From positions 1-59,066 of the forward strand of contig WRNB01000002.1 in NCBI GenBank assembly GCA_009776805.1: 59,066 bases of DNA, read 5' to 3'. Of the stretch, positions 1 to 59,066 are shown piece after piece; position 1 is the first letter of the stretch, and the number at the start of each line of letters is the position of its first letter. Both the position numbers and the translations under genes were made by a program. A model generated the notes under the pieces. It worked only from the letters and a program-made list of their open reading frames with translations, was not told where the DNA came from and did not search any database. The DNA comes from Candidatus Bathycorpusculum grumuli (lineage in GTDB: Archaea; Thermoproteota; Bathyarchaeia; Bathyarchaeales; Bathycorpusculaceae).

Positions 1-1682
1 AATTTGTAGCTTGGCATGATTGTTTTCACGTTTTTTTTGTGAAACTATATCACACACTTCTATTTATAAAACTCTACTTACTCACTGGATACACCACTAC
101 ATCAATTGTGTCATATTTTTTGGGTTTTTATGTTTATTATGCCGTATACAAAAGCATCAACCAAACACATTTATTATGATCTATTTTTTAAGTTAAGGGT
201 AAAGGCATTATGTTGCTGAGTGCTAAAAATTGTTGACTGTATAATCTGAGCAATATTGGATATACGTAACTATTATATGTAGATATCATATTTTTTGGCT
301 TGTTTGTTTTTTGTTAATAATCATCATAAATAAAGATCAGTAATTTCTCGGTTAACATACAAAAGTGTTGTTTGGGGTAGAGGAAACTATTCCATGATAG
401 CCTATAGTGGTTTTGTGGTTCTTAGAGCATCGGCACAACCGATGGTAAACTCTCCCATAAAAATGAGCAAAACACTTCAAACACTATTTTCGAAAAAATA
501 TTATTTGTTGTAACCTGTAGTAACATACAAATTTAACTAAATAATGCTAAAATGAAGAAAAACATTTTGCTGTTTTAACTGTTTATTGTAAATTTTTCCT
601 ATTCGAAGTTTTTTCGCCGCATAGAATATGTGTAAACTGGTAAAATATTTTTGTTTACGCTATTTTTTAGGTTAAAAAACGAGTTTTTCTACTTTTTATT
701 TTTACCCTGTACTGCCTTTTTGGCTATTTTTGGTTTTTTAAAGTGTTTTTAGGCAAGTAATTTGTGCAGTTCAAGTTTTTTTAATAGTATTTTGGCCATG
801 CATAAGTTTGTCGGTTCAAACAAATTGTATGATTATATAAAGTTCGGGCATTTTCGTTTTAAAATGGGTAGTAGACCACCTAAAAAACAAACCCTAAAAA
901 GGTTGATGCTTTTGTATACGGTCTGAATATACATTAAATTATGTGGGAGCCAATACCTGAAAACTTTGTTTACTTTTTGTGGAAAAGAACTGATAGTTTT
1001 TTCTTGTTTTTCAAACGGCTAACTATTTTTTAGACAGCCTATGTGTGATAATTCATCAATCAATAACTATTTTTCGAAACAACAACACACTTAAAACCAA
1101 TAACACAAGCACATTTAAACAAACACAGCAAAACACACAACAAAAATTACAACAATTTAACCATTTAATATAAATTTTCAACATTCGAAAACATTTCGCC
1201 ACACAAAAACAAAAAAACATACAAAGCCCATAACAAAAAACCCTGACAACCACAAATATTCACACAAATTTGGGCATCACACCATTTTTTACAATGTTAA
1301 ACAAATAATAATTTCACTATTTAACCCTTGTCAACGTAACCTTCTTTTAAAACACCATTCACCACCATACATTTAAAAAAAATTTGATAAATCAATTACC
1401 TTTTCAACATACGTATATATAACGTTCGAACATTTTCGAAAATATTTCTAATTAATTGTTAAATGAAGACATTTTTAAGTGTTAACAAACGTCAAATTTT
1501 TTATTGGGAAATATATGTTGATGATTAAATGTGTAAAGTTATAATCCGATAATGTACGCGCTATTTTTTTGATTGTTGTATGTTTTGTTGATGCTTTCGT
1601 ATACGAGGCGGATAATGTACAGATAAACTTATCTTATAAAGTTGTTAATTTACTTGTGGCGTTAAGTATGCATGTAAAAAAC

Positions 1683-3197
1683 ATGGAGTTACCAGTTTCC
1701 AGCCGTGAAATGCGTGCTATAGAAACTAATGCTGAATATTACCATATAAGTTTGTTGCAGCTTATGGAAAATGCTGGTCAACAGCTTGCAAAGGAGATTC
1801 AGAAACGTTTTCCAAACACCAAAAAGGTTGTGATTTTTTGTGGTTTAGGTGGAAATGGTGGTGATGGTTTTGTTGCGGCACGACACCTTTTAACGCAAGG
1901 TTATCCTGTTACGGTTATCTTGGCTGGAAAAGGAAAAGATATCAACCATGTTTCGGCGTTGCAAAATTGGAAGGCGTTAAAACTATTATCCGATAAAATT
2001 TGTATTTTTGAAGTTTTTGACAGTTCAGCTATTCCAGTGGTGGAGGCGGATGTAATTATTGATGCTTTGTTAGGTACAGGGTCTAATGGGAAACTACGTG
2101 CGCCTGTGTTACAGTTAGTTAAGGTTATTAATTCGTTGAAGGGGTTTAAGATCGCTGTTGATGTGCCTACTGGTGTGGATTCTGATACAGGTGAAGTTTT
2201 AAATGGTGATGCTGTTAGAGCTGATTTAACTGTTACTTTTTATAAATCTAAAATGGGGTTAGATAAGGCGTTAGGGTTTGTGGGTATTTTGGAGGTTTGT
2301 GATATTGGATTGCCGTTAGAGTTTGAGAGTTTTACGGGTCCGGGGGATGTTGATTTGGTTGTTAAACCTCGTGTTGGGGGACATAAGGGCAATTTTGGTC
2401 GATTGCTTGTTGTTGGTGGTAGTAGTGTTTTTTCGGGTGCACCTGTTTTGGCGTCTATTGCTGCGTTACGCTCTGGTGTGGATGTTGTATATACTGCTTG
2501 TCCTGAGAAAGTTGGGCATGCTATTTCGTCGGTATCGCCTGATTTGATTTCAATAAAGCTTCAAGGAGATAATCTTAATCCGTATAATGTAGATGAATTA
2601 GAACATTATTTGAATATAGTTGATGCTGTTGTAGTGGGTCCGGGATTGGGGTTAAGTGGTGAGACATGTGAATTTGTGAAATTGTTTGTTAAAAAAGTGG
2701 AAAAGGCGGGTAAAGCGTTGCTTTTGGATGCTGATGGTTTGAAGGTGTTTGCTAAATTTAAATATCCGTTAAAAGTTCCGTTTGTGCTTACACCTCATGA
2801 TGGTGAATATAGTGTGCTTACAGGTCAGAGTCTTTCAGAACATTTTGAAAGCAAAGTAGCCATGATTCAAAAAACAGCTCAAGAACTTGATGCCGTTCTG
2901 ATAGTTAAAGGTAAAGCCGATATTATATGTAGTTCAAACAGGGCTAAATTGAATTTTACAGGTAATGCAGGTATGACTGTTGGTGGAACAGGTGATATAC
3001 TTGCAGGTATTGTTGGAGGGTTGTTGGCACAGAAAACGGATGCTTTTGAGGCTGCGGTTGCAGGGGCTTTTGTAAATGGTGCATGTGGAGATTTTGCGGC
3101 TTATGCGGTTGGTTCACACATGATTGCTTCAGATCTTTTAGATTTTATTCCCCAAGTTTTTGTTAAACCTATGAGTCATTTAAAGGTGCACCATTAA
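1683..3197 (+). CDS. nnr: Bifunctional NAD(P)H-hydrate repair enzyme (NnrE epimerase + NnrD dehydratase)
   Basis: YjeF_N motifs (GLGGNGGDGFVAAR, DALLGTG, AVDVPTG) followed by carbohydrate-kinase-like domain (HKGNFGRLLVVGGS, GPGLG, LLLDADG, LTPHDGE, GGTGDILAG). Start moved to ATG 1683 (MELPVSSREM), where homology begins. Confidence 0.93.
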   Translation: MELPVSSREMRAIETNAEYYHISLLQLMENAGQQLAKEIQKRFPNTKKVVIFCGLGGNGGDGFVAARHLLTQGYPVTVILAGKGKDINHVSALQNWKALKLLSDKICIFEVFDSSAIPVVEADVIIDALLGTGSNGKLRAPVLQLVKVINSLKGFKIAVDVPTGVDSDTGEVLNGDAVRADLTVTFYKSKMGLDKALGFVGILEVCDIGLPLEFESFTGPGDVDLVVKPRVGGHKGNFGRLLVVGGSSVFSGAPVLASIAALRSGVDVVYTACPEKVGHAISSVSPDLISIKLQGDNLNPYNVDELEHYLNIVDAVVVGPGLGLSGETCEFVKLFVKKVEKAGKALLLDADGLKVFAKFKYPLKVPFVLTPHDGEYSVLTGQSLSEHFESKVAMIQKTAQELDAVLIVKGKADIICSSNRAKLNFTGNAGMTVGGTGDILAGIVGGLLAQKTDAFEAAVAGAFVNGACGDFAAYAVGSHMIASDLLDFIPQVFVKPMSHLKVHH

Positions 3198-3761
3198 GTG
3201 GAAACAGACAACAAAGATACACTCAATAAAATGTGTACTGTACGGGTTAGTGTTTATCATGCAGCACAGGATGATCCAAAAAAAAATACTGCACTACGGT
3301 TGAGCCGACGAGGATTTGTACGTATTGTTAAGAAAATTAGGTTTTTACCTAAACGAGCTATAGTACTTAACCCCTTTAGTACAATTGCTTTTTCTCCAGC
3401 AGACCGTGATCGTCTTGAAAATTTTGGGTTAGCTGCTTTAGATTGCAGTTGGGAACAAGCTCAAAAAGTCTTAGGTGAACATGTTAGAGGTACAAGCAGG
3501 TGTTTGCCAATTCTAATTGCAAGTAATCCAGTAAATTTTGGAAAACTAACCAAACTTACCACCGCAGAAGCCATATCAGCCGCTTTGTACATAGCAGGTT
3601 TTAAAACTACTGCAGAAGAGGTACTTGAAATTTTTTCTTGGGGTCACACTTTTTTTGAGTTAAACCAACGCTTCCTTGATCAATACATTACAGCTAAAAA
3701 TAGTGCAGATATTATCGAAATTCAAAAAGCTTTATTTGAAAACAAACCTTGTAACAAGTAA
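3198..3761 (+). CDS. tsr3: 16S rRNA aminocarboxypropyltransferase Tsr3 (DUF367)
   Basis: DDPKKNTA, FSPAD, LDCSW, RCLPILIASNPVNFG, LTTAEAISAAL, FSWGHTFFELN match Tsr3. Start may be ATG 3231. Confidence 0.92.
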   Translation: METDNKDTLNKMCTVRVSVYHAAQDDPKKNTALRLSRRGFVRIVKKIRFLPKRAIVLNPFSTIAFSPADRDRLENFGLAALDCSWEQAQKVLGEHVRGTSRCLPILIASNPVNFGKLTKLTTAEAISAALYIAGFKTTAEEVLEIFSWGHTFFELNQRFLDQYITAKNSADIIEIQKALFENKPCNK

Positions 3762-3790
3762 ACCATTTATAGACATAAGTCAATGGTTCC

Positions 3791-4435
3791 ATGAAAAAGA
3801 AAGGGAACAATTTGGAGACAAATTTTTATGTCTTTTTAAGTTCAGTTGTATTGATTTCGCTAAGCGGTGTTTTAATGCCAGGACCCTTATTTGCAACAAC
3901 AATACAAAAAGCAACTAAAAGTAAAATAGCAGGTGCCTTAATAGGTCTTGGACATGGTTTAATAGAATTCCCTGTAATGCTTCTAATTTATTTCCTACTT
4001 AATCGATTTGTAATTCCAAATTCCATACAGGCATCCATTGGTGTTATAGGTGGCTCTTTTATGATTTTTATGGGTATTCAGGCATTTAAAAACCGTAACC
4101 ATCAAGACAAGTCTACGGTGTGCTTAAAACGAGACTCTTTGTTCGCCGGCATTTGGACTTCAGCAGTTAATGCAGGGTTTATACTATGGTGGTTAACTAT
4201 TGGAACAGTTTTAATTGCAAATGCTCAACTCTTTGGGTTCTCAGGTTTTGTCATTTTCGCCGGTGTCCACTGGTCTGTTGACTTTTTATGGTACACGTTA
4301 ATAGGTCTGCTTATTTTTAAATCACAAACATTCTGGACCACACGAACACGTTATGGAGTTACGATATTTTGTGTTGGTGTGTTTTTACTATTTGGTGCTT
4401 ATTTTATAAGCTCAGCTTTAATTTCATTATTCTAA
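3791..4435 (+). CDS. LysE-family translocator
   Basis: SLSGVLMPGP, GLGHGLIE and SAVNAGFILWW motifs; about six hydrophobic helices. Confidence 0.85.
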   Translation: MKKKGNNLETNFYVFLSSVVLISLSGVLMPGPLFATTIQKATKSKIAGALIGLGHGLIEFPVMLLIYFLLNRFVIPNSIQASIGVIGGSFMIFMGIQAFKNRNHQDKSTVCLKRDSLFAGIWTSAVNAGFILWWLTIGTVLIANAQLFGFSGFVIFAGVHWSVDFLWYTLIGLLIFKSQTFWTTRTRYGVTIFCVGVFLLFGAYFISSALISLF

Positions 4436-4668
4436 AAAAAGTGTATCCACAACTCCAAACCACACTAAACACCACAACAAAACCCAAAAAACCATCAACA
4501 ACACACATCAAACCATCAAACCACAAAACCCAACAGCTAACACGCCCAATAATCTTTGATAAAACACTGTCAAACCAAAACATTATTCGCCATAGAAGTT
4601 ATAACCCAAAACATTAATAAAAACTAAGCTATTAATATTAAAATTACACAAAGTAAGAGAGGACCTAA

Positions 4669-4929
4669 GTGAATTTAACGTTAATTATTGCCATTAGCAT
4701 GCTTTTAATTATTGGCGCAATTATTGTCGTAGGAGTATTAATGAATCGTGGTAAACAGCTTAAGTGTCCTGATTGTAATTGTGTGTTTAATGCTCCCGTA
4801 ATGGAAAAAAAGATAACGGGACTTGGTTTGACCTTTCCATACATGGGAATCATAAAATGCCCTAAGTGCAACGTTGAACGTTCACGACGTGATTACGATA
4901 AAGTAGAAAAGCTAATCAAAAAAGCATAA
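4669..4929 (+). CDS. Small membrane-anchored zinc-ribbon protein
   Basis: N-terminal TM helix, then CPDC...CPKC; GAGGA site before the GTG start. Confidence 0.7.
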   Translation: MNLTLIIAISMLLIIGAIIVVGVLMNRGKQLKCPDCNCVFNAPVMEKKITGLGLTFPYMGIIKCPKCNVERSRRDYDKVEKLIKKA

Positions 4930-4941
4930 CCCGTAGAGTTA

Positions 4942-5847
4942 TTATTTAAATAACTCTTCTAGAGGATTTTGCATTTCTTTGACTTCTCGAATCTGCACAC
5001 CTTTTTTCAACAACTTGGCCGTTAAAGCGGAAACTTCTTCAGGCCCCTGCAACTCAAACAAGTAATAATCTCCCTCTTTCCCAACTGAATAAGGCACCTC
5101 ATCCACACCCAAAGTACGAATCCCAATAGTGTACTTCTCAGTTTTAATCTCAGATATGTTACCAAACAATGCTAGTTTTCCATTCTTAATCACAATCACC
5201 TTAGAACCAATTTCCCTAGCCTCAAAAAGATTATGCGAAGAATACAAAACAACCTTATCTTTACTCAACCCAAGCACTAATTCTCGGATTTCACTGGCCA
5301 TTTTCGGATCCAAATTACTCGTAGGCTCATCTAACAAGTAAACCCTCTTCTCTTTAAGAAAAATTCGAGCCACCGACACCCTCTTCTTCTGACCCTGACT
5401 AAGCTGACCAAAACGCTTAACACTCAACTCACCCAACTTAAGCAAATCAATCACCCTATCCACATCCGCTTCCCCAGCACCTACTATACCAGCATAAAAC
5501 CGTAAAGCATCCCTTACGCTCATACCCTCAGGAATACCATCTATATGCGTAAGATAATCAAGCTGCCTTCTAGCTTCAGGGGTCTCACTTGGGTATCCAC
5601 CTATTTCTATTCGGCCTGAATAAGGTTTCAATATGCCCGCAAGGGTTCTAAATAATGTAGTCTTCCCAGCACCATTAGGCCCCAAAACAACATAAATAGC
5701 AGGCTCATCTATACGAAAAGAAATATCCTCCAACACCTTCCGTCCAGAATAACCTGAACTAACCGAATCAAACAACACTACTGGCGATGACCCAATTGAA
5801 GACAACTGATTCTCGACATTATACTCTATGTTTTTATTTTCAAGCAT
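4942..5847 (-). CDS. ABC exporter ATP-binding subunit
   Basis: Walker A GPNGAGKTT, signature LSQGQKKR, Walker B YLLDEPT, H-loop SSH; 8-bp overlap with the upstream membrane gene. Confidence 0.92.
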   Translation of the reverse strand: MLENKNIEYNVENQLSSIGSSPVVLFDSVSSGYSGRKVLEDISFRIDEPAIYVVLGPNGAGKTTLFRTLAGILKPYSGRIEIGGYPSETPEARRQLDYLTHIDGIPEGMSVRDALRFYAGIVGAGEADVDRVIDLLKLGELSVKRFGQLSQGQKKRVSVARIFLKEKRVYLLDEPTSNLDPKMASEIRELVLGLSKDKVVLYSSHNLFEAREIGSKVIVIKNGKLALFGNISEIKTEKYTIGIRTLGVDEVPYSVGKEGDYYLFELQGPEEVSALTAKLLKKGVQIREVKEMQNPLEELFK

Positions 5848-7345
5848 CTGCCAACAACCTCTCTCTATTCATTTTCTTATTTGCCACTACCAACATAACA
5901 GCAACCAATACAACTAAAGTTAAAGTCACTCCACCAATAAGCAACAGGAAATTGCTTGAACCAGAAAAGAATGAACTAAGAATAAGAACCGCCATCGTAG
6001 GTCCCACACCTATTATGGTGCATATGCCAATAGGACTGTTAACTCCAGGAACACGGGCTGTAAGAGAAGACCATATCATCCCTGCCATAGTCATGAATGC
6101 TACAGAAGCATAACTAATCGGTATGGTATAGATCAATAACAGCTCAATCAGAGCGGGCTGTATTGACCCGCCCATTAAAAGGGTTATGACTATATTTCCT
6201 GTAAGTGAAACCCCTAGAACTACCGTGACTAAACCAAGGGTAACAAGTAGTGTTGACCATAAAATCTCATAAGTGCTAACACCATAAGCAATCAAATACT
6301 CATAAACACCTTTAGTCCGGTCACTAACAAATACCATTAAACCCCCAAAACTTCCAATAACAGCAAACACTGGAAGCATCATTGGAAACGATTGTGATAC
6401 CACCATGGGTACATCATCAGAAACAGAAGCCGTTCCACCAATAACGGCACCAAATAAAATGGACATCACGAGGGCAATAATAAGGTAGACGCTACCAAAG
6501 CTAAGGGCTCGTTTAAAGTTTGTTTTAACAAGAGATTTCAACCGTTTATCACCTGCTTCACTTGCAGTAGATAAAGAAACCGTTGTGACATTTTTCCTTT
6601 CCGCTTTTGTAAACCACAAAGCCACAAAAAGACACAACAAACATACTACAAAGAAAAGTATCTCAAAATTTAAGGTACCCAAACTTCCTGCATATAACAC
6701 TAGAAAATCAACCATGCCCATAGGCAAAGCTAAGTATAGAAAACGTTTATTTTTAAATGCCACTGCAAATACGCAAAGAATACCCCATGCAAAATGAACC
6801 ATTAAAGAGGAAATTCTTTCAAATACGCCTAAACCAACATGGGTTAAGGCAACAGATGCTGACACGAAGAGGTCAGGTTGTGTTGCAGATAGAGTATCGA
6901 AGAGTTGTTGAGCAGCAGTTCCTCCTCCGGCTAAGGTCGAATATATTACGATAAAATTAAGTAACGCAAAACCGCCTAAAAGGACGCCGTTTTCCCAGAA
7001 AGCCAGGCCTAACCCGTAGCCTTCAGCATCGTATGCTCTTATTTTGCCACGTGAGAAGGCAATTTTGGCTGCAAGGTATGCGCCTCCTACCTCAAAAATC
7101 ACTGTTTGCAAACCAACATAGAGACCCATAGCAACTAGATTTCCTCCAACTGCCTCATAGAAGGGATTGGCTGTGAAATACTGGACTACGCTTTTGAGTG
7201 CTATTGCTCCGGCATATGCCGCAAGAGATAAAAACAGTGTCCAAATTGTAAACCGTCTTTTAATTTTCCAGTAAGCGATTAAGCCGACACTGAACGCTAT
7301 CATTATGATAGGGCTCAGAAAATAGAGTATGTTCATGTTCTGCAT
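5840..7345 (-). CDS. Fusion of YhfC/PrsW-like intramembrane protease domain and ABC-2-type permease
   Basis: N-terminal half has FEVGG, GLGLAFWENG and ERISSLMVH (YhfC-like Glu/His motifs). C-terminal half has VSDRTKGVYEYL, typical of ABC-2 permeases. Confidence 0.65.
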   Translation of the reverse strand: MQNMNILYFLSPIIMIAFSVGLIAYWKIKRRFTIWTLFLSLAAYAGAIALKSVVQYFTANPFYEAVGGNLVAMGLYVGLQTVIFEVGGAYLAAKIAFSRGKIRAYDAEGYGLGLAFWENGVLLGGFALLNFIVIYSTLAGGGTAAQQLFDTLSATQPDLFVSASVALTHVGLGVFERISSLMVHFAWGILCVFAVAFKNKRFLYLALPMGMVDFLVLYAGSLGTLNFEILFFVVCLLCLFVALWFTKAERKNVTTVSLSTASEAGDKRLKSLVKTNFKRALSFGSVYLIIALVMSILFGAVIGGTASVSDDVPMVVSQSFPMMLPVFAVIGSFGGLMVFVSDRTKGVYEYLIAYGVSTYEILWSTLLVTLGLVTVVLGVSLTGNIVITLLMGGSIQPALIELLLIYTIPISYASVAFMTMAGMIWSSLTARVPGVNSPIGICTIIGVGPTMAVLILSSFFSGSSNFLLLIGGVTLTLVVLVAVMLVVANKKMNRERLLADA

Positions 7346-7516
7346 TTTCTTTAGTCCCTCTTAGGCAGCACCGTCTTCGTCTTACCCTATATAAGTTAGT
7401 GCTTACCTGTTAAGCAATGTTTTTTAACATATATAAATCATAGTGTTAAAACAATATATGTTGTAATATATATTAGTGCATACTTTCTTAGTACAGTTTT
7501 ATGGAGGATTAAATAA

Positions 7517-8053
7517 ATGTCAATCGAACAATTTAATGTACAATCACCACCACCTGCTCTTTTAAATGATTTCATAATAGGTCTGATAGTGATTGGCGCA
7601 GTTCTATTAGTGCTAAATGTATTGATGTACAACCGGTTAAAAAACAGTCCATTACATGTAGGCATAGGTATTGGTGTAGGTATAGGTGGGACTAAATATG
7701 CTTTGGCGATTTGGGGTATAGCACTAATAATATTGGGTGGTTTTTTGTATGGCATATCAGTTGCTGCGTCATCGCCTTCGGTTGTGACTATTGGTGAGGG
7801 GTACATAAAGGTAGAATCTGGATTTGTTGGGGGAGGCATTAATAAGAATGTTGCTTCTGAGGAAATAGCTACTGCTTTTGTTGGTCAGGTAGGTTCAGGT
7901 GACTTTACATTACGTAAAAATTTGGGTACAGATTTTGGTGACACAAACATAGGTAGGTATACTTTGGGGAATGGTGCGTCAGCATATGTGGTAACAACTA
8001 ACGTTACTTGTCTTATAATAGAGTTGAAATATGGCGAATATATTATTAGGTAA
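7517..8053 (+). CDS. Membrane protein with bacterial PH-like domain (3' end possibly frameshifted)
   Basis: Two TM helices, then LRKNLGTDFG..IGRYTLGNGASAYVVT..LIIE, resembling bPH-type domains. An alternative frame continues to TAA at 8105. Confidence 0.6.
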   Translation: MSIEQFNVQSPPPALLNDFIIGLIVIGAVLLVLNVLMYNRLKNSPLHVGIGIGVGIGGTKYALAIWGIALIILGGFLYGISVAASSPSVVTIGEGYIKVESGFVGGGINKNVASEEIATAFVGQVGSGDFTLRKNLGTDFGDTNIGRYTLGNGASAYVVTTNVTCLIIELKYGEYIIR

Positions 8054-8234
8054 CCAAGACACGCAAGTCATTGCTAACAGTTTCTCACAAAACGTTTACC
8101 ATTAATGTCTTGAAATTGTATATCATCATTTTTATTTTCACTATTTTTACTGTAATCAATTTTTGTCTATCAATTAACAATAAAATAGAGTGAAATGGTG
8201 TATGGAATAAATGGGTGGGTAAGAGATGGTTAAA

Positions 8235-8352
8235 TCTATCGTGGGTTTGTTTGGTTGTACAAACTGGAACCCATGATAGACTCTGTTTTTCCACGGCTAT
8301 CTATGATAAATATAACCCAAGTTTTATGCGAATAGTGCTCAGGTTTATTTAT
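8235..8352 (+). ncRNA. Candidate structured non-coding element, copy 1
   Basis: Hairpin TCTATCGTGGGTT...AACCCATGATAGA, linker ending ACGGCT, and a second long hairpin capped by GCGA (GNRA). Homologous to 30419-30526. Confidence 0.45.
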
Positions 8353-8376
8353 GTAATTAAATATGGCTAAACACGT

Positions 8377-8416
8377 ATATAAACTTAATTCAAGTTAGGT
8401 TAAAGTTAAGTTGATA
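8377..8416 (-). promoter_or_regulatory. Regulon promoter/operator motif with no adjacent CDS
   Basis: + strand atataa-N7-tcaa-N6-ttaa-N6-gttgata; same spacing as the other copies. Confidence 0.6.
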
Positions 8417-8474
8417 ATTGTTTGAGAGAACTAAAAAAAGAAGAGAGAACTATGCGAGTAAAAACGCATAATTA

Positions 8475-9704
8475 CTAATAGTAATAAGTATGTGTTGTGG
8501 GTGTACCTAAGAAATGCTCACACAGATACCTATTTACAGCCCCTACGTCAACATCTGCAAATAGATCAGGTTGAAGCCATTTTGCAAAAGCCAAATACCC
8601 AATTACTGAACGTGCACCATTTCGTGCATTAAAATCACAAACATAAACACGTCCATTCTTCACTGCATCAATATCCTTAAATTGTTGATTATTAAGCACA
8701 GCGTTTCTGGCATTAATAAAATCTTGAGAACTATGACTATTGCTAGAAATCATTACAATAATTACAGCAGGATTTTGTGCAACAATAAATTCCGGATTTA
8801 ACGCAGGATTGTATAATGTAACGTTTTCAGCTATGTTAATTCCACCGCCTTGACAAATAGATAAATCAACATAAGTCCTGTATTCCCCAGAAATGTACCA
8901 ATCCAAGAAGGCAAGATCTTGTTTGTCACGTGGTAAATTGTTTAGTTTGTCTTTGATCTGTTTGTTATAGGACTGTACCCATGTGATATACTCGTTTGCT
9001 CGATCTTCATTACCTACTAGAGCGGATAATTGTTTCACTGTGTAACAGATATCATCTATCTTTGTGTTAGCATTGTATATTTCTTGAGAAGACATTTTTG
9101 ATGGATTAATTGGTTGTGAATCCGCTGAGCTTTCAAGAAAAACCGGTATACCAGCTTTTGTAACTATGTTATAGGTATCTAAATCCGAATACGCAGGGTT
9201 AGAAGTATATCCAAATTGTGAGCTAGCAACTATTAGATCAGGTTCCATTACAAATATCGACTCTGCACTAGCCATAAAGGCCATTGATGCTATAGACGGT
9301 AATGTTTGAAGTTCTGGAGTTACAACAGTATCTGTTCTGGCTATAATTGAATCCTTTGCGCCTAGCAAAAATAGAATTTCTGCGAGGCTATCCTCCATGA
9401 CAATTATCCGCTTTGGTGTATCAGGTAAGGTAATTTTGACACCTGCGCCATCAGTAATTGTAACGGTTTTTGAATCAGAGCTGCTGGATGAAGAAGAACT
9501 AGATTTATTACGTGTGTCGGATGAGCTAGATGAGTTGGATGAGTCATCTGTTGATGAGGAGGGATTGTTGGTAGAAGGGTTTGATGATGATGGCAAGTTT
9601 GTTGAGGATTGTTTGTAGAATTCGTTGTAGACTGCATAGAAGGATACCGATGCTATGATGACAATAAGGGCTAGAGCAATTACTGTTTTGATTTTTGGAC
9701 CCAT
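8475..9704 (-). CDS. ABC substrate-binding protein, cobalamin/Fe-chelate (class III) family, paralogue A1
   Basis: N-terminal TM anchor, Ser-rich linker, ITDGAG...PKRIIV, EPDLIVA, AVKNGRVY. GGAGGTGA precedes ATG 9704. Confidence 0.88.
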   Translation of the reverse strand: MGPKIKTVIALALIVIIASVSFYAVYNEFYKQSSTNLPSSSNPSTNNPSSSTDDSSNSSSSSDTRNKSSSSSSSSSDSKTVTITDGAGVKITLPDTPKRIIVMEDSLAEILFLLGAKDSIIARTDTVVTPELQTLPSIASMAFMASAESIFVMEPDLIVASSQFGYTSNPAYSDLDTYNIVTKAGIPVFLESSADSQPINPSKMSSQEIYNANTKIDDICYTVKQLSALVGNEDRANEYITWVQSYNKQIKDKLNNLPRDKQDLAFLDWYISGEYRTYVDLSICQGGGINIAENVTLYNPALNPEFIVAQNPAVIIVMISSNSHSSQDFINARNAVLNNQQFKDIDAVKNGRVYVCDFNARNGARSVIGYLAFAKWLQPDLFADVDVGAVNRYLCEHFLGTPTTHTYYY

Positions 9705-9850
9705 TTTTTCACCTCCACACACATAGAATTAGTTTTAATTTTCCAAAAATTGGTATTATGATTATTTTCGATCCTACAAAGACTTGGGGTTATGATTGTT
9801 TTTTACTCTCCAGAGATTTAAGGTTTACCATTGGATTAGTCAACAACATA

Positions 9851-9890
9851 TTTAAATTTGGCCTTAACTTAAGTTAACTACCAGTTGAAT
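9851..9890 (-). promoter_or_regulatory. Regulon promoter/operator motif (upstream of SBP A1)
   Basis: tttaaa-tttggcc-ttaa-cttaag-ttaa-ctacca-gttgaat; the core TTAACTTAAGTTAA is a perfect palindrome. Confidence 0.75.
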
Positions 9891-9948
9891 TAAAAAAAGG
9901 AAAAATAAATGATTTTTCTATCCCGCACAAGTATAAGTGGACACAGAA

Positions 9949-12732
9949 TCAATCCACTATATAACATGCACGTATTTGATCGTTGCCTTTTGTATCAACA
10001 TAGACTTTATAACTACCCACATCATAAATACCAGCCGCATTATTATTAATAGAAAATGTTTCTTTAATTATCTTTGTCGTCGCATCGGAATAAAGTTCTG
10101 TAACAGTGATTGTAAGATCGTTTTTGTTACCATTAAGTTTGGTAACGAAAGCAGATGCAGTTACAGAGTCGAATGTGACAGTATCGGTATTCATCGCAAC
10201 TGAAAAAGAGAATTGATTCCATTCACGAAATAGTGCATCATTTTTTGTGCTATACCAGTTAACGGTGATGTCGTGCCCATTATTGCTAAAGGTTAGCAAA
10301 GCAATCATACCTACACCTTCGCGATAAAAGTCCATGTCCTGAGCATCCGTTAAAAGTTGTGGCACCTCATTGCCATACATGTTAGTATCTATTCGCATAA
10401 CTAAATCATCATAATGAATATGACCACACAATACCATAATGATGTTAGCATGCTGACTTACAAATTTGTCCCAAATTGCATCGCCACTGTTACCTGTAGG
10501 ATCATAACCACTCGAATTATCATATTCACCATTGTAAGATAGATATGAATGAGTTACTACAATCACATAACGATCAGTATTTGATGCTACAACCTCGTTA
10601 GCCCAGTCAAGTACAAAATTTCTGGGAGCCATTTCCAAACACAGTAACATATAGTCCGTATCATCTGCTGTGAAGTAATAGTATGCATTATCTAGTTTTC
10701 CTTCTTCATAAACACCGCCAAATATAGGGGTTTGTGAATACGTGTTGTAAGGAAAATATGTATTGAATAAATCAGTATCTCTATTGGTTATCAGACCGTT
10801 ATAGTCGTGATTGCCTGGAATAAACGCGTAGGGCACAACACCATCTAACTTGGCAAAATTGTATTGAACCCGTTCCCATTCCTCCACAGAGTTAGTGTCA
10901 GTAAGATCGCCTACCTGAATCATGAATTTTATATTGCGTGCCTCAGCATTGTTTTGTATCCAATCTATCATGGTATCTAGGACATCGGGATAGTACCGTG
11001 ACAAATTCTGAATATCGGGAACAACAGCAATTGTGTAATCACCTTCAGCAAACTCAGGAGCCAACCAGTCATGCCATATCTGTGCATCATTACCCTGTGT
11101 AGAGTGGTCTTTATAAATGCCATTTGATTCATCAAGCCACCAATTTACCATAAGACCCGCTGCATTACCATTGATGGGTGTGTTCATATTTTCTTGAATC
11201 TCTGTTTGGGTACGAATGATAGACCAAATGCGAATATCAGCTATTTCGCCAGGGAAACATCGAGGGTTATTTTCCAAATAGTCGCCACCAATCTTTAAGG
11301 GACGAATGGGTATGGTATTTTCCATTATTGAAAAAGTCTGCTCGTCTGCCTTGTTACCGTTGATATAACAAGTGATTCTATGGTTTTCATTGTCTTGCAC
11401 AATAGCAATATGAACCCAGTCCCCCAACTTTACGTTTGCGTAAGCAACATAATCCGCTACATTTCCGTTGCCTTCTTTCCAACATAACCAGGGGTTACCA
11501 TCTGCTGTTACTCCAAAGTTTATAGTATACAAGCCGTTAAAGCCATCAATTGCACCGTTACCTGTAATTACCCCGACATTCTGACTTGATGTCGGTATTT
11601 TCACCCAAGCTTCAAAGGTTTTTGGTGTAGCAGGAAGTTTCATAGTGGAAACAAGCTCGATAGTTCCAGAAGAAAAATCAGTTCCGATACCTGTAAAAGA
11701 GCTCAGGTATTTCTGAGTAACCGTGATGCTTAACTCTTTACTGTCATCACCTTTAGCGTTTTCCGCCTTGACAGTGAAAGCGGAAATGCCGCTATCTGTT
11801 GGAGTTCCAGATATTACACCGTTGCTTGATAAAGATAGTCCACTGGGCAAAGTACCATCAGTTATGCTCAACGTAACTTTGTCACCATATGTTACGAGTT
11901 TTTGCAGATATGGCAAACCGACTACACCATCTAGTAGTGTTTCAGTATTAATGGAAGGGAGACGATACGGTAATGCAGTGATTTTTATGTCATCATATGA
12001 ACCTGCTCCGCCTAAGCCCGTAATCAGACCGAAAGAACCATCCTCATACCGAGGGATTTTAGCATTTGCAACTACCAAAACATCATCGAAGTAGATGTCA
12101 CCGTATTCACCATAGACCTCAATTGTAATATGGACAAGCTCGCCATCAGACATATCTTTAGGTCCTGCACCAGAAGGAAAACTAAAATCTGGGTATGCGC
12201 TATTGGGTGTATATCCACCGAAGTACACTCCAAGGCCTTCAAGAAATGTGGTCTGGTAATAAAATCCTGCATACATAAGTGGACCCGCAGCCGTGAGCGG
12301 ATTTTGGTAATGCATGTCGAAACCTAAGCCAATATAGCTATAAGGTAGTAGACTGGGCTTAAACTGAAGGTTTGTCTCGAAACGGAAATTCTCTAAATAT
12401 GCCAAGTCCTCGCCAAAAGTGAGCATCGCCGGCAGGTCTGTAAAAACAGCATCAACATCTGAGGTATAGCTCTGGTGTAGTTTTCCATCTGAGACACTCC
12501 AGTCTCCAGTTAGGGCATTCCATCCTGTAGGAAGTTCGGTTAATCCATTAAAGTTCTGTTCGAGAACGATAATTTCTTCGGTGTTTGCTATTGGGATAGC
12601 TGTTTCTGTTGCCATAGTAGGAAAAATTGTGCCTGGCATTAAGACCAATAACAGAGACATTAATATGGCAAGTGAAAGTGTTTTGTGTAAAGACTTTGTG
12701 TATATACGGTTTCTACAAAGATTTAGATTCAT
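9949..12732 (-). CDS. Secreted multidomain calcineurin-like metallophosphoesterase (ConA-like + Ig-like + LamG + MPP + small C-terminal domain)
   Basis: Signal peptide. He_PIG-like repeat (GTLPSGLSLSSNGVISGTPT). LamG motifs (TFEAWVK, WVHIAIV, FPGEIADIRIW). MPP motifs VPDIQ, GDLTD, GNHD, THSY, CGHIH. Confidence 0.82.
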   Translation of the reverse strand: MNLNLCRNRIYTKSLHKTLSLAILMSLLLVLMPGTIFPTMATETAIPIANTEEIIVLEQNFNGLTELPTGWNALTGDWSVSDGKLHQSYTSDVDAVFTDLPAMLTFGEDLAYLENFRFETNLQFKPSLLPYSYIGLGFDMHYQNPLTAAGPLMYAGFYYQTTFLEGLGVYFGGYTPNSAYPDFSFPSGAGPKDMSDGELVHITIEVYGEYGDIYFDDVLVVANAKIPRYEDGSFGLITGLGGAGSYDDIKITALPYRLPSINTETLLDGVVGLPYLQKLVTYGDKVTLSITDGTLPSGLSLSSNGVISGTPTDSGISAFTVKAENAKGDDSKELSITVTQKYLSSFTGIGTDFSSGTIELVSTMKLPATPKTFEAWVKIPTSSQNVGVITGNGAIDGFNGLYTINFGVTADGNPWLCWKEGNGNVADYVAYANVKLGDWVHIAIVQDNENHRITCYINGNKADEQTFSIMENTIPIRPLKIGGDYLENNPRCFPGEIADIRIWSIIRTQTEIQENMNTPINGNAAGLMVNWWLDESNGIYKDHSTQGNDAQIWHDWLAPEFAEGDYTIAVVPDIQNLSRYYPDVLDTMIDWIQNNAEARNIKFMIQVGDLTDTNSVEEWERVQYNFAKLDGVVPYAFIPGNHDYNGLITNRDTDLFNTYFPYNTYSQTPIFGGVYEEGKLDNAYYYFTADDTDYMLLCLEMAPRNFVLDWANEVVASNTDRYVIVVTHSYLSYNGEYDNSSGYDPTGNSGDAIWDKFVSQHANIIMVLCGHIHYDDLVMRIDTNMYGNEVPQLLTDAQDMDFYREGVGMIALLTFSNNGHDITVNWYSTKNDALFREWNQFSFSVAMNTDTVTFDSVTASAFVTKLNGNKNDLTITVTELYSDATTKIIKETFSINNNAAGIYDVGSYKVYVDTKGNDQIRACYIVD

Positions 12733-12775
12733 AGTTATTTTTAACTCTCCTTAGTTAGTTTAACCAACCAATTTA

Positions 12776-12815
12776 TTTAAACTCTAGCTTAATTTAAATT
12801 AAGCTTTGGTTGAAT
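12776..12815 (-). promoter_or_regulatory. Regulon promoter/operator motif (upstream of metallophosphoesterase)
   Basis: tttaaa-ctctagc-ttaa-tttaaa-ttaa-gctttg-gttgaat. Confidence 0.75.
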
Positions 12816-12949
12816 AGAAATGTTGGTGAAAATATTTCTGCTATGCATAGCGCGATAAATACGTATATTCATTTTTTCTATTTGTAGAAAATCCAAGCTA
12901 ACTTTAGCACATGAAAAAAAAGGTGTGAATGTAAAGGTTAAATGCACAG

Positions 12950-14059
12950 TTATGGATAGCAGTAGACACCTATTATGGGTGTATCAAAGAATTGTTTGTT
13001 TATTTGCTGTGTTACATCTTCTAAGTCGATGTCTGTGAAGAGTTCTGGGTGAATACATTTTGCCCAATATAAGTAACCAATTATGGCGCGTGGTCCGTTT
13101 CGGGCACTAAAGTCACAAACATATACACGACCATTCTTTACTGCATCCACATTTTGGAGTTTTGGTTGATTAAGTATATCAGTTTTAACTGCAACAAAGT
13201 CATTGGCATCATGTGTGGAGCTAGAAATTAGCTCAATAATCACTGAAGGGTTCTGTGCGACAACAAATTCAGGGCTTAATGTAGCTGAGTACATTAATTG
13301 TTTATTTGCAATATTTACGCCACCAGCCTGATAAATACCTAAATCGCCCCATGTATTGTAGGGGTAGTCATACCAATCAAGAAAGACAGTTACTTGTTGG
13401 TCCTGAGGTAATGCCGCTACGCGGTCTTTGACAATCTTATTGTAAGATTGCGCCCAATTGACATATGCCGTTACTTCTTTTTGGTGTCCTACTATAGAGG
13501 TTAGGTTTTGCATTAAAGAGCATGTATGGTCTATTATTGTTGGGTAATTGTATAATTGTTCTGATGTCATGTCTATTGGATTTGTTAGGGGTTCGGGAGC
13601 GTTTGTGTTTGCAATGTATATGGGTATACCAGCGTTTTGAAGTTGTGGATAAGCACCTTCATTGTAGGTTATCAAGTTGCCAGAAATTATAATGTCGGGT
13701 TCTAGTTCAAGTACTTCCTCAACATTGAGGTAATAGGCATTTTCGCCTACAAGAGGTACGTCTATCATTGATGAGGGTAAAACGACATCGCCTGTTCGCC
13801 CTACTATCAAATTCTCAGCACCCATGCCACACAGAGTTTCTCCAAGACCTGCATCCATGACAATAACGCGTTTTATTGGGAGCTGTACGGTAACGGTATT
13901 GCCGACGCCATCGATAACGGTAATGGTTGTTGGTTTAGTGTTACGGGTAAACAAATTGTGAGATGATCCAGAGGAGTAGAATTCGTTGTAGATTATGTAA
14001 AGTGATGCTGTTGCAATTAAGGTGATAATAATTATATATATTACATGTTTTTTTGTCAT
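12950..14059 (-). CDS. ABC substrate-binding protein, cobalamin/Fe-chelate family, paralogue A2
   Basis: TM anchor; VIDGVGNTVTV, EEVLELEPDII, AVKNGRVYVCDFSARNGPR. Clearly paralogous to 8475-9704 and 30645-31826. Confidence 0.88.
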   Translation of the reverse strand: MTKKHVIYIIIITLIATASLYIIYNEFYSSGSSHNLFTRNTKPTTITVIDGVGNTVTVQLPIKRVIVMDAGLGETLCGMGAENLIVGRTGDVVLPSSMIDVPLVGENAYYLNVEEVLELEPDIIISGNLITYNEGAYPQLQNAGIPIYIANTNAPEPLTNPIDMTSEQLYNYPTIIDHTCSLMQNLTSIVGHQKEVTAYVNWAQSYNKIVKDRVAALPQDQQVTVFLDWYDYPYNTWGDLGIYQAGGVNIANKQLMYSATLSPEFVVAQNPSVIIELISSSTHDANDFVAVKTDILNQPKLQNVDAVKNGRVYVCDFSARNGPRAIIGYLYWAKCIHPELFTDIDLEDVTQQINKQFFDTPIIGVYCYP

Positions 14060-14133
14060 TTTTTCATCTTCCTTAAGAGTTAAGGGTGTTATTTTTCTAA
14101 AGTTTGAATACTAATTGGTAGCCAATTGATTTA

Positions 14134-14173
14134 TTTAAACATGTGCTTAACATAAGTTAACTATAAGTTGAAT
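14134..14173 (-). promoter_or_regulatory. Regulon promoter/operator motif (upstream of SBP A2)
   Basis: tttaaa-catgtgc-ttaa-cataag-ttaa-ctataa-gttgaat. Confidence 0.75.
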
Positions 14174-14210
14174 AGAATAAGATACAGACCTTCATAATCA
14201 ACAAAAATTA

Positions 14211-14250
14211 AATCAACCCATGATTAACTTAAATTAAGTAAAAGTTTATA
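14211..14250 (+). promoter_or_regulatory. Regulon promoter/operator motif, inverted, upstream of the + strand phosphodiesterase
   Basis: aatcaac-ccatga-ttaa-cttaaa-ttaa-gtaaaag-tttata is the reverse complement of the motif, matching the gene orientation. Confidence 0.75.
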
Positions 14251-14299
14251 ATCATAAGTCAACTCATTAACACACACATAAACACTAGGAGAGAAAACA

Positions 14300-15598
14300 G
14301 TGTTACAACAAATGCAGTCCCTTATAAAAAAAGAAGAACAACACTTCATTTACCCAAAATATCAAGACAACTGCATTTCAAACATACCTGACCTACTAAA
14401 AGAAAGCTTTGAAATATACAACAAATCAACAAACAAACTCTACAATCATGAAACAGAAAAAACATGCATAGAACAAAACAAAAAAATAATACTCATAATA
14501 ATAGATGGCCTAGGATACTCCCAATTCCTAAATCAACAAAAAAATGACCCCTTTTTAACAAAACTCACCAATAAAGGCATAGTTCGACCCCTAACAAGCG
14601 TTTTTCCCTCACAAACAACCAACGCCCTAACAACCCTAAACACAGGCCTAACCCCACAAGAACACGGACTCTTCGAATACTTCATCTACCTAAAAAACAT
14701 TGGAATAATAAACGCCCTAAAATGCGAACGCATCAACTCAAAGAAAAAATCCCTCATAGATGAAGACTTTAAACCAAACAATCTCCTCCTATCAAAAGAA
14801 AAAACACTCCATGAAACACTAAATGAAAAAGGCATTAAAACCTATACACATGCACACATAACCAACGCATTTAGCACTTGTTCAAACATAATTTTTCGAG
14901 GCAGCACCATAAAACCAGCATTAAACACATCAGACTCAATCGCAGGATTACGAAAAAACATAGAAGAAAACAAAGACAAAACCGCATACTTTTTCATACA
15001 CCTACCCACCACAGACACTATCGCCCATGAATATGGACCCAACAGCCCTCAATATTACACTGAATTATCAAATATAACATACCAACTACACAGAGAATTA
15101 ATACAGAAATTAGACCCAAAAATAGCTAAAGATACACTACTATTATTAACTGCAGATCACGGTGGAGTAGATGTAGATATAGAAAAAACAGTGTATATAC
15201 CAAAAACAGCCCTACCCCTACAAACCGGAAAAAATCATGAACCAATCGCACCTACAGGAAGCTATAGAGAAATTTTTCTACACATAAAAGAATCAAAGCT
15301 CGTTGAAACAAAATTATGGTTACTTAAAAAAATCGGCGACAAAGCCCAAATAATTGAAACCAAAGAAGCAGCAGAAAAAGGCCTATTTGGCATAGGCAAA
15401 GTTAGCAAAAGCTTTTTTGAAAGAGCAGGAAACCTACTAATTTTACCATACGGTAATGAAACCATATGGTTTGAAGGCCCAAACGAAAGAAGAATTAACT
15501 ACTTAGGACAACATGGAGGACTAAACAGACAAGAGATGATAGTACCCTTTGCAGTTGCTAACCTTAAAAATTTAAGAGAAAAAACAAACCAACATTAA
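14300..15598 (+). CDS. Alkaline-phosphatase-superfamily nucleotide pyrophosphatase/phosphodiesterase
   Basis: IIDGLG, SVFPSQT (nucleophile region), DTIAHEYG, TADHG, GQHGG metal-binding motifs. Confidence 0.85.
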   Translation: MLQQMQSLIKKEEQHFIYPKYQDNCISNIPDLLKESFEIYNKSTNKLYNHETEKTCIEQNKKIILIIIDGLGYSQFLNQQKNDPFLTKLTNKGIVRPLTSVFPSQTTNALTTLNTGLTPQEHGLFEYFIYLKNIGIINALKCERINSKKKSLIDEDFKPNNLLLSKEKTLHETLNEKGIKTYTHAHITNAFSTCSNIIFRGSTIKPALNTSDSIAGLRKNIEENKDKTAYFFIHLPTTDTIAHEYGPNSPQYYTELSNITYQLHRELIQKLDPKIAKDTLLLLTADHGGVDVDIEKTVYIPKTALPLQTGKNHEPIAPTGSYREIFLHIKESKLVETKLWLLKKIGDKAQIIETKEAAEKGLFGIGKVSKSFFERAGNLLILPYGNETIWFEGPNERRINYLGQHGGLNRQEMIVPFAVANLKNLREKTNQH

Positions 15599-15639
15599 AA
15601 CCTATCAAAAATCATCTATAAGCATACAGATGAGAAAAC

Positions 15640-16509
15640 TTGAGCCACCAAATAACAACATTACCCGATGGACGCAAACTCGGATATGCTACAATAGGCA
15701 AAGGCACACCAGTCATGTATTTCCATGGCACCGCCAGCAGCCGACTTGAAATTCATCTTTTAAAACAACTTACCACAAAAGGAAAACTACAACTCATCAC
15801 ATTCGATCGCCCAGGATATGGATTATCCACCTATAAACCCCGAAAAAATCTCCAAGACATCAACAGTGACCTAAACTTTTTAGCTGACCATTTAAACATT
15901 AAACAATTCAATGTTTTAGGCTGGTCAGGGGGCGGTGCTTTTGCACTTGCATACATGACACATTTCCCTCAACGAATAAAACGAGGAATAATCGTGAGTA
16001 CACCTGATTTACCATTTGATGCCTCAACAGCACACAATATACCATTTGTCAAATATGTAATGAAACTACCATTTCTAGGTAAAATAGCCATGCGTAATAT
16101 GCGACAACAAGTGCTCAAAACCAAGGATACAGAAGCCTTTTTGCGTTCCAATCAAGGTAAACAAATGCTACGCACCTGCTCAAACCGTGACTTGACATTT
16201 TTCTCTGACCCCATATGGATGGGATTAATGCATCAATCTATAGCTGAAGCCTTTCGTCAAAACAACAGCATTAACGTGGTACTTGAGGAACACAAACTTT
16301 TCCTAAAACCCTGGAACATACCATTCAAAAATATCGGCAACAAATTAAATGTTTGGCAAGGAACAGAAGATAAAACTTGCCCTATAAAAAACGCTTACAG
16401 CATAGCTCACAAAGTTAAGGGTTGCAACTTAGAAATTTTCCCCAAACAAGGACACTGTGTCATGTTTGATAACTTAGAGAAACTAATAGAGTTGCTAAAA
16501 ACCGTTTAA
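15640..16509 (+). CDS. Alpha/beta hydrolase
   Basis: FHGTASS, DRPGYGLS, nucleophile elbow GWSGG, GTEDKTCP (Asp), QGH (His). Confidence 0.88.
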   Translation: MSHQITTLPDGRKLGYATIGKGTPVMYFHGTASSRLEIHLLKQLTTKGKLQLITFDRPGYGLSTYKPRKNLQDINSDLNFLADHLNIKQFNVLGWSGGGAFALAYMTHFPQRIKRGIIVSTPDLPFDASTAHNIPFVKYVMKLPFLGKIAMRNMRQQVLKTKDTEAFLRSNQGKQMLRTCSNRDLTFFSDPIWMGLMHQSIAEAFRQNNSINVVLEEHKLFLKPWNIPFKNIGNKLNVWQGTEDKTCPIKNAYSIAHKVKGCNLEIFPKQGHCVMFDNLEKLIELLKTV

Positions 16510-16726
16510 CAATTTTATTATGCTAAAATATCTAAAAATTTACCTGCTGGCTCAAAGCACAAAATTTTTCAGTCATGTTGCATAACCTATCATTTTTCAT
16601 AAGAGTTCACCATTAACAAGTCAATACTGGAAAAACCATAAAAACAGACAATGTTTTCATGGAATGAACTAGTATGATTTATAGCAGCTATAGTTTTGAA
16701 AAAATGAGTTAGTTTTGCAATAGAGA

Positions 16727-18040
16727 CTATTTTATGGCGTTAATTATGTCTTCGATGAGTGTTAAAGTACCGTTGAATCCTGTTATAGGGCGGTTTGTTA
16801 AGATGATTTTTTCATGGTAGGGGAAAGATGTAGGGATAAAGTGAGGTATTTTTTGTAGTGTGAGTGAAATGTTTTTTTCGATACTGCTGCCGAATAGTAA
16901 AGTTGGTTTTGTTTTGTTGAGGTAGTCTGTTATTTCGTATTGGTCAGGATTAATAAGTAGATGGGTGTTTGGTAGATTATGTGTTAAATAATTTTTTAGG
17001 GCTTCATAGTTTTTTGTGCCAATTTCTTTTATGCCGATGGTGACCGGTAACAACCCTAGATATTCGTAGAAGAATGTTGTTAAAGCGTAAACTTGTGAGG
17101 TATCTCCAAAAATGGTAAAGGGTGTACCACGGAGGTTGTTGGTGTAGGAGGAGGTTTGGGCGAGGGCGTGGTAGCATTTTTTTCTGACCTGTCGAGCTTT
17201 AGTTTTTATAATTTCGTTGGGTATTTTAAAAAATTCTGTGATAGCCTTGAACCATGTTTCAGAGGCAGATATTCCATAGGGGGCCTGTAAATTTAAATCG
17301 ATGCATGGAATGTTGTGCTCTTTTTCTAGGTAATTGGCTATTTTGTCTCCGTATTCTTCGTTGAGAATTAAGTTGAGTTCAGCTTGGCCGGCTTTTTTTA
17401 TGTTATCGATAGATTCGCCTGCGCATATTGCAGATAGCGTTTGGATGCCTAAGAGTTTGAGGGTTCGTTTAATTTCAGCGATGTCATTTTCCCAATTATA
17501 GTGGAAAATTGTGCTGCCGATAATGTTAACAGTTTGAGGAATTTTTTGTTTATTTTTATTATTTAATAGTTTGTCAAGGATTTTGATAGTGGCGTTTTGG
17601 AATCCGGATGCATATGTTCCTGTAAAGCCTGTACTGTCTATGGCTACGGTTGGAGTTTTAATGTTTGCGTTTTTTATTATTTGTGTTAAATCGTCTCCGA
17701 TAATTGAAGTACCTGAGTGGTTGATAATGCCTATGAGGCTGTGTTGTTTTAGGTCAACATGTTTGAGTGCTTGGGTGACTTTGGGCTCGCTTCCGTATAT
17801 GAAGTCTTGTTCGTCTATGTAAGTGCATGGGAGCCTGGTTTGGCCAAAATAAAAGTTAGAAAAGCATTCATCTGATTCATGTTTAGGATGGGGTGCTAAT
17901 ATGTTTGCCATGTAGGCGGTGTAGAATTTACAGCCTATAGGGCCATTGAGAAGAGTGCATGCTTCTTGAATGCCTTCAAAGGCAGCTATAGCACCTGAGA
18001 GAGAATCAGGTCTGTGGGGTGTAAGAGAGTTATTCATCAT
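16727..18040 (-). CDS. Nitrogenase component-1-like subunit (NifK/NifN/BchB-like, non-canonical)
   Basis: GAIAAFEGIQEACTLLNGPIGC, DFIYGSE, SIIGDDL, VNIIG, WENDIAEIKRTLKLLGI, AELNLIL. Overlaps the upstream fusion gene by 11 bp. Confidence 0.85.
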   Translation of the reverse strand: MMNNSLTPHRPDSLSGAIAAFEGIQEACTLLNGPIGCKFYTAYMANILAPHPKHESDECFSNFYFGQTRLPCTYIDEQDFIYGSEPKVTQALKHVDLKQHSLIGIINHSGTSIIGDDLTQIIKNANIKTPTVAIDSTGFTGTYASGFQNATIKILDKLLNNKNKQKIPQTVNIIGSTIFHYNWENDIAEIKRTLKLLGIQTLSAICAGESIDNIKKAGQAELNLILNEEYGDKIANYLEKEHNIPCIDLNLQAPYGISASETWFKAITEFFKIPNEIIKTKARQVRKKCYHALAQTSSYTNNLRGTPFTIFGDTSQVYALTTFFYEYLGLLPVTIGIKEIGTKNYEALKNYLTHNLPNTHLLINPDQYEITDYLNKTKPTLLFGSSIEKNISLTLQKIPHFIPTSFPYHEKIILTNRPITGFNGTLTLIEDIINAIK

Positions 18041-20186
18041 ATCGCCATCCTTCGATAAAGGGAATTTTTAATTTAAAGTAGAGTTTTTTAGCATAGTCTA
18101 ATCCAGAATTAAAGCCATATACAGGGAGAGTGGGGAAAAAGTCACAAGGGATATTGGCTGTTGTTAGATATCGGGCAGATAAAATAAAGTCTGGATCATT
18201 CAAACGTATAGCGTCCTCCATAAGTTTCGCCTCCGAATGTTTTATTCCCGATTTAGACAAGGGGCTTCCGTCTGATGTAAATATGTTAAAAGTACTAATT
18301 GTGGTTACTTTAACACCTATGTCCTGTAAGGCTAACTGTAGCCAGTCAATGTTAGCACCGTTAGAATTGATTAAGGCTTTTTTTCCTGCGAAAAATGGTT
18401 CTAATTGTTTCTTATCTTTTTCATATGTTACCTGAGCTTCTGTTATGAGTTTTTCAGCTAAGGCTTCTTTGTTGAATTTGCGTGCAATTGTACGTGTAAA
18501 TTCAACGGTTTGTTCAAATCCTATAGGTAGAGGAATTTGCAGTGTTTCGGTTCCGAAGTGTTGATCTAAAAAGTTTGAGAGGTCATGTACCATTTGATCG
18601 TTTGAAAGAGGGAGATTAATTTTTGCTTTTTTAAAGTTTTTTATTTCTTCTATGTTTGTTTGTCTGATGTATCGACAGTTTATTTTTATATTTAATGCAG
18701 TTAATATTTTGTTTACTTCTTTAAAGTTAGGATTTGCAGTAGTAGACAAGTTTTGTTCGCCAATAATGTTTATACCATCATCTGTTGGTCTAACAGTTTT
18801 ATCTATGAATTTTTCGGCGACTAATTTGCAGGCTGTAAGCATGCCTAAATAGAAGTCACCACCTATTACGCCATCTGTGGGTACGTGTATTATTTGCTGT
18901 TTGTTCGTATTTAATTTGGCTGTAAGAGAGTTTATATCGTCTCCGATTAAACCTACTGGGCATGCGGTTATTAGAAAAATGGGTTGTGTTGGAAATCTTT
19001 TTTGTAGGTCTGTCAAAATTTCGTCTAAATGTTTTGTTCCGCCAAATATTACATCTGTTTCCTGCATGTTTGTGCATAAAAGGTTTGATATATAGGGTGT
19101 GTTTAAGTCAGGGAGCGTGCTCTGATGGGAGCAATAGTTGATGTATGCACAACCTTGAGGAGAGTACATTAGGGCAATTGCATCGTTAATTTGACTGATA
19201 ACATTATAAGCACCAGTAAGTGAGCAACCATATAATGGTGGTTTTTCCTTTGGGACAGAAACTTGAATCGCTCTATTTGTTATACTGTTTTTGCAATCAT
19301 CCACGTTTTGAGCAGTTATTTGCTGTAAATTATTACATACACATGTTTGAGGTTGTTGTAGAATTTTTATTTTCTTTGCGCCGTAGCAGAATTCTTGTAT
19401 GAATTCTTCAAGATCCATATCTGATAGTGGTGTAGGGATTACAGGGTTAGAATGATACTCAATGTAATTAGCTATTTTAGAGTAAATATGGGCTAATTCA
19501 GTGTTGGGAGCAAATTCTATGATAGTTTTAGAGGCCAACTCTGCCTGTGGTATAATATCATTATGGGGTATGAAAGCAACTATGGTTGTTCCAATTTTTT
19601 TAGCGAACATTTCCAGTATTTGGCGTTCGTTGTTTATTCCTCGAAGGTTACCTATTATGCCACCAAGTTTTCCATTGGTGGAAGTGAAGCGTTGTAAGCC
19701 TTTGGCTATGTTGTTAGCGGCGTATATGGAGGCTATTTCGCCTGAGGATACAATGTACACTTCATCAGCATAACCGTCTCGCATGGGAACCGCGAATCCG
19801 CCACAGACAACATCGCCTAAAACGTCAAAAAATACGTAATCGAATTGTTGAGTGTCTAATCCTTGGTCTTTGAGAAGTTGAAGAGTTTGTATTATGCCTC
19901 TACCAGCACAGCCTACGCCGGGTTCTGGACCTCCAGATTCAATACATTTTACGTGATTATATCCTGTTAACATAACTGTGTCAAGTGAAACTGTACCAAT
20001 AGTGTTTAGCTGTTCAAGAACTGTCATTTGAGTAAAGCCCCCTAAAAGCAGACGAGCGGAGTCATGTTTAGGATCACACCCTATCTGTAGGATTTTTTTT
20101 CCATTTACTGATAGGGCAGCAATAACATTAGATATAGTAGTAGATTTACCAATCCCGCCTTTTCCGTAAAAAGCTATACCTTTCAA
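18030..20186 (-). CDS. NifH-type Fe protein fused to a nitrogenase component-1-like (NifD/NifE/BchN-like) subunit
   Basis: N-terminus: YGKGGIGKSTT, GCDPKHDS, ESGGPEPGVGCAGRG, DVLGDVVCGGF (both 4Fe-4S Cys). C-terminus: GCSLTGA, SPQGC, ETDVIFGG, ITACPVGLIGDD. TTG start overlaps the upstream TGA (TTGA) after GAGGAGG. Confidence 0.92.
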   Translation of the reverse strand: MKGIAFYGKGGIGKSTTISNVIAALSVNGKKILQIGCDPKHDSARLLLGGFTQMTVLEQLNTIGTVSLDTVMLTGYNHVKCIESGGPEPGVGCAGRGIIQTLQLLKDQGLDTQQFDYVFFDVLGDVVCGGFAVPMRDGYADEVYIVSSGEIASIYAANNIAKGLQRFTSTNGKLGGIIGNLRGINNERQILEMFAKKIGTTIVAFIPHNDIIPQAELASKTIIEFAPNTELAHIYSKIANYIEYHSNPVIPTPLSDMDLEEFIQEFCYGAKKIKILQQPQTCVCNNLQQITAQNVDDCKNSITNRAIQVSVPKEKPPLYGCSLTGAYNVISQINDAIALMYSPQGCAYINYCSHQSTLPDLNTPYISNLLCTNMQETDVIFGGTKHLDEILTDLQKRFPTQPIFLITACPVGLIGDDINSLTAKLNTNKQQIIHVPTDGVIGGDFYLGMLTACKLVAEKFIDKTVRPTDDGINIIGEQNLSTTANPNFKEVNKILTALNIKINCRYIRQTNIEEIKNFKKAKINLPLSNDQMVHDLSNFLDQHFGTETLQIPLPIGFEQTVEFTRTIARKFNKEALAEKLITEAQVTYEKDKKQLEPFFAGKKALINSNGANIDWLQLALQDIGVKVTTISTFNIFTSDGSPLSKSGIKHSEAKLMEDAIRLNDPDFILSARYLTTANIPCDFFPTLPVYGFNSGLDYAKKLYFKLKIPFIEGWRYDE

Positions 20187-21511
20187 TGACTAACCTCCTC
20201 TACAGTAGCTAAAGCTGGTACTACATGGGGAAGAGAAAATGTTGACTTAGAGACCTGTTTCTTGGTTAAATAATTAAGAGCAGATAGAAGGGTTTTTTCG
20301 TCTTTAATGGAGACCGCCCCTTTGTTTTTAAGTATCTTCATTTTTTCTTGAGCTTGCCCTTTTGTGTAATCTCGCAACTCTATCAGAGTTTCATCTAACA
20401 AAAAAACGGGTATACCCTGTTCTATGGCGAAAGTTGCGGCATCCAAATTTTTAATGTTACCAGGACCATATGGAAAAGATGTTACTATTACTAAATCGGC
20501 TTTTTTAATTAATCCAAGATTATCGTTGTGAGCGGATTCACTAATTGGAGACATAGGAGCTTCTGTAACTGTATGTATTTTTAAAAAACTTGTTGTTTCT
20601 TGATCTGTATCTAGCAAGTTTAAAACCCCAACAGTTACATTATAACCATCATCTGTTAAACGTTTCAAAAGTGAACTACCACTACCTGACCCACAAATCA
20701 CATGAATAGTTGAACTACGAAGAGGTACTTCATGATTAACGGATATAGGAATAATATAGGGTGTTTTAGTTATAGAGTTCTGTTTTACAACGGTATCTAT
20801 GTTGAAGATTGTTTTGATGTTTTCGCTTGTTAAAACGTCTGTTGTTCCAGCAGCAACTATTTTTCCATTTTTTAACAATACCAGAGAATCACAGTAACGA
20901 GCAGCAAGATTGAAATCATGAAAAACACCTATCACTAAAAGTTTTTTGTTGTCACATAACTGTTTGAGTAAATCCATTATTTCTAGCTGGTTTGCTACGT
21001 CAAGAAATGTAGTAGGTTCATCAAGAAGAAGAACTTGTGGCTCTTGAGCTAATGCTCGACTGATAATGATTCGTTGCCGTTCTCCTCCACTTAATTCAGT
21101 TATTAATCGATCTTGTAGGTGTAATGTTCCAGTGTATGTCATAGCTTTTTTTGCAATAGCAACATCTTTTTCACTTTCCATAGCAAAACGAGAGAGGTGG
21201 GGTGATCGCCCCATCAGTACAACATCAAGTGCAGTAAAGCTAAAAGCGATTGCTGCACCTTGGGAGACCACAGCCATTTTTTTAGCTATGTCTACAGCTT
21301 TTAAGGTGTATATGTCATCATCTTCGAGAAGTATAGTACCTGTTTTTGGTTTAAGGGTGTGACTTATGCTTTTGAGTAAAGTTGTTTTTCCTGAACCATT
21401 GGGTCCAAGAATGCCTACAAATTGTCCAGTTTGAAATTGGAAACTAATATCTTCTATGATTTTAATAGAGTCATAGTAACAGTTTATATTATTGATTTTT
21501 AAGTGTACCAT
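20183..21511 (-). CDS. BtuD/FecE-type ABC ATP-binding protein with C-terminal extension
   Basis: GPNGSGKTT, LSGGERQR, LLLDEPT, HDFNLAARYCD; about 185 extra C-terminal residues beginning HVICGSGSG. Confidence 0.92.
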   Translation of the reverse strand: MVHLKINNINCYYDSIKIIEDISFQFQTGQFVGILGPNGSGKTTLLKSISHTLKPKTGTILLEDDDIYTLKAVDIAKKMAVVSQGAAIAFSFTALDVVLMGRSPHLSRFAMESEKDVAIAKKAMTYTGTLHLQDRLITELSGGERQRIIISRALAQEPQVLLLDEPTTFLDVANQLEIMDLLKQLCDNKKLLVIGVFHDFNLAARYCDSLVLLKNGKIVAAGTTDVLTSENIKTIFNIDTVVKQNSITKTPYIIPISVNHEVPLRSSTIHVICGSGSGSSLLKRLTDDGYNVTVGVLNLLDTDQETTSFLKIHTVTEAPMSPISESAHNDNLGLIKKADLVIVTSFPYGPGNIKNLDAATFAIEQGIPVFLLDETLIELRDYTKGQAQEKMKILKNKGAVSIKDEKTLLSALNYLTKKQVSKSTFSLPHVVPALATVEEVSH

Positions 21512-21521
21512 GTTTGTTGCC

Positions 21522-22601
21522 TCATGATGTATCTACTTTTTTCTTTCTTCGCATAAGATAGAGGAAAAATGGTCCGCCACATACTGCGGTTACTACACCT
21601 ACGGGTAATTCTGTTGGGGCTATTACGACTCTTGCCAAGATGTCGCATAGTACAAGGAAAATGGCACCCATTACAGCGGATGCGGGGATTAGAATTCTGT
21701 GATCAGGTGAGAATATCATACGAGTTACGTGGGGAATGATTAAGCCTACGAAGGCTATTAAGCCGCTAATTGAGACTGCAGCGGCGGTCACAAAAGCACT
21801 GGCTATGAGGAGAATTTTTTTCATTTTTTCTAAATCTACGCCTAAATGTGTAGCTTCAGATTCACCTAGTGCTAATAAGTTTAGATCACGTGAGAACATA
21901 TAGATAACTATGGAACCAATTATTATGAAGGGAAGAGCACTCCAGACGTCAGCCCATTCCGTGTATGAGAAGCTGCCCATAAGCCAGAAGGCTGATCTTC
22001 GAAATTGTTCAGGGAAAAGGGAGTGATAAGCGTTGACGATTGCACCAAGCAGGATGCTTACGGCGATGCCTGAGAGAAGTAGAGTTTGTACAGGCACTTT
22101 AGAGCCTACTCTTGAAATTGCATAAACGAAAAATACTGTTAATAGACAACCTATGAATGCAAAAATTTGCATTGTGTTTATGCCAATTATTGTTACGCTA
22201 AGACCTACAATAACAGCTGTGGTGGCCCCTAAGGCTGCTCCTGATGAAGCACCTATTGTGTAGGGGTCTGCCATTGGGTTTCTAAATAGGCCCTGATAGG
22301 CTGCGCCTGCAATAGCTAAGGCGGCTCCTGCGAGTGCGGCGCATAAGGCTCTTGGAAAGCGTACTTGTAAAATTAGTGCTGTGTCAACAGTTGAAACTGG
22401 ATAACTAAATAGTCGGTTGAGACCAGGAGTGTTTGTGAGAAATACTTTGATTATATTAGAAAAAGGAATAGAAACATAACCTATACTTATGGATAATACA
22501 ATAGAACATGCTAATATTATAAAGAGTGTAAATAGTATGAGTGCCCATTTTTGGGTTTTGCGAGTTGCATTTGATTTTGATGATTTACTTTTATTTAACA
22601 T
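21522..22601 (-). CDS. btuC: BtuC/FecCD-type ABC permease
   Basis: VRFPRAL, QGLFRNPMADPYTIGASSGA, LGESEATHLGV, IAFVGLIIPH, ELPVGVVT. Confidence 0.9.
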   Translation of the reverse strand: MLNKSKSSKSNATRKTQKWALILFTLFIILACSIVLSISIGYVSIPFSNIIKVFLTNTPGLNRLFSYPVSTVDTALILQVRFPRALCAALAGAALAIAGAAYQGLFRNPMADPYTIGASSGAALGATTAVIVGLSVTIIGINTMQIFAFIGCLLTVFFVYAISRVGSKVPVQTLLLSGIAVSILLGAIVNAYHSLFPEQFRRSAFWLMGSFSYTEWADVWSALPFIIIGSIVIYMFSRDLNLLALGESEATHLGVDLEKMKKILLIASAFVTAAAVSISGLIAFVGLIIPHVTRMIFSPDHRILIPASAVMGAIFLVLCDILARVVIAPTELPVGVVTAVCGGPFFLYLMRRKKKVDTS

Positions 22602-22634
22602 CAGTTTTGCTCCTTTGAAAAAAAGAGAAGAAGA

Positions 22635-23579
22635 CTATGTGCTTCCAAAAATTTCTGGATGCATGGTTTTTGAAATTTCTTCTAAAGCATCAATAATTCT
22701 TGGTCCACCTCGTGAATATATGCTGTCACTGCCTTGATTGTAGACTTTATGATTTGCAACTGCATTAATACTAGACCAGCCTGGACGTCCGCTGATGTCG
22801 CTGTAGAGTAAAAGAATTATATCAGGGTTTTTGGATATGACGGCATCGGAGCTTATAATGGGGTAGGGTGTTATAGCGTCATAGAAGATGTTTGTGCCGC
22901 CAGCTAAAGTAACAAGGTCATCTAAGAAGCTGTTTGGACCCACAGCCATTAATGGATCATCAGATATTTCGATGTAAACTTTAGGTTTAACTGTTATACC
23001 TGCGACTTTATCTGTAATAGCATCAACGCGTTTTTGGAGGTTATCTACTAGTTTTGTGGCTTCACTGGTATGACCTGTTATTTTACCCACGAGTTCAATG
23101 TTATCAAATACATTGTTGACGTTTTTTGGGTTTAACACTATTACGGTGTAGCCCATGGAGCGTAGTTTAGCGGCTGCTTCATCACTTGCTCCACCGCCAA
23201 ATGCCATAACTAAGTCAGGTTCTAAAGCAATTATAGGCTCTATCGCGGGCATCCAATAATTACCAATACTGGTAATAGTACCCTCAGCAATTCCCTTAGG
23301 AACGTTAGGTGGGTAATCACAAAAATCTGTAACTCCAACAACTTGATCACCTGCACCAATCGCAAATAAAACCTCAGTGCTACTTGGTGCTAAAGAGACA
23401 ATTCTTTGAGGCACAGAAGAAATTGTTACTTCGGTACCATCATCATCGAATATAGTTATTGGACCTTTACTATTATTGTTGTCTACACCGCCATTAAAGA
23501 ATACTATAAAGGCTGCAGCTATAATAACGACAAGAACTATTGCTATGATTAAATACATCTTTGATTTTTGCATGTTCAC
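22635..23579 (-). CDS. btuF: BtuF-like cobalamin/Fe-chelate substrate-binding protein, paralogue B1
   Basis: PQRIVSLAPSSTEVLFAIGAGDQVVGVTDFCDYP, EPIIALEPDLV, SRGGPRIIDALE. Confidence 0.85.
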   Translation of the reverse strand: MNMQKSKMYLIIAIVLVVIIAAAFIVFFNGGVDNNNSKGPITIFDDDGTEVTISSVPQRIVSLAPSSTEVLFAIGAGDQVVGVTDFCDYPPNVPKGIAEGTITSIGNYWMPAIEPIIALEPDLVMAFGGGASDEAAAKLRSMGYTVIVLNPKNVNNVFDNIELVGKITGHTSEATKLVDNLQKRVDAITDKVAGITVKPKVYIEISDDPLMAVGPNSFLDDLVTLAGGTNIFYDAITPYPIISSDAVISKNPDIILLLYSDISGRPGWSSINAVANHKVYNQGSDSIYSRGGPRIIDALEEISKTMHPEIFGST

Positions 23580-23617
23580 TTCAACTTTTTTGTTAAGTAT
23601 TCAACAAATAGAAATCT

Positions 23618-23657
23618 AATAAACATTAGGTTAACGCAAATTAATTACAAGTTGATT
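23618..23657 (-). promoter_or_regulatory. Regulon promoter/operator motif heading the btuFCD-nitrogenase-like operon
   Basis: aataaa-cattagg-ttaa-cgcaaa-ttaa-ttacaa-gttgatt. Confidence 0.72.
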
Positions 23658-23706
23658 AAATAAAGTAGAACAAATAACCATGGACCACAAACAAAACTGC
23701 AGAAAA

Positions 23707-23925
23707 TTAATCCCATATTTTTACAGGGAATGAAACCTTGTATTTCCTTTTAAGTATTAATCCAACACATAACAAAACCAACCCCGCAATCCCCAAAATT
23801 AGATGAGTTTTATCTATAGAAAAATGATTAAAACGAAGACTCACAAGCAAAATTACAAGCAGTATTAAACCTGTACACACTAACAAGCTTACATCTAGCT
23901 CTACACTTTTTGATGCCATAATCAT
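23707..23925 (-). CDS. Small two-TM hypothetical protein
   Basis: 72 aa with two hydrophobic helices; no recognisable family. Confidence 0.5.
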   Translation of the reverse strand: MIMASKSVELDVSLLVCTGLILLVILLVSLRFNHFSIDKTHLILGIAGLVLLCVGLILKRKYKVSFPVKIWD

Positions 23926-24003
23926 TCATATTTAGTCAATTTAATTAATCGAATATAAAAAAGTCAGGGATTCATACTGCACAAAAATGCTAAAAACATC
24001 ATG

Positions 24004-24459
24004 TTAAACACTATGTGCAGTGTCTGTGTATTCGCGTGGTAAATGTCGAAGGTCATATATTATAATTATTACCCCAGCAATAACAAACATAACAAGCACT
24101 ATAAACGATGTAAATAGAAGCACACCTATAAGCGAACGCAACGTAAAAAAAAGTTCAGCATAGTTAATAAGGTTCATTACAAGCAATACTGAACCAGCAA
24201 TTAAAAGGATAACCGCAATTTTTCCTGCTAAATGCCGGAGATCATATTTTTTAATTATTACCCCAGCAATAACTAACAGAACAAGCACTATAAACGATGT
24301 AAATAAACATGACTCAGCTCGTAGAAGTATTCCTATAGGCAAACGCAACGTAAAAAAAAGTTCAGCATAGTTAATAAGGTTCATTACAAGCAATACTGAA
24401 CCAGCAATTAAAAGGGTAACCGCAATTTTTCCTGCTTTCTGCGAATTCACACAACTCAC
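24004..24459 (-). CDS. Hydrophobic protein made of two near-identical internal repeats
   Basis: AGKIAV(T/I)LLIAGSVLLVMNLINYAELFFTLR occurs twice. Confidence 0.55.
   Translation of the reverse strand: MSCVNSQKAGKIAVTLLIAGSVLLVMNLINYAELFFTLRLPIGILLRAESCLFTSFIVLVLLVIAGVIIKKYDLRHLAGKIAVILLIAGSVLLVMNLINYAELFFTLRSLIGVLLFTSFIVLVMFVIAGVIIIIYDLRHLPREYTDTAHSV
24041..24436. repeat. Tandem direct repeat (189 bp + 207 bp copies)
   Basis: Copies 24041-24229 and 24230-24436 share long identical runs, e.g. aacgcaacgtaaaaaaaagttcagcatagttaataaggttcattacaagcaatactgaaccagcaattaaaagg. Confidence 0.93.
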
Positions 24460-24569
24460 CTTTTATGTCATACATTTAGTTATATAAAAAAAGGGGATAT
24501 TTAGATTTAGTCTACCAAGACTGCATCAATGTACATACAGGAATAGAATCCAGAGAATTGATAATAAGC

Positions 24570-24800
24570 AACCATATTGACACCCACAACATCAGTTATG
24601 TACCGAAATTCTCAAATGTGGGTAAAGCAAATAGATAGACGTTTTTAGTTTTTTGTTTATATATCCCTTTATAAAGAGTATAAAAACACACAAACAAACT
24701 AGCAATTAATAATAAAAATGTCTACAAACGATAGTGGTATACGTGATGTTTCACGAGTTTTAGGTATTAACCAAAATACCACTGTTGGTTTTAAAAAAAC
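24570..24800 (+). mobile_element. Degenerate IS1-family insA remnant
   Basis: MSTNDSGIRDVSRVLGINQNTTV resembles the InsA HTH (MAMNGxGxRxTAR(I/V)xGxxxNT). It is followed by AAAAAAAC, like the IS1 A6C frameshift site. Upstream frames contain stops and no insB follows. Confidence 0.6.
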
Positions 24801-24814
24801 AAGAAAATATCAAA

Positions 24815-26401
24815 CTAGTAAATGTATGTTAGAGTTATTGTTGTTTCAGTTGTTTGGGTGTCAGTGTTGCATATTTGAATTTTTATGGTTCCAGGAAGAA
24901 CTGGGAAATATGCTGTTGCGTTGGTACCTGTAGTTATTGTTTGATTGAAGATTAGTTCATTGTATTTGTATGATACTTGTGTGTAGGTTGTGGTAGAGGT
25001 TGAGTTAACTTGAATTTCCATGTATCCGGCATACGCTACGGTTTCGTTAAAGATTGTTGTTGCTGTAGTTGCATTTTGGGTGTATGTGGTATTGTTTAAG
25101 AGTATGTGTGATTCTTTGAGGTCTATGATGTTGGTGTAATTGTTGAGTTTGTCGGTTAAAGATGCAATTTGATCTTGGTAATCAGATATCTGTGCTTCAT
25201 AATTAGATATCTCACTATTAAGATTGTTAACTTGGTTTTGCAGGTCGGCAATTTGTGAACTAAAGTCAAATATCTGTTCTTCTAGAGCTGTTCTGTTTTG
25301 TTGATCGATAAAGACTACTGTAGTAAAGCTTGAGATGAGTATAATACATATTAGGCCTAAAGCAAATGTTGTATTTTTTGTTTTAACAACTTCAACTTTT
25401 CGCTCCTCACGCTTTTGTTCATTATTTGATGGTTCAAGCCAATTTCTTGATTTAAACACCGATTTGTTAACCAATTTTACTTTAAGTGCATCCTCATAAG
25501 GACACATTTCCACACATCTTGCGCAAAGCATACACTGAGAAGTGTTAATTTTTCCACCTTTTTGTTCATAGACCTCGTTGACCTGTACAGGACAGACACG
25601 TTTGCAGACACCACATTTGGTACATTTTTCTTCATCTTTATCGATGTATAGAAAAGGTAATTTTCTAAAGATTTTAAACTGGTTAAGAGATGCTATAGAA
25701 GCTCCTGCTGGACAGAAACGACACCAAACCCGACGAACAAAAAACGCTCCGATTAACGTGACTGCAACAAAAATGACTGCAAAAATTTGTCCAGGAGTTG
25801 CAGATATAAAAGTTGTAATGTCCCCTATATATGGGTAACTAAAGTTGAGACTGCCTAATTTTAGTTGCCCAATCCAAGGCACAATAAAGGGCACAAGTGG
25901 TTCTATTATCAGGCTATAGGAACGAAAAGGTCCAGCCAATCGTTGAGCCATTACCACTGCAACAGCTAAGTTAGAAGGAGGTCTTAGCAACCACAATATA
26001 ATGGGTAAAAACAGAAACATTCCCAGGATTATGTATCTACCTTTATGAAGAGCCGTGTTTAATTCAACTGGAAGAGGTCGGTGACGAATTTTAAGAGTTT
26101 TTCTTACCACATTTTCTACATCCATAAGGAAAGCAAATGGACATATCCAACCACAAAAAAATCTGCCCAAAAAAAGCGATGCCACAAACCAACCAACGAG
26201 TACATAGAGGAGAGGTATAGAAGGTTTGATGGAGAACAAATAAAATAAAGCAAATAAACTAACGATTTGAATAATAAATCGTAAAAAAGACACACGCATA
26301 GTACGATTTCGCACCCAAATCATAACTGAGAGCACACCTGCTGCTCCAAGTCCCGCTAACACAATAAGCCTAGACATATCGCTAAATAATGCTTCAAACA
26401 T
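24815..26401 (-). CDS. NapH/MauN/NosR-C-like membrane polyferredoxin, fused to a TM-coiled-coil extracellular domain
   Basis: Two CX3CP motifs (FCGWICP, WCRFCP) and two ferredoxin motifs (CTKCGVCKRVCP, CMLCARCVEMCP), then a TM helix and heptad coiled coil. Confidence 0.85.
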   Translation of the reverse strand: MFEALFSDMSRLIVLAGLGAAGVLSVMIWVRNRTMRVSFLRFIIQIVSLFALFYLFSIKPSIPLLYVLVGWFVASLFLGRFFCGWICPFAFLMDVENVVRKTLKIRHRPLPVELNTALHKGRYIILGMFLFLPIILWLLRPPSNLAVAVVMAQRLAGPFRSYSLIIEPLVPFIVPWIGQLKLGSLNFSYPYIGDITTFISATPGQIFAVIFVAVTLIGAFFVRRVWCRFCPAGASIASLNQFKIFRKLPFLYIDKDEEKCTKCGVCKRVCPVQVNEVYEQKGGKINTSQCMLCARCVEMCPYEDALKVKLVNKSVFKSRNWLEPSNNEQKREERKVEVVKTKNTTFALGLICIILISSFTTVVFIDQQNRTALEEQIFDFSSQIADLQNQVNNLNSEISNYEAQISDYQDQIASLTDKLNNYTNIIDLKESHILLNNTTYTQNATTATTIFNETVAYAGYMEIQVNSTSTTTYTQVSYKYNELIFNQTITTGTNATAYFPVLPGTIKIQICNTDTQTTETTITLTYIY

Positions 26402-26455
26402 AGCTCATCATCGTTTTTGATAGTTTAGTTGATCAAGTTTTTCTCCAAAAAAATG

Positions 26456-28741
26456 TTAGGGGATTATTCTTGTGTTGTATTCTTTTAGATATTCAAGGTG
26501 TATTGCATCGTAGGGATAGCTCTCTGAGTCGGTGTATGGGAAACCGGTCATGTTTAGGAAGGGCAATGGGTCAACGGTGAAAGTAAAACCATATCCCCAC
26601 TCATCAGGTGGATCTTTGAACCAACAAGCAACCACAAAGAAATAATCACGTGTCATCCCCTCTGCAGGTTCTAAAAGATCATCAATGCAAAATTGTAGCT
26701 TAACTTGGTCACCTTGCCGGCCGATAACAAACAGGTCATCTGTATCCTGTAGCAACTCTGTTACATCACCATAACGGGTGAAAGCTCCTGAAGACACAGA
26801 ATAAGTTTCCCATAGTTGTCTAAGCACTGCAGAAGATGGCTTTAACATTGTCAAGGTTATGTCCTGCTGGGGCGTTACATCTATACCTATGTAATCATAG
26901 GTTATGTTCCAAAAGTTTGTTAGTCGCACTACATATTTGGTGGTGTCTTTGGGGAATAGACCGGTTAGGTCAACAGTGAATGTTCTGGCAGTGTAGTCGC
27001 TGGGTAGAGGAATTTGGCGGTCTTGTGGAGTTTCTATCCATGTGCCGTCAGCGGCTAGAACCTCTAAGGTAGGCATGGGTACAATTGGTGTGTTTTCAGT
27101 TATCAGACCAGCTGCTGCAGCGGTTTGGAATTTACTTATCCAATCATAATATGTTTCAGCTGGTCCCCAATCGGCCATGGCTGTTATGACCAGTTTAATC
27201 TGGTCGGCCTCTGAGAGGTCGCCTAAGTTTAGTGTTAGCTGATTTTGAATGACATTATCCCATGATGGGCTGTCGTTGCCGTTTACGCCTGGGGTGAAGT
27301 TGCCGTCTTGCCAAAAAATTGCGCTTAGAACATCTTCGTCTTTCTCATTTATAGCACTTACTGGAACGAGAAGTGCGCCCGTGGAAGTGGTATAGATTTG
27401 TCCGGTATAACCCTTGTTGAGATAGTTAGTTAGGGAAGTGTAGACCTCTGTGTCTATGGGGTGATCAACAACGAGTAGGCTAGCATAGTCGAGGTAATAG
27501 AGTTCATCCCATTGTTGGAAAAGAGCAATATCAAAGTATCCATTTTTCGCATTTAGCACCTCTTTATCAAGTTTTACATAATCGTAGGGATTGCCGCCAA
27601 TGAAAATGATTTCTCCATTTGAATTAATATAGCCAGTGTAGCCTAACCAACCAGGGTTAGACACATCAGTAACATAGCTATAACTGTCACCATTCCAAAT
27701 GTATAGAGATGGACAGGAGGCATATCCACTGATTAAATTGTAATTGGCCACTAAGGTCATAGGCTTATCAAGTGTAAAAGTTAATGAAGGCTCTCTGGAA
27801 CTATAACCCTCACTCCAAGAGCCAAACTCTACAACACCAGTTCCAATATCAAGAACGGTGGGTACCACAACTTTGTATTGACCTGTTGGCAAAAGTACAG
27901 AAAATCGGGTTTCATGTGTTTCTCCATTAAGTGTAAAGGGCAAAGGAACACCTTCACCGCCTGAGCGGTCAATTATGAGTGTACAATAACCAACAGGCAC
28001 AACTGTTAGTGAACCGCTGAGACCATTTAGTTTAACAGTGTGTTTTCCTTCAGCAGATACGGTAACACTAAAGTCAACATTCATAGTACCGTGTGCTTCA
28101 ACTGTAATTAGTTTTGTATCAGCTATGGTATTATCAACTGTTAGTGTTATCTGTAAACTGTCTGTATCATCAGTGGGGTTTATTGCAGATGCAGATACCG
28201 TAGCAGATTTATCAGGCCAAATTTCATCAGGGTTAACTTTAAGACCGTAAAGCACTATTTTACTTGAATTAGTAGATGACTCAGTTAAATCATCAGATGA
28301 TTCAACTAAATCATCAGGCAATTCATCCAAGTCATCGATAGTTGCCTTTAGCAAAAAATAGGATACTAAATCTCCAATTTGTACAGTATAATTTCCCACA
28401 TCAATTTTAACAACTGTAAATTCAACAATTTCAGAAGTTTGTAAACCAGCAAGTGTTATACCTGCAGAATCCGCAATAGCTCCGTTTATTTCAAGATTAA
28501 CAGTGGTATAGCCCTCAATGGTGCCTATGTTTGTTACATTCACCGAGATCTGTATTGGTCGTCCTACTAAGGTTTCACGTGGGTTCACCATTAAATTAGT
28601 AAAAACAAAGTCAGCAGATTTAGCACTGACTGATAGGTCACTGTGAGTGGGAAGGTAAAAATATATGCCGGCAGCTATACCTACTATGATTAAATCAATA
28701 AGTAAGAATGTTTTTAGTTTACTTACGGTTGAACGAGACAA
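26456..28741 (-). CDS. Membrane-anchored surface protein: CARDB/Ig-like domains plus a large C-terminal domain starting SCPSLYIWNG
   Basis: N-terminal TM; two CARDB-like repeats (ISVNVTNIG; VSASAINPT). C-terminal motifs (SCPxLYxWxG, ELYYLDYASLLVVDHP, GDQVKLQF, VDPLPF) recall the domain at the end of bacterial FG-GAP/ASPIC-UnbV proteins (recalled, not searched). Confidence 0.7.
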   Translation of the reverse strand: MSRSTVSKLKTFLLIDLIIVGIAAGIYFYLPTHSDLSVSAKSADFVFTNLMVNPRETLVGRPIQISVNVTNIGTIEGYTTVNLEINGAIADSAGITLAGLQTSEIVEFTVVKIDVGNYTVQIGDLVSYFLLKATIDDLDELPDDLVESSDDLTESSTNSSKIVLYGLKVNPDEIWPDKSATVSASAINPTDDTDSLQITLTVDNTIADTKLITVEAHGTMNVDFSVTVSAEGKHTVKLNGLSGSLTVVPVGYCTLIIDRSGGEGVPLPFTLNGETHETRFSVLLPTGQYKVVVPTVLDIGTGVVEFGSWSEGYSSREPSLTFTLDKPMTLVANYNLISGYASCPSLYIWNGDSYSYVTDVSNPGWLGYTGYINSNGEIIFIGGNPYDYVKLDKEVLNAKNGYFDIALFQQWDELYYLDYASLLVVDHPIDTEVYTSLTNYLNKGYTGQIYTTSTGALLVPVSAINEKDEDVLSAIFWQDGNFTPGVNGNDSPSWDNVIQNQLTLNLGDLSEADQIKLVITAMADWGPAETYYDWISKFQTAAAAGLITENTPIVPMPTLEVLAADGTWIETPQDRQIPLPSDYTARTFTVDLTGLFPKDTTKYVVRLTNFWNITYDYIGIDVTPQQDITLTMLKPSSAVLRQLWETYSVSSGAFTRYGDVTELLQDTDDLFVIGRQGDQVKLQFCIDDLLEPAEGMTRDYFFVVACWFKDPPDEWGYGFTFTVDPLPFLNMTGFPYTDSESYPYDAIHLEYLKEYNTRIIP

Positions 28742-28925
28742 AATTTATACCTCTGCGTAATTTGTTGGATTTAATGAAGGGATTTTGGATGTTTTGTAAA
28801 GTTTGGGTTTATTGGTTATGTTGGTGGTTTGGTTAGTTATTGTAGTGGTGTATATGAGGTGGAGTATTGTTTTTTGCATGTTATCGCCAACTTTGTTGAA
28901 TGATGTATCAATCAACAAGAGATTT

Positions 28926-28965
28926 AATAAACCTTAAGTTCATTTTATTTAATCATAAGTTGATT
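28926..28965 (-). promoter_or_regulatory. Regulon promoter/operator motif (upstream of CARDB-polyferredoxin pair)
   Basis: aataaa-ccttaag-ttca-ttttat-ttaa-tcataa-gttgatt (one TTAA replaced by TTCA). Confidence 0.62.
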
Positions 28966-29115
28966 AACTAAAGTTTAACAGAATTAACTATAAAAATAAC
29001 CACAAATAACACGTATGAATTAATCACATTCACAACACTAAAACACAACAATAACACAAACAAATCAAATTATCAAAAAAGTTTTTAAAATAAAAAAAAA
29101 GTGGAAAATATTGAG

Positions 29116-30219
29116 TTATTTACTAAATAGTTCTGGATGGAGCATATTTGCAATATCCTCTAAAACATCTATGAATCTTGGTCCGCTTCGCGAATAAGCA
29201 TCATAATTGTATGGACTATAAACTCGCCCGTTTGCAATTGCGTTAATGTTTGACCAACCTGCACGTGCTTGAAGACTATTGATAGATGTTGATGTAATAA
29301 TTACATCAGGATTTTTAGCAATAACTATCTCGTTACTCACCTGAGGGTAAGCGGCGTTTATATCACCAAAAACGTTCACGCCACCAGCCAAAACAATAAG
29401 GCTATGTAAAAAACTGTCCGCACCTGCAGCATATGATCCAGTCAAATAACAAACATTGGGTTTATCTGTAATGTCTTCAACTTTAGTTGTTATAGCATCG
29501 ATGCGCGCTTGAAGGCTGTTTATTGTTGCTGCAGCTTTATCAGCATTACCAGTTGCTTTGCCAATAACGTCAATATTATTGAGTATTTTGTCGACACTAG
29601 TGGGGTTTAGCACTATTACAGTGTATCCTAAGTCACGTAGTTTATATGCTGCATCATTGCTTGCACCATCACCACTTGCAAAAATCAAGTCAGGATTTAG
29701 GGCCATTATAGGCTCTATTGCCGGTTGCCAATAATTACCGACGGTACTCATGTTTCCTGCTGTGATCCACGCTTTAAAGTTGTATGGGTAATTACAATAA
29801 TCTGTAACTCCGATAACTTGGTCACCTGCACCGGCAGCAAATACTGTTTCAGTTATACTGGGTGCTAAGGAGACGACACGTTTAGGAGCTGAGGTTATAG
29901 TTACTTTAACACCCTCATCATCAGTTACAGTTACGGGGAAAGCGGGAGTTGTGTTTTGGTTGGTGTTGGTATCAGTATTACTTGTTGATGTGCCAGAGCT
30001 TTCTTTGTTTTCTGAGTTGGCATTGGTTTGTGTTGGTGATGAGATGGGAGTTTTTGCAGAAGTTGATGGTGAGGTTTGAGTTTGGCCAGATTGTTGTGTT
30101 GGCGATTCAGAAGTGGGAGCGTTTGGGGATGCAATGTATTCGGTATAGATAACATAGGTTGCGGCAGATGCTATTAGAGCAATAAGGACAATTGCCACTA
30201 TTGTCATGCTTTTATTCAT
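29116..30219 (-). CDS. BtuF-like substrate-binding protein, paralogue B2, with Ser/Thr linker
   Basis: PKRVVSLAPSITETVFAAGAGDQVIGVTDYCNYP, GNYWQPAIEPIMALNPDL, SRSGPRFIDVLE; close paralogue of 22635-23579. Confidence 0.87.
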   Translation of the reverse strand: MNKSMTIVAIVLIALIASAATYVIYTEYIASPNAPTSESPTQQSGQTQTSPSTSAKTPISSPTQTNANSENKESSGTSTSNTDTNTNQNTTPAFPVTVTDDEGVKVTITSAPKRVVSLAPSITETVFAAGAGDQVIGVTDYCNYPYNFKAWITAGNMSTVGNYWQPAIEPIMALNPDLIFASGDGASNDAAYKLRDLGYTVIVLNPTSVDKILNNIDVIGKATGNADKAAATINSLQARIDAITTKVEDITDKPNVCYLTGSYAAGADSFLHSLIVLAGGVNVFGDINAAYPQVSNEIVIAKNPDVIITSTSINSLQARAGWSNINAIANGRVYSPYNYDAYSRSGPRFIDVLEDIANMLHPELFSK

Positions 30220-30268
30220 TTATTCATATCTCCAAATGTATATGGCAGTAGTTAATCTAACCAAAGTA

Positions 30269-30308
30269 TTTAAACCTGCACTTAATTAAACTTAACCATA
30301 AGTTGAAT
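30269..30308 (-). promoter_or_regulatory. Regulon promoter/operator motif (upstream of SBP B2)
   Basis: tttaaa-cctgcac-ttaa-ttaaac-ttaa-ccataa-gttgaat. Confidence 0.75.
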
Positions 30309-30418
30309 AACTTATCAACCTAACACACAAACATTTCAACACAAATTTAATTTAGCATTAGACACAACAATGCAAAAACTACCTCACTATCAAAAAAATA
30401 CAATATTTAGCTAAATTA

Positions 30419-30526
30419 TCTATGTGGGATTATCCGGTTGGGCATGCCGGGACCCACTATAGACTTCAGTTTCTCAACGGCTTTAGGCTGAGAATGTGTA
30501 GATGGAGTTTCGGATCTATCTGCACA
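30419..30526 (+). ncRNA. Candidate structured non-coding element, copy 2
   Basis: GC-enriched. Hairpin TCTATGTGGG..CCGG..CCGG..CCCACTATAGA, hairpin TTCTCA..TGAGAA containing ACGGCT, and a 12-bp stem (two G-U pairs on +) around TTCG. Homologous to 8235-8352. Confidence 0.5.
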
Positions 30527-30549
30527 AATAGATAATACCCAATCAAATA

Positions 30550-30589
30550 TATAAAGTTTAGTTTAAGTTAAGTTAATGTTTAGTTGATA
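30550..30589 (-). promoter_or_regulatory. Regulon promoter/operator motif with no adjacent CDS
   Basis: tataaa-gtttagt-ttaa-gttaag-ttaa-tgttta-gttgata. Confidence 0.68.
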
Positions 30590-30644
30590 ATATTCTGTAA
30601 AAAAAGAAAAAAATAGGAAACACTTACAAAAAATCAAACACAAT

Positions 30645-31826
30645 TCACGGATAACAATAAGCACCCACGCTAGATACACCGAAAAATTGTTGATTTAATT
30701 GTTGACTTACAACATCCGGATTAACATCTACAAATAGATCAGGTTGAAGCCATTTTGCAAAATACAAATAACCAATTACTGCACGTGTCCCACCTCGAGC
30801 ATTAAAATCACAAACATATACACGCCCATCCTTCACAGCATCCACACCCTGAAAATCAGGACGACCAAGTACGTCATTACGAGCAGCAATGAAATCATCG
30901 ACATTATGAGTAGGGCTGAGAATCAATTCAATAATTACCGCAGGATTTTTTTCAACAACAAACTCTGGACTTAATGTAGGTGAATAACTCGTTTCGTTTT
31001 CTGCAATATTAATACCTCCACCTTGATAAATACCTGATATAACAAAAGTTGAATATGGATAGCTGTACCAATCAAGAAAAACTGTAGGTTGGTCTTCACG
31101 AGACAATGTAGCTACACGATCTTTAACAAGAGTATTGTATGGTTGCACCCAATTAACGTATGCAGTTACTTGTTCTTTGTGTCCCACCACATCAGTTAAA
31201 TTTTGCATTAAAGAACAAGTATAATCCACTATTGTTTCCATAGCATACAATTCTGCAGAGGTCATTTGAGCAGGGTTTTTTGCTGGTTGAGGTTCAGTTG
31301 TATCGGCGATAAATATAGGTATGCCCTCACCTGTCAACAGATCATAGAGTTCAGTGTTGTAAGCTATCATTGAGTCAGAAATTATAATGTCAGGCTCTAG
31401 TTCAAGAATTTTTTCCACACTAGGTGAATAGGAATCAGTTCCTACAACGGGCACATTCAAAATTGATGGGGGAAAAGTTGCGTCAGTTGTTCGTCCAACG
31501 ATTAAATCTTGGCAACCCATGGCGCATAAGAGCTCTGTTAAAGCACCATTTAGGCTAACAATACGTAACACTTTATCAGGTACGGTAACAGTGCGGCCAG
31601 CAGCATCAGTAACGGTAGTGCCGGATGAGTCAGAGAATTTCTTAGCTAACGGACTATTGGCAGAGTTGGTTGGTGAAGATGGAGTAGACGGTTGTGTGAA
31701 AGAAGGCTGTTTATCAGATGAGAAAGGAGCGGGGCTGGATGTGTAAAATATATTGTAAGCAACGTAAAAAGTGACTACTACAATTAAGGCAATGAACACA
31801 GTGGCTATTATGGTTTTTTTATTCAT
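30645..31826 (-). CDS. ABC substrate-binding protein, cobalamin/Fe-chelate family, paralogue A3
   Basis: TDAAGRTVTVPDKVLRIVSL, EKILELEPDII, AVKDGRVYVCDFNARGG. Confidence 0.88.
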   Translation of the reverse strand: MNKKTIIATVFIALIVVVTFYVAYNIFYTSSPAPFSSDKQPSFTQPSTPSSPTNSANSPLAKKFSDSSGTTVTDAAGRTVTVPDKVLRIVSLNGALTELLCAMGCQDLIVGRTTDATFPPSILNVPVVGTDSYSPSVEKILELEPDIIISDSMIAYNTELYDLLTGEGIPIFIADTTEPQPAKNPAQMTSAELYAMETIVDYTCSLMQNLTDVVGHKEQVTAYVNWVQPYNTLVKDRVATLSREDQPTVFLDWYSYPYSTFVISGIYQGGGINIAENETSYSPTLSPEFVVEKNPAVIIELILSPTHNVDDFIAARNDVLGRPDFQGVDAVKDGRVYVCDFNARGGTRAVIGYLYFAKWLQPDLFVDVNPDVVSQQLNQQFFGVSSVGAYCYP

Positions 31827-31902
31827 TTTTTCACCCCCTTGAGCAGATGATTATTTTCAACTCTCCAAGAACAGGATATAATTGAAGTACCCAACCACCT
31901 TA

Positions 31903-31942
31903 TTTAAACCTAGTCTTAACTCAAATTAATCACAGGTTGAAT
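31903..31942 (-). promoter_or_regulatory. Regulon promoter/operator motif (upstream of SBP A3)
   Basis: tttaaa-cctagtc-ttaa-ctcaaa-ttaa-tcacag-gttgaat. Confidence 0.75.
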
Positions 31943-32244
31943 AAACAGAAGACTCAAAAAACACGCATCCCTTTTAATACCATCATATTGATACTCTGAT
32001 TGCTAAAACAATTTTAGAATCGATTACAACAACAAAAATTCTCTAACCAAATTTTCAAACAGCCGTCCCAATATTTCCATGAAAAACTACACCATCAACA
32101 AACCGATACTGAAAAAACAATAAAACCACCAAATTTCATGATAAAAAATAAACCAAAACCCAAACTCTAAACCCAAAACCACCCAAATAAAAAGAAACAT
32201 TTCACACTAAAAAAAGAAAAAGGTAGCTCAACTACCCCAAGTTT

Positions 32245-32994
32245 TCACACACTTGACCGTCTTAGAGCAACTTTGCACCCAATGAAAAAAACTACACCAA
32301 AAATCAAAAGACCCGCAAAGGACAACCAAGGAAAAGGCAAATCTAACAATATAGACCGCAAAAGCTCAGTAGAATGAGTCAAAGGCAGAAAATACAACAC
32401 ACCTTTAGCTACAGCAGGCAACTGGTTTAACGAAAAGAAAGTACCGCACAAAAAAGTCATAGGCAAAATCACCAGAGTACTAAAATTACTCATACCATGA
32501 TGAGAAGAGACGATAAAAGCTATAAGCACACCAAATAAAGCAAACACGAAACACGACAACAGCAATATCAAGAAAAACAATGGACTAATCAACATAGAAG
32601 GCGCAAGAATCAAACCTACTGCATATATAGCAACAGCACTAATCGCTCCCCTCACCATACCTATCAAAGCCTTACCTATAATAATAGCGTATGAACTAAC
32701 AGGAGACATCAAAAGCTCATCAAAACTTTTGTAATACATTTTATCCACTTGAAGCTTTGAAGCAGCACCATTAAAACTAATGGAAAAAGCCGTTAAAGCA
32801 ACAATACCCGGAATAACAAATGATAAATAAGGAAAACCATCTACAGCCATACCCCGACCTAAACCATAACCAAAAGCCACTAGATAAAGTAATGGAAGCA
32901 CAAGACTTGTAGCAATCAAAGACATCCAATGACGCCGCAGAACACGCAAATCAAGCCAAAAAACCGAATAAATATCACCAAGCATGCCCATCAT
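32245..32994 (-). CDS. ABC-2 type exporter permease
   Basis: YLSFVIPG, ELLMSPVS, PMTFLCGTFF, LPLTHSTELLR; 4-bp overlap with the ATPase. Confidence 0.9.
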   Translation of the reverse strand: MMGMLGDIYSVFWLDLRVLRRHWMSLIATSLVLPLLYLVAFGYGLGRGMAVDGFPYLSFVIPGIVALTAFSISFNGAASKLQVDKMYYKSFDELLMSPVSSYAIIIGKALIGMVRGAISAVAIYAVGLILAPSMLISPLFFLILLLSCFVFALFGVLIAFIVSSHHGMSNFSTLVILPMTFLCGTFFSLNQLPAVAKGVLYFLPLTHSTELLRSILLDLPFPWLSFAGLLIFGVVFFIGCKVALRRSSV

Positions 32995-33854
32995 TGATCA
33001 CCAACCTTTTCACCTGTTTGTTCAATAAAAACATCCTCCAAATTTGATTCCCGAATAATCACCGTTTTCGCTTCCGAAGACAACCCTTTAACATAATCAT
33101 TTGCAGCCTCTCGATTAGCAAAAAATTGATAATGAGTCTCTTTATTATCAGTAAGAATTTCAACAACTGTTGACCCCACTTTTTCACGAAGACCAGTAGG
33201 AGTATCTACAGCAATTAATTGCCCATGATGCATAATTCCAACACGATCACACAAAACCTCCGCCTCCTCAATATAATGAGTAGTAAGAAAAATTGTAGTA
33301 CCATCTTTGTTTAAACGCCGCACAAAATCCCATAAACGACGTCTGGTCTGAGCATCCAATCCAACAGTTGGCTCATCCAAAAACAACAACTTGGGCGCAT
33401 GAAGAAGACTACAAGCAATAGCTACCTTCTTTTTCATACCACCCGAAAGAGCATCAATTAATTGATTAGCACAATCTGCTAGCTCAATGTACTCTAACAA
33501 TTCTGCAATACGCTTCTTACGTTCAGAAGAACTCAAGTGTTGTATACGAGCATGAAACTCCATGTTCTCCAGAGCAGTTAAATCACGATCCAAACTCAAA
33601 TGCTGCTGAACAACACCTATCTCCTTTTTCACCTTAGCCGGCTCAGTTACTACATCATATCCACCAACAGAAACACGACCCGAAGTTGGACGCGTTAAAG
33701 TGGTCAACACACGAATGGTAGTTGTTTTTCCAGCACCATTAGGCCCTAAAAATCCAAAAATTTCACCCTTACGAACACTTAAATTCAAATTATTAATAGC
33801 CTTAACAGAACCATATTCCTTGCAAAGATTTTCAGTATAAATACAATCTATCAA
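32991..33854 (-). CDS. ABC exporter ATP-binding protein (DrrA/NodI-like)
   Basis: GPNGAGKTTT, LSGGMKKK, FLDEPTVGLD, LTTHYIEEAE. Confidence 0.92.
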   Translation of the reverse strand: MIDCIYTENLCKEYGSVKAINNLNLSVRKGEIFGFLGPNGAGKTTTIRVLTTLTRPTSGRVSVGGYDVVTEPAKVKKEIGVVQQHLSLDRDLTALENMEFHARIQHLSSSERKKRIAELLEYIELADCANQLIDALSGGMKKKVAIACSLLHAPKLLFLDEPTVGLDAQTRRRLWDFVRRLNKDGTTIFLTTHYIEEAEVLCDRVGIMHHGQLIAVDTPTGLREKVGSTVVEILTDNKETHYQFFANREAANDYVKGLSSEAKTVIIRESNLEDVFIEQTGEKVGDQ

Positions 33855-34639
33855 ACACTACCCTCCAATTTAAACGGCAAATGTTTTATATCAAAATTTT
33901 TCAAAGCCTCTGTAACCGCAGCCTTGGTAGCAAAACCAATTAACTCACCTATTTTAGTATGTCCACCAGTATGCTTGATTACTATATCAGGATTTACACC
34001 TGAAACAACAATCATACTATCAGTTCCTGTACCAGTAGCTTGCACCTGCGGCATATAAGAACTCTTATAATCAAAATCTTGCAACGCAGCAGTTTTAGCC
34101 TCTGTAGCAGACATTATAGCCCTAGCCATAGCACCCACAGTCAAAGTCACATTAGTTAACAAAATAATGTTTATAGTACCTGACATTAACTTCATATGAG
34201 TTTCATGTTCAACCCAGTTACCAGCATCTACACCCATACGCAAAGCATTATTACGTGCGCCACCCGTTGCAATACAACAAACATGAAAATCTCCATAGGT
34301 TTTCTCACAAACCGACACGGCCTCCATATTTACACCTGTACTTAGAAAAATAAAATCCCTTCGCTGAAGACCTAAAGCACTAGGAAACTGTTTCTTAAAT
34401 TTCTCATATCCCTGTAGAGACATATGCCGCGTTGATAAAGGATCTGGAACAAATATATTTCCTACGTTACGGACTTTTTGTAATCCATCCATAGTTGATA
34501 GAACTTGACGACGCTCATTAAATGAGATAAGAGTCAAGTTAAGTGATACATCTTCATACGTTTGATATACAACACGAGCATTTACTTCTTTAAATTGAAG
34601 ATCTATAGGAATTTCTTTCAATGTTACATGTTTACTCAT
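33851..34639 (-). CDS. cbiZ: Adenosylcobinamide amidohydrolase CbiZ-like
   Basis: STGVNM, ATGGARNNA, GTINIILL, ATEAKTAAL, ATGTGTD. Confidence 0.85.
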   Translation of the reverse strand: MSKHVTLKEIPIDLQFKEVNARVVYQTYEDVSLNLTLISFNERRQVLSTMDGLQKVRNVGNIFVPDPLSTRHMSLQGYEKFKKQFPSALGLQRRDFIFLSTGVNMEAVSVCEKTYGDFHVCCIATGGARNNALRMGVDAGNWVEHETHMKLMSGTINIILLTNVTLTVGAMARAIMSATEAKTAALQDFDYKSSYMPQVQATGTGTDSMIVVSGVNPDIVIKHTGGHTKIGELIGFATKAAVTEALKNFDIKHLPFKLEGSV

Positions 34640-34660
34640 TTATTTTTTTCTCCATTACTG

Positions 34661-37600
34661 TTATTTTTCATTAGAACCCTCAAGCAGACCCTCTATGTTT
34701 AAGTAGAGTTTCTGCAACTCTTTTTTCGTTTCATCAGGAGCTTGCCACATATCACGATCAATAGCCTCCAAAAGCCGCTCAACCATATTTTGCAGGGCAT
34801 AAGGATTCACTTCTTTGAGCCATTCCTGCATGACTTTATCAAAAACATATTTTTTAGATAACTCCTCATACATCCAGTCTTCTACAACTTCTACTGTAGC
34901 ATCCCAGCCGAAAACGAAATCCACATTTCTAGACAAGTCAGCAGCACCCTGATACCCATGTTTTTTCATGCCTTCGATATATTTTGGATTAAGAAGACGA
35001 GAGCGGAAAACAAGACAGGTTTCCTCAGCAGTACTTCGAACTTTTACTCTGTTAGGATCTGAACTATCACCGCAGTATGATTTGGGCATTTTTCCGCCTA
35101 CAATTTTAACTGCATTTATCATACCGCCATGAGAGTCATACCAGTCATCACCGTCTAAAATATCGTATTCACGGGAATCCTGATTTTTAACGGTAACATT
35201 AATTTTTTTTAGACACCGTTTGAATTGTTCAGGTGTCTGTATACCATAGCTTTTACGGGTATAAGCATAACTACCCCAGTTAATGTATATGTCACTTAAA
35301 TCGTTTTGATCTTTCCAATTTTTAGAGTCTATAACCTCGCTTACACCACAGCCATATGCTCCAGGTTGGTCACCAAAAATTCTATAACAAGCCGCTTCCC
35401 TAGCTTTTATAACGTCTACGCCTTTGGCTGTTTCGTCCATTACCTCAGAGTCTACATGCTTAGCTATAAAATTTTGATTATGGGATTCTTTTAGTCCAGC
35501 AGCTAATTCAACAGCGGCATCAAGAAGGTTAACTACTACAGGAAAAGTGTCTCGAAATAACCCACTGATACGCATGGTAACATCTATGCGAGGACGTTTG
35601 AGTACTTCAAGAGGAATGGGTTCTACGCCAACAACTCGGCCGCTAGATCGTTCCCAAACAGGTTTAATTCCCATTAAATAAAGAATTTCTGCAATATCAT
35701 CCCCCTTAGTTTTCATAGTATCAGTTGCCCAAATTATAATACCAACAGATTCAGGATATTTCCCTTCTTCCTTTAGATACCGCTCAAGCAATACATCAGC
35801 TAAGGCGACTCCAACTTCCCATGCTGCAGGAGTTGGAACAGCACGAGGATCAACAGAATAAAAATTCCTACCAGTGGGTAAAATATCAGCCATACCTCGA
35901 GTTATAGAACCAGAGGGTCCAGGGGGCACGTAGCTACCTTGACAACCTGAGAGAGTATATGTTAACTCATCAGTTGTTGCAGCTAGAGCGGGAACAAGAA
36001 AACTGCTTATATATTGTAGGCATTGCTCTATTTTGGGGCTGCTGGTGCCCAACACTTCTTGTGATAAAGTTACAATTTTTTCTTCTTTGAAATCTGCTAA
36101 ATGAAATTTTTGAATTAAATCAAATGAGAGGATACTTATTTCTTTTAGATGATCCCCATTAGTTTTGCCATCACTGCCAAGTTTACCTCTATGTGCCAAA
36201 AGATTATCATAGTCAAAGCCTAATAACTCTGCAATTGACTGCCTTAAGGAAGGTACGTCACCATTATTGAGGCGTGTTAAAGTAACAAGGAATTTATCTA
36301 GGCGTAAATCTTTTGGAGCTTCACCTAAAATGTGGAGGCCGTCGCGAATTTGCGCATCAGATAACTCGTTTATGTATGCATGAAGTTGTTCTAGAAAGTC
36401 GTCAAAGGAGGCAAAGGCGGTGTCTTGTGTAATGTTTAGGTCTTTGTCAAGTTTAGCTGCAACTACGTTTTCCCAGATTATATTGCGTAAAACAGGTATT
36501 TTTTCAGGGTCAACTGTTTTAGCATGATAGTACTCTTGAAGTTGAACTTCTAATTTTGCAAGTTCGTCATAAGAGTCCGCATCATGCATAACAGGTACTA
36601 AATGGTCTATTATGCAACAGTAACTTCGACGTTTAGCTTGAGTACCTTCACCTGGGTTAGTTATAGTGTAAGGATAAATGTTGGGTAAGTCAGAAATAGT
36701 TATATCAGGAGAGCAAGATTTTGATAACCCAATAGATTTTCCTGGAAGCCACTCTAAGGAACCATGGCAACCTATGTGCATAATGACATTGGCACCAAAA
36801 ACGTCACGTATCCAACGGTAATAAGCGTAGTAATGGTGAGGCATAGATAAGTCTGGGCTGTGATATATACTAGCGGAGGTTTCCAAGTATCCACGGGGAG
36901 GCTGCAAGCCGATAAAGATATTTCCGTTTTTTAGCCCAGCGATTAAAATTTTACCGTTATAGGTATAAAGTTTTCCAGGATGCTTTTCCCAGTCCTTCTC
37001 CAGTTTAATAGCTACATCAGAGTTTAAATCGTTGAACCATTGTTCATATTGTTGAGGTGAAATTTTATCTAATGCCCTATCATTTAATTCTTGCGCACTT
37101 GCCCACCTGCGATCATTTGTTAACCCAGCAACTATGGTATCCATAAGTTTCTGGCTACTTTCAGGCAACGCATCTATGGTATAGCCTTGATTTTTTAGAC
37201 CTTGAAGAATGTTCATAACTGAAACAGAGGCATCTAATCCAAAAGCATGACCAATGGTGTCATTTCTTGGCGGATAATTATGGAAAATTATGGCCACTTT
37301 CTTTTGATTATTAGGTAATCGTCGTAGTTTACCCCAGTTTAAGGCTAAACAAACCACCTTTCGTGTTCGCTCTTCAATGTGTTCAAACTTTATTATGCGA
37401 GCCCCAGATGAAGTGGTTTGAGTGCAATCCATAGTGGCAACAGGCACTGTTATTAGGGCACCATCAAATTCAGGCATGGCAACATTAGCAGGAACATCCA
37501 TAATATTCAAACCCTGCATAGAGTCATGCCACTCCTCGAAAGTGTTACAGGTTGTTATAGCTTTAATTATTGGAACTCCAAGTTTTTTTAGGGTATCTGA

Positions 37601-38395
37601 AGCGTCAACACCAGAGAGACAAGTAGATAATGAAAAAGAAAATAAGCTTATTACAACATCTACAATCGGGGTGCCATCTTTTAAAAAGTAATTGTCAATT
37701 ACCCAATCTAACCCATGCATACCCAGTTTTGAATTTTTTGAACCAAAAAACACAGGTAATACATTAGCACCTTGAGCCTCAATTTCATGAATTACGGCAT
37801 CTATAAAACTGGTGTTGCCACCTTGCCACTGGCTCTGATGGAACCACAAACCCACAGTCAAACGATTAACATCAATTTTCTTTTCTACATATTCAGTTAA
37901 AGAAGGCACATAGTTGAAATGAGGATGGTAAATGCCTTCCCAAAGAGGCTTAGCTGGAGCCTCAAAAGTGTAATCAGCCCCTATGAAACGATTTGCAAGA
38001 TAATAGAAGAGGTTTTCAAAATTTGTTTTACCACCATAATTAAGATAGAAAAAAATTTTTTGTTTATCTTCTGCTTGCACGGTTGTAAATTTAGTTTGTT
38101 CTTTGCCTCCAAAGAAGGGAGCAGAAACCATAAGGGGTACTTTGGCAATTTTTAGAGCTTCAGCTAACTTGTCAAACTCAGGTAAGTCACCCATTAAATG
38201 TACAAGGACTATATTGGCTTTTTTGGAAATTTCTATGAAATTGTCTAAAGTGCCAAAGTCCCGAAAGTCGCCACTTGAACGTAAACATAGGTCAATGGCA
38301 TTTGGGAATTTTTCGTTTATCGTTTTTGCAGCTGATGTAGCTGGAATGGTATCTGTTGGAATTGTTGTTACAAGAGCTATTTTTAGTGTTCTCAT
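34661..38395 (-). CDS. cobN: Cobaltochelatase CobN-like (class I chelatase large subunit)
   Basis: 1244 aa; HIGCHGSLEWLPGK, YPYTITNPGEGTQAKRRS, ILPTGRNFYSVDP, RPRIDVTMRISGLFRD, RSRLLNPKYIEGM. Confidence 0.95.
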   Translation of the reverse strand: MRTLKIALVTTIPTDTIPATSAAKTINEKFPNAIDLCLRSSGDFRDFGTLDNFIEISKKANIVLVHLMGDLPEFDKLAEALKIAKVPLMVSAPFFGGKEQTKFTTVQAEDKQKIFFYLNYGGKTNFENLFYYLANRFIGADYTFEAPAKPLWEGIYHPHFNYVPSLTEYVEKKIDVNRLTVGLWFHQSQWQGGNTSFIDAVIHEIEAQGANVLPVFFGSKNSKLGMHGLDWVIDNYFLKDGTPIVDVVISLFSFSLSTCLSGVDASDTLKKLGVPIIKAITTCNTFEEWHDSMQGLNIMDVPANVAMPEFDGALITVPVATMDCTQTTSSGARIIKFEHIEERTRKVVCLALNWGKLRRLPNNQKKVAIIFHNYPPRNDTIGHAFGLDASVSVMNILQGLKNQGYTIDALPESSQKLMDTIVAGLTNDRRWASAQELNDRALDKISPQQYEQWFNDLNSDVAIKLEKDWEKHPGKLYTYNGKILIAGLKNGNIFIGLQPPRGYLETSASIYHSPDLSMPHHYYAYYRWIRDVFGANVIMHIGCHGSLEWLPGKSIGLSKSCSPDITISDLPNIYPYTITNPGEGTQAKRRSYCCIIDHLVPVMHDADSYDELAKLEVQLQEYYHAKTVDPEKIPVLRNIIWENVVAAKLDKDLNITQDTAFASFDDFLEQLHAYINELSDAQIRDGLHILGEAPKDLRLDKFLVTLTRLNNGDVPSLRQSIAELLGFDYDNLLAHRGKLGSDGKTNGDHLKEISILSFDLIQKFHLADFKEEKIVTLSQEVLGTSSPKIEQCLQYISSFLVPALAATTDELTYTLSGCQGSYVPPGPSGSITRGMADILPTGRNFYSVDPRAVPTPAAWEVGVALADVLLERYLKEEGKYPESVGIIIWATDTMKTKGDDIAEILYLMGIKPVWERSSGRVVGVEPIPLEVLKRPRIDVTMRISGLFRDTFPVVVNLLDAAVELAAGLKESHNQNFIAKHVDSEVMDETAKGVDVIKAREAACYRIFGDQPGAYGCGVSEVIDSKNWKDQNDLSDIYINWGSYAYTRKSYGIQTPEQFKRCLKKINVTVKNQDSREYDILDGDDWYDSHGGMINAVKIVGGKMPKSYCGDSSDPNRVKVRSTAEETCLVFRSRLLNPKYIEGMKKHGYQGAADLSRNVDFVFGWDATVEVVEDWMYEELSKKYVFDKVMQEWLKEVNPYALQNMVERLLEAIDRDMWQAPDETKKELQKLYLNIEGLLEGSNEK

Positions 38396-39222
38396 TGTTG
38401 CATCCCCATTTTTTCTTCAAATAATGCAGACATTTTTGGATCGAGAAGGTTAATGTCCTCAACTATTGGTGTAACTACAGGTTTACCCGTGATAGAATGG
38501 GAAACATCGGTCTTAATTTCATAAACCTCTTCGATGTTTTGGGCAGTTAACACCTCTTCAGGAGTACCTGTTGCATAAACGCGTCCACGTTTAAGCATAA
38601 ATAATCTATCAGAAAAACGGCTGGCTAAATTCAAATCATGTAACGTTACAATGACGGCGTGTCCTTTACTTTTAGCAAGACTCTTAAGTATACAAAGAAT
38701 GTCAAGCTGATGTTTAATATCTAAAGAACTTGTAGGCTCATCTAGTAACAAAATTTGAGGTTGCTGTGCAAGAGCTCGAGCGATTATAACTTTTTGTTGC
38801 TCACCTCCACTAAGGGCAGAAAATTGACGCATCGCAAGATGACTAATACCTAAAAGATCCATCATTTGAACAACAATCTCATTATCCTGCTCACCTACAC
38901 TCCAGTGAACATAGGGCTTTCTGCCCATCATTACTACGTCATATACCGTGAATGGAAAAGCACTTATAGATGTTTGAGGAACATACCCCATTAATTTAGA
39001 TAATTCCTTAGTAGAAAATTTACTTGCATCTTTACCATCAAGAAGTATACTATTTGGACCTGTTTTCAAAATACGGTTAACACATTTTAATAAAGTACTT
39101 TTCCCTGAACCATTAGGACCAACAATAGATACCAATTCACCTAACTCTACATTCAAAGCTATATCTTTTAAAATTGGAATACCTGCATAACTAAATGAGA
39201 GGTTATTTATAGTTAATTTCAA
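38392..39222 (-). CDS. BtuD/FecE-type ABC ATP-binding protein
   Basis: GPNGSGKST, LSGGEQQK, LLLDEPT, HDLNLASRF. Confidence 0.92.
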   Translation of the reverse strand: MKLTINNLSFSYAGIPILKDIALNVELGELVSIVGPNGSGKSTLLKCVNRILKTGPNSILLDGKDASKFSTKELSKLMGYVPQTSISAFPFTVYDVVMMGRKPYVHWSVGEQDNEIVVQMMDLLGISHLAMRQFSALSGGEQQKVIIARALAQQPQILLLDEPTSSLDIKHQLDILCILKSLAKSKGHAVIVTLHDLNLASRFSDRLFMLKRGRVYATGTPEEVLTAQNIEEVYEIKTDVSHSITGKPVVTPIVEDINLLDPKMSALFEEKMGMQQ

Positions 39223-40292
39223 CCAAAATCACGTCTCCGTTTACGTATTAATAAATAAATAAAGAAGGGAACTCCAAGTAGTGAGGTTATAATACCAACG
39301 GGAATTTCTATAGGCATCATAATTAACCGTCCCACAGTATCTGCGCCAAGAAGCATAAAAGCACCCAATAATGCACTACATGGGATGAGATATCTATAGT
39401 CAGTACCAACTAGCATTCTTGCAATGTGTGGGGCAATTAAATCTACAAACCCGATAATTCCAGTAAAAGAAATTATACTTGCAGTTGCAACAGTTTCCAA
39501 AATCATATTAATAGATAAAACACGTTTAGAATTAACACCTAAACTAACAGCTACATCTTCACCCATACTTAAAACATTAATATTCCAAGCTTGAGACATC
39601 ATAAGAATCATGGTAACGGCAACAATAGGGAAACAGATCAAAATATTTTGCCAAGATGTCGTGTAAAGTCCACCCATAAGCCAAAAAACAATAGCTGATA
39701 CCGCATTTCGTTCAGGCGCAATATATTGTATTAGAGAAAGCAACGCTGAAAAAAGAAAACCAACGGCCACACCAGCTAAAATTATCGATTCAGAACTCAT
39801 ACCACTCATACGGGCAATTAAATAAACCACTACCATAGCTAGTAAACAAAAAACAAAAGCGTTACCGATTATAAGAAAACCACCTATGGTAGCAATGCTT
39901 ACACCAAAAACTATAGCTAAAGCAGCACCAAATCCAGCAGCTGAAGAAATACCTAATATATAAGAAGAAGCCAGAGGATTACGTAAAATTCCCTGCATAG
40001 TCGCGCCAGCAGCAGCCAATCCAGCTCCAGCTATTAAGGCCATAACAATTCTTGGCAAACGAATAGTCCAAATTATTGTCTCAGTAAGAGATGACACAGG
40101 GCCTAAATTTAAAAAAGGAAAAATTTTAGAAAAAATAACAGTTAACGCTTCGCCAAGTCTAGGAGAAGCGGCCCCAAAGCTAAGAGAAACCACTGCCGTC
40201 ACAATTAAAGCTAAGAAAAAGGAAAAAATTATAAAAAATTTTTTCTTCTTACCTTTACTGTATAGTTTCTTTACATCAGCTTTCGTAGTCAT
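39219..40292 (-). CDS. BtuC/FecCD-type ABC permease
   Basis: IRLPRIV, QGILRNPLASSYILGISSAA, MGEDVAVSLGV, IGFVDLIAPH, EIPVGIIT. Confidence 0.92.
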   Translation of the reverse strand: MTTKADVKKLYSKGKKKKFFIIFSFFLALIVTAVVSLSFGAASPRLGEALTVIFSKIFPFLNLGPVSSLTETIIWTIRLPRIVMALIAGAGLAAAGATMQGILRNPLASSYILGISSAAGFGAALAIVFGVSIATIGGFLIIGNAFVFCLLAMVVVYLIARMSGMSSESIILAGVAVGFLFSALLSLIQYIAPERNAVSAIVFWLMGGLYTTSWQNILICFPIVAVTMILMMSQAWNINVLSMGEDVAVSLGVNSKRVLSINMILETVATASIISFTGIIGFVDLIAPHIARMLVGTDYRYLIPCSALLGAFMLLGADTVGRLIMMPIEIPVGIITSLLGVPFFIYLLIRKRRRDFG

Positions 40293-40329
40293 CTATATCT
40301 AAACATCCAAAGTGTTGTCAACATATCTC

Positions 40330-42327
40330 CTAGTTGTTAACAGGCATCCTATAGGGATCATGAAAGAGCTCGGTTCTAACGGCTGAAGCTATAGGTGCGG
40401 CGCGTAATTCTTCTAAACGTAAATATTTACTGCCCATAACTTCAGAGATTTGTTTAACTAATCCAAAAGTGAGAAAACCCTGTTCAGTATCTATAGCAAT
40501 TGATTGTATACCTTTAGAGGCAATTTTACATGCAAGCTGTTTAGCCTCTTCTACGGGGTCACCACCGTAAAGGTTAACATTTGCTCGTCCATCGGAAACT
40601 AACACCAATAGAGGGAGATCGTCAGTTCGAAGAGAAGACTCAACAGCATCTAAGCCGAGTTTTAATCCATGTACTAAGGGTGTGCGGCCACCTGTTGGCA
40701 AATTGGATAAGTATTTTTGGGCCAATTCAATACTATTAGTAGGAGGTAGAATAAGTTCTGCCGAGTTTTTACGAAAAACTACCATACCTACACGATCTCT
40801 ACGTTGATAGGCATCCAATAGAAGGGAAAGAATAGCTCCTTTAGTAGCACTCATACGCTCCTCGGCAGCCATTGAGCCACTAGCGTCGACAACAAACATA
40901 ATCAGGTTACCCATTTTTGTTTCTCTGACTTTTTCACGTAAATCACATCTCTCAATTAGGAGAGCATTTTGGGAATTGCTTGTTACTTCTTTTCGTCGCT
41001 TTTGGAAAAGGGCTGCTGTGCGAAAAGTTGCATCAAAAGCTAAATCGGTAACTTTACCATGAGGAATCGTGCTTGCTACATAATGACCTCTTTTAGAGTC
41101 ACTAATTATTTTTGAACGACGACCTGATCCATGGCGTTCAATTTCATCAAGGGCATCTGATGAGAACGGTTTTACAGTGTATGGAGAAGCTGCTTGGAAA
41201 ATTTGTTCTTTTGTAGGATCTTCTTGTTCATCGGGTTGGTTATTATCTGAAGAGTTATCGTTATTATTTTGTGGAGGTGTTTGTCGGTCTTCATTCCATT
41301 TTTGTATGCTTTCATTAAGTTGTTGCTGTTCCATTTTAGGTTCTTCGAAGGGTTGGCGGCGTTGGCGGTGGGGAAGGACTAATTCAGCTGCTTCTTTGAT
41401 ATCTTCTTCTGTAACGTCTATGCGGTCATTGTAAGCGGCAATGGTACATGCTGTTTTGTACATAACTATGTCTGCACGGTGTCCGTCTACGGCGAAGTCG
41501 GTACAAATTTGTGTTATTAAATCTAGTAAATCTGAGCTTAGTTTTACCTTAGGTAAAAGTTGGGTTGCAGATAGGATTTTTTGTCGTATTTTTTCTTGAT
41601 TATCTATTTGGAGGGAGATAAAAGATAGCGGGTTGCTTTCAAAGGCAATGCGGCGGCGTACTATTTCGGCCCGGGCCTCTTTATAGGGTATTCCTTTTAC
41701 TTCGACTGATAGTGCGAAGCGATCTAAAAGTTGTGGTCGAAGTTCTCCCTCTTCAGGGTTCATTGTTCCTATTAAAACAAAATGTGAGGGGTGACTAAAT
41801 GAAACGCCTTCGCGTTCAACAAAGTTTATGCCCATTGCTGCGGCATCGAGTAAAACGTCAACTAGGTGGTCATCAAGTAAGTTGACTTCATCAATGTAGA
41901 GTATGTTACGGTTAGCTTGAGCTAGAATTCCGGGGTCGAAATGTTTCTCGCCAGTTTTTATGGCTTTTTCAATATCTATGGTGCCTACTAAGCGGTCTTC
42001 TGTGGCACCTACTGGTAATTCAACTACAGAAACAGATCGTTTGGTAATTGGTAATTTTTCATTTTTTACATTTTTTGTGGCACATGCTTCACATAGGTCT
42101 TTGAGATTTTTTGGATCACAATAGAAAGGGCAGTTAGTAACAGTTTCTATTTCGGGTAATAGATTGGCTAGAGCACGTACAGTTAAGGATTTACCGGTTC
42201 CTTTTTCTCCTCTTAATAGGACTCCGCCTATTTTTGGGTTGATTACATTTAGAATTAGGGCTAGTTTCATTTTTTCTTGACCGACAATAGCACTAAAGGG
42301 GTAGACTATTTTGTTTTGTAGCTGCAT
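40330..42327 (-). CDS. chlD: ChlI/ChlD-type chelatase ATPase (AAA+ fused to vWA)
   Basis: [38 protein letters not shown]; acidic/Asn linker; MIDAS motif DASGSM. Confidence 0.9.
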
Positions 42328-42368
42328 GTCCTAAATCTCCACCTGTTAAAGAAATATTCAATAAAGAA

Positions 42369-42408
42369 TATAAATTATTGTTTAACTAAAATTAATATCG
42401 AGTTTATA
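42369..42408 (-). promoter_or_regulatory. Regulon promoter/operator motif heading the chelatase operon (degenerate distal box)
   Basis: tataaa-ttattgt-ttaa-ctaaaa-ttaa-tatcga-gtttata; an extra GGTTGA lies just distal. Confidence 0.6.
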
Positions 42409-42857
42409 AACATAGGTTGACTAAACACAATGCACAACATATATAAAACTACGAACGCAAACACAACAAAAATTAAAAAACAAGACTGCCCAAAAACTAT
42501 ACTGTAGTTATGAGCTAAAATTAAAAACTGTGTGATTTAAAATATTTATGCAATAAAAATATAAAAATAGTTAAGACACAAATTTTTAGAATTGTTTACA
42601 TCAGCAAAAATTTTGTTACAATGAAGCAACTTAACGACAACAAAAACGACCTTATGATCACTGTTACCAAACTCTACTCTGATGGTGCAAAAACGACTTT
42701 ACACAAAATGTATATAACATATCAAATAAAAACATCATCCGTATTATCTTGCTGTTAGTTCTGAATTAGTATGGTTATCTTTAAAAATGTTTTTTGTACC
42801 ATAAAACTATATTATTATGCATAACTATTTAAAAAATAGAATGGTGACGTGAATAGC

Positions 42858-43853
42858 ATGGGTATTTGGAAACTCCGTTTATCAATGATTGGGACTTTAG
42901 CAATAATTTTTGGTTTATCAACTCTGGTCTTTACAATAATTCTAACATTATTTGGTAGCAGTTTAGGTATAATCCCCATTGGCATATTTGTTGTAATTTT
43001 TTATTTTGCACAATGGCTATTTTCCCCTCATCTGGTTGGGATTATATATAAAGTAAAAGAAATGGGACCAAACGACCATCCTGAAATTCATCAAATGGTT
43101 GAAGAGTTAAGCCGTAAAAGCAAAATTTCTCCACCTAAATTGATGCTTGCCCAAATTCCCTTACCAAACGCCTTTGCTTACGGTTCCCCTTTAACGGGTA
43201 ACCGTGTCGCTGTAACACAAGGCTTACTTAGCTCCCTAGATAAAGGTGAAGTTGAAGCCGTTATAGGACATGAACTTGGTCACCTAAAACATCGCGATGT
43301 TCAAGTTATGATGACTGTCTCATTTCTACCCACACTCTGCTTCTATATAGGGTATTCTTTGATGCTCTCCGGCATGTTTGGAGGTCGAGACCGCAACAGT
43401 GGAGGCAATAATGCCTTAATTGGTATAGTTTTCGTAGCGTTTTCATGGATACTAAACCTGTTCACTCTCTATCTTAGTCGTTTACGCGAATATTATGCAG
43501 ACCGCCACAGCGTGTCTATAGTTGAAAACGGTGCCGAAAAGCTCTCAACAGGCCTGGTAACAATCGTCAATGAAAGCAAAAACCAAAATCGTTACCGACG
43601 CAACAGTCAAAACCGAGAGCAAAAAAATAACTTATCCTTCAAAAACCTCTTCATTAGCGACCCCGACCGTGCAGAAACAGATGCTGAAAAACTCCACACA
43701 ACCACCACCGACAACAAAAAACAGCTCCTAAATGACGTTTTATCTCAAAAAATAACAGGTGCAGAAAAATTCGCTGAACTATTTTCAACACACCCAAACA
43801 TCATAAAACGCCTCCAAGCACTACAATCACAAAATATAGCCTCTTATGCGTAA
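42858..43853 (+). CDS. htpX: HtpX zinc metalloprotease
   Basis: PNAFAYG, HELGH, SRLREYYAD, FSTHP. ATG 42858 preferred because GGTGA lies upstream. Confidence 0.93.
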   Translation: MGIWKLRLSMIGTLAIIFGLSTLVFTIILTLFGSSLGIIPIGIFVVIFYFAQWLFSPHLVGIIYKVKEMGPNDHPEIHQMVEELSRKSKISPPKLMLAQIPLPNAFAYGSPLTGNRVAVTQGLLSSLDKGEVEAVIGHELGHLKHRDVQVMMTVSFLPTLCFYIGYSLMLSGMFGGRDRNSGGNNALIGIVFVAFSWILNLFTLYLSRLREYYADRHSVSIVENGAEKLSTGLVTIVNESKNQNRYRRNSQNREQKNNLSFKNLFISDPDRAETDAEKLHTTTTDNKKQLLNDVLSQKITGAEKFAELFSTHPNIIKRLQALQSQNIASYA

Positions 43854-43854
43854 A

Positions 43855-43951
43855 GCGTTGCTTCGATTCTCAGTCACTCCGCGGATAAATGAAACCTCCG
43901 CCCCGTCGGCGAGGCAAATCTCCGCACGCGTCTCTACCTTCGAATCAAAAG
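43855..43951 (-). ncRNA. Candidate GC-rich structured RNA
   Basis: Markedly GC-rich intergenic stretch with nested stems TTGATTC/GAATCGA, GCGGA/TCCGC and CCT-CGCC/GGCG-G-AGG. No family recognised. Confidence 0.4.
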
Positions 43952-43956
43952 TTTAG

Positions 43957-44154
43957 TTATAGTAGGTTTTTCTTTTGTTGTTTGTAGGATTCGTAATCAT
44001 GGCATTTGTAGATGCGAAGTTGTCTTTGCGGTTCTATACGACATCGTTTTCGGGCGTTTTTACGTTTTATGATGGGTGCTATTTGAAAGAAAGGGCATTT
44101 TGAACATAGGGTGCTGATGTTTAATTCCTCCATTGTGCTTTTAACAATATACAT
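43957..44154 (-). CDS. Small basic Cys-containing protein (possible Zn-binding)
   Basis: CSKC...C...CH pattern; start could be the second Met. Confidence 0.5.
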   Translation of the reverse strand: MYIVKSTMEELNISTLCSKCPFFQIAPIIKRKNARKRCRIEPQRQLRIYKCHDYESYKQQKKNLL

Positions 44155-44235
44155 GTTATTGGTTGCAATATATACGTGTCAAACATAAATATCTTTTCCC
44201 AAAAATTTATTTAACCAATAAAAAAGAAAAAAGGT

Positions 44236-45525
44236 TTATTCATGCCGTAGAGCATCCACTGGTTTAAGTTTAGAAGCACTCCAAGCAGGATATAATGCAA
44301 ATACTACAGTTACACCTATACCAAAAATTAAAGCAACAAATACAACTGTAGGCGTTAACAAGGGTTTAATAGCAAAACCACCACTATTTCCAGTAAGAAG
44401 CCCAGAACTAAGCACCCAAGACACACCATGAGCTAAAACCCAACCACCGATTATACCAATAATTGAACCAATTAAACCAATAATTACTGCCTCACCAAGA
44501 AATATCAAAAGCACCGTTCGACTTTTCATACCTAATGCTTTAAGAATACCAATTTCACGTGTACGCTCAATCAACGAAACAATCATAATATTCATGATGC
44601 TAACACCTGCAACCAACAGAGAAATTGCTGCAATACCACCTAGGAAAAGTTCTATAGTACTAATAATGCTTGCCACCACAGATTGTACAGCATCAGCAGA
44701 AATTACAAGCACCTGATTTTCAAAATGCTCACGAATCAAACTAGAAACACTATCAATTGTAGCCTTATCAGTATTTGTTAAAGTTACAATTATCATATCA
44801 CAAGCATCAGTTCCAAAGAAACTCTCAGCAGACGATAACGGAATATACACACCAGTATCAGAAGGACCACCCATACCAAACCCACCAACAGTATCTAAAA
44901 CACCACTAACTTGCACTGTACAATTTTCATTTACAGTTGGAAATGATGTAGCATTAAGCCAAAGCAAATTTATCTCATCACCAGGAACAATAAATCGTGT
45001 TCCATTTTGTCTAGGATCACTTACCCTACTACCAATTATAACAGTATCATTTTTTGGGTTTAACGGAATTGTTCCAGACTCAGCAACAAAAGTTCCATAA
45101 ATCTCTGCATAAGTCGCGTAATCAACGCCATAAATAGTTACACTACGATTCAAACTATCTGATTCAACATAACCAAACTTTTGCATTACAGCAACAGCAC
45201 CCGTTATGTTAGGAGACAAACTCACTATTTGTGAAGTATAATTATTATATAAACTAAAACCAGAACTATCTGAACTACTACCAATACCTATACTAAAACC
45301 AGAATCACCACCTTGACCACTACTTCCAGGCATAACAATTAAAGAATTAGCCGACAAACCCTGATTTAAATCATCAGTAATTGTTGCTTGTAACCCCTGA
45401 GTAACAGACAACAAAGCAACTATAGCGGTAATACCAATAGCAACACCAAGAATAGTTAAAGCAGAACGAAACTTGCGAAGTTTTATCGCACTAAAAGAAT
45501 AACTTAAAACATTAACCGCCCGCAT
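44236..45525 (-). CDS. MacB/FtsX-type ABC permease
   Basis: RSALTILGVAIG, large extracytoplasmic domain, GGIAAISLLVAGVSIMNIM, ERTREIGILKALG, ASKLKPVDALRHE. Confidence 0.92.
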   Translation of the reverse strand: MRAVNVLSYSFSAIKLRKFRSALTILGVAIGITAIVALLSVTQGLQATITDDLNQGLSANSLIVMPGSSGQGGDSGFSIGIGSSSDSSGFSLYNNYTSQIVSLSPNITGAVAVMQKFGYVESDSLNRSVTIYGVDYATYAEIYGTFVAESGTIPLNPKNDTVIIGSRVSDPRQNGTRFIVPGDEINLLWLNATSFPTVNENCTVQVSGVLDTVGGFGMGGPSDTGVYIPLSSAESFFGTDACDMIIVTLTNTDKATIDSVSSLIREHFENQVLVISADAVQSVVASIISTIELFLGGIAAISLLVAGVSIMNIMIVSLIERTREIGILKALGMKSRTVLLIFLGEAVIIGLIGSIIGIIGGWVLAHGVSWVLSSGLLTGNSGGFAIKPLLTPTVVFVALIFGIGVTVVFALYPAWSASKLKPVDALRHE

Positions 45526-45526
45526 A

Positions 45527-46210
45527 TTAATTCACCACATCCGATTGTATTTTACCATCAAACATATTTATCGTTCTTTTTGCAAGACCGGCTAATTTTT
45601 GATCATGAGTCACCATAATAATACTTACACCATTTTCCTTGTTAAGTTTATAAATCAAAGCCATTATCTCATTTGCAGTTTTAGAATCAACATTACCAGT
45701 AGGCTCATCAAGTAGTAAAAATTTGGGATTATTTGCCAAAGCCCTAGCAATAGCAACACGCTGCTGCTGCCCACCACTAAGTTCAGCAGGTTTATGACCC
45801 ATACGCTCCTTCAAACCAACAATAGTAAGTAATTTTACCGCACGCCTACTACACCTAGACGCATCCATGTCAGCTATAGACATTGCTAATTCAACATTTG
45901 CCTTCGCAGATAAACGAGGAATTAAATTAAAAGATTGAAAAACAAAACCAATTTTTAAACGCAACACAGAAAGACGCGCATCATTTAATTTACTGACATT
46001 TACACCATCAATACGCATAACGCCCGAAGTTGGCTTATCAAGTGCACCAATAAGATTAAGCAAAGTAGACTTACCACTACCAGATGGACCAAGAATAGCA
46101 ATAAAATCTCCAGCATTCACCCTAAAAGAGACACCACGAAGGGCCTCAACTGGAACTTTACCCATCATGTAAGTTTTTCTAAGATCTACTGCCTCAATAA
46201 TCGCTGTCAT
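45527..46210 (-). CDS. LolD/MacB-type ABC ATP-binding protein
   Basis: GPSGSGKST, IGFVFQSFNL, LSGGQQQR, LLDEPTGNVD, VTHD. Confidence 0.93.
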   Translation of the reverse strand: MTAIIEAVDLRKTYMMGKVPVEALRGVSFRVNAGDFIAILGPSGSGKSTLLNLIGALDKPTSGVMRIDGVNVSKLNDARLSVLRLKIGFVFQSFNLIPRLSAKANVELAMSIADMDASRCSRRAVKLLTIVGLKERMGHKPAELSGGQQQRVAIARALANNPKFLLLDEPTGNVDSKTANEIMALIYKLNKENGVSIIMVTHDQKLAGLAKRTINMFDGKIQSDVVN

Positions 46211-46590
46211 TTTATATCACCTTAATTCACATTATACAACTCGTAAAACAAATTAGTTAAATATAAACTGTATCTAAAATAAGTATACACCATAGGTGTA
46301 ATCAAACTTTCAAAAAAATATCAAATAACAAACAGCCTTTAACCTTTAATTATGTACTTTTTCAAAGTTTCCATACCCAACGTTCGTGTACCTCGCTCTC
46401 AACATCGCGTTTACTCTTTTTGTCAAACTATAGAAATTTTTTAATAACTGAAGGTTTTCCGTCAAAACGTGTGGGCAAACGAAAACTTTATCAAAAAACG
46501 CTATTTTACTCAATTAGATGAATAACTTAAAAATTACACTCATAAAATTTATAAGCAAAACTTGGCCATTCCACTAAATAAACAACAGAA

Positions 46591-47268
46591 CTATCTTACA
46601 ACTGTTCCAACACGTTTACCATCAACAGCTAAAAGCAAATTTTCAGGCTTAAACCCATTAAAAACAACCAACTTTACACAATTACGCTTCAAAACATCAA
46701 CAGCCACCGCATCAATTACCTGATGAATCCCAACTTTATGCACACTACACTCAAGTACCCGCGTCAAATCATCAAAAAATAATTCATCCAATTTTACAGC
46801 ATCAGGAAACTTACGCGGATCTTTATTATAAACACCTTCCTGATCAGTTCCCTTAACCAACAACCCAGCACCTAACCGTTCAGCCACCAATGCACCCACA
46901 GCATCAGTAGTATGACCAGGCTTTAAACCACCCATAACAACAATTTTCCCCTGTAAAAAACATTCAACCGCCTCATCAAGCGAAGTAACAACTTTACCCC
47001 ATCCAAGATCCCCAAGCTTTTCCATAAACAATTGCGCATACAAACGAGAAACAGATATCGCAATACGATCCTGAGCATCAGACTCAAGACCCAAAAATTT
47101 AGCAATACCTATAAAATCACGTGCAAGAGCCCCACCACCCAAAACAACAGCAACTTCATGACCCTGCAACTTTACCTGTTTAATTAAATCAACATATTTA
47201 CTCATCAAATCAGTATTAACAGGTGAAGCTACAACTGAACCTCCAATGCGAACAACCACACGAACCAT
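46591..47268 (-). CDS. pyrH: Uridylate kinase (archaeal type)
   Basis: RIGGSV, LGGGALAR, GGLKPGHTTDAV, TDQEGVYNKDP. Confidence 0.94.
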   Translation of the reverse strand: MVRVVVRIGGSVVASPVNTDLMSKYVDLIKQVKLQGHEVAVVLGGGALARDFIGIAKFLGLESDAQDRIAISVSRLYAQLFMEKLGDLGWGKVVTSLDEAVECFLQGKIVVMGGLKPGHTTDAVGALVAERLGAGLLVKGTDQEGVYNKDPRKFPDAVKLDELFFDDLTRVLECSVHKVGIHQVIDAVAVDVLKRNCVKLVVFNGFKPENLLLAVDGKRVGTVVR

Positions 47269-47380
47269 ATTGTCATCCCTTACTTTAATAAATACAACCC
47301 TTAATTAAACAGTTGCTCTACAAACTGACAAACATTATTATTGTAAAAAATATTATTAAACATGCACGGCAGGAAAATAC

Positions 47381-48301
47381 ATGAGTCAAAAAACAACTAT
47401 GATAATGAAACCTAGAGCACCTTTTGATTTAGTTTCAAGTTCACTTGTTTTTACTGCTGGAGACAGAAGAGTTCGCAGTTTTCAAAAGGGAGTTTTTACG
47501 CAGGTTATAAATGTTAATGGCGTGTTTGTTTGGGTGCAACTGTCTTCAAAGGGTCAAGTTAACAAACCAAAATTAATGCTTGAATTATTTGCAGAGGAAT
47601 ATCTTTCAAAAGAGAAAATTCAGCAGGTTAAAAATGTAGTGTGTCGCATTTTTAGTTTAAACAAGTCATTAAATTCGTTTTATAGTTATGTGCAAGAAGA
47701 TCCGATTATGTCGCAGATAACGCAAAAGTTATGTGGTTTCAAGTTTCCTACAACACCGACTGTTTTTGAGGCACTTGTTGATGCTATCGTTGAGCAGCAA
47801 ATTTCTATTAAAGTTGCTCGTAGTATTGAAGATCGATTGGCAATTATGTTTGGTGAGTCGGTTAATGTTGGTAGGGAAGTGTTTTTTGCGTTTCCGTCAG
47901 CTATTGATTTAGCTGATGCTGGTGTGGAAAAGATTAGACAAGCAGGGTTGAGTGCTCGTAAAGCTAGTTATATTCATGGGGTAGCTGAGCTTATTGCTGA
48001 TAGGAGTTTGGATTTGAATTGGTTAAAAGACAAGGATAGTGGGGTGGCTATTGGTGTGTTGGATGAGATTCGGGGTGTAGGTGTTTGGACGGCAGAGTTG
48101 ACGTTGCTTAGAGGTATGGGTTGGTTTGATATTTTGCCAGCGGATGATTTTGGTATAAGGCGGGCGATTTCTAGGTATTATTGTGGTGGTAAGTTGATTA
48201 ATGCTGTTGAGGCTCGTCAGATTGCGGAGAAGTGGGGTAGTTGGAAGGGGTTGGCAGCGTTTTATTTGCTTGCTGCTGAAGCTCAGGGTGTGTTGTTGTA
48301 G
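47381..48301 (+). CDS. alkA: DNA-3-methyladenine glycosylase AlkA family
   Basis: FEALVDAIVEQQIS, FPS, GLSARKASYI, HhH motif IRGVGVWTAE, PADDFG, WGSWKG. Confidence 0.9.
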   Translation: MSQKTTMIMKPRAPFDLVSSSLVFTAGDRRVRSFQKGVFTQVINVNGVFVWVQLSSKGQVNKPKLMLELFAEEYLSKEKIQQVKNVVCRIFSLNKSLNSFYSYVQEDPIMSQITQKLCGFKFPTTPTVFEALVDAIVEQQISIKVARSIEDRLAIMFGESVNVGREVFFAFPSAIDLADAGVEKIRQAGLSARKASYIHGVAELIADRSLDLNWLKDKDSGVAIGVLDEIRGVGVWTAELTLLRGMGWFDILPADDFGIRRAISRYYCGGKLINAVEARQIAEKWGSWKGLAAFYLLAAEAQGVLL

Positions 48302-48306
48302 GTTTT

Positions 48307-49158
48307 TTATCGAATTAAGCGTTTTTTCATTAGATTGATGCTTATTATGAAAAAAATTATTGCAATAATTATTATCCAGATTATGGCTAAAGGTATTAGT
48401 GTTTGTGTGGTTAATCCGAAAATGGTTTCTGTTGCGCCTGTTATTGCTCCGCGGGTGAGGTTTACTATATGAGTTAAAGGTAGAGTTACAAGGGCAATGC
48501 CTTGAGCAGGTTGGGGTAAGGTTGATATGGGAAAAAATGTTCCGCTTAAAAATAGCATTGGAGTTATGAATAGGAAGAATGGGTAGTTAAAGAAGTCGAT
48601 GTATGGTGCGATTGCGGTAAAGCACAGGGCAATGCTTGCTATCATTAGACCTCCAAAAAACATGATTAAAGGTATTAATATGAAAGTATAAGTTGTGAAT
48701 ATGGGTTGATTGATGAAGAGGCTAGATATTCCAACTACAATAAGTACTATGGTACTGTTTATGGTGCCTCTGGTGGCACCCCAAAGTATTTCTCCTGCGG
48801 CGACTTCTTCAATGCTTATTGGAGTTGCTACTTGGGCGTCAAAAGTTTTTTGGTAATACATTCGTACAAATGTGCTATACGTGCATTCAAAAAATACGCC
48901 GTTTAGTAATGAGATTGCTACAAGTGCTGGTGCGATAAAATTGATGTAAGGTAGCCCGTTAATTTCAGGAATAAAACCGCCTAAACCAAAACCAAATGCG
49001 ATAAGATATATAATGGGTTCAAGCATGGAGGGCAAAAAGTTTACGCTAAGAGTTTTTGTAAATACGTCAGCGTTTCTACGCCAAATTTTCCACACGTTGG
49101 ACGTGATTTTTGGGATGCTAAATTTTGCAGGTGAACCGCGCAGATTTACTTCAGTCAT
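48307..49158 (-). CDS. ABC-2 permease (NodJ-like)
   Basis: YINFIAPAL, RMYYQKTFDAQVATP, GEILWG, PMLFLSGTFFP. Confidence 0.9.
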   Translation of the reverse strand: MTEVNLRGSPAKFSIPKITSNVWKIWRRNADVFTKTLSVNFLPSMLEPIIYLIAFGFGLGGFIPEINGLPYINFIAPALVAISLLNGVFFECTYSTFVRMYYQKTFDAQVATPISIEEVAAGEILWGATRGTINSTIVLIVVGISSLFINQPIFTTYTFILIPLIMFFGGLMIASIALCFTAIAPYIDFFNYPFFLFITPMLFLSGTFFPISTLPQPAQGIALVTLPLTHIVNLTRGAITGATETIFGLTTQTLIPLAIIWIIIIAIIFFIISINLMKKRLIR

Positions 49159-50101
49159 TTTCTCTAAGTGCTCTCCCAGTTAGTTTTAAAAATACATCTT
49201 CAAGATTTGCTTTACGAATTGTAACATTGGGTAGTTTATGTTCATGTAGAAAACCGTCAAAAATATCATATGGTTTAGAGGTGAAAATTTGTATACGCTC
49301 ATCAATTACTTCAATATGTGCATCAGGAAAAGTCTGTTTAAGAATAGGAATTAAAACTTTGTCATAATCAATTTCTAGCACGTTTTCGCCTATGTGTTTT
49401 TTAATTAATTCTTTAGGTTTACCGTCTTCAATTATTTTACCGTGATCAATAATTATAATTCTGTCACAAAGAATTTCAGCTTCATCCATATAATGTGTAG
49501 TTAAAATTACAGTTACCTGTAATTTTTTAAGTTGTCGTACAGCATTCCAAACCAGATGTCGTGCTTGAGGATCCAAACCTGTAGTTGGCTCATCTAGTAA
49601 TAAAACCTGAGGCTCATGTAAAAGAGCTCGAGCAAAAATAAGGCGTCGCTTCATACCTGTTGATAAAGCTTCAATGTGCATGTTTCGTTTCTCTTCAAGC
49701 TGGAAAAATTTGAGTTGTTCCTCAGCTCGCCTCAAAGCTTCAACTTTAGGAATATCAAAATAACGAGCATACACAACAAGATTATTCACAACCGAAAAAT
49801 CAATATCTAAATTATCTTCCTGAGGTGCAACACCAACAACACGTTTAATTTCCCTAGCTTTATCATAAACACTTAATCCTGCAACAGTCAAATCACCAGA
49901 AGAAGGTGGTAAAAAACAATATATCATGCGTACTGTTGTAGTTTTACCAGCACCATTAGGACCAAGAAAACCTACACATTCTCCACGGTAAACTTCAAAA
50001 TCAATTCCATCAACGGCGACAAAACTACCATATCGTTTAGTCAATGCTACAGCCTTTATCAACACATCACGAGATTTACTGGAGAAAATAATCCACTCCA
50101 C
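49151..50101 (-). CDS. ABC ATP-binding protein (NodI-like)
   Basis: GPNGAGKTTT, PQEDNLD, LSTGMKRR, LDEPTTGLDPQARH, TTHYMDEAE. True start may be slightly downstream. Confidence 0.9.
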   Translation of the reverse strand: MEWIIFSSKSRDVLIKAVALTKRYGSFVAVDGIDFEVYRGECVGFLGPNGAGKTTTVRMIYCFLPPSSGDLTVAGLSVYDKAREIKRVVGVAPQEDNLDIDFSVVNNLVVYARYFDIPKVEALRRAEEQLKFFQLEEKRNMHIEALSTGMKRRLIFARALLHEPQVLLLDEPTTGLDPQARHLVWNAVRQLKKLQVTVILTTHYMDEAEILCDRIIIIDHGKIIEDGKPKELIKKHIGENVLEIDYDKVLIPILKQTFPDAHIEVIDERIQIFTSKPYDIFDGFLHEHKLPNVTIRKANLEDVFLKLTGRALREND

Positions 50102-50273
50102 AATTAATCAAACACAAAAAAACATTTAAATCAATCTCTAACAAATCATAAAACTGTTAATAGAAAAAAGTTTTTATTTACTTAACAATTATACATACAA
50201 AAAATAGATGTTTGCCTGTGTTATGTGTGAGGCACAGGTTTAAATTTTTGATTAGTTAGGAAAATGTGGGTAA

Positions 50274-53200
50274 TTAGTTAGAGGTTTGAACCTCTTTTTG
50301 ACTGTTTGTATCTTTTTTGTGTTTGAATGCCAAAGTTATGGTTATGAGTTCTATTATGAAAATAATAGCGTTTATAATTGTCCATTTATCCACCAGTGTC
50401 ATTGTGAGATTTGTGTTTTCGGTGAGGAAAAATAGAATAATTCCTGCAATACTTAAAGCAAATGATGTGAGGAGCCAAATGTTTACGCGTTGTTTTTGTG
50501 TCTTTTGATTTTGTTTTGTCTCTGTGGTATACGGATTTTTAGGGTTTTTTTGTTCAATTTGTGTTTTATTTTGTTTTTGTTTGTGCTGTAATAACACACA
50601 AATAAATACTATGATTACCAATATAATGCCAATTACACTTATTATTAGATTCAAAAGAGCCCACATAGGCAATGATTCATCATCGTTATCAGATGGAGTA
50701 GGCGAGTTTGGAGGCGTTGTACTTGGTGGTGGAGTTGTAGTTGTGGGTGGTTGTGATGTTGAAGGTTTTGTTGTAGTTGTGGGTGGTTGTGATGTTGTGC
50801 CGCCATTGTTTTCGTCTTCACCACCAGATTCAGTGCCTGAATCGCCATTTTTTGTGTATTGTGCTGTAACAATCAAGTCAGAAACTACATTATTAAAGGC
50901 TGTATCCCAACCAGAGAAGGTATAGCCTTCTCGAGTAGGATCTGTTGGTGTAGTAGCAGCAGCACCATAACACACTAATTCTGTTTTCAAAATTTCGCCA
51001 TTCCAGTCAACGAACTGCACGGTAAACATTAGGATACGCCAATTAGCAGATAACAAAATATCACCTGTAGAACCAACTGGTATGCTGTAAGAGCTGGCAA
51101 ATGATTCAACTATACCATTAACGTACGTTACATTCCAACCTAAAAATTTAAATCCAATTTTGTTCGGGTCTATTATTTCAATTGGGAATTTACTCTTAGC
51201 TGAATACACTGTTGGATTACCAACTGCGTTAATGCCTCCATTTAATTCATAGTTGATATTATATGAAGTAGTATCCCAAAGTGCAACTAAAGTAACATCT
51301 CCCACAGTACCAACAGGAAGTATATTTGCTGATAATCTATTTGCTGAACCGTTAGCATAAAATACTATCCACTCAAAGAAAATATAACCTGTTTTGTGGG
51401 GTATGTTAATTTTTAGAGGAAGATCCGTTACAATATATGAAGAAGGATTACTAGGATCATTAACGCCACCATCCAATACATATGTAATGGTGTATTTAAG
51501 GGCTATCCAGTTTGCTGTAACAGTAACATCACAGGCAGGCATGACAAAAAATGTGTCAGCGTTTGTGGTGTCATCAAATATAACCGTTGTAACATTGACT
51601 GTCCAACCAGAAAAAACATAACCGTCACGGTTGCCTGCGTGAATAGTAACGGTGTCACCTTCAGTATAAGTACCTGCTCCAGATAGTTCGTTTGCAAAAC
51701 TATTATTAACAGTTACAGTATATTCGTAGAAATTATCTCGCGTATTAACAAAGACTGCTTCAGATTGTATATCAGATATTGTACCACTTTCGCCTGTAAA
51801 AGTTGTTGTATAACCGTTCTGGTTTGATTCATGTTCAACAACCGTGTAAGTTACTCCTTGAATTATATCTGAGATAAGTATAGTTTCGTTACCTTTTAAG
51901 GTGATTACACTTCCACTTGCAATACCACTATAAGTACCTCCATCACTAAATGTTACTGTAAAGTGAAAATCAGCTGTTTCATCCACTGTATCACCCAAAA
52001 GAATTTTGCTTATGTGTAGATTTCCTTTAAGCATAATCATTTCAGTTTTTGCTTCATTACCATAAATCATATAACCATTGTTTTGTCCAACAATCTCAAG
52101 ATTTCCCACAAGTTTTAGAAATTCGCCATCTTCAAAGTCTACAGCATTCATAATACAATCAAACGCAAATTTTGACTCCAAATTTATTGCACTAGTCCAA
52201 TCATCTTTCAGTTTAAGAACCACAATAAATTCGCCAGTATTAGAATCCCAAACAGCATCATCCGTTACCACAAAAAGTTCACTCTCAATAGTTAAGCTAT
52301 AGATATCAGGTATAGTACGGTAATCAGGTCGGATAGTAAAGATAAAATCTGTATTTTCATTACTACACCCATCTGTTAATAGTTCAGCATGTAGACCTTG
52401 AGGCATATCATATGAAGCAGTATAGCCAATAGTGTAGTCTTCTGCAGTTATTTCATACAACAGCATCTCAGGCCCTTCAAAGTTAATTACACCATACATA
52501 GTTGCAGGTTGAACTAGTGCAATAGTTGCACCACTTGAATATGCATCAAGGGGAACAGAAACAACAATTCGATTTATATTTCCTACTTGAACAATTGATG
52601 TTGGATAAATCTTGAGAGGAATACTACTATCCACAGTTCCAGCAGCTGTTGTTGCTTGCACCGCAACAAAATACACACCAAGTGTACGGTTATAATTGTT
52701 AGGTGCCGTACCTGTTGTTGGTGCTGGCACCGAAAAAATCATTGTACCAGTTTTTTGCATCCAAAAACCAATAACCGAACTATCAGCAGTAGGCATAGTC
52801 CAACCCTGAGGCAGTGATGACCGTATAGTTGAATATGTAGCAGCATTTGGATTACCAATTTTGAAATTTGACCCAACAAAATATACGTTACGATTTGCAA
52901 CACTGAGAAAACCAGTTCCAATTAACACGTCTTCATTAATGAAAACATGACGCTGCGAGTTGGTACCATAAATATTTGTATTTTGCACAGTTACACCAGA
53001 GACACTACCAGCATTTAAAATAAGTCGTCCATCTGTTTGAGGTGAATCTGACATAAGATATACCGCACTAGCTCCGTTATTAATAACGCCACCATTCATT
53101 TCAAAATAGGCGTTATTTCTGTTCACAACAATACCTGACCCTGTTGGAGCACTATTTCCAGAAATGAGACCACCATTCATTATTAATTTTGAGTTACCCT

Positions 53201-54584
53201 GCTGAAGGTTAGCAGCACCACCATAAGCGGAGCTAACTATTGTATTGTTGCAAATTTCACTGCCATCTTCCAAATATATTGTTCCACCACCTACAACATA
53301 CAGTCCACCGCCATTAGTTCCAGCGGCAAGACCAATACCTAAAAAGTAGCGGGTGCCTGCACGGCCATTATTATTATTTATTTTGCCATATATTTCTACA
53401 AAAACGTTTGAGCCGCGATTAATACTTACAGTTCCACATTTCACGTCGTTGTCATGAATGTGTGCATTTGGACCAATAATTGCAGAACCAGACACGCCTG
53501 TCACTGGATTAAGGGTTGTTCCTCCGTTGAAGAAAACAGCATTTTTAAAACTTCGGCCCTCATGGTTAGCCCCCTGATTTCCATCAGTAGCATCCATACC
53601 TTTACTGCCTTTCATGTAAGCAATTTCGCCATCAATAAAACACTTATAGCTGCCACTTAATTTAACACTATGGGCATTAGCAATATTTGTGATTTGTGAG
53701 CCTTCATTCATATAGAAATGTGCATTGCCAATGCTAATAGCGGCTTCTCCATTAGCTCTATAATCCGTATTTGTTGTACTAATTGCGCGAGTATTTTCGG
53801 TAGAGTTGATATCGGTAATTAGACTACCGTCTTGCATTATCAGAGTTGCGCCATCTGTAAGATGAATTGCTGACATGCCACCAAAATTATGCAGTTCAGC
53901 ACCTTTCGCTAAAATGATAGTTGCGCAATTGGCATAAGAAGCAACTATGGCATCTTGGACATAATTTAAACCGGAATCAGAAGGGTTATATGGAGTTGGC
54001 GCATATCGGAATTTTGCATCTATTGCACCTCCATGAAGGTATGCGTCATCAAATATTATGTTTTTTAGAGTTAATGAGAGTTTTGGTGCAAATTCGGTTA
54101 GATTTCCACTACCTAGTTCTATCATTGCAGGATTGTACCAACTACGTACGTTATCGGATAAAGCATCAAATTCTGTGCCACGAGTAACGGTGAGAGGTGT
54201 ATCGTTTAAACTTGTAATGGTGATGTTATTGTCATAATAACGAGCACAACCTGTTGAGGTTAAGTCGGTCATGACATTGATTAGATAATTGCCACTTATG
54301 CCGTTGTTATTTATCACTGTGGCGGTTTTGGAAAGTGTTGCAAAAGGGTAATTTTCTGATAACCCATTGTTTGTATCATCGCCATTTGCGGATACATAAT
54401 ATGTTTGATCGTATACAATGTCCTCTTGGGGAGGGGCATTTACGTTATTGTTTTGTTGGGTGATGTAAATTGTTGTGCATATTAGCAGTGTAATGAGTAA
54501 TATGTGGAGTAGTGTTGATGTGTAGTGTTTGGTTTTTTGTTTGTTTTTTGTTGTTTTGTTAATTTTTTTTATTAATTGTTTCAT
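50274..54584 (-). CDS. Large cell-surface adhesin-like protein
   Basis: N-terminal TM/signal; YYVSANGDD and Gly/Asn-rich beta-helix-like region; LHISKILLG T-Q/pilin-like domain; several InlB-B/Flg_new-like repeats (YTITYVLDGG, PTREGYTFSGW); Pro/Thr linker; C-terminal TM helices. Confidence 0.85.
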   Translation of the reverse strand: MKQLIKKINKTTKNKQKTKHYTSTLLHILLITLLICTTIYITQQNNNVNAPPQEDIVYDQTYYVSANGDDTNNGLSENYPFATLSKTATVINNNGISGNYLINVMTDLTSTGCARYYDNNITITSLNDTPLTVTRGTEFDALSDNVRSWYNPAMIELGSGNLTEFAPKLSLTLKNIIFDDAYLHGGAIDAKFRYAPTPYNPSDSGLNYVQDAIVASYANCATIILAKGAELHNFGGMSAIHLTDGATLIMQDGSLITDINSTENTRAISTTNTDYRANGEAAISIGNAHFYMNEGSQITNIANAHSVKLSGSYKCFIDGEIAYMKGSKGMDATDGNQGANHEGRSFKNAVFFNGGTTLNPVTGVSGSAIIGPNAHIHDNDVKCGTVSINRGSNVFVEIYGKINNNNGRAGTRYFLGIGLAAGTNGGGLYVVGGGTIYLEDGSEICNNTIVSSAYGGAANLQQGNSKLIMNGGLISGNSAPTGSGIVVNRNNAYFEMNGGVINNGASAVYLMSDSPQTDGRLILNAGSVSGVTVQNTNIYGTNSQRHVFINEDVLIGTGFLSVANRNVYFVGSNFKIGNPNAATYSTIRSSLPQGWTMPTADSSVIGFWMQKTGTMIFSVPAPTTGTAPNNYNRTLGVYFVAVQATTAAGTVDSSIPLKIYPTSIVQVGNINRIVVSVPLDAYSSGATIALVQPATMYGVINFEGPEMLLYEITAEDYTIGYTASYDMPQGLHAELLTDGCSNENTDFIFTIRPDYRTIPDIYSLTIESELFVVTDDAVWDSNTGEFIVVLKLKDDWTSAINLESKFAFDCIMNAVDFEDGEFLKLVGNLEIVGQNNGYMIYGNEAKTEMIMLKGNLHISKILLGDTVDETADFHFTVTFSDGGTYSGIASGSVITLKGNETILISDIIQGVTYTVVEHESNQNGYTTTFTGESGTISDIQSEAVFVNTRDNFYEYTVTVNNSFANELSGAGTYTEGDTVTIHAGNRDGYVFSGWTVNVTTVIFDDTTNADTFFVMPACDVTVTANWIALKYTITYVLDGGVNDPSNPSSYIVTDLPLKINIPHKTGYIFFEWIVFYANGSANRLSANILPVGTVGDVTLVALWDTTSYNINYELNGGINAVGNPTVYSAKSKFPIEIIDPNKIGFKFLGWNVTYVNGIVESFASSYSIPVGSTGDILLSANWRILMFTVQFVDWNGEILKTELVCYGAAATTPTDPTREGYTFSGWDTAFNNVVSDLIVTAQYTKNGDSGTESGGEDENNGGTTSQPPTTTTKPSTSQPPTTTTPPPSTTPPNSPTPSDNDDESLPMWALLNLIISVIGIILVIIVFICVLLQHKQKQNKTQIEQKNPKNPYTTETKQNQKTQKQRVNIWLLTSFALSIAGIILFFLTENTNLTMTLVDKWTIINAIIFIIELITITLAFKHKKDTNSQKEVQTSN
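50734..50797. repeat. Two identical 28-bp repeats with a 36-bp period in the Pro/Thr linker
   Basis: gttgtagttgtgggtggttgtgatgttg at 50734-50761 and 50770-50797 (TSQPPTTT twice). Confidence 0.9.
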
Positions 54585-55427
54585 AATATTTTCGCCTCTT
54601 TAATAATATTTGTTAGTATATCGGTTGTAATTATTTATGCTTATTAAACATATCGCATAAATCAAGAATCAACAATCAATAAATATTCGTTAAATCAAAA
54701 ACAACCACCTCACCCACACAAACAACCCAACACACAATAAACACACAAAAAAATTCAAAACAATTTTAACTAAAAAACAAACACACCCATTCACAATCAC
54801 ATCAAACATATTAAAAAAATTTATGACAACTAAAAATACAAAACTTTCTAAAAAATAACACAAACAACAACACAACACCATATTTATAATTAATAACTTG
54901 TTTTTCCCCATCTCTAAGTTCATACATAAACCATCTAACACCAAAAAAAACCACCCAAACACGAAACAAAAACAAAAACCACAACAAACTTCGACACCAC
55001 CACCAACCACTTTAAACAAACACACAAATCATCTACCACACAACAAATTAAAAACCACTTTAAAAACACCAACAATTATTCCCACCCACCACAAAACTCA
55101 AAAAACACACGACCACACCAATTCACGTTTAACATCACATCCACTACACCACCCAAATCTAATACAAAACAACAAAATTCTCACCCAACATTATTAAAAC
55201 ACCACCAAAAAACCTTACAAACAAAGTCAAATTTAGCAGAAAAAATACACAAAAAAATAAACACAAACATATACCACTACACACCTTGACAAAACAATTG
55301 ACAAGAAAAACAATTATCTCTTCAAACACACAAAACACAGTCAAACTACATATCAACACGAAAAATATTCAAACGACCACTAACAACATAAACCAATAAC
55401 AAACACTACCAAAAAAAACCTCCACCC

Positions 55428-57083
55428 TTACACCTCTGCCTTACACAAAAACTCTTTTGCACGATTAAGCAAAAGCTTATAGAAAACCCCTGCAATAACA
55501 ACAGCAATCACACCACTTATAGCAGTAGCAACAAACGGGTTAAAACTTGGAAAACTATAACCCATACTACCTAACATTGAAGAAATAACTATTGGCAACA
55601 AAGGAATTAAAATAACAAAACCTGTAAACGCACATGCAACCATATTAATAAACACCCAAGATTGACGAACCATACGAGGTCTTGGAACTTCAGTAAAGTC
55701 CGCACCTATAAAACCGACATGCAAGGATATAGCACTTAAAGCAATAGTTAAAAAGAAAGCTTCCAAAACACCTACAACTATTATTGTAGTAGAAGACCTA
55801 TAGAGAAGAGTACCAATTACTCCAGTAATAACTAACATCATTAAACCAAAAAACACTGTAAAGAAATACTTACTTTTAACAAGATTTTTAGCACTAATAG
55901 GCGAAGCATAAATTCGCCATATTGCCTGACCCTCTTCTCCAATTATAAGTGTACCCAACATCATAACCATAAAGACAGCAGGAAGCAAGTAAACCATACC
56001 CGCATTATACAATACAACCTCAGATGACCCACCTAAAGATTGCATTAAAGGTATTAAAACAAATATTACAGGAGAAATAAATACAGTCATAAGCTCTCTT
56101 CGTCGAGTAAATGCTTTAAAGTCTTTACGCATTAAAGCTGCCTCATTTGTAGAAAAACCAAATTTACCCAAAACACCCGTTTTTGGTGTATAAAGACCAC
56201 TTTTTTGAATTCTTATAGCAGGAGGCTCATAGAGACCAAAACGTTTGTTTAATAAAACAGCTAAAACATACATACCACATATGAAAACAACTGTTAAAAA
56301 CATGTAAATCACACCTAATAAAACACTACCACTTGTGGAAAAAAAGTTTGATATCATAAGACCAGGCCATACAAACGGTATATAAAATAATGAATTTTGG
56401 ACTTCGGGCAGAATTGAAAACAAGTTAACACTACGATAAATAACAGAGAAGTAACCTATAAAAAAGATAAGTAAAAAAGTAAGCGAACCAACAAAACGCA
56501 CCCATATAGCACCTCGCCCACTTGATTTATAAATTGCACCAGTAAAACGTACCTGCAATACACGCAATACTTCCATAAATACACTTGATAAAAACGCTGC
56601 AGCAAAAATAGCTACAGAAGTCATAACCGCCAAAATAATTAATCCCGTGAAAACTGCAAACACTAAAATTGCCGAAACAATAAGCAATACAACATACAAA
56701 GGAACACCCAATAAACTTGCAAACACAGATGCTAAAGTGTGCTCTTGCCAAGTAATAGGTAACCAGTAAGGTGCTTCAGCCTGCATCCTAACACCACTAC
56801 GCTGAATTTGGAAAAGTACCGTAAAAACAGCACTAATAACCAACACAAACGTTGGAAACGCAGCAAACACTCCAGTAGCAACAGTTTGAATTTCATCAAT
56901 AGCAAACGAATTAACAACAACCCACGCAAAAAAACCTACAGCAACACCTATCACAACAAATAACAAAAAAGACAAATTAGCAAAAACACGATTTTCATGA
57001 TACCCTGTAGCCTTTACACCTCTTAACATACGACCCGCTTTACGCTCAATCTGCATGAGACGATAAACATTTTTCCAATTCAT
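55428..57083 (-). CDS. Polytopic membrane protein, putative ABC exporter permease
   Basis: About 12-14 TM helices with two-fold internal organisation (EAPYWLPI; EEGQAIWRIYASPI); 4-bp overlap with the ATPase. Confidence 0.8.
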   Translation of the reverse strand: MNWKNVYRLMQIERKAGRMLRGVKATGYHENRVFANLSFLLFVVIGVAVGFFAWVVVNSFAIDEIQTVATGVFAAFPTFVLVISAVFTVLFQIQRSGVRMQAEAPYWLPITWQEHTLASVFASLLGVPLYVVLLIVSAILVFAVFTGLIILAVMTSVAIFAAAFLSSVFMEVLRVLQVRFTGAIYKSSGRGAIWVRFVGSLTFLLIFFIGYFSVIYRSVNLFSILPEVQNSLFYIPFVWPGLMISNFFSTSGSVLLGVIYMFLTVVFICGMYVLAVLLNKRFGLYEPPAIRIQKSGLYTPKTGVLGKFGFSTNEAALMRKDFKAFTRRRELMTVFISPVIFVLIPLMQSLGGSSEVVLYNAGMVYLLPAVFMVMMLGTLIIGEEGQAIWRIYASPISAKNLVKSKYFFTVFFGLMMLVITGVIGTLLYRSSTTIIVVGVLEAFFLTIALSAISLHVGFIGADFTEVPRPRMVRQSWVFINMVACAFTGFVILIPLLPIVISSMLGSMGYSFPSFNPFVATAISGVIAVVIAGVFYKLLLNRAKEFLCKAEV

Positions 57084-57850
57084 TTAACAAGTGCCTCAAC
57101 CACAGCTTTCAAATCCTCAGTACCCGTAAGTTTAAGGAAAATCTCTTCAAGACCCGAACCAGGCAAACTTGCCTTCTGCTGCAACTCTACCATATTACCA
57201 AGAGCCAAAAGATTACCCTTATACATAATTGCAATCTGATCACTCAACGCCTGAGCAATCTCAAGAACATGAGTAGTAATAATAGTAGTTACCCCCTGAT
57301 CCTTTAACCCAGAAAGAATATCCTTAACAATCCGTGCACTCCTAGGATCCAAAGCATTAAGCGGCTCATCCAAAATTAACAATTTAGGCTTATGAATAAA
57401 AGCTGAAATCAACGCAATTTTCTTTTTCATACCATCAGAATAACTATTTATCATATCGCCTTCTCGCCCTTCAAGCTGCAAAGCTTTTAAATACTCATTT
57501 ATTCTCTGCTGCTTCTCATCAGAAGACAACCCATAAATGTCACCTATAAAATCAAGATACTCAATACCCGTCAAAAACTCGTACATACTTGGCGACTCAG
57601 GAACATAACCTACAAGACGCTTAACATCTACAGCATTATGCTGAACATCAATCCCTAAAACACGAATAAAACCAACAGACGGCGGTACTAACCCCATCAA
57701 CATTTTCAAAGTAGTAGATTTCCCAGAACCATTAGGACCAAGCAACCCAAAAATCTCACCCTGCCTAACATTCAAATCAAGATTATTTACCGCAACAATT
57801 TCATTATAACGCTTAGTGACCTTTTTAAGTTCAACCGCTAACTGACTCAT
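57080..57850 (-). CDS. ABC exporter ATP-binding protein
   Basis: GPNGSGKST, YSDGMKKK, ILDEPLNALD, TTH; start set at ATG 57850 (MSQLAVELKK). Confidence 0.92.
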   Translation of the reverse strand: MSQLAVELKKVTKRYNEIVAVNNLDLNVRQGEIFGLLGPNGSGKSTTLKMLMGLVPPSVGFIRVLGIDVQHNAVDVKRLVGYVPESPSMYEFLTGIEYLDFIGDIYGLSSDEKQQRINEYLKALQLEGREGDMINSYSDGMKKKIALISAFIHKPKLLILDEPLNALDPRSARIVKDILSGLKDQGVTTIITTHVLEIAQALSDQIAIMYKGNLLALGNMVELQQKASLPGSGLEEIFLKLTGTEDLKAVVEALVK

Positions 57851-58340
57851 TTCCAATACCCCTACTACCAATTTACCGCCAACCAACAAGCAACATCACT
57901 AATAAACATAACAGTCCAAACACATTTTCACCACAATAAATACAAAAACAAAAACTACACAGTTACATGCTAAATAAACCGTAATTCCCAACTTTTTTCT
58001 TACCACAATAGGTGATGTTGAACAAGACGCGAGATGCGTTAAAATAATGTTGCTGTTTGTTTTTTGTAGTCAAACGATACTATAGTTTTGATGGTTTACG
58101 CACTCGTCTTATGGGTAATAAATATTTCTCACTACTAACACATTAATGAAATGTACTTATTTTTATTTACGGATTTTTATGATTTGTGTGTGTTTTGAAA
58201 AAATTTTTATAGCTGCATATTTTAATTTTTGTGAAAATAAATATTTCGGGAATTACTGGTAACTTCATCATTTCAAAAACCTAAATGACTGAACCATAAC
58301 GATTAAATAATAAAACAACAATATTTTATTAGGTGCTTTA

Positions 58341-59066
58341 ATGAAAAGATTTTGTCTGTTTTTAATGGTATTAATTCTTAGTTGTGAGTTTATATCAATT
58401 GGTATAGTGCAAGCTCAGACTGAACCATCTGTTCCAGAATTCACAGCAAAACTAGTAGACAACTCATACAATGTACCACCCACACAATCAACCGACCCCT
58501 ACACAGGAAAAACAGTAACACAACCCGGCTATCACGTAAAAAAAATAGAGGTAGAATTAAAAATAAAAAATCAACCAAGCCAATCCAAAATAATATACAA
58601 CATCCGTTACAAAGGACATTACGACCAAGAATGGAAAGAAGTATTCACTTACCCCTACCTGACTAGATGTCCAGAAATGACCAACGGACAATATACCACA
58701 ATACCATTTACAGTAGACTACTATAGTCCATACAGAGGTGCAGAGGATGTAGGTATCACTGTTCCTGATGGTGGACAAGTTGATTTTCAAGTAGAAGCGT
58801 GGAGTGGAACATTTTCATTTCAACAAGACCCGTGGGGAGAGATGACAGGTCAGGGGAGAGGGTATGATGTTTTTGATGGCGTATCGAGCGGATGGAGCAA
58901 AACACAAACAATAACCATCAACAAAAACAACAACGAAGTACCCAATCAAGCCCCCGATAACACTGAAACACCAACAAACCCAAACCAACCAATAAACTTA
59001 ACCAACATAAACCTACTCACAATCACCATCATAACAATCACAATCACAATAACAATAACTCTCCTC
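58341..59066 (+). CDS. Secreted/membrane-anchored hypothetical protein (partial, runs off the window; absent from the ORF track)
   Basis: Open frame from ATG 58341: MKRFCLFLMVLILS...PSVPEFT...DPYTG...IKNQP...YNIRYKGHY..., then a P/T/N linker and the start of a hydrophobic tail. No stop codon before the end. Confidence 0.8.
   Translation, partial: MKRFCLFLMVLILSCEFISIGIVQAQTEPSVPEFTAKLVDNSYNVPPTQSTDPYTGKTVTQPGYHVKKIEVELKIKNQPSQSKIIYNIRYKGHYDQEWKEVFTYPYLTRCPEMTNGQYTTIPFTVDYYSPYRGAEDVGITVPDGGQVDFQVEAWSGTFSFQQDPWGEMTGQGRGYDVFDGVSSGWSKTQTITINKNNNEVPNQAPDNTETPTNPNQPINLTNINLLTITIITITITITITLL

Follow-up and report, generated by a model that had tools for sequence, protein, structure and literature searches.

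A 34-kb gene island in a termite-gut-type Bathyarchaeia genome may be a single regulon for corrinoid capture, import and salvage

Why should genes for binding proteins, ABC importers, chelatase subunits, CbiZ and a nitrogenase-like (NFL) enzyme lie together in ~34 kb of a termite-gut-type Bathyarchaeia genome, and which tetrapyrrole would they serve? A stretch of 59,066 nucleotides from Candidatus Bathycorpusculum grumuli (contig WRNB01000002.1; hereafter the window) was analysed, and its gene families were mapped by Pfam and NCBIfam scans. All gene families listed by the first-pass annotation were recovered (Table 1), as was an additional island gene for an alpha/beta hydrolase. Family profile scans of the whole window revealed no cbi/cob methylase, CbiP or CobA, in agreement with the earlier remark that de novo corrin genes are missing from it. 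Judging from sequence, we lean towards the island being a single transcriptional regulon for capture, import and salvage of cobamide-type corrinoids (the vitamin B12 family), operating by the mechanism proposed below.

Table 1. Features of the island, in order of position in the window.
Feature	Position	Strand	Basis
Structured small-RNA-like element, copy A	8227-8376 (ends approximate)	-	directly 3' of regulon motif
Promoter motif, element A	8377-8414	-	regular expression
SBP1, class III, divergent subfamily	8475-9722	-	Peripla_BP_2 1.6e-19
Promoter motif, SBP1	9850-9888	-	regular expression
He_PIG + Laminin_G_3 + calcineurin-like phosphoesterase (Metallophos), surface-exposed	9949-12732	-	Pfam; N-terminal anchor
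Promoter motif, Metallophos gene	12775-12813	-	regular expression
SBP2, divergent subfamily	12950-14059	-	Peripla_BP_2 2.4e-21
Promoter motif, SBP2 (divergent pair)	14133-14171	-	regular expression
Promoter motif, phosphodiesterase (divergent pair)	14213-14251	+	regular expression
Type I phosphodiesterase/nucleotide pyrophosphatase-family protein, cytoplasmic	14300-15598	+	Phosphodiest 2e-25
Alpha/beta hydrolase, same orientation as phosphodiesterase	15640-16509	+	Abhydrolase_1 1e-19
NifK/BchB-like second catalytic subunit	16727-18040	-	Oxidored_nitro 2.3e-72
NifH::NifD-like fusion (ATP-dependent reductase domain tethered to catalytic domain)	18030-20186	-	Fer4_NifH 3.5e-98; Oxidored_nitro 1.1e-58
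ABC ATPase A, C-terminal MJ0874-type extension	20183-21511	-	ABC_tran
FecCD/BtuC-type permease A	21522-22601	-	FecCD 2.1e-97
SBP3, BtuF-like, first gene of importer-NFL operon	22635-23579	-	solved-structure and NCBIfam comparison
Promoter motif, importer-NFL operon	23617-23655	-	regular expression
Small five-TM membrane protein, island membership uncertain	24004-24459	-	no motif of its own
NapH/MauN-like membrane polyferredoxin	24815-26401	-	Fer4_5 and Fer4 families; NapH subfamily 7e-23
CARDB-domain surface protein, upstream partner of polyferredoxin	26456-28741	-	CARDB 1.8e-08; N-terminal anchor
Promoter motif, CARDB-polyferredoxin unit	28925-28963	-	regular expression
SBP4, BtuF-like	29116-30219	-	Peripla_BP_2 2.2e-35; BtuF 3.5e-32, under cut-off
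Promoter motif, SBP4	30268-30306	-	regular expression
Structured small-RNA-like element, copy B	30399-30548 (ends approximate)	-	MFE -38.9 kcal/mol, z -2.6
Promoter motif, element B	30549-30587	-	regular expression
SBP5, divergent subfamily	30645-31826	-	Peripla_BP_2 5.9e-20
Promoter motif, SBP5	31902-31940	-	regular expression
ABC-2 exporter permease	32245-32994	-	Pfam
ABC-2 exporter DrrA-type ATPase	32991-33854	-	Pfam
CbiZ, adenosylcobinamide amidohydrolase family	33851-34639	-	PF01955 9.1e-48
CobN-type class I chelatase large subunit	34661-38395	-	TIGR02257 1036 bits, over 822 cut-off
ABC ATPase B	38392-39222	-	family profiles
Second FecCD/BtuC-type permease	39219-40292	-	family profiles
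ChlI/ChlD-type AAA+ and VWA chelatase motor subunit	40330-42327	-	TIGR02442 'putative cobaltochelatase' 794.6 bits, over 779
Promoter motif (variant TCAAC spacing), ChlID-to-ABC-2 operon	42368-42420	-	regular expression

The units share a 39-bp promoter motif consisting, in order, of TCAAC, a TTAAyTTrrGTTAA palindrome and a TATA box. A regular expression located 11 distinct sites in the window, all within 8377-42420, and none in the remaining ~25 kb; in 100 dinucleotide-type shuffles the count averaged 0.02 and never exceeded 1, bearing out the shared motif described in the first-pass annotation. The 39-bp geometry is identical at all sites but one (10/11), and 23 genuine 39-bp copies, standard-spacing window sites included, yielded a tight consensus. 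Each transcription unit of the island is preceded by the motif, the small membrane ORF excepted. Among relatives, it was found 5' of the orthologues of binding-protein, importer and phosphodiesterase genes on eight Bathyarchaeia contigs (L001, L004, L006, L010, L011, L090, L091 and L092), with the position ahead of the importer-NFL operon kept in L004, L006, L010 and L092 and the divergent SBP2/phosphodiesterase pair present in L001 (16406-16525); it was not found in ~1.4 Mb of non-Bathyarchaeia loci. Confinement to the island and retention 5' of orthologues argue for one regulon, as had been proposed. The palindrome beside the TATA box of the 11 promoters is operator-like, and would be bound by a putative transcription factor taking the role of the bacterial B12 riboswitch. 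It is also possible, however, that the motif responds to iron or cobalt, not B12.

Two of the 11 sites lead into copies of a conserved structured RNA with no ORF. Copy A, ~150 nt without a called ORF (the nearest on the minus strand, 7438-7839, begins ~390 nt downstream), contains an invariant GCCGU.GAGAAA and a strong 3' hairpin, and folds with an MFE of -39.5 kcal/mol (z -6.0). Rfam searches with either copy gave no match, and homologues are present in L001 and L090. These co-regulated small RNAs would probably widen the response of the regulon.

The synteny survey suggested earlier was positive: across several independent lineages, the NifH-fusion clade occurs together with cbiZ, btuFCD-type importers, cobN/chlID, cbiK and ABC-2 exporters. 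The fusion and its NifK/BchB-like partner recur beside CbiZ, BtuFCD-type importers, CbiK and CobN/ChlID in Bathyarchaeia, Methanolobus and Methanococcoides, and a core of five genes, SBP-FecCD-ATPase-NifH::D-NifK, is kept at 52-75% identity. Gene orders include a contiguous CobN-CbiZ-ABC2-ABC2-SBP-SBP-FecCD-ATPase-NifHD-NifK (L091), CbiZ-ChlI-ChlD-TIM barrel-SBP-FecCD-ATPase-NifHD-NifK-CbiK-CobN in Methanococcoides vulcani (L020), CbiZ, importer, NifHD-NifK and CbiK in Methanolobus (L008 and L016), and FecCD-CbiZ-NifHD-NifK-SBP in a complete Bathy-6 genome (L011), where an SBP5 homologue lies 3' of the CbiZ-NFL genes. Exporter homologues lie directly 3' of NFL genes in L006, L010, L031 and L032; in L001, L006 and L010 the NFL operon keeps the phosphodiesterase as a neighbour, and in L092 it adjoins a homologue of the Metallophos protein. 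L001 also carries orthologues of SBP2 (with the motif) and of the polyferredoxin, and the alpha/beta hydrolase is conserved there. Against a corrinoid link, roughly half of the fusion-clade loci from bacteria showed neither an obvious corrinoid gene nor a riboswitch in the flanks examined.

The tetrapyrrole link of the island is real, and comparative sequence evidence points to corrinoids as its substrate class rather than heme or F430. Corrinoids are favoured because of cobalamin riboswitches in bacterial loci, a DUF71-B12 neighbour, and the BtuF-, BtuC- and BtuD-like best matches of the importers. The riboswitch (RF00174) directly heads the NFL operon in Sporobacter (L022), a Peptococcaceae MAG (L023) and a Xanthobacteraceae MAG (L027, whose locus also has a TonB receptor and btuFCD-type genes), and lies inside the NFL cluster in four further loci (L009, L012, L013 and L017); as a control, 147 kb from seven loci with other nitrogenase-family genes contained none. 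In Marinisporobacter, the gene immediately 5' of NifHD encodes a DUF71 protein carrying ENGEFH, a signature of the DUF71-B12 salvage subgroup (PMC3541065). The five Peripla_BP_2 proteins form two subfamilies, and for SBP3 of the BtuF-like pair the best solved-structure match was a B12-binding protein (5ysc, 1.7e-33). ATPase A, extension included, best matched the corrinoid ABC transporter ATPase in NCBIfam (325 bits, below the 537 cut-off), with PF27219 detected in its orthologues, and BtuC was the closest NCBIfam match of both permeases (permease A, 325 bits, below the 461 cut-off).

Several observations count against corrinoids. The importer proteins fall under the curated BtuF, BtuC and BtuD cut-offs (SBP3 scored 1.9e-33 against BtuF), ATPase B marginally exceeds a heme-ABC ATPase cut-off (265.8 vs 261), and SBP1 (membrane-anchored by an N-terminal TM segment, residues 6-24), SBP2 and SBP5 weakly resemble siderophore-type binders. 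The first-pass annotation had envisaged import of cobamides, heme or F430. Corrinoids stood, the data argue faintly for heme, and nothing points to F430; termite-gut Bathyarchaeia lack Mcr (PMC7886697).

CobN and its ChlI/ChlD partner both clear curated cobaltochelatase cut-offs, and against solved structures CobN scored highest with CobN (818 bits), ahead of ChlH (553) and HmuS (391). A puzzling point, which counts against the proposed explanation, is the role that an 'aerobic'-type cobaltochelatase would have in a strict anaerobe whose relatives also have CbiK/X. The exporter ATPase falls in the drrA subfamily (336 bits, over the 312 cut-off), the polyferredoxin has six TM segments, and the phosphodiesterase has neither a predicted signal nor a TM segment.

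Both domains of the fusion were present in 120/120 homologue clusters among the matches listed. The NifH domain retains the P-loop and both cluster cysteines, and the D domain three cysteines at P-cluster positions; in profile alignments, which end ahead of the His442 region, no D-domain cysteine aligns with the FeMo-co ligand Cys275. The NifK-like partner, whose best NCBIfam match was BchB (132 bits, below the 490 cut-off), has one invariant and one mostly conserved cysteine. Such an arrangement is consistent with a simple inter-subunit [4Fe-4S] cluster of the kind found in DPOR, COR and CfbD, all of which act on tetrapyrroles.

We propose that corrinoids would be captured by membrane-anchored binding proteins (two BtuF-like, three divergent) and surface proteins (the LamG-Metallophos protein, and the CARDB protein with the NapH-like polyferredoxin), and would enter through two BtuCD-type importers. 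The NFL enzyme, probably translationally coupled to importer A (the ATPase A gene overlaps the NifH::D start by 4 nt), would reduce the incoming corrinoid with ATP-driven low-potential electrons. Its likeliest target would be the cobalt centre, Co(III)/Co(II) being reduced to Co(I), which would permit adenosylation and thereby the conversion of cobinamide to adenosylcobyric acid by CbiZ. After reduction, CobN and its motor would insert cobalt into, or remove it from, metal-free or mis-metallated corrinoids; the cytoplasmic phosphodiesterase and hydrolase would trim the nucleotide loop, and the ABC-2 pump would export a by-product. Alternatively, the NFL enzyme may reduce the corrinoid macrocycle instead of cobalt. 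To our knowledge, characterised tetrapyrrole NFL enzymes all reduce ring C=C bonds, and we know of no precedent in the family for metal-centred reduction, which counts against the proposed cobalt reduction. We infer that macrocycle reduction and metal swapping, both suggested earlier, may be among the island's activities.

Loss of de novo corrin synthesis by the organism, in contrast, was not supported. In a 73%-identical relative, this operon lies 1.5 kb from genes for CbiK/X-CbiC, CbiD, CbiT and CbiG, for four TP_methylases and for HemA, so B12 auxotrophy gains no support; a near-complete pathway has been reported for Bathy-6 genomes (PMC11697101). The earlier interpretation thus finds partial support: its single regulon, synteny and tetrapyrrole link, for corrinoids, are borne out, and the synthesis defect and the heme and F430 substrates are not.

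Earlier papers touch on two of the parts: one gives a single sentence to a fused 'NifDH homolog' (PMC7886697), and another remarks on the BtuFCD-CbiZ pair of Bathy-6 (PMC11697101). No publication describing this gene linkage was found in the literature searched, within which the statement that no described pathway combines all these parts appears correct. The NFL fusion is an uncharacterised enzyme whose bacterial relatives lie in or beside B12-riboswitch-controlled gene clusters.

Among the transcription units of the island, two operons are conspicuous. Operon A encodes the class III binding protein SBP3, a FecCD permease and an ABC ATPase, followed by a NifH::NifD-like fusion protein and a NifK/BchB-like partner, with the last three genes overlapping by 4 and 11 nucleotides. 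Operon B encodes ChlI/D, a second FecCD permease and ABC ATPase, CobN, CbiZ, and the ATPase and permease of an ABC-2 exporter. Pfam and NCBIfam scans recovered every gene family that the first-pass annotation had named, each in the place assigned to it. CbiZ is full length, with PF01955 matching at 163.2 bits (cut-off 27) and covered at profile positions 2-191 of 191. Among curated families, SBP3 matched BtuF best (115.8 against a cut-off of 234), the permeases matched BtuC best but below cut-off (325 against 461), and the ATPase of operon A matched the corrinoid ABC ATPase (BtuD) best (325 against 537). The C-terminal ~170 residues of this ATPase form an extension, labelled MJ0874 by Pfam in orthologues, which is spanned by the haloarchaeal corrinoid ABC ATPase model and is missing from the ATPase of operon B. 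The best solved structure for SBP3 was a B12-binding protein; the operon B ATPase scored marginally above the heme ABC ATPase cut-off, and SBP1, SBP2 and SBP5 resemble siderophore-type binders. An N-terminal membrane anchor was predicted in SBP1-SBP5, the LamG-Metallophos protein and the CARDB protein, while the phosphodiesterase and the alpha/beta hydrolase carry no such predicted anchor and so should be cytoplasmic. The window as a whole has a G+C content of 37% and is edged by archaeal housekeeping genes, such as that for a Tsr3-type ribosome biogenesis protein. The nearest relatives of its proteins are from 'Candidatus Bathyarchaeota/Bathyarchaeia' genomes, in which the fusion protein is 75% and 72% identical, and the sample identifiers of several related contigs correspond to termite-gut bins; published termite-gut Bathyarchaeia genomes have a G+C content of 37.8% and lack Mcr (PMC7886697). 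Among the sequencing runs searched, two DNA contig sets contained part of the region, two runs from the same study lacked it, and no RNA run contained it.

Reading of the intergenic regions revealed a shared promoter motif with the layout TCAAC, 5-6 bases, the palindrome TTAAyTTrrGTTAA, 7-8 bases and TTTAwAT. Searched as a regular expression, it occurred at 11 distinct sites, all within 8377-42420, against 0.02 in shuffled sequence, and had no copies in the remaining ~25 kb of the window with its ~20 other genes. The 39-bp geometry was identical in 10 of the 11 sites. Orthologous binding-protein, importer and phosphodiesterase genes are preceded by the same motif in eight related Bathyarchaeia contigs, whose proteins are 52-75% identical and whose G+C content is 38-46%, and the motif was absent from ~1.4 Mb of loci from other organisms. 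A tight consensus was obtained from 23 genuine copies, including the window sites of standard spacing. The observation of a co-regulated island headed by one shared motif is confirmed, and the data show that its units form one regulon. A palindrome abutting a TATA box has the look of an archaeal repressor or activator site, and this one is probably a regulator-type operator. No HTH-family protein was found among window ORFs of at least 100 aa. Two more ABC systems of the export type, one MacB/FtsX-like and the other a second ABC-2, lie just outside the island and lack the motif. Also outside it, and likewise without the motif, is the gene for a 1436-aa surface protein with Listeria-Bacteroides repeats, DUF7601 and a hydrophobic C-terminal region.

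Two sites of the motif in the window are followed directly by a ~150-nucleotide element, and each of the five copies found, including one in the related Bathyarchaeia locus L001 and a tandem pair between the enzyme operon and cbi genes in the related locus L090, starts immediately after the motif. All copies share an invariant GCCGU.GAGAAA and a strong 3' hairpin, and no ORF was called inside. Single-sequence folds gave z-scores of -6.0, -2.6, -3.9, -1.4 and -3.4, and the hairpin arms covary by eye. RNAalifold on a MAFFT alignment of the five copies returned 13 weak pairs at -3.2 kcal/mol, a weak consensus due to misaligned hairpin arms; structural support thus comes from the single-sequence folds, the five-sequence alignment being too offset to trust. 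Rfam searches gave nothing at gathering score across the whole window, nothing at E<=1 in L090, and chance-level matches only at E<=10 in the two window regions, so the element is neither a known family nor a recognisable cobalamin riboswitch. We read it as a regulon-controlled small RNA family. Downstream of the first window copy, two overlapping putative ORFs are without a family match; the element might be the leader of one of them.

Coordinates of features in the window and in related loci
Feature	Sequence	Position	Strand	Content
Fusion protein	window	18030-20186	-	NifH::NifD-like
Partner subunit	window	16727-18040	-	NifK/BchB-like
Importer A	window	20183-22601		beside fusion enzyme
Importer A ATPase	window	20183-21511	-	C-terminal extension
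Importer B	window	38392-40292		
Motif before RNA element	window	8377-8414		
RNA element	window	8227-8376	-	~150 nt
Motif before RNA element	window	30549-30587		
RNA element	window	30399-30548	-	~150 nt
RNA element	L001, Bathyarchaeia	13756-13905	-	~150 nt
RNA element	L090, Bathyarchaeia	7946-8095	+	~150 nt
RNA element	L090, Bathyarchaeia	8348-8497	+	~150 nt
ORF	window	7438-7839	-	no family match
ORF	window	7517-8053	+	no family match
Export-type ABC system	window	44236-46210	-	
Export-type ABC system	window	48307-50101	-	
Surface protein	window	50274-54584	-	1436 aa
Cobamide cluster	L090, Bathyarchaeia	9097-16281	-	four TP_methylases, CbiG, CbiT, CbiD, CbiK/X-CbiC fusion, HemA
TIM-barrel gene	L020, Methanococcoides vulcani	4496-5545	+	xylose-isomerase-like
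TIM-barrel gene	L022, Sporobacter	845-1882	+	xylose-isomerase-like
Hydrogenase cluster	L001, Bathyarchaeia	18152-22160		Fpo-like [NiFe]
Hydrogenase cluster	L004, Bathyarchaeia	15637-22193		Fpo-like [NiFe]

The fusion enzyme has the broad features of the nitrogenase-like (NFL) superfamily: PF00142 matched at 328.8 bits and PF00148 at 199.5 and 244.5 bits, the GKGGIGKS, CAGRG and VCGGF motifs are present, and in the NifH domain the P-loop and the two cluster cysteines are conserved. This domain gave near-equal scores to NifH and CfbC, far above BchL, and every curated cut-off was missed, including those for nitrogenase (nifH 352.7 against 394, nifD 121.8 against 654, nifK 66.5 against 427), for the chlorophyll branch (BchL 219.8 against 345, BchX 176 against 331, BchB 132 against 490, BchZ 65 against 529) and for CfbC (341 against 402). 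The CfbD model did not match the D domain and gave 39 bits against 268 with the partner; furthermore, a K-like partner is always present, whereas CfbD is homomeric and lacks a K subunit. In profile alignments to NifD, which stop before the His442 region, the D-like domain has three cysteines at P-cluster positions and a residue other than Cys at the FeMo-co ligand position Cys275. The partner, with BchB as its best match, has one invariant and one mostly conserved Cys; nitrogenase proper has six P-cluster cysteines. Judged from the alignments, this pattern would fit a simple inter-subunit [4Fe-4S] cluster like that of tetrapyrrole-reducing members of the superfamily. Identities as nitrogenase proper, CfbCD or DPOR were rejected by the curated scores and the ligand residues, and no NifB-like gene was seen in the gene contexts examined. 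Both domains were present in all 120 of 120 homologue clusters among the matches listed; therefore, the fusion is not an assembly artefact. Some relatives of ~1100 aa (P0062-P0081, including P0068) have two tandem NifH domains followed by the D-like domain, in effect an Fe-protein dimer joined covalently and tethered to the catalytic partner. Neither fused NifH-NifD forms nor a corrinoid-linked group are mentioned in a review of NFL enzymes from July 2026 (PMC13474568). The sole prior mention in the literature searched is one sentence on a 'NifDH homolog' of termite-gut Bathyarchaeia, which assigns it to a probable unidentified tetrapyrrole biosynthesis pathway (Loh et al., PMC7886697).

Like DPOR (BchLNB), COR (BchXYZ) and CfbCD, the fusion enzyme combines an ATP-dependent NifH-type reductase with NifD/K-type catalytic subunits, has cysteines fitting a simple [4Fe-4S] cluster without the FeMo-co Cys ligand, and occurs in a tetrapyrrole-related context. 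It differs from all three in the covalent fusion of reductase and D-like subunit, with tandem NifH in some relatives, in that its operons are for uptake and salvage rather than biosynthesis, and in falling below every curated cut-off. Group VI NFL proteins of Elusimicrobia, for which tetrapyrrole reduction was proposed from gene context, likewise lack NifB and FeMo-co ligands (bioRxiv 10.1101/765248; PMC13474568). In the uncharacterised Group VI, however, H, D and K are encoded separately amid radical SAM genes, and NifH branches beside the chlorophyll group, whereas the clade described here, compared by scores and description, is fused, has a NifH much nearer to NifH/CfbC than to BchL, and has importers, CbiZ and chelatases as neighbours.

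A survey of synteny, as the first-pass annotation had proposed, was positive both inside and outside Bathyarchaeia. The core of binding protein, FecCD permease, ATPase, NifH::D and NifK-like genes was found in every Bathyarchaeia relative examined, and some further units of the island lie beside it in several of them. In L091, the CobN-CbiZ-ABC2-ABC2 segment of operon B is followed by two binding proteins and then operon A; in L092 the LamG-Metallophos gene adjoins the core module; the phosphodiesterase gene lies at the module in L001, L006 and L010; and the ABC-2 exporter directly follows the K-like gene in L006 and L010. Methanococcoides vulcani has a row of CbiZ, ChlI, ChlD, a TIM barrel, binding protein, FecCD, ATPase, NifH::D, NifK-like, CbiK, CobN and an HD protein, and two Methanolobus genomes have CbiZ, importer, NifH::D, NifK-like and CbiK. 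An Anaerovoracaceae locus (L031) encodes NifH::D, NifK-like, ABC-2 exporter, DUF1638 and CobN, and a Methanomassiliicoccales locus (L032) has nearly this order, its available sequence ending before any CobN position. The near-identical run in this bacterium and this methanogen, which begins with a malic enzyme and extends to DUF1638, suggests recent transfer between domains. Many bacterial neighbours were heterogeneous (sensor kinases, a YgjP peptidase, a DAO oxidoreductase, hydantoinase-like proteins), with no consistent extra partner except a xylose-isomerase-like TIM barrel. Methanococcoides and Sporobacter both encode it next to the fusion enzyme, and in Sporobacter its gene comes first after a B12 riboswitch. 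In L001 and L004, the neighbour of the island is the Fpo-like [NiFe] hydrogenase cluster of 11 subunits that has been described for termite-gut Bathyarchaeia, a cluster not seen at the corresponding position in the window.

Several independent lines agree in pointing to corrinoids as the substrate class of this system. The strongest is the linkage of bacterial relatives to cobalamin riboswitches: an Rfam scan of 19 bacterial fusion-clade loci detected ten in 7 of the 19, compared with none in seven control loci (147 kb) with other nitrogenase-family genes. RF00174 stands directly before the operon of Sporobacter termitidis, of a Peptococcaceae MAG and of a Xanthobacteraceae MAG, the last with a TonB-dependent receptor gene and btuFCD-type genes in the same operon; within the cluster, it occurs in two Marinisporobacter MAGs, in Tepidibacter and in a Desulfomonilaceae MAG. 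CbiZ neighbours the fusion enzyme in four archaeal lineages, and in Marinisporobacter a DUF71 protein with the ENGEFH signature is encoded immediately upstream of the fusion. The DUF71-B12 subgroup is recognised by this signature; in bacteria, its genes cluster with btuCDF and show an anticorrelation with CbiZ (PMC3541065). In L090, from a 73%-identical relative, anaerobic cbi genes follow 1.5 kb downstream of the importer-enzyme operon; CbiJ was not seen in the stretch covered, in which the cbi region is incomplete. The idea that such organisms are B12 auxotrophs without de novo corrin synthesis is not supported in view of these genes, and nothing supports F430 as a scavenged substrate in a lineage that lacks Mcr (PMC7886697). 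The broader proposal of metallo-tetrapyrrole scavenging is partly supported and is sharpened to corrinoids by the riboswitches, CbiZ and the best matches of SBP3, both permeases and the operon A ATPase to B12-type transport proteins, but use of heme, a metal swap and macrocycle reduction do not follow. In the Tepidibacter and Marinisporobacter loci, neighbouring B12 riboswitches also head genes for secreted DUF4430 proteins, with genes for surface proteins of very large size (PQQ/beta-propeller and prenyltransferase-like) next in the same direction; a role in B12 capture is possible for them.

Archaeal cobinamide salvage is known from Halobacterium and Methanosarcina, in which a BtuFCD importer operates with CbiZ. 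The pair has also been noted in Bathy-6 genomes (PMC11697101). The island shares with this system a class III binding protein, a FecCD permease and a long BtuD-type ATPase beside CbiZ, and its best family matches are haloarchaeal corrinoid transporter models. It differs in having two importers, five binding proteins and one operator motif, in not reaching the BtuF, BtuC and BtuD cut-offs, and in adding the NFL enzyme, CobN/ChlID, the ABC-2 exporter, the surface phosphoesterase and the polyferredoxin, all of which the known system lacks. The resemblance to the bacterial cobalamin-riboswitch regulon is of another kind: fusion relatives lie in or beside RF00174-controlled clusters with DUF71-B12, btuB and btuFCD-type genes, and the archaeal island looks like a functional counterpart of that regulon. 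The window itself has no riboswitch, however, with RF00174 not detected there at gathering score nor at E<=10 in leader-like regions; control apparently falls to a protein that would bind the promoter palindrome, together with the co-regulated small RNAs.

CobN passed the TIGR02257 cut-off (1036 against 822), and its same-operon partner passed TIGR02442, 'putative cobaltochelatase' (794.6 against 779). Against solved structures, CobN scored 818 bits to CobN and 391 bits to HmuS, with ChlH also much lower, which led us to down-weight a reading as heme dechelatase. The ATP-driven cobaltochelatase of the aerobic B12 pathway, in which CobN works with CobS/T or a ChlI/D-like partner, is the nearest known system by family models and by structure; on the other hand, the host is a strict anaerobe, and relatives carry the early-insertion chelatase CbiK/X. 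The known substrate of CobN cobaltochelatase is hydrogenobyrinic acid a,c-diamide, which the anaerobic route does not make. The Hmu system of Bacteroidota and BtuS1/2 of Bacteroides fragilis likewise place a CobN-family protein with metallo-tetrapyrrole uptake in gut anaerobes, and they set a precedent for the family in reverse: removal of iron from heme is proven for HmuS, and Bacteroides depends on the CobN-like BtuS1/2 to use heme iron (PMC12583661, PMC6460266). In contrast to Hmu loci, the window has no TonB-receptor or HmuY-type genes (HmuY/HmuR), and both CbiZ and the B12-type surroundings speak for corrinoids and not for heme. CobN and ChlID might insert cobalt into imported metal-free corrinoids, or might act in reverse as HmuS does.

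The island is best explained as a corrinoid (B12-family) acquisition and salvage regulon with an uncharacterised, widespread NFL fusion enzyme; the data show conserved linkage of importer, NFL enzyme, CbiZ, chelatase and exporter, with bacterial relatives in or adjoining B12-riboswitch-controlled clusters. Under the mechanism we propose, corrinoids would be captured at the surface and imported, and would then be reduced by the ATP-driven fusion enzyme coupled to the importer. Adenosylation by an enzyme encoded elsewhere would allow CbiZ cleavage and pathway re-entry, while the exporter, the chelatase and the two cytoplasmic enzymes, phosphodiesterase and hydrolase, would deal with variant or unwanted parts. 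We favour cobalt-centred reduction because CbiZ needs an adenosylated substrate, because the energetically difficult step is the one to Co(I), and because it would logically follow chelation, as CobR follows CobNST in the aerobic route. Ring reduction stays as the alternative since, to our knowledge, it is the only tetrapyrrole chemistry of the NFL family. Taken jointly, it is a serious if tentative possibility that the fusion clade is a new NFL class of ATP-driven corrinoid reductases, cobalt- or ring-centred, that supplies the missing low-potential step of anaerobic B12 salvage in Bathyarchaeia, methylotrophic methanogens and gut Firmicutes, and that the B12 regulon of Bathyarchaeia is run by a protein operator and a new structured small RNA family in place of the cobalamin riboswitch.

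Four other explanations were weighed against corrinoid salvage, of which a biosynthetic role for the fusion enzyme keeps appreciable, if minor, probability. The enzyme would then reduce the ring in de novo corrin synthesis, for example in place of the cobalt-precorrin-6A reductase CbiJ, or serve an unidentified archaeal tetrapyrrole cofactor pathway of the kind suggested by Loh et al. (PMC7886697), with the importers as mere co-regulated neighbours. Such a role is consistent with the cbi genes close to the L090 operon, among which no CbiJ was seen in the stretch covered, with CbiK adjacent in Methanolobus and Methanococcoides, with the placement of biosynthesis genes, too, under B12 riboswitches, and with the ring chemistry of the family. 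Yet the enzyme genes overlap that of the importer ATPase and share one operon with binding protein, FecCD and ATPase in all Bathyarchaeia loci, in Methanococcoides, in the Methanolobus locus L008 and in the Xanthobacteraceae MAG; CbiZ and DUF71-B12, partners specific to salvage, are found repeatedly, and the absence of CbiJ applies to the sampled part of the L090 cbi region only. It is improbable that the island serves heme or iron piracy, in which heme or siderophores would be imported, CobN/ChlID would strip iron like HmuS, the NFL enzyme would reduce porphyrin or heme, and the ABC-2 system would expel protoporphyrin. The Hmu precedent, the operon B ATPase score, the three siderophore-like binding proteins and the consistent presence of the exporter fit this scheme, but CbiZ and CobN share one operon, CobN scores far higher to solved CobN than to HmuS, SBP3 and the permeases most resemble BtuF and BtuC, and bacterial relatives have cobalamin riboswitches, with DUF71-B12 and cbi genes as neighbours.

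Lower still is the probability that the fusion enzyme backs up a B12-dependent reaction with a B12-independent one, being switched on together with the uptake genes when B12 is scarce, like bacterial metE or nrd. B12-independent isozymes are commonly under B12 riboswitches, the NifH domain is as near to NifH and CfbC as are Group IV proteins, and the characterised NFL enzymes of Group IV supply methionine synthesis by cleavage of C-S bonds (PMC13474568). Neither sulfur or methionine genes nor a NifB-like gene turned up in the contexts examined, however; the operons are tightly shared with corrinoid importers, CbiZ and chelatases, and the Cys pattern fits the simple cluster of tetrapyrrole-reducing members rather than a complex cofactor. 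That the island is no pathway at all, its transporters and enzymes being unrelated and the motif a generic strong archaeal promoter, is very improbable. A TATA box and AT-rich sequence upstream, both of which the motif does include, are frequent in a genome of this base composition, but confinement of the motif to the island against chance expectation, its fixed geometry, palindrome included, and its retention before the same gene families in relatives of higher G+C content all argue otherwise, and the gene families are linked even in lineages without the motif.

The linkage of the fusion enzyme with corrinoid genes appears to be unpublished. According to the 2026 review of NFL enzymes, gene context has been of little help in assigning functions to uncharacterised groups (PMC13474568). 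Here the context is unusually informative, with B12-type importer operons, CbiZ/DUF71-B12, chelatases and riboswitches assigning a large and widespread clade to corrinoid metabolism. Members of the clade occur in cultured Methanococcoides vulcani, Methanolobus, Clostridium tetanomorphum and Tepidibacter hydrothermalis, and its function is therefore directly testable. The fusion enzyme could fill a gap in how anaerobes reduce salvaged corrinoids before adenosylation, and the finding could account for the CobN/ChlID homologues in anaerobic archaea, which have long been a puzzle. Bathyarchaeia abound in gut and sediment communities that are structured by B12 exchange. We know of no use of B12 riboswitches by archaea, and the conserved operator and small RNAs offer a way into archaeal sensing of B12.

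Follow-up and report, generated by a model that had tools for sequence, protein, structure and literature searches.

The 40-bp motif that recurs along the window (the whole 59,066-nucleotide stretch of DNA analysed here) is real: all 11 copies named in an earlier sequence-only reading were found where it had placed them (Table 1). The window is part of a metagenome and belongs to Bathyarchaeia, near 'Ca. Bathycorpusculum'. The element is probably a composite archaeal promoter, in which a putative operator precedes BRE-like and TATA sequences, and probably marks a regulon for acquiring cobalt and corrinoids that recurs throughout Bathyarchaeia of the Bathy-6 or 'Ca. Bathycorpusculum' type. The best explanation, and one I consider probable as a whole, is that a winged-helix protein with a DUF7839 domain (wHTH-DUF7839) represses this regulon from the operator; its binding, its effector and the sign of its action are all predicted from sequence. 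No description of the motif or the regulon was found in the literature searched.

With up to two mismatches allowed, TCAAC-N6-TTAA-N6-TTAA-N7-TTTWWA matched 11 times in the window, where 100 dinucleotide shuffles predict 0.05 +/- 0.22 matches; these matches comprise ten of the named sites, with site 42369 counted on both strands. Seven sites fit the full consensus exactly. A position weight matrix trained solely on other Bathyarchaeia genomes (51 sites) gave the ten N7-spaced sites 24.7-46.9 bits, and the best of 30 shuffles reached 7.8 bits. Across the entire 59 kb this matrix exceeded 8 bits nowhere else, apart from the reverse strands of the known sites (still 9-13 bits, a pseudo-symmetry), and therefore the flanking housekeeping genes lack the motif, as had been claimed. 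The near-invariant spacing reported earlier holds for the ten N7 sites but not for copy 8377, a weaker variant in which the second TTAA becomes TTGA and 6 nt, not 7, precede the TATA box. I count this copy as real because the same variant occurs in the same context, 132-140 nt 5' of the same hairpin, in three other genomes (loci L060, L128 and L138). Orientation does follow the gene: nine of nine gene-associated copies point toward the downstream gene, with the motif's promoter-proximal edge and the called start codon 39-185 nt apart, and two copies (14134 on the minus and 14213 on the plus strand) form a divergent back-to-back pair.

Table 1. Motif copies in the window, the units that they head, and the candidate hairpin RNAs.
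Feature	Position	Strand	Unit headed	Fit
Variant motif copy, TCAAC-N6-TTAA-N6-TTGA-N6-TTTATATA	8377..8415	-	No ORF behind; hairpin RNA 8241-8282	
Motif copy	9851..9888	-	Peripla_BP_2 binding-protein gene 8475-9722 (Pfam)	0 mismatches; 39.2 bits
Motif copy	12776..12813	-	927-aa Laminin_G_3/He_PIG/Metallophos protein gene 9949-12732	0 mismatches; 41.5 bits
Motif copy	14134..14171	-	Binding-protein gene 12950-14059	0 mismatches; 46.9 bits
Motif copy	14213..14250	+	Phosphodiesterase gene 14300-15598 and alpha/beta hydrolase gene 15640-16509	0 mismatches; 41.4 bits
Motif copy	23618..23655	-	Operon 16727-23579 (Pfam/NCBIfam)	1 mismatch; 37.6 bits
Weakest N7 motif copy, TGAA for TTAA	28926..28963	-	CARDB protein gene 26456-28741 and NapH-like 4Fe-4S membrane protein gene 24815-26401 (Pfam/NCBIfam)	2 mismatches; 24.7 bits
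Motif copy	30269..30306	-	Binding-protein gene 29116-30219	0 mismatches; 40.0 bits
Motif copy	30550..30587	-	No ORF; hairpin RNA 30424-30465	0 mismatches; 41.1 bits
Motif copy	31903..31940	-	Binding-protein gene 30645-31826	0 mismatches; 44.8 bits
Motif copy, TAAAC for TCAAC	42369..42406	-	7-gene operon 32245-42327	1 mismatch on -, 2 on +; 28.9 bits
Conserved hairpin RNA candidate, copy 1	8241..8282	-		MFE -22.7 kcal/mol, z -5.2; 72.9 bits
Conserved hairpin RNA candidate, copy 2, downstream of copy 30550	30424..30465	-		MFE -20.5 kcal/mol, z -3.4; 68.4 bits

The operator part, TTAWTCAACYT-N4-TTAAC-N4-GTTAA, lies directly 5' of a core promoter made up of BRE-like ACnAAnG and the TATA box TTTAWATA; TTTA(A/T)A(T/A)(A/T) follows ACnAAnG in all copies, which fits an archaeal BRE/TATA promoter. 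A search of RNA sequencing runs for this sequence gave no match. Of the 40-bp motif first described, the promoter/operator arrangement with fixed spacing stands, but the last ~15 bases are core promoter. The three T(C/T)AA boxes of that description make more sense as a 14-bp palindrome with one auxiliary half-site beside it; the half-site centres of the palindrome, 9-10 bp apart, fit a wHTH dimer. AAC and GTT are symmetric in the per-position profile, and the operator can also be read as AAC-N8-AAC-N4-GTT-N8-GTT, the last arm of which overlaps the TATA box. Copy 42369 has an additional AAC-N4-GTT box upstream.

In the window the motif heads 11 transcription units that make up a 34-kb island. 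For uptake these encode five binding proteins of the BtuF/FhuD type and two FecCD-ABC importers. The others comprise a CobN-ChlI/D chelatase together with CbiZ, a NifH-D pair resembling nitrogenase, a phosphodiesterase, large secreted proteins and the hairpin RNA in two copies. Operon 16727-23579 encodes a binding protein, a FecCD permease, an ABC ATPase, a NifH-NifD-like fusion and a NifD/K-like protein, and operon 32245-42327 a chlI/D-like cobaltochelatase subunit, FecCD, an ABC ATPase, CobN, CbiZ, a second ABC ATPase and an ABC-2 permease (NCBIfam: putative cobaltochelatase 795 bits, CobN 1036 bits). The motif is also present at orthologues of the phosphodiesterase (all five: L015, L016, L041, L060 and L063), of the Laminin_G_3/He_PIG/Metallophos protein (L019 and L063) and of the binding proteins encoded at 12950-14059 (L066) and 29116-30219 (L067). 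Behind the two copies that lack an ORF (3' of copy 30550 there is none of at least 38 aa on the same strand), a conserved candidate hairpin RNA is predicted to be the product; its first copy lies ~95 nt 3' of the TATA box of copy 8377.

Across the 185,579 species genomes scanned, the pattern matched at least 119 loci. Among the matches listed, at least 51-52 loci (58-59 sites) belong to Bathyarchaeia, several genomes of which give 2-5 loci each (at least five from the complete genome CP170178.1), and repeated occurrence is restricted to this group; at least 64 matches, each a single site, fall in unrelated AT-rich bacteria. The 13 bases that the pattern leaves free are also conserved in Bathyarchaeia: among the matches listed, Bathyarchaeal sites share on average 10.6 of these 13 features (minimum 8), against 4.2 (maximum 8) in the bacterial ones. 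In other genomes the motif precedes cbiM (~20 loci among the matches listed; Pfam CbiM 1e-54), Peripla_BP_2 proteins (~12 loci among the same matches), chlI/D orthologues (at least 10), the phosphodiesterase orthologue (at least five), the Laminin_G/Metallophos orthologue (at least two), a DUF4430 protein (at least one) and the candidate regulator itself (at least one, L004). All 58 listed Bathyarchaeal sites with a callable neighbour gene, at loci that were chosen by the motif itself, lie upstream of cobalt/corrinoid-type or secreted-protein genes.

The downstream genes point to one coherent cobalt and vitamin-B12 uptake and salvage set and, as in a transcription-factor regulon, the motif is over-represented and kept at orthologous promoters. 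Gene content in the window and at ~50 listed Bathyarchaeia loci supports two earlier claims, that the motif marks a specific, unnamed regulon and that this is linked to metals or corrinoids, here cobalt/corrinoid homeostasis, with the effector itself a prediction. Could the motif spread without any dedicated regulator, as a promoter cassette carried with duplicated binding-protein genes or as a generic strong promoter of the lineage? Five of the 11 window copies do precede paralogous Peripla_BP_2 genes. However, non-homologous cbiM, chlI/D, phosphodiesterase, Laminin_G, DUF4430 and regulator genes are headed by it too, its boxes are conserved while its spacers vary, and it is missing from flanking housekeeping promoters yet kept at orthologous positions in many genomes, all of which makes this idea very improbable.

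The window encodes no regulator, as the sequence-only reading had stated, and the wHTH-DUF7839 gene is absent from it; since the contig does not carry this gene, it is from relatives that the source organism is predicted to have it. By tblastn it occurs in at least 19 Bathyarchaeal loci, and in 18 of the 19 listed it stands right next to the motif-cbiM promoter and points the other way. This linkage makes the wHTH-DUF7839 protein the most likely candidate for the cognate regulator. Its ~277 aa combine a MarR-like winged helix with a long helix, an all-beta domain and the alpha/beta DUF7839 domain (Pfam: MarR_2 36.1 bits, cut-off 27; DUF7839 66 bits; HTH_24 also matched). Foldseek superposes the N-terminal domain on MarR proteins over ~85 residues with an rmsd of ~2 A and a target-normalised TM-score of ~0.5. 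At E<=1e-5 the family counts 814 members, not one of which bears a functional name. It is none of the families first suggested (DtxR, NikR, ModE, TrmB or ArsR). DtxR/IdeR was rejected specifically, with no Pfam or NCBIfam DtxR match and only wHTH-level similarity to SloR (E 0.023).

A second, separable palindrome, TGGATAATCCA, lies 9-12 nt past the TATA box, between it and the expected TSS, in 24 of the 58 listed sites, and some promoters that lack the upstream motif have it too. The linked regulator, or a second one, might in truth bind here; all wHTH-DUF7839/cbiM intergenic regions contain both elements. The upstream motif might then be bound by a different factor, and wHTH-DUF7839 might recognise TGGATAATCCA or regulate cbiMNQO only locally. 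Against this, the regulator gene at L004 sits directly behind the upstream motif without the palindrome, 5-18 bp separate its start codon from the TCAAC box at the divergent loci, compared with ~65 bp for the palindrome, and in the window the upstream motif is preserved but the palindrome is degenerate. Furthermore, no other transcription-factor family was found to recur in the listed Bathyarchaeal loci. A different factor on the upstream motif is thus improbable.

In the mechanism that I favour, a wHTH-DUF7839 dimer would bind the TTAAC-N4-GTTAA palindrome, and the flanking TCAAC box, together with the GTT of GTTTATA, may serve a second dimer, which would complete the longer symmetric arrangement. 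Loaded with its effector, most likely a corrinoid and possibly Co2+, the protein would cover BRE and TATA and switch uptake and salvage genes off; it would also repress its own gene, given how close its start codon lies to the TCAAC box. The sequence-only reading had instead pictured activator-type binding, which is not established. The same regulator might recruit TFB/TBP when cobalt or corrinoid is scarce, much as Ptr2 does, and repress only its own divergent gene. Ptr2, TFB-RF1 and TrmBL1 activators sit immediately upstream of the BRE, and the operator here, at about -62 to -38 from the expected TSS and immediately 5' of the BRE, with its centre ~45 bp 5' of that TSS, occupies a position that archaeal activators use too; its direct AAC repeats, spaced 11 bp, lie on one helical face. 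However, core elements tend to be weak in archaeal promoters that depend on an activator, whereas these approach consensus TTTAWATA with an A-rich BRE; moreover, a mere 6-7 bp separate the promoter-proximal half-site from the TATA box, which the symmetric fourth GTT overlaps. Activation therefore seems unlikely, and strong TATA boxes together with operator/BRE overlap slightly favour repression.

That the putative regulator responds to a metal ion (Co2+ or Ni2+) and not to a corrinoid, which would make it a classical uptake metalloregulator analogous to NikR, is a doubtful but tenable alternative. Among the targets cbiMNQO is the most frequent, genes for a P-type ATPase and for a His-rich membrane protein lie close by, and Bathyarchaeia need Co and Ni for the Wood-Ljungdahl pathway. 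On the other hand, the regulon includes the corrinoid-specific CbiZ, many BtuF-like binding proteins and the DUF4430 protein, and so mirrors the bacterial B12-riboswitch regulon; the candidate regulator conserves just two His and no Cys. The cbiMNQO operons adjoin cbiG and tetrapyrrole-methylase genes, not Ni enzymes, and it is by adjacency to such B12-synthesis genes that published work recognises Co-specific transporters (PMC2667541). The protein itself is silent on the matter: DUF7839 matched no solved fold significantly (best E 0.018), the alignment contains neither the canonical B12-binding motif (DxHxxG) nor a Cys/His metal cluster, and no Pfam B12-binding domain appears at E<=10, so structure gives no support to any effector.

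How does this system compare with those already known? NikR is likewise encoded beside an ECF-type metal importer, with a palindromic promoter operator and autoregulation. Yet it is a ribbon-helix-helix tetramer with widely spaced half-sites (~N16 in E. coli), whereas the linked regulator has wHTH domains only and its palindrome spacing is N4; a NikR regulon was rejected on these grounds. The candidate's N-terminal domain matches MarR_2/HTH_24 and folds like MarR proteins, but at 277 aa it is about twice as long, and its long helix, all-beta and DUF7839 domains replace the MarR dimerisation helices, so that the compact ~150-aa helical alpha1/5/6 architecture of a classical MarR protein does not fit. 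CoaR, RcnR and CarH also couple protein sensing of Co or cobalamin to transcription, but belong to other families (MerR, RcnR/CsoR, and MerR with a B12-binding domain) and govern efflux or responses to light instead of a regulon for uptake and salvage; none of them is known from archaea, and a CarH-type factor was rejected for want of any B12-binding match or DxHxxG. CoaR joins its DNA-binding domain to a tetrapyrrole-binding domain (PMC7689651). Among archaeal factors, Halobacterium TrmB (VNG1451C) has cobalamin biosynthesis genes in its regulon (PMC2710871), but it is a sugar-responsive global regulator of another family with another motif and is not dedicated to cobalt or B12. The gene set is nearly that of the bacterial cobalamin riboswitch (RF00174) regulon (cbiMNQO, BtuFCD-type import, cobaltochelatase and salvage), presumably with the same end-product feedback logic. 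Neither RF00174 nor any other Rfam family apart from tRNA matched in the window at the gathering threshold, and at 18 cbiM loci the Rfam matches were likewise tRNA only. Finally, whereas RF00174 acts in the mRNA leader, control here would lie at the DNA/promoter level, with a conserved operator and a linked protein, and this protein/operator system may serve archaea as B12 riboswitches serve bacteria.

All eleven copies of the motif, a ~40-bp operator and core promoter that the sequence-only reading had placed in the window, were found where it had put them. The pattern TCAAC-N6-TTAA-N6-TTAA-N7-TTTWWA, with up to two mismatches, has 11 matches in the window against 0.05 expected from dinucleotide-preserving shuffles; these are ten of the proposed sites, with site 42369 counted on both strands. 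Seven copies agree with the full consensus at every position, and copy 8377 is a variant in which the third box is TTGA and 6 nt, not 7, lead to the TATA box. A position weight matrix trained only on sites from other genomes and then run on the window gives the ten N7 copies 24.7-46.9 bits (best of 30 shuffles, 7.8) and finds no further site above 8 bits in the 59 kb, save the reverse strands of the same sites, which reach 9-13 bits because the element is pseudo-symmetric. Together the pattern and matrix results bear out the claims of fixed spacing, of an orientation that follows the downstream gene and of absence from the flanking housekeeping promoters. Start codons lie 39-185 nt from the motif. 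The window has a G+C content of 37%, and parts of its sequence are present in two DNA sequencing runs; a search for RNA runs containing it gave none.

The extended consensus is TTAWTCAACYT-N4-TTAACTT-N2-GTTAA-ACnAAnG-TTTAWATA. Its 3' part consists of an A-rich segment and a TATA box and is, by the established consensus, an archaeal BRE/TATA core promoter of the ordinary kind. What is specific to the motif is the 14-bp palindrome TTAAC-N4-GTTAA (perfect in some copies, e.g. GCTTAATTTAAATTAAGC at 12789), preceded at one helical turn by a TCAAC box. Taken as a symmetric whole, the element becomes AAC-N8-AAC-N4-GTT-N8-GTT, the final GTT being the start of GTTTATATA. Promoters of chlI/D, window copy 42369 included, carry an extra AAC-N4-GTT box immediately upstream. 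Copy 42369 fits the motif on both strands because it has TAAAC instead of TCAAC, which gives rise to a second TATA-like box (GTTTATAA) directed to the + strand. The next gene on that strand encodes an M48 peptidase 440 nt away, so divergent transcription is possible. At 24 of the 58 motif sites in other genomes the TATA box is followed after 9-12 nt by a second palindrome, (T)TGGATAATCCA(A)CC, which is degenerate in the window. Because it is found too at promoters without the upstream motif, it is an element separable from the motif, and may serve a different regulator as its operator or be a TSS-proximal element.

I scanned one genome per species (185,579 species) with TCAAC-N6-TTAA-N6-TTAA-N{6,8}-TTTAWA, taking 8-kb blocks as the neighbourhoods of the matches, and at least 119 loci matched. 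Among the matches listed, 51-52 loci with 58-59 sites belong to Bathyarchaeia, namely Bathy-6 MAGs, termite-gut 'Ca. Bathycorpusculum' and the complete genome CP170178.1 (5 loci); the other 64 are single sites in unrelated AT-rich bacteria. Thirteen features were left unspecified by the pattern, and Bathyarchaeal matches have a mean of 10.6 of them (minimum 8) compared with 4.2 in the bacterial matches (maximum 8). Given the Bathyarchaeal matches and their extra conserved features, the motif is a clade-wide feature of Bathyarchaeia. It is a regulon-specific operator fused with a core promoter, and this composite element is conserved across a class of archaea.

The eleven window copies head one contiguous 34-kb island (see table). 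Its chlI/D-like protein is 84-85% identical to counterparts in 'Ca. Bathycorpusculum' and related MAGs, which places the source organism in this group of Bathyarchaeia. In other Bathyarchaeia, among the matches listed, the first gene behind the motif is cbiM at about 20 loci (Pfam CbiM 1e-54; N-terminus MHIMEG), a binding-protein gene at about 12, a chlI/D orthologue at 10, an orthologue of the phosphodiesterase at 5 (five other genomes), a Laminin_G protein at 2, and a DUF4430 protein and a transcription factor at 1 each; a few first genes encode secreted proteins. Duplication of the promoter along with paralogous genes was considered as the sole explanation and rejected, because non-homologous genes also carry the motif. 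The genes cbiG and tetrapyrrole methylase adjoin the cbiMNQO operons, and such a neighbourhood is the published criterion for cobalt-specific transporters (PMC2667541). The genes behind the motif correspond to those that make up the B12-riboswitch regulon in bacteria, yet searches of the window and of 18 cbiM loci turned up no cobalamin riboswitch. A heavy-metal P-type ATPase gene adjoins cbiMNQO in four loci, and in some loci cbiO is followed by a gene for a histidine-rich membrane protein (HGHFHENTEDITHEHFHTHE...) that has no Pfam match.

The NifH-NifD-like fusion and its NifD/K-like partner fall below every NCBIfam cut-off for nitrogenase, DPOR and CfbCD. Their place, in the window, inside a motif-controlled operon of binding-protein, FecCD and ABC genes suggests that they form a nitrogenase-like enzyme with a corrinoid or tetrapyrrole as its substrate. 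An exact-protein look-up returned no record of the fusion, probably owing to its TTG start. For the phosphodiesterase and alpha/beta hydrolase a role in cobamide nucleotide-loop remodelling is possible, though speculative.

Features of the motif regulon and its surroundings in the window and in loci from other genomes and metagenomes
Feature	Source	Coordinates	Strand
Peripla_BP_2 (BtuF/FhuD-type) binding proteins, five	window island		
Operon: binding protein, FecCD, ABC ATPase, NifH-NifD-like fusion, NifD/K-like protein	window island		
NifH-NifD-like fusion (718 aa) and NifD/K-like protein (437 aa)	window	16727-20186	-
Same pair	L007	69-3615	
Seven-gene operon: chlI/D-like putative cobaltochelatase (795 bits), FecCD, ABC ATPase, CobN (1036 bits), CbiZ, ABC ATPase, ABC-2 permease	window island		
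Type-I phosphodiesterase/nucleotide pyrophosphatase and alpha/beta hydrolase	window island	14300-16509	+
927-aa Laminin_G/He_PIG/Metallophos protein	window island		
CARDB protein and NapH-like ferredoxin membrane protein	window island		
Motif copy 42369	window	42369-42410	both
M48 peptidase gene	window	42849	+
Second palindrome, weak	window	about 9822-9842	-
Second palindrome, examples	L019	2235-2255	
	L101	7590	
	L111	4047 and 4388	
	L004	4374	
Hairpin copies, five	window	8241-8282	-
	window	30424-30465	-
	L060	6240-6290	
	L128	3026-3072	
	L138	2479-2526	-
Histidine-rich membrane protein	L074	3659-4360	
	L106	1215-1955	
Fpg/Nei-like DNA glycosylase gene	L099	3523-4368	
	L014	4307-5143	
	six other loci		

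Behind copies 8377 and 30550 there is no ORF. About 95 nt past the TATA box, both have a conserved element of ~47 nt, GUCUAUNNUGGGU.CCGG...CCAACCGG..AA.CCCAC(G)AUAGA, for which folding predicts a long hairpin (MFE -20.5 to -25 kcal/mol, z -2.7 to -5.2). Each of the five hairpin copies, from four sources, has its own motif copy in front and lies 3' of a gene for a ~400-aa binding protein. This module (motif, ~400-aa binding protein, TTGA-variant motif, hairpin) recurs in L060, a locus of Bathy6-F36, and in L128 and L138, termite-gut contigs from a metagenome scan. That scan gave 27 pattern matches, among which a covariance model accepted two further hairpin copies; the other 25 are chance matches, with no motif upstream and rejected by the model. 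Run on 433 kb of Bathyarchaeal loci, the same model gave no additional copy. No Rfam family for the hairpin was found across the whole window, only noise appeared at E<=10 around the two ORF-less copies, and RNAalifold gave no compensatory pairs among just five similar sequences. A coding explanation was also considered and rejected: a micro-ORF of 12-13 codons is present in three copies, but its frame is broken in L060 and L138. The most suitable label for the hairpin is that of a candidate small RNA belonging to the regulon.

One uncharacterised regulator is tightly gene-linked to the element. In L004, a motif locus outside the window, the gene driven by the motif codes for a protein of 276 aa that combines a MarR-like winged helix (MarR_2, 36 bits) with a DUF7839 domain (66 bits). 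By tblastn the gene occurs in 19 Bathyarchaeal loci among the matches listed and was not found in the window; no other regulator family recurs in the Bathyarchaeal motif loci. At 18 of the 19 loci the gene and the motif-cbiM promoter point in opposite directions, with only 5-18 bp between its start codon and the TCAAC box, and therefore its own promoter must overlap the operator. Such an arrangement is classic for a local regulator under autoregulation. In eight Bathyarchaeal loci a gene for an Fpg/Nei-like DNA glycosylase (H2TH, Fapy_DNA_glyco and zinc-finger domains) is directly downstream on the same strand.

The regulator family has 814 relatives at E<=1e-5, the best 120 of which each share 61% identity or more with the query. 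Among those 120, source names are only 'putative', 'MarR family' or 'winged helix-turn-helix' transcriptional regulator, and the relatives with a name belong to MAGs of Bathyarchaeia or Nitrososphaerota. The AlphaFold model (mean pLDDT 81-84) comprises a winged helix resembling MarR proteins, a long helix, an all-beta domain and an alpha/beta domain. A fold search with the whole protein returned winged-helix matches only, and with the C-terminal 178 residues no significant match to solved folds. Weak similarity of these residues to the tetrapyrrole methylases CbiL and CysG (probability 0.87-0.90, query-normalised TM-score 0.39-0.44, E>=0.1) may be read as a hint only; it has no sequence backing, Pfam at E<=10 giving DUF7839 alone. 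A PDB sequence search and NCBIfam gave no named relative of the full-length protein, and its family alignment has no conserved cysteines and just two conserved histidines.

As I envisage the mechanism, a regulator dimer would bind the TTAAC-N4-GTTAA palindrome, perhaps joined by a second dimer so that the outer AAC/GTT boxes are used as well; loaded with effector, it would keep TFB/TBP off the BRE/TATA, and it would also repress its own gene. Repression is favoured as the sign of control because the core promoters come close to the consensus, 6-7 bp separate the proximal half-site from the TATA box and the symmetric fourth half-site overlaps that box. Activation, proposed by the sequence-only reading, is a serious rival, since the operator centre at about -45 is a position typical of activators too. 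As effector, a corrinoid is preferred to Co2+ because the regulon has corrinoid-specific functions (CbiZ, BtuF-like proteins and DUF4430), and nothing in the protein proves it. The most far-reaching interpretation, which I hold as a tentative possibility rather than the expected outcome, is that the element and its regulator would make up the first corrinoid sensor-operator circuit in Archaea to be based on a protein: B12 or cobinamide would be sensed by a winged-helix protein whose DUF7839 part is a new ligand-binding domain, one 44-bp operator would govern the functions under bacterial cobalamin riboswitches, and the regulon would add a small structured RNA and a nitrogenase-like NifH-D enzyme in corrinoid or tetrapyrrole salvage.

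Archaea produce and use cobamides in large amounts. They are not known to have cobalamin riboswitches, and hardly anything has been described of how they control cobalt/B12 acquisition. Now that there is an exact operator, a regulon with known members and a candidate family for the regulator (814 relatives), archaeal cobalt/B12 control becomes directly testable in vitro, uncultured Bathyarchaeia included. The finding also assigns a cobalt/corrinoid context to poorly understood genes, namely those for multiple BtuF-like proteins, the type-I phosphodiesterase, the NifH-NifD-like pair and the large secreted Laminin_G and CARDB proteins, and to the new hairpin RNA. Furthermore, the motif is usable as a genomic marker that separates corrinoid importers from iron/siderophore importers in Bathyarchaeia, an abundant sediment and gut lineage.

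The system described here is a transcription-factor/operator regulon for cofactor homeostasis, with a new operator and an uncharacterised regulator family. The literature searched has no account of the motif, of DUF7839, of COG1497 or of a comparable archaeal cobalt/B12 regulator, and the one case in it of an archaeal transcription factor controlling cobalamin genes is TrmB of Halobacterium, a global sugar regulator (PMC2710871). The known proteins that sense cobalt or B12, CoaR, RcnR and CarH (PMC7689651), come from different families and have different functions under their control, and MarR proteins have only the winged helix in common with the candidate regulator. NikR-type control of ECF metal importers is a functional parallel, although NikR is a ribbon-helix-helix protein with widely spaced half-sites and the regulator and operator linked here are neither. 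The cobalamin riboswitch regulon is likewise a functional parallel, but the motif system differs from it in having no RF00174 match in the window or the 18 cbiM loci.

Follow-up and report, generated by a model that had tools for sequence, protein, structure and literature searches.

A nitrogenase-like HD-K gene pair coupled to a BtuFCD-type importer in Bathyarchaeia: a candidate ATP-driven corrinoid reductase

Closest described systems

The Group V enzymes DPOR (BchL/ChlL with BchN-BchB) and COR (BchX with BchY-BchZ) pair an ATP-dependent NifH-type reductase with a heteromeric D/K-like component. The same pairing occurs in HD-K, a NifH::NifD-like fusion (HD) and a NifK-like protein (K) encoded in a 59,066-nucleotide stretch of Candidatus Bathycorpusculum grumuli (the window). 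HD-K further resembles DPOR and COR in its CDPKHDS motif, in a K model that superposes best on BchB, and in its predicted interface cluster, a [4Fe-4S] with 3+1 ligands; a complex cofactor is lacking throughout, and the tetrapyrrole is presumably bound directly. However, the sequences of the H and D domains lie nearer to those of Nif, Cfb and Mar than to those of Bch (BchN scores 27 bits), the fourth cluster ligand is a Cys and not the Asp of DPOR, and H is covalently joined to D; the context is one of corrinoid uptake and remodelling in non-phototrophic anaerobes, whereas DPOR and COR belong to chlorophyll synthesis.

CfbCD, a member of Group IV-B, is the reductive cyclase that acts on Ni-sirohydrochlorin a,c-diamide in F430 synthesis. 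The CfbC model gives the H domain 341 bits; like CfbCD, HD-K lacks a FeMo-co-type site, and, as in the cfb pathway, a,c-diamide synthase and chelatase genes sometimes lie nearby. CfbD, however, forms homodimers and has no K partner, whereas HD is always followed by a distinct K; the D domain reaches 28 bits where the CfbD cut-off is 268; and HD-K occurs in many bacteria and in archaea not known as methane makers, with cobalamin riboswitch control. The methylthio-alkane reductase MarHDK (Group IV-C) also has H, D and K components, and MarK and MarD are among the best profile matches to HD-K. It carries P-type and L-type clusters with a full cysteine set (PMC13474568), whereas HD-K has just four Cys, no equivalent of C275, H joined to D, and no sulfur-metabolism neighbors. 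The uncharacterized Group VI of Elusimicrobia (Meheust et al. 2020) is similar in retaining no more than four of the six cysteines of a P-cluster, in lacking FeMo-co ligands and in having a tetrapyrrole role guessed from context. Its NifH, however, groups as the sister of Group V and shares about 40% identity with NifH (45-53% for the H domain of HD-K); radical SAM genes surround it, whereas the neighbors of HD-K are importers and cob genes; and no fusion has been reported for it.

HD-K belongs to a gene family that counts as a "known unknown": as early as 2012, Dos Santos et al. mentioned the fusion and its co-location with ABC transporters in passing (PMC3464626), and the fusion or a homologue was noted in PMC11237513 and PMC7886697. 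The original prediction that the system matches none of those characterized holds, but the fusion and the transporter co-location had already been mentioned in the literature. New here is the connection to corrinoids, through importers, CbiZ, CobN, ChlI/D, a,c-diamide synthase, cobalamin riboswitches and an operon in the window; we found no paper proposing a B12 link for the family.

The importer-HD-K operon and its products

Five close-packed genes on the minus strand (16727-23579) encode BtuF-like, BtuC-like and BtuD-like proteins, HD and K (Table 1). ORF coordinates reproduce the gene order and the gaps of 33, 10, -4 and -11 nt that had been predicted. Where the original prediction placed a single motif promoter, there is only the AT-rich TTTATTAG, a putative promoter element about 45 nt upstream of the btuF-like start, which is a GTG with an ATG two codons downstream. 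At the btuD/HD junction (GAGGAGGTTAGTCATTGA) the TTG start of HD overlaps the TGA stop and follows a Shine-Dalgarno-like GAGGAGGT by about 8 nt, and the ATGATG start of K sits within the final codons of HD.

Table 1. Coordinates of the HD-K operon, its products and other corrinoid-type genes in the window
Feature	Position	Strand	Evidence
Operon 5' leader with putative archaeal promoter region	23580-23657	-	AT-rich stretch
BtuF-like substrate-binding protein, 314 aa, N-terminal membrane anchor	22635-23579	-	Pfam Peripla_BP_2, 8.8e-35
BtuC-like permease, 359 aa	21522-22601	-	Pfam FecCD, 2e-97
BtuD-like ATPase, 442 aa	20183-21511	-	Pfam ABC_tran, 1e-32
HD fusion, 718 aa, TTG start	18030-20186	-	Fer4_NifH and Oxidored_nitro
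H domain, aa 1-270, NifH-type ATPase with [4Fe-4S]-bridging cysteine pair	19377-20186	-	Fer4_NifH
Linker, aa 271-319, flexible	19230-19376	-	pLDDT <50 over residues 271-319
D domain, aa 320-718, NifD/E-like	18030-19229	-	Oxidored_nitro
K-like subunit, 437 aa	16727-18040	-	Pfam Oxidored_nitro, 2e-72
Second coupled operon: chlI/D fusion, FecCD, ABC ATPase, CobN, CbiZ, ABC-2 ATPase, ABC-2 permease	32245-42327	-	Pfam
Two Peripla_BP_2 substrate-binding proteins	29116-30219, 30645-31826	-	Pfam
Two more Peripla_BP_2 proteins	8475-9722, 12950-14059		Pfam

Among NCBIfam models, the BtuF-like protein best matches a PGF-CTERM substrate-binding protein (163 bits) and BtuF (116 bits), reaching the cut-off of neither. 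The best match of the permease is the archaeal vitamin B12 permease BtuC PRK09535 (325 bits; cut-off 461), and that of the ATPase, over residues 3-345, is the corrinoid ABC transporter ATPase PRK09536 (325 bits; cut-off 537). FecCD-type systems import heme and siderophores as well, and the putative BtuFCD proteins of the operon all score below the curated equivalog cut-offs. The BtuD-like protein has a C-terminal extension of about 185 aa, absent from the original prediction; its orthologue in locus L001 carries PF27219 (MJ0874) at the C-terminus.

The fusion of H and D is genuine, as had been claimed: full-length homologues of 719-743 aa with 70-76% identity are present in independent assemblies, and the linker differs in sequence and length across the family. 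The H domain (Fer4_NifH match at residues 4-266, 3.5e-98) has a P-loop, CDPKHDS, C93 and C128 that are invariant in the family alignment, and its AF2 model superposes on Methanosarcina acetivorans NifH 6nzj with a TM of 0.92 at 53% identity. The CDPKHDS motif, which had been described as BchL/ChlL-like, is indeed present, and is found in 78 of 86 fused H domains (CDPKADS in 65 of 70 separate NifH genes); the domain as a whole, however, is nearer to NifH (353 bits) and CfbC than to BchL (220 bits).

In the D domain (Oxidored_nitro match at residues 321-673, 1e-58), the invariant C321, C346 and C409 align with NifD C62, C88 and C154, a Ser occupies the position of NifD C275, and the FeMo-co ligands are absent. 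The sole cluster cysteine of K is the invariant C37, at the position of NifK C95 and BchB D36; Asp12, nearly invariant, takes the place of C70, and C153 is replaced by a residue other than Cys. The AF2 model of K (pLDDT 86.6) superposes best on DPOR BchB (TM 0.83-0.87, rmsd 2.8-3.0 Å), and by sequence profile its best solved relative is MarK (136 bits; next match 98). These 3+1 cysteines fit a [4Fe-4S] cluster of the DPOR/COR type and not a P-cluster. Judged by sequence, the H domain carries all functional motifs, and the D/K arrangement is the DPOR/COR pattern, with predicted direct binding of a tetrapyrrole. Scores lie under every curated Nif, Cfb and DPOR cut-off, and by this measure HD-K is no characterized nitrogenase homologue.

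The 45-53% identity of the H domain to NifH might suggest that HD-K is a true, if divergent, N2-reducing nitrogenase. This is effectively refuted by the missing FeMo-co ligands and by four cluster cysteines in place of a P-cluster; in addition, the Nif, Vnf and Anf equivalog cut-offs are all missed by wide margins, and the window contains neither nifB nor nifEN. HD and K are the sole matches to H, D and K queries among window ORFs of at least 70 aa, in agreement with the prediction that no other nif genes are nearby, and a Pfam scan of 35 window ORFs gave no nifB. A reading dating from 2012 is supported by NifEN being the top profile match of the D domain (178 bits; NifD 174 and MarD 162 follow among PDB profiles) and by the transporter co-location recorded in PMC3464626. 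It appears very improbable, as the site corresponding to NifD C275 and the NifE cofactor site has no Cys, with four cluster Cys altogether; the FecCD importer belongs to a chelate/corrinoid class and not to a free-metal class; and the context (B12 riboswitch, CbiZ, CobB) points elsewhere.

Corrinoid genes and riboswitches around HD-K

The family comprises at most 579 clusters at 50% identity from anaerobic archaea and bacteria, and K comes after HD in all loci where both are readable. The synteny of importer, HD and K is kept in Bathyarchaeia, Methanolobus, Methanomassiliicoccales and bacteria, the five-gene order recurring in L090-L094, L001, L087 and L140. Of 102 family loci, 34 have a FecCD-type importer next to HD-K (13 of the 31 in which each flank has at least 5 kb), compared to 1 of 66 canonical nifH control loci. 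Other neighbors are CobN (11 of 102 loci), CbiZ (9), ChlI/D (6), CobB/CbiA a,c-diamide synthase (4) and a CbiK-like protein (1), in operons such as cobN-chlI-chlD-cbiZ-HD-K (L156), cbiZ-chlI-chlD-BP-btuC-btuD-HD-K (L166) and BP-HD-K-cbiA-cbiZ (L158); about half of the loci have no recognizable corrinoid neighbor.

Scanning for the RF00174 cobalamin riboswitch gave 16 aptamers in 12 of 51 family loci and none in six control nif loci (137 kb); the sole match to another riboswitch in the scanned family loci was one c-di-GMP aptamer. In bacteria, HD-K or importer-HD-K operons are under cobalamin riboswitch control: the riboswitch precedes BP-BP-ABC-FecCD-HD-K in L140 and TonB receptor-HD-K in L113, and HD lies immediately 3' of it in L007 and L131. 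Cobalt-acquisition genes are likewise riboswitch-controlled, and the control of HD-K fits cobalt scavenging or a biosynthetic step as well as it fits the reaction proposed below.

The original prediction was silent on a corrinoid-type operon 9 kb from the HD-K operon (Table 1, second coupled operon; gaps and overlaps of 37, -4, -4, 21, -4 and -4 nt). Together with four extra Peripla_BP_2 proteins (E-values 2e-35 to 2e-19), it places CbiZ, CobN, ChlI/D, a second BtuCD and five BtuF-like proteins within 25 kb. Genes of this operon flank HD-K in L156, L166, L165, L148, L014 and L013; in L156, L166, L165, L148 and L014, CobN and ChlI/D are operonic with HD-K. One explanation is that HD-K and a CobN/ChlID class I chelatase remove or exchange the metal of imported metallo-tetrapyrroles, either by reductive demetallation for cobalt (or heme iron) or by re-metallation of metal-free corrinoids. 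The ABC-2 exporter that goes with the gene set could expel the emptied ring, FUR-family regulators are among the HD-K neighbors (2 of 72), and HmuS, a CobN homologue of Bacteroidota, is reported to act on heme iron. However, the CbiZ and CobB/CbiA neighbors imply that the corrin ring is retained and rebuilt, the low count of CobN-bearing loci also speaks against this explanation, and we know of no enzyme that takes cobalt out of a corrin; we regard it as distinctly unlikely.

The proposed reaction

The synteny with importers, the cobalamin riboswitches and the CbiZ, CobN, ChlI/D and CobB/CbiA neighbors support the predicted ATP-driven, low-potential reductase acting on an imported molecule, and from them we infer that this molecule is a corrinoid. 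Corrinoids or B12 precursors are probably the substrate. Our main reading, to which we give a probability of roughly 0.42, is that HD-K is a two-component, nitrogenase-like, ATP-driven corrinoid reductase co-expressed with a BtuFCD-type importer; reduction of scavenged corrinoids using ATP, and not nitrogen fixation, is its most likely role. In the quaternary structure that we infer, two tethered H domains would dimerize around a [4Fe-4S] cluster, bind MgATP and dock on the D/K pair, delivering low-potential electrons singly to the interface [4Fe-4S] cluster, to which D would contribute three Cys ligands and K one. The electron would pass to a corrinoid held directly in the D/K cavity, with no FeMo-co-like cofactor.

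The most likely reaction would be at the cobalt center, from Co(III)/Co(II) to Co(I), although we hold a cobalt-centered reaction only tentatively, at somewhat less than even odds. The Co(I) state would allow the scavenged corrinoid to be adenosylated and then to enter CbiZ-type remodelling. The substrate of CbiZ is adenosylated cobinamide, which implies that imported corrinoids are first brought to Co(I), and the Co(II)/Co(I) couple of about -0.5 to -0.6 V is in the range reached by ATP-driven Fe proteins. However, Salmonella manages with no nitrogenase-like machine, its flavodoxin reducing cob(II)alamin that is bound to the adenosyltransferase, so the need for a dedicated ATP-driven reductase is not obvious. 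Also against this reaction, only 1 of 72 ORFs flanking HD-K is an adenosyltransferase (CobA) gene.

To our knowledge, every characterized nitrogenase homologue acting on tetrapyrroles (DPOR, COR and CfbCD) reduces C=C bonds of the ring and not the metal. This favors an alternative in which HD-K is a CfbCD-like ring reductase in tetrapyrrole or corrinoid biosynthesis or repair, hydrogenating C=C bonds of an imported or endogenous precursor, such as a corrinoid a,c-diamide with cobalt or without metal, or a corrinoid that has been oxidized or damaged. The 3+1 Cys cluster and the BchB-like fold of K agree with it, and some neighborhoods echo the Cfb set, in which a nitrogenase-like reductase goes with a chelatase and a synthase for the a,c-diamide, through the CbiK-like protein in L003 and CobB/CfbB-like proteins in L087 (552 bits; CfbB cut-off 560), L088, L158 and L163. 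An unidentified tetrapyrrole pathway was also guessed at in the paper on termite-gut Bathyarchaeia (PMC7886697). Nevertheless, no step in known B12 salvage requires ring reduction, HD-K is tied to uptake genes (BtuFCD, TonB receptors) and CbiZ and not to early cbi genes, and the D domain has a low CfbD score; we consider this alternative rather unlikely.

If HD-K is the corrinoid reductase proposed here, it would be a functional analogue of CobR, the cob(II)yrinic acid a,c-diamide reductase that acts after CobB and CobN in the late-cobalt-insertion pathway. The proposed Co(I) corrinoid chemistry is shared with both CobR and RamA/RACo, the pathway position following CobB and CobN with the former, and the spending of ATP to push an electron uphill with the latter. 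The folds of these enzymes are nevertheless unrelated to HD-K, the equivalence being drawn solely from gene context, and RamA/RACo differ in that their substrates are protein-bound corrinoids. Genes for RamA-type corrinoid activases are themselves among the neighbors of HD-K in three family loci.

The operon of the importer and the predicted reductase in the window

The five ORFs that encode the importer and the predicted two-component reductase HD-K lie on the minus strand and span 16727-23579 (see table). The spacings of 33, 10, -4 and -11 nt given in the original prediction are identical to those we measured. At the btuD/HD junction the TTG start of HD, the NifH::NifD-like fusion, overlaps the btuD stop, and GAGGAGGT is found about 8 nt before the TTG; at the HD/K junction the ATGATG start of K, the NifK-like partner, sits within the final codons of HD. 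Both junctions carry signs suggestive of translational coupling. The sole promoter-like feature detected at the operon is a putative AT-rich, TATA-like motif. Four sequencing runs contain the window, all of them of DNA. Full-length homologs of HD with 70-76% identity are found in independent assemblies, and the five-gene order is repeated in loci L090-L094 from our genome and metagenome scans; the fusion is therefore not an assembly artefact.

The importer matches the Pfam families Peripla_BP_2, FecCD and ABC ATPase. In comparison with the NCBIfam cut-offs it scores 325 against 461 for archaeal BtuC and 325 against 537 for the corrinoid ATPase, which are the top matches, and 116 against 234 for BtuF. 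The C-terminal ~185 residues of BtuD form an extra domain, recognized as PF27219 ('MJ0874') in the orthologue of locus L001 and also within reach of the haloarchaeal corrinoid ATPase model PRK09536; this domain may have a regulatory role. A type I phosphodiesterase/nucleotide pyrophosphatase (PF01663) and an alpha/beta hydrolase adjoin the operon and are conserved in close relatives, where processing of the cobamide nucleotide loop is a conceivable function.

A second coupled operon (32245-42327, minus strand) is located about 9 kb from the HD-K operon, and from their gene content the two appear to make the window a corrinoid-salvage island. Five BtuF-like proteins are encoded over 8.4-31.8 kb versus just two permease/ATPase sets, which suggests that several related ligands are captured for shared transporters. 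The membrane polyferredoxin encoded between the corrinoid operons has a homolog upstream of btuF in locus L091; that it serves as an electron donor is speculation.

Features of the window and of comparison loci (L handles denote family or comparison loci; BP, Peripla_BP_2 substrate-binding protein; ABC, importer ATPase)
Feature	Location	Strand	Remarks
BtuF-like gene	8475-9722	minus	Peripla_BP_2
BtuF-like gene	12950-14059	minus	Peripla_BP_2
PF01663 phosphodiesterase, alpha/beta hydrolase	14300-16509	plus	
K (NifK-like)	16727-18040	minus	437 aa; Oxidored_nitro
HD (NifH::NifD-like fusion)	18030-20186	minus	718 aa; Fer4_NifH (residues 4-266) and Oxidored_nitro (321-673) in a single chain
btuD-like	20183-21511	minus	442 aa; ABC_tran
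BtuD C-terminal domain	20183-20747	minus	
btuC-like	21522-22601	minus	359 aa; FecCD
btuF-like	22635-23579	minus	314 aa; Peripla_BP_2
Small membrane protein	24004-24459	minus	internal tandem duplication; ~30-residue segment AGKIAV(T/I)LLIAGSVLLVMNLINYAELFFTLR twice
Membrane polyferredoxin	24815-26401	minus	Fer4_5/NapH-like plus 2x[4Fe-4S] domain; coiled-coil, Thr/Asn-rich tail
BtuF-like gene	29116-30219	minus	Peripla_BP_2
BtuF-like gene	30645-31826	minus	Peripla_BP_2
ABC-2 permease	32245-32994	minus	
ABC-2 ATPase	32991-33854	minus	
CbiZ	33851-34639	minus	
CobN	34661-38395	minus	1344 bits
ABC ATPase	38392-39222	minus	
FecCD	39219-40292	minus	
ChlI/D fusion	40330-42327	minus	
PF01663/hydrolase neighbors	L091 11915-14200		
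PF01663/hydrolase neighbors	L001 4967-6259		
H-H-D triple fusion	L028 2627-5884		~1090 aa; also proteins P0062-P0081
Unfused nitrogenase-like set	L007 7492-10828		Peptococcaceae; D-K-H order
Unfused H, D, K trio	L068 10001-21770		Dialister succinatiphilus; followed by CobN, ChlI, ChlD
HD-K beside riboswitch-led locus	L126 9225-15860		Bacteroidota-like contig; TonB receptor, DUF5074, Mfa-like/DUF4465
Operon	L156		cobN-chlI-chlD-cbiZ-HD-K
Operon	L166		cbiZ-chlI-chlD-BP-btuC-btuD-HD-K
Operon	L014		Methanomethylophilaceae; cobN-HD-K
Operon	L158		BP-HD-K-cbiA-cbiZ
Operon	L003		Methanolobus psychrotolerans; cbiZ-BP-FecCD-ABC-HD-K-cbiK
Riboswitch locus	L140		riboswitch, then BP-BP-ABC-FecCD-HD-K
Riboswitch locus	L150		riboswitch, then FecCD-ABC-HD-K
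Riboswitch loci	L007, L131		riboswitch immediately upstream of HD
Second riboswitch	L131		divergent; before BP-FecCD-ABC
Riboswitch locus	L113		riboswitch, then TonB receptor-HD-K
Riboswitch locus	L005		Tepidibacter; riboswitch-led DUF4430 gene divergent from HD

Relation to known nitrogenase-like enzymes

Both proteins belong to the nitrogenase superfamily by their Pfam matches (Fer4_NifH, 3.5e-98, in HD; Oxidored_nitro, 1e-58 in HD and 2e-72 in K), and GKGGIGKS, C93 and C128 of the H domain are invariant in the family alignment. For class assignment we used the NCBIfam equivalog cut-offs, none of which is reached by HD or K. The scores and cut-offs are 353/394 for nifH and 122/654 for nifD (HD), 67/427 for nifK (K), 341/402 for CfbC and 28/268 for CfbD (HD), and, among the Bch models, 220/345 for BchL, 27/420 for BchN, 132/490 for BchB (K), 176/331 for BchX and 65/529 for BchZ. 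The relation to Cfb, Mar, Isr and Group VI was judged from curated HMM and PDB profile scores instead of a tree. Among solved structures the H domain is closest to Methanosarcina acetivorans NifH (1.9e-90, versus 2e-46 for BchL). The D-domain profile scores 178 bits with NifEN, 174 with a NifD, 162 with MarD and 82 with BchB. The K profile scores 136 bits with MarK and at most 98 with the next structure. Judged by these profiles, the D domain and K appear remote from all solved structures.

The cluster ligands were compared in alignments. C321, C346 and C409 of the D domain correspond to C62, C88 and C154 of Azotobacter vinelandii NifD, and the single cluster cysteine of K, C37, falls at the position of NifK C95 and BchB D36; the position of C70 is a near-invariant aspartate (Asp12) and that of C153 is serine or proline. 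This pattern of three plus one cysteines is conserved in the alignments A1, A2 and A4. The position of the FeMo-co ligand C275 of NifD is serine in the HD of the window and cysteine in none of 21 family members, and the region of NifD His442 does not align with the D domain. The four cysteines at the D/K interface therefore point to a [4Fe-4S] cluster as in DPOR/COR and speak against a P-cluster or a cofactor site.

The known systems were rejected one after the other. A true nitrogenase (Nif/Vnf/Anf) is contradicted by the missing FeMo-co cysteine, by four instead of six P-cluster cysteines, by the missed cut-offs, and by the fact that no nifB or nifEN was seen among the window ORFs scanned, and we regard N2 fixation by HD-K as next to impossible. 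The claim that no additional nif genes are nearby holds: no further nitrogenase-type ORF was found in the window beyond HD and K, and nifB is absent among the 35 window ORFs scanned with Pfam. Membership in DPOR/COR (Group V) was rejected as all Bch scores are under cut-off. In these enzymes an interface [4Fe-4S] cluster takes three ligands from the N/Y and one from the B/Z subunit, and HD-K has a similar pattern, a mechanistic resemblance but not membership. CfbCD (Group IV-B), and thus F430 synthesis, was rejected on the CfbC and CfbD scores and the presence of an adjacent K; CfbD forms a homodimer without a K subunit, whereas HD is paired with an adjacent K in 82 loci, K following HD wherever both are readable. 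MarHDK (Group IV-C) and, with less certainty, IsrHDK (Group IV-F) were rejected because only four cysteines are present, whereas Mar has the full P-cluster cysteine set and an L-cluster site, and because no sulfur-metabolism genes were seen among the flanking genes of the family loci examined. Group VI NifH proteins share ~40% identity with NifH and are sister to BchL (Meheust 2020); the 45-53% identity of the H domain to NifH argues indirectly against this placement.

The CDPKHDS motif singled out in the original prediction proved to be a genuine family marker, present in 78 of 86 fused H domains, with CDPKADS in 65 of 70 separate NifH genes. Despite this motif the H domain overall appears to group with NifH and CfbC.

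In the AlphaFold2 model (mean pLDDT 78), HD consists of two domains predicted with confidence and, between them, a disordered 49-residue linker (residues 271-319). The H domain superimposes on NifH with a TM score of 0.92; a fold search with the whole model was dominated by NifH matches and is uninformative for the D domain. The K model, predicted from database homologs (pLDDT 86.6), matches beta-type subunits, best DPOR BchB (TM 0.83-0.87, 2.8-3.0 A), followed by NifK, AnfK and VnfK (0.79-0.81, ~4 A). In the ~1090-residue relatives, which are H-H-D triple fusions, D is preceded by two complete NifH domains; this implies an H2 dimer as the working unit; two single-H HD chains must therefore pair via their H domains. 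For the window form we infer one H2 per (DK)2, a built-in half-site arrangement. The tethered H-D and H-H-D forms are natural constructs that could be of use in studying half-site reactivity during electron transfer of the nitrogenase type. A 968-residue protein (P0083) is apparently an H-D(partial)-K single chain.

Family extent, gene neighborhoods and riboswitches

Searches with HD recovered over 100 full-length fusions from Bathyarchaeia, Methanolobus, Tepidibacter, Chloroflexota and Acidobacteriota, and the K profile retrieved 579 clusters at 50% identity (E <= 1e-30). The distribution of scores against the window K is bimodal, and the family is therefore discrete. The closest relatives are termite-gut and other Bathyarchaeia. 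The genome scan with the HD alignment picked up generic NifH peptide patterns and returned mostly canonical nifHDK loci, which served as the control set, and ~16 true fusions; most family loci come from a metagenome scan with the K-like alignment. A fused HD is found in 86 of the 102 loci holding a K-family gene, and contig ends interrupt most of the others.

A FecCD permease is present in 34 of 102 family loci, versus 1 of 66 canonical nifH control loci, and in 13 of the 31 family loci whose two flanks each reach 5 kb or more. CobN (11), CbiZ (9), ChlI/D (6) and an ABC-2 exporter (5) recur among the 102 loci, several of them within one operon with HD-K (see table). Four loci contain a CobB/CbiA a,c-diamide synthase, one of which scores 552 bits (CfbB cut-off 560) and 550 on the cobB model; a RamA-type corrinoid activase with MoxR/VWA occurs in three and a CbiK-like chelatase in one. 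When 72 flanking ORFs without another label were scanned with Pfam, no further dominant partner emerged. The remaining neighbors are heterogeneous and include TonB receptors, one CobA adenosyltransferase, one methylmalonyl-CoA mutase, and three PF01261 proteins, a family that is the CbiR superfamily (PMC7733943). The unfused D and K of Dialister succinatiphilus score 64 and 84 bits, under the family threshold, yet lie beside CobN, ChlI and ChlD; the chelatase link is therefore not restricted to the fused clade. The unfused set of the Peptococcaceae locus lies directly downstream of a riboswitch-controlled HD-K.

The Rfam cobalamin riboswitch RF00174 was found in 12 of 51 family loci scanned (16 aptamers), where the only other riboswitch match is one c-di-GMP aptamer; no RF00174 was found in six canonical nif loci (137 kb). 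The positions of these riboswitches at the HD-K loci place the family in the bacterial B12 regulon, and this line of evidence does not depend on sequence similarity. On the Bacteroidota-like contig, the riboswitch-led locus adjoining HD-K is similar to the BtuB/BtuG/BtuH systems with which Bacteroides captures B12 at the cell surface. The importer belongs to the B12 regulon in bacterial counterparts of the operon type (L140, L150, L131 and L143); in the window its B12 linkage rests on the cbiZ and cobN genes, and no B12 riboswitch is known from archaea.

A possible role in corrinoid reduction

The targets known so far for nitrogenase-like enzymes are N2, precursors of chlorophyll and F430, and C-S bonds. 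Riboswitches and synteny now link one large clade to corrinoids as a testable substrate class. On the evidence of sequence and gene order, HD-K combines a NifH-type ATPase domain that carries cluster cysteines with a 3+1 cysteine D/K site lacking cofactor ligands, coupling to a FecCD-type importer and, across the family, an association with B12 riboswitches and with genes for corrinoid uptake, remodelling and the late pathway. The corrinoid would sit in the D/K cavity and be reduced by ATP-gated electrons. In the alignment, NifD residues 189-195, part of the lining of the FeMo-co pocket, coincide with the GD(Y/F)xQG loop of the D domain. Invariant residues, those of this loop included, are candidates for substrate contacts: D444, C504 and R505 of D and D12, E22, F65 and R69 of K.

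We tentatively favor cobalt-centered reduction to Co(I), because CbiZ requires an adenosylated substrate, Co(II) reduction by CobR is the step after CobB and CobN in the late-insertion pathway, and the potential needed for Co(I) matches delivery by Fe-protein systems. Ring reduction by HD-K is less likely, demetallation or metal exchange together with CobN/ChlID quite unlikely, and a maturase role very improbable. A known gap is the formation of Co(I) corrinoids for adenosylation in anaerobes, both in salvage and in late synthesis, and HD-K is a candidate for this step. With a probability of about 0.4, the clade (the H::D fusion with K, and the H-H-D variants) may be the ATP-driven corrinoid reductase that has long been missing in anaerobes, a member of the B12 regulon that makes Co(I) corrinoids from scavenged cobamides or cobinamides or, with CobN/ChlID, swaps or strips the metal. 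It would tie the nitrogenase superfamily to B12 salvage, both in archaea and in bacteria of guts and sediments.

We place HD-K in a known superfamily as an uncharacterized clade; its architecture is distinctive and its substrate class newly supported. The fusion was earlier given as 'data not shown' and the fused sequences were dropped from analysis (PMC3464626); a 2024 survey lists a NifH-D fusion (PMC11237513), and a paper on termite-gut Bathyarchaeia guessed a tetrapyrrole role for a 'NifDH homolog' (PMC7886697). A 2026 Chem Rev review calls the uncharacterized NFL clades the main open problem of the field and mentions neither fusions nor a B12 link (PMC13474568). Our literature search found no paper tying the clade to B12, cobalamin riboswitches, CbiZ or CobN. 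Cultured carriers (Clostridium tetanomorphum, Tepidibacter hydrothermalis, Methanolobus psychrotolerans and a Methanosarcina) make experiments feasible. Some of the pseudo-nifH signal that metagenomes of guts and sediments show (PMC8597730) may also come from the fused genes.

Follow-up and report, generated by a model that had tools for sequence, protein, structure and literature searches.

A two-gene nitrogenase-like reductase with a predicted single interface [4Fe-4S] cluster in Candidatus Bathycorpusculum grumuli

Two overlapping genes in the window (the whole 59,066-nucleotide stretch of Candidatus Bathycorpusculum grumuli DNA analyzed here) are predicted to encode a two-gene nitrogenase-like (NFL) reductase, consisting of a fused HD protein and a K subunit. 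Judged from sequence comparisons, just one [4Fe-4S] cluster most likely sits at the D-K interface, its predicted ligands being D-like Cys321, Cys346, and Cys409 and K-like Cys37. The best reading of the pair is that it probably lacks a P-cluster, FeMoco, and an L-cluster. P0001 and P0002, as the two proteins are designated, cannot be a nitrogen-fixing enzyme.

In the ORF list the fusion gene, P0001 (18030..20186, minus strand), codes for 718 residues that comprise a NifH domain, a linker, and a NifD-like domain, an architecture common to at least 93 homologs. Pfam identifies Fer4_NifH at residues 4-266 (E 3.6e-98) and Oxidored_nitro at residues 321-673 (E 1.1e-58). The TTG start shares nucleotides with the TGA codon that ends the upstream ABC ATPase gene (TTGA), and the sequence GAGGAGG is located 8 nt upstream of the start. 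The K-like gene, P0002 (16727..18040, minus strand), overlaps the fusion gene by 11 nt and codes for a 437-residue NifK/BchB-like protein matching Oxidored_nitro at residues 15-436 (E 2.3e-72). At every locus examined, the K-like partner is encoded downstream of the fusion gene. Matches to PF00142 (E 3.6e-98) and, in the two subunits, to PF00148 (E 1e-58 and 2e-72) place the pair in the nitrogenase superfamily, and NFL membership in the broad sense is also backed by matching folds and by the invariant Cys93 and Cys128 of the H domain.

The NifH-like ATPase/reductase domain (residues 1-266; 19389..20186, minus strand) contains the P-loop YGKGGIGKS, and its [4Fe-4S] cluster ligands are Cys93 (19908-19910) and Cys128 (19803-19805), both encoded on the minus strand. 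Four H-domain cysteines, Cys37, Cys81, Cys93, and Cys128, are each kept in 93/93 fused homologs. The domain matches PDB NifH structures at E 3e-90 and scores 352.7 bits against the NCBIfam nifH model (cut-off 394) and 341 bits against CfbC (cut-off 402). It is followed by a low-complexity linker of ~50 aa (residues 267-316; 19239..19388, minus strand) that holds Cys267, Cys282-Val-Cys284, and Cys298. The original prediction correctly noted the C282-V-C284 pair and C298, but its suggestion that they could bind an extra metal finds no support. Among the 93 fused homologs the C282 column is occupied by P, S, or A and the C284 column by N, K, or R, and in the linker alignment the relatives' counterpart of CVC reads TAINN, PPLNN, or SPVNN. 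Cys occurs at the C298 column in 8/93 and at the C267 column in 44/93 of these homologs; of the CVC and C298 cysteines, only C298 recurs in the nearest relatives. Conservation of the linker is poor, and the D-domain model drops to AF2 pLDDT <50 at its N-terminal end. Because CVC is confined to P0001 and the linker is low-complexity and poorly kept, there is no support for an additional metal site.

The ligand assignment rests on conservation in 93 fused homologs and 89 K-like homologs, with identities of 28-76%. Within the NifD/NifE-like catalytic domain (residues 317-718; 18033..19238, minus strand), three minus-strand cysteine codons fall on canonical ligand columns, as originally predicted: Cys321 (TGC, LYGCSL; 19224..19226) corresponds to NifD Cys62 and NifE Cys37; Cys346 (TGT, SPQGCAY; 19149..19151) to NifD Cys88 and NifE Cys62; and Cys409 (TGC, ITACPVG; 18960..18962), which lies in a CPxGLIGDD motif, to NifD Cys154 and NifE Cys124. 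HMMER alignment to A. vinelandii NifD (1fp4_A) and a MAFFT alignment that included NifD and NifE of nifHDKEN operons gave the same mapping. All three residues are kept in 93/93 fused homologs, and they account for three of only 16 invariant D-domain columns across 50 sequences of 28-72% identity. As read from these alignments, the pattern of Cys conservation is not chance. The D-domain AF2 model (pLDDT 86.3, pTM 0.86) is most similar in Foldseek to NifE (TM-score 0.73), followed by NifD (0.69) and MarD (0.63-0.68), and Cys321 directly precedes helix 22-30 of this model. In the AF2 models every ligand is predicted to lie at a strand-to-helix junction, like those of NifDK.

On the K side only the middle canonical Cys is present, also as first described. 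Cys37 (TGT, GPIGCK; 17930..17932, minus strand) occupies the column of NifK Cys95 and NifN Cys44 and is kept in 89/89 homologs. The first and third NifK/NifN Cys columns, correctly read as PDSL and NHSG, are occupied by Asp12 (18005..18007, minus strand; NifK Cys70) and Ser109 (17714..17716, minus strand; NifK Cys153). The Asp12 column contains Asp in 81/89 and Cys in 3/89 homologs, and the Ser109 column has S and P in 41 homologs each and C in 6 (n=89). The K-like AF2 model (pLDDT 90.3) resembles BchB (Foldseek TM 0.83/0.86, rmsd 2.7 Å) and NifK (TM 0.80).

The positions that would bind FeMoco are altered throughout the family. The sequence KINLPLSNDQ begins at residue 522, which places Ser528 (18603..18605, minus strand) in the column of the FeMoco ligand NifD Cys275, where NifE also has Cys. 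None of the 93 fused homologs has Cys in this column, which contains Y, T, N, S, or I, in agreement with the earlier reading of a Cys-free site. The alignment also reveals a deletion of the NifD His442 region in the D-like domain. No NifB was found in the 2.29 Mb, 97.6%-complete genome, the best TIGR01290 match reaching 19.1 bits against a cut-off of 343.65, and neither NifDK nor a second NFL locus is present in it. The 3+1 ligand set, the Cys-free Cys275 column, the lost His442 region, and the lack of NifB together point to one interface [4Fe-4S] cluster and no FeMoco or L-cluster. The original prediction of this arrangement is thus supported by ligands conserved family-wide, and the counter-evidence it named is not found: the NifD/NifE and NifK/NifN alignments reveal no full P-cluster or FeMoco ligand set. 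Mo, V, and Fe nitrogenases (NifDK, VnfDK, AnfDK) were rejected. The P-cluster Cys are 3/3 on the alpha side but 1/3 on the beta side (Asp12, Cys37, Ser109), the FeMoco ligands Cys275 and His442 are missing, the genome has no NifB, and scores are 121.8 bits on nifD (cut-off 653.55) and 66.5 bits on nifK (cut-off 427.3).

An unlikely alternative is that Asp12 is a true ligand, in which case the interface cluster would differ from a plain four-Cys cubane. Asp12 might join the three D-side Cys in a DPOR-like 3 Cys + Asp site, with Cys37 in a hydrogen-bonding or second-sphere role, or it might act as a redox-switchable fifth ligand. It shows the degree of conservation expected for a ligand and could substitute for Cys37, supplement it, or alter the cluster. 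Its conservation (Asp in 81/89 homologs, Cys in three), its location in the NifK Cys70 column, and its placement at the N-terminus of helix 13-22 in the AF2 model, like a real ligand, are consistent with such a role. DPOR provides a precedent for an Asp that ligates an NFL [4Fe-4S] cluster (PMC13474568), and in the holo-NifEN cryo-EM model NifN Cys44 is described as hydrogen-bonded and not as a fourth Fe ligand (PMC13031127). However, Cys37 is more strictly conserved (89/89) than Asp12, and the DPOR Asp is located at the middle position rather than the first.

Further conserved residues bear on whether the interface cluster is the only metal site. Cys504 (18675..18677, minus strand) lies in a family-specific N-C-R-F/Y motif at the position of A. 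vinelandii NifD Ala251 (V250-A251-Q252-W253); it is present in 91/93 fused homologs, and the column is S, A, or G in NifD and NifE. Cys681 (18144..18146, minus strand), beside the deletion that replaces the NifD His442 region, is kept in the Bathyarchaeia clade only, with Tyr, His, or Thr in other members. Both residues are on the side of the fold where NifD holds FeMoco, and on this point the claim of a single cluster only was slightly overstated. Asp12, Cys504, and Cys681 are conserved residues absent from the original prediction. Other conserved Cys of the Bathyarchaeia clade include D-like Cys371 and K-like Cys72, Cys206, and Cys289; Cys371 and Cys72 are at symmetry-related positions. Together with Cys504 and Cys681, these residues could conceivably furnish a second simple site.

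A second alternative would use these residues. The D-K pair might bind a larger or second Fe-S center through non-canonical ligands, such as a P-like 8Fe or pocket cluster involving Cys371, Cys72, Cys504, Cys681, Asp12, and Ser109. Ten Cys are co-conserved over at least 20 Bathyarchaeia HD/K pairs, with Cys504 retained in 91/93 and Cys72 in 78/89 homologs across the wider family, and the K-like member P0175 retains all three NifK-type Cys, so that the ancestor probably had a P-type site. This alternative is nonetheless improbable. Cys371, Cys681, Cys206, and Cys289 give way to Ser, Tyr, Ala, or Val outside the Bathyarchaeia clade, half of the family has Pro at the third K position, and there is no NifB. 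In addition, a methanogen NifD (9p1x_A) has a Cys at the Cys371 position beside its three canonical Cys, and Cys371 therefore need not ligate a cluster.

For the preferred reading, a single interface [4Fe-4S] cluster, the following mechanism is proposed. A floppy linker tethers the H domain, which has an inter-subunit [4Fe-4S] site of its own at Cys93/Cys128, to the D-like domain; two H domains would dimerize, then bind MgATP, and the H dimer would dock on the D-K interface. Low-potential electrons would pass one at a time via the interface cluster directly to the substrate, an organic or metallo-organic molecule bound in the cavity that corresponds to the NifD FeMoco site as in DPOR, COR, and CfbCD. 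Asp12 of the K-like subunit occupies the adjacent first-ligand position. The ligand set with its conservation, the fold, the lack of NifB, and the gene context are observed; from them we infer the cluster type, this electron path, and this substrate class. A 1:1:1 H:D:K stoichiometry would provide only one H2 dimer per D2K2, which counts against the best explanation.

All NCBIfam Nif, Bch, and Cfb models score far under cut-off for the D-like domain. The closest ligand pattern is that of NifEN, whose O-cluster is bound by NifE Cys37/62/124 and NifN Cys44 (PMC13031127). Cys321, Cys346, Cys409, and K-like Cys37 match these 3+1 columns exactly, so the likeness originally drawn is precise, and NifE also gives the best D-domain TM-score. 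In contrast to NifEN, the NifE L-cluster Cys (Cys275 column) is replaced by Ser528, NifB and NifDK partners are absent, the alpha-type subunit carries the reductase as a fused domain, transport and tetrapyrrole genes rather than nif genes surround the locus, and scores are 117.8 bits on nifE (cut-off 505) and 42.5 bits on nifN (cut-off 327). It is very improbable that the pair serves as a scaffold or maturase like NifEN, transiently holding a complex cofactor built elsewhere instead of reducing a substrate. The NifE-like ligand pattern and top structural match would suit such a role, but the L-cluster-site Cys is gone, the genome offers no NifB and no NifDK or other NFL as cofactor recipient, and the neighboring genes are not Fe-S assembly genes.

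The originally proposed resemblance to DPOR is looser. Both are ATP-driven NFL systems with one predicted or known interface [4Fe-4S] cluster that draws three Cys from the alpha-type (N) subunit, and DPOR reduces a tetrapyrrole in a cavity, as proposed here. The K-like subunit is closest in structure to BchB, and its best NCBIfam model is DPOR_BchB. However, the fourth-ligand Asp of BchB is at the middle position, where P0002 has Cys37, and Asp12 is at the first position. Scores also separate the systems (BchB 132.1 bits, cut-off 490; BchN 27-32, cut-off 420; BchL 219.8, cut-off 345), the host is non-phototrophic, and the K-like subunit lacks the BchB C-terminal extension. COR (BchYZ) was rejected, with 65.3 bits on BchZ (cut-off 529), 15.6 on BchY (cut-off 425), and 176 on BchX (cut-off 331).

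CfbCD, the Ni-sirohydrochlorin a,c-diamide reductive cyclase of Group IV-B, is likewise an archaeal NFL with [4Fe-4S] clusters only, and it acts on an amidated metallo-tetrapyrrole. The H domain scores almost as well on CfbC as on NifH, and, as CfbC stays persistently bound to CfbD at a 1:1 ratio (PMC13474568), the HD fusion would mimic that association. Unlike the pair described here, CfbD is a homodimer with symmetric cluster ligation and no K-type partner, the D-like domain scores 28-39 bits on CfbD (cut-off 268) and the H domain falls short on CfbC (341 against 402), and the host genus of Bathyarchaeia is not known to include methanogens. IsrHDK (Group IV-F) and NflHDK (Group VI) are predicted by ligand counts to hold [4Fe-4S] clusters and no L-cluster or FeMoco, and have at most four of the six P-cluster Cys (PMC13474568). 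IsrHDK has one Cys on D (NifD-88) and three on K (NifK-70/95/153), the mirror of the present 3+1 set; it is partnered by the radical-SAM protein IsrB and found in a context of sulfur metabolism, and the operon of P0001/P0002 contains no radical-SAM gene. The proteins of Group VI are not fused and highly divergent, with many radical-SAM genes alongside. MarHDK (Group IV-C) and NifHDK share the two-component fold; MarK is the best PDB profile match of the K-like family (E 1e-44), and NifD and MarD are among the top D-domain folds. MarHDK combines a P-cluster with an L-like cluster whose ligands are MarD Cys270/His429, and it relies on MarB (PMC13474568). The six-Cys P-cluster, carbide-containing cofactor, and NifB or MarB of these systems are all absent here.

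That the locus is a decaying or non-functional nitrogenase remnant with lost ligands is barely credible: its distribution is patchy (4/19 genomes of the genus), but both frames are intact and translationally coupled, fold predictions are confident, and the ATPase motifs and four ligands are invariant from Bathyarchaeia to Clostridia, over hundreds of millions of years.

The substrate is about as likely as not to be a corrinoid or tetrapyrrole. This class is suggested by archaeal neighbors that include BtuFCD importers, CbiZ, CbiK or CobN chelatases, and a,c-diamide synthase. Directly upstream of the fusion gene, co-directional and translationally coupled with it, is a BtuFCD-type importer (20183..23579, minus strand) composed of a substrate-binding protein (22635-23579; Peripla_BP_2), a permease (21522-22601; FecCD), and a 442-aa ATPase extended at its C-terminus (20183-21511; ABC_tran), all on the minus strand and named by Pfam. 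Among NCBIfam models, PRK09536 (corrinoid ABC transporter ATPase) matches the ATPase best. An island in the window also encodes CobN, ChlID, and CbiZ, along with five binding proteins that resemble BtuF. An early-cobalt-insertion corrin pathway (HemB, CbiX, and five methylases) is already present in the genome, and the NFL enzyme is thus not obviously required for de novo B12 synthesis.

The importer-fusion gene order recurs at three other loci (L089, L091, and L093): Methanolobus has the order cbiZ-btuFCD-HD-K-cbiK and another Bathyarchaeon btuFCD-HD-K, and on one homolog contig an a,c-diamide synthase that reaches 552 bits on CfbB (cut-off 560) comes after btuFCD-HD-K. On a further contig cobN-chlID-rSAM-HD-K adjoins btuFDC. 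FecCD transporters adjoin HD-K at four Methanomassiliicoccales loci. Bacterial homologs of ~35% identity occur in Clostridium tetanomorphum, in Peptococcaceae, and, as a 727-aa protein, on a GCA_030145245.1 contig (L095). Their neighbors are unrelated (FAD oxidoreductase, ABC exporters, and an amino-acid ABC transporter), and the corrinoid link may therefore be limited to archaeal subclades.

The nitrogenase-like (NFL) operon of the window contains two minus-strand genes, one (18030-20186) coding for a 718 residue NifH-linker-NifD-like fusion (HD), and a second (16727-18040) coding for a 437 residue K-like protein. The fusion carries a complete NifH domain at residues 1-266 (PF00142, E 3.6e-98), then a low-complexity linker of ~50 residues and an Oxidored_nitro domain (PF00148, E 1e-58); the K-like gene encodes a second Oxidored_nitro protein (Pfam, E 2e-72). 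More than 90 full-length homologs have the same H-D architecture, and the fusion is thus not an assembly artefact. Upstream of HD, on the same strand, are the genes of a BtuFCD-type importer: a binding protein (22635-23579), a FecCD permease (21522-22601), and a 442 residue ABC ATPase (20183-21511). The TTG start of HD, with GAGGAGG 8 nt upstream, overlaps the TGA stop of the ATPase gene, and the HD and K-like genes overlap by 11 nt; the btuD-HD-K genes are tightly coupled. At its C-terminus the ATPase is extended by ~180 residues; of the NCBIfam models it best matches PRK09536, an archaeal corrinoid ABC ATPase that is likewise long. The homologous ATPases at two other loci (L089 and L092) match Pfam MJ0874 (PF27219) in the region of this extension.

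The original prediction, that the D-like domain keeps three cluster cysteines and the K-like subunit only the middle one, is borne out by alignment, and all of its coordinates are correct when checked codon by codon on the minus strand. HMMER alignment to Azotobacter vinelandii NifD places Cys321, Cys346, and Cys409 on Cys62, Cys88, and Cys154, in agreement with the NifD/NifE columns, and on the K side Asp12, Cys37, and Ser109 fall on NifK Cys70, Cys95, and Cys153. The three D-side cysteines are invariant in 93/93 fused homologs, in a domain with only 16 invariant columns overall, and Cys37 is invariant in all 89 K-like proteins. This ligand conservation is decisive for the observation. There is also no cysteine at the position of NifD Cys275, as predicted; Ser528, within the motif KINLPLSNDQ, aligns there with A. 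vinelandii NifD. When the family is aligned with NifD and NifE from ordinary nif operons, the residue in this column is S, T, N, A, G, E, D, Y or H, and the NifD His442 region is a deletion. The NifD, NifK, NifE, and NifN reference sequences were reused from a profile scan of genome contigs with the fusion alignment and two NifH motifs, in which only 11 of 80 loci are true fusions and most are ordinary nifHDK operons.

Carbide-containing L-cluster or FeMoco requires NifB. No NifB is found in the genome holding the window (2.29 Mb, 97.6% complete), where the best match reaches 19 bits (cut-off 344) and HD-K is the only NFL locus; in a search beside the homologs, the radical-SAM gene that precedes HD at locus L092 is SPASM-type (PapB, AhbD or NirJ-like) and not NifB. 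Absence of NifB and of the Cys275/His442 pair rules out FeMoco and L-cluster, as far as sequence can. With the four retained ligands, these losses support the core of the prediction, and the interface probably holds a single [4Fe-4S] cluster bound by the three D-like cysteines and the middle K-like cysteine. The same ligand set, three D-side and the middle K-side, binds the NifEN O-cluster (NifE Cys37/62/124 and NifN Cys44; PMC13031127). Thus, the predicted likeness to NifEN holds, but that to DPOR is only loose, as the DPOR site has three BchN cysteines and an Asp at the middle BchB position (PMC13474568), where Cys37 stands here. The pattern also differs from the mirror arrangement predicted for Isr, with one D-side and three K-side cysteines, from the symmetric ligation of the CfbD cluster, and from MAR, with its complete P-cluster and L-like cluster (PMC13474568). 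A NifEN-type scaffold was rejected, with both the L-cluster cysteine and NifB lacking. An extra metal site in the linker, proposed from a CVC motif, was likewise rejected on the family alignment: the motif is unique to the 718 residue protein, close relatives read TAINN, PPLNN, SPVNN, and TIVNN, and in this poorly aligned, Q/P/N/T/S-rich segment Cys298 alone recurs, among the nearest relatives.

The prediction is incomplete with respect to three residues. First, Asp12 at the first K position is kept in 81/89 K-like proteins (Cys in 3/89), so this position does not reflect random loss, and in the AF2 single-chain model Asp12 lies at a helix N-terminus, like a true ligand. The third K position is Ser in 41/89 (the Bathyarchaeia clade) and Pro in 41/89 (elsewhere), and is therefore not a ligand. 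Unlike the rest of the family, one Candidatus Tectomicrobia K-like homolog (P0175) has cysteine at all three NifK P-cluster positions; the family therefore probably derives from a P-cluster-type ancestor, and this protein may represent either the ancestral P-type state or a subclade whose cluster is larger. Second, 91/93 homologs keep Cys504 of an N-C-R-F/Y motif, at a position that is S, A or G in NifD and NifE. It aligns to NifD Ala251 in the strand V250-A251-Q252-W253, which in the MoFe structure leads to the FeMoco side of the subunit. Third, Cys681 (window 18144-18146) adjoins the His442 deletion and is conserved in the Bathyarchaeia clade; most other members have Tyr, His, Thr or Val, and the counts in this column across the 93 homologs include 35 Cys, 20 Tyr, 8 Thr, 6 His, and 5 Val. 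Metallo-tetrapyrroles classically take Cys, Tyr or His as axial ligands, and the mixture, though only suggestive, would fit such ligation. Within the Bathyarchaeia clade, ten cysteines are conserved together when HD and K sequences are paired.

AF2 models of the D domain (pLDDT 86) and K-like subunit (pLDDT 90) are confident. The closest folds of the D domain are NifE (TM 0.73), NifD (0.69), and MarD, and those of the K-like subunit are BchB (TM 0.83/0.86, rmsd 2.7 Å) and NifK (0.80). All scores against curated Nif, Bch, and Cfb HMMs are far below the cut-offs, which places HD-K outside all named families. A genomic survey lists NifH-NifD/E fusions in Methanomassiliicoccales, Methanosarcinales, and Methanomicrobiales (PMC11237513), and no functional study of the fused family was found in the literature. 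Functions have been assigned or proposed only for DPOR, COR, CfbCD, MAR, ISR, and Nfa, and a 2026 Chem Rev article on NFL systems makes no mention of fusions and regards uncharacterised clades as the main open problem (PMC13474568). Single-[4Fe-4S] NFL enzymes are already known as a kind, and ligand inference is routine; the distinctive features here are a fused NFL with a NifEN-type 3+1 site, the conserved first-position Asp, a family-specific pocket cysteine, and a corrinoid-uptake context.

In the proposed mechanism, two H domains would dimerise to form the Cys93/Cys128 cluster, and the H2 unit with MgATP would dock over the D-K interface and pass single electrons to the interface [4Fe-4S]. 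This cluster would in turn reduce a substrate held in a D-side cavity, as in DPOR, COR, and CfbCD. With H, D, and K at 1:1:1, each D2K2 has one H2 dimer. Homologs of ~1,080-1,100 residues are natural tandem NifH-NifH-D-like fusions (P0063-P0082, P0094, P0099), as at loci L023:2627-5884 and L094:8001-11303, each followed by a separate K-like gene. Each of their two H domains is complete and has a P-loop and the two cluster cysteines, so that an H-H-D protein in effect joins an Fe-protein dimer and its catalytic subunit in a single chain. These fusions support one H2 unit per D-K half as the working arrangement, in which case the H-D form would share or alternate its H2 unit. H-D and H-H-D fusions fix the ratio of reductase to catalytic subunit and could yield stable complexes for structural work.

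The NFL operon is part of an island (8475-42327) that contains five BtuF-like Peripla_BP_2 (Pfam) binding proteins (8475-9722, 12950-14059, 22635-23579, 29116-30219, and 30645-31826), two FecCD permease/ATPase sets, ABC-2 exporters, a membrane polyferredoxin (24815-26401), CbiZ (33851-34639), and CobN (34661-38395) and ChlID (40330-42327), both above the NCBI cobaltochelatase cut-offs. Elsewhere in the genome, contig C18 carries a cluster of HemB, CbiX, and five corrin-type methylases, which indicates an early-cobalt-insertion pathway; as these are encoded on a separate contig, the island, including CobN/ChlID, is additional to de novo synthesis. Related gene orders occur in other archaea. Methanolobus has cbiZ-btuF-btuC-btuD-HD-K-cbiK; on a thermophile-type contig btuFCD-HD-K precedes an a,c-diamide synthase, which passes the CobB cut-off and scores 552 bits for CfbB (cut-off 560); another lineage has cobN, ABC-2, chlID, a SPASM radical-SAM gene, and HD-K, with btuF, btuD, and btuC adjoining; and FecCD-type transporters are adjacent at four Methanomassiliicoccales loci. 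A Bathyarchaeon with HD at 59% identity has btuFCD-HD-K and an ABC-2 exporter after a divergent phosphodiesterase gene like that of the window. This type I phosphodiesterase/NPP-family gene (window 14300-15598, plus strand; L089:4967-6259) appears to be conserved in its pairing, given how far the two HD proteins have diverged. In Tepidibacter the neighbours are DUF4430, beta-propeller surface, and prenyltransferase-repeat proteins and MoxR/VWA genes, which are similar to B12-binding and chelatase-like modules. Neighbours of bacterial homologs at ~35% identity differ from the archaeal set, and the family may therefore not share a single function.

The conserved association with genes for corrinoid uptake and salvage yields a short substrate list, and for the archaeal clades we regard the case for a corrinoid or tetrapyrrole substrate as evenly balanced. 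If true, it would add a new ATP-dependent step to the B12 or tetrapyrrole salvage of anaerobes. NFL enzymes form a small set of ATP-driven, very-low-potential reductases, and in the fused family the ligand pattern would assign the chemistry to one [4Fe-4S]. Candidate reactions are ring double-bond reduction, metal-centred Co(II)/Co(I) reduction, and reductive demetallation. In its most specific form, which we consider improbable, HD-K would be an ATP-driven corrinoid reductase acting on the metal and not the ring, with the interface [4Fe-4S] driving Co(II) to Co(I), a couple at ~ -500 to -600 mV that lies beyond ordinary ferredoxin. It would act on imported cobinamide or cobamides, or on cob(II)yrinic acid a,c-diamide, with Cys504 and residue 681 (Cys/Tyr/His) in contact with the corrin metal, and would be the long-missing anaerobic counterpart of CobR. 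Such an activity would explain the BtuFCD, CbiZ, CobN/ChlID or CbiK, and a,c-diamide synthase neighbours in different archaea. A supply of Co(I) for adenosylation fits the CobB, CobN, and CbiZ neighbours, but is weakened by a genome search in which both PduO-type and CobA-type corrinoid adenosyltransferases are absent, although M. jannaschii, in the control set, likewise lacks both families.

Fused homologs are found in Bathyarchaeia (identity up to 76%, including termite-gut MAGs and Candidatus Bathycorpusculum), in Methanolobus and Methanosarcina (Methanosarcinales), in Methanomassiliicoccales, in the Clostridia (Tepidibacter and Clostridium), and in Chloroflexota and Acidobacteriota. Among the relatives examined (G001-G030) the distribution is patchy, with a fused NFL in 4/19 same-genus genomes (two copies in G008) and in none of the 12 other genera of the order. 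Two relatives, G007 and G014, encode an unfused NifH with a D-type protein only 24% identical to that of the window. In a Peptococcaceae MAG (L002:7492-10828), a fused HD-K pair is followed by a second set that is unfused, with two Oxidored_nitro genes and NifH as a gene of its own.
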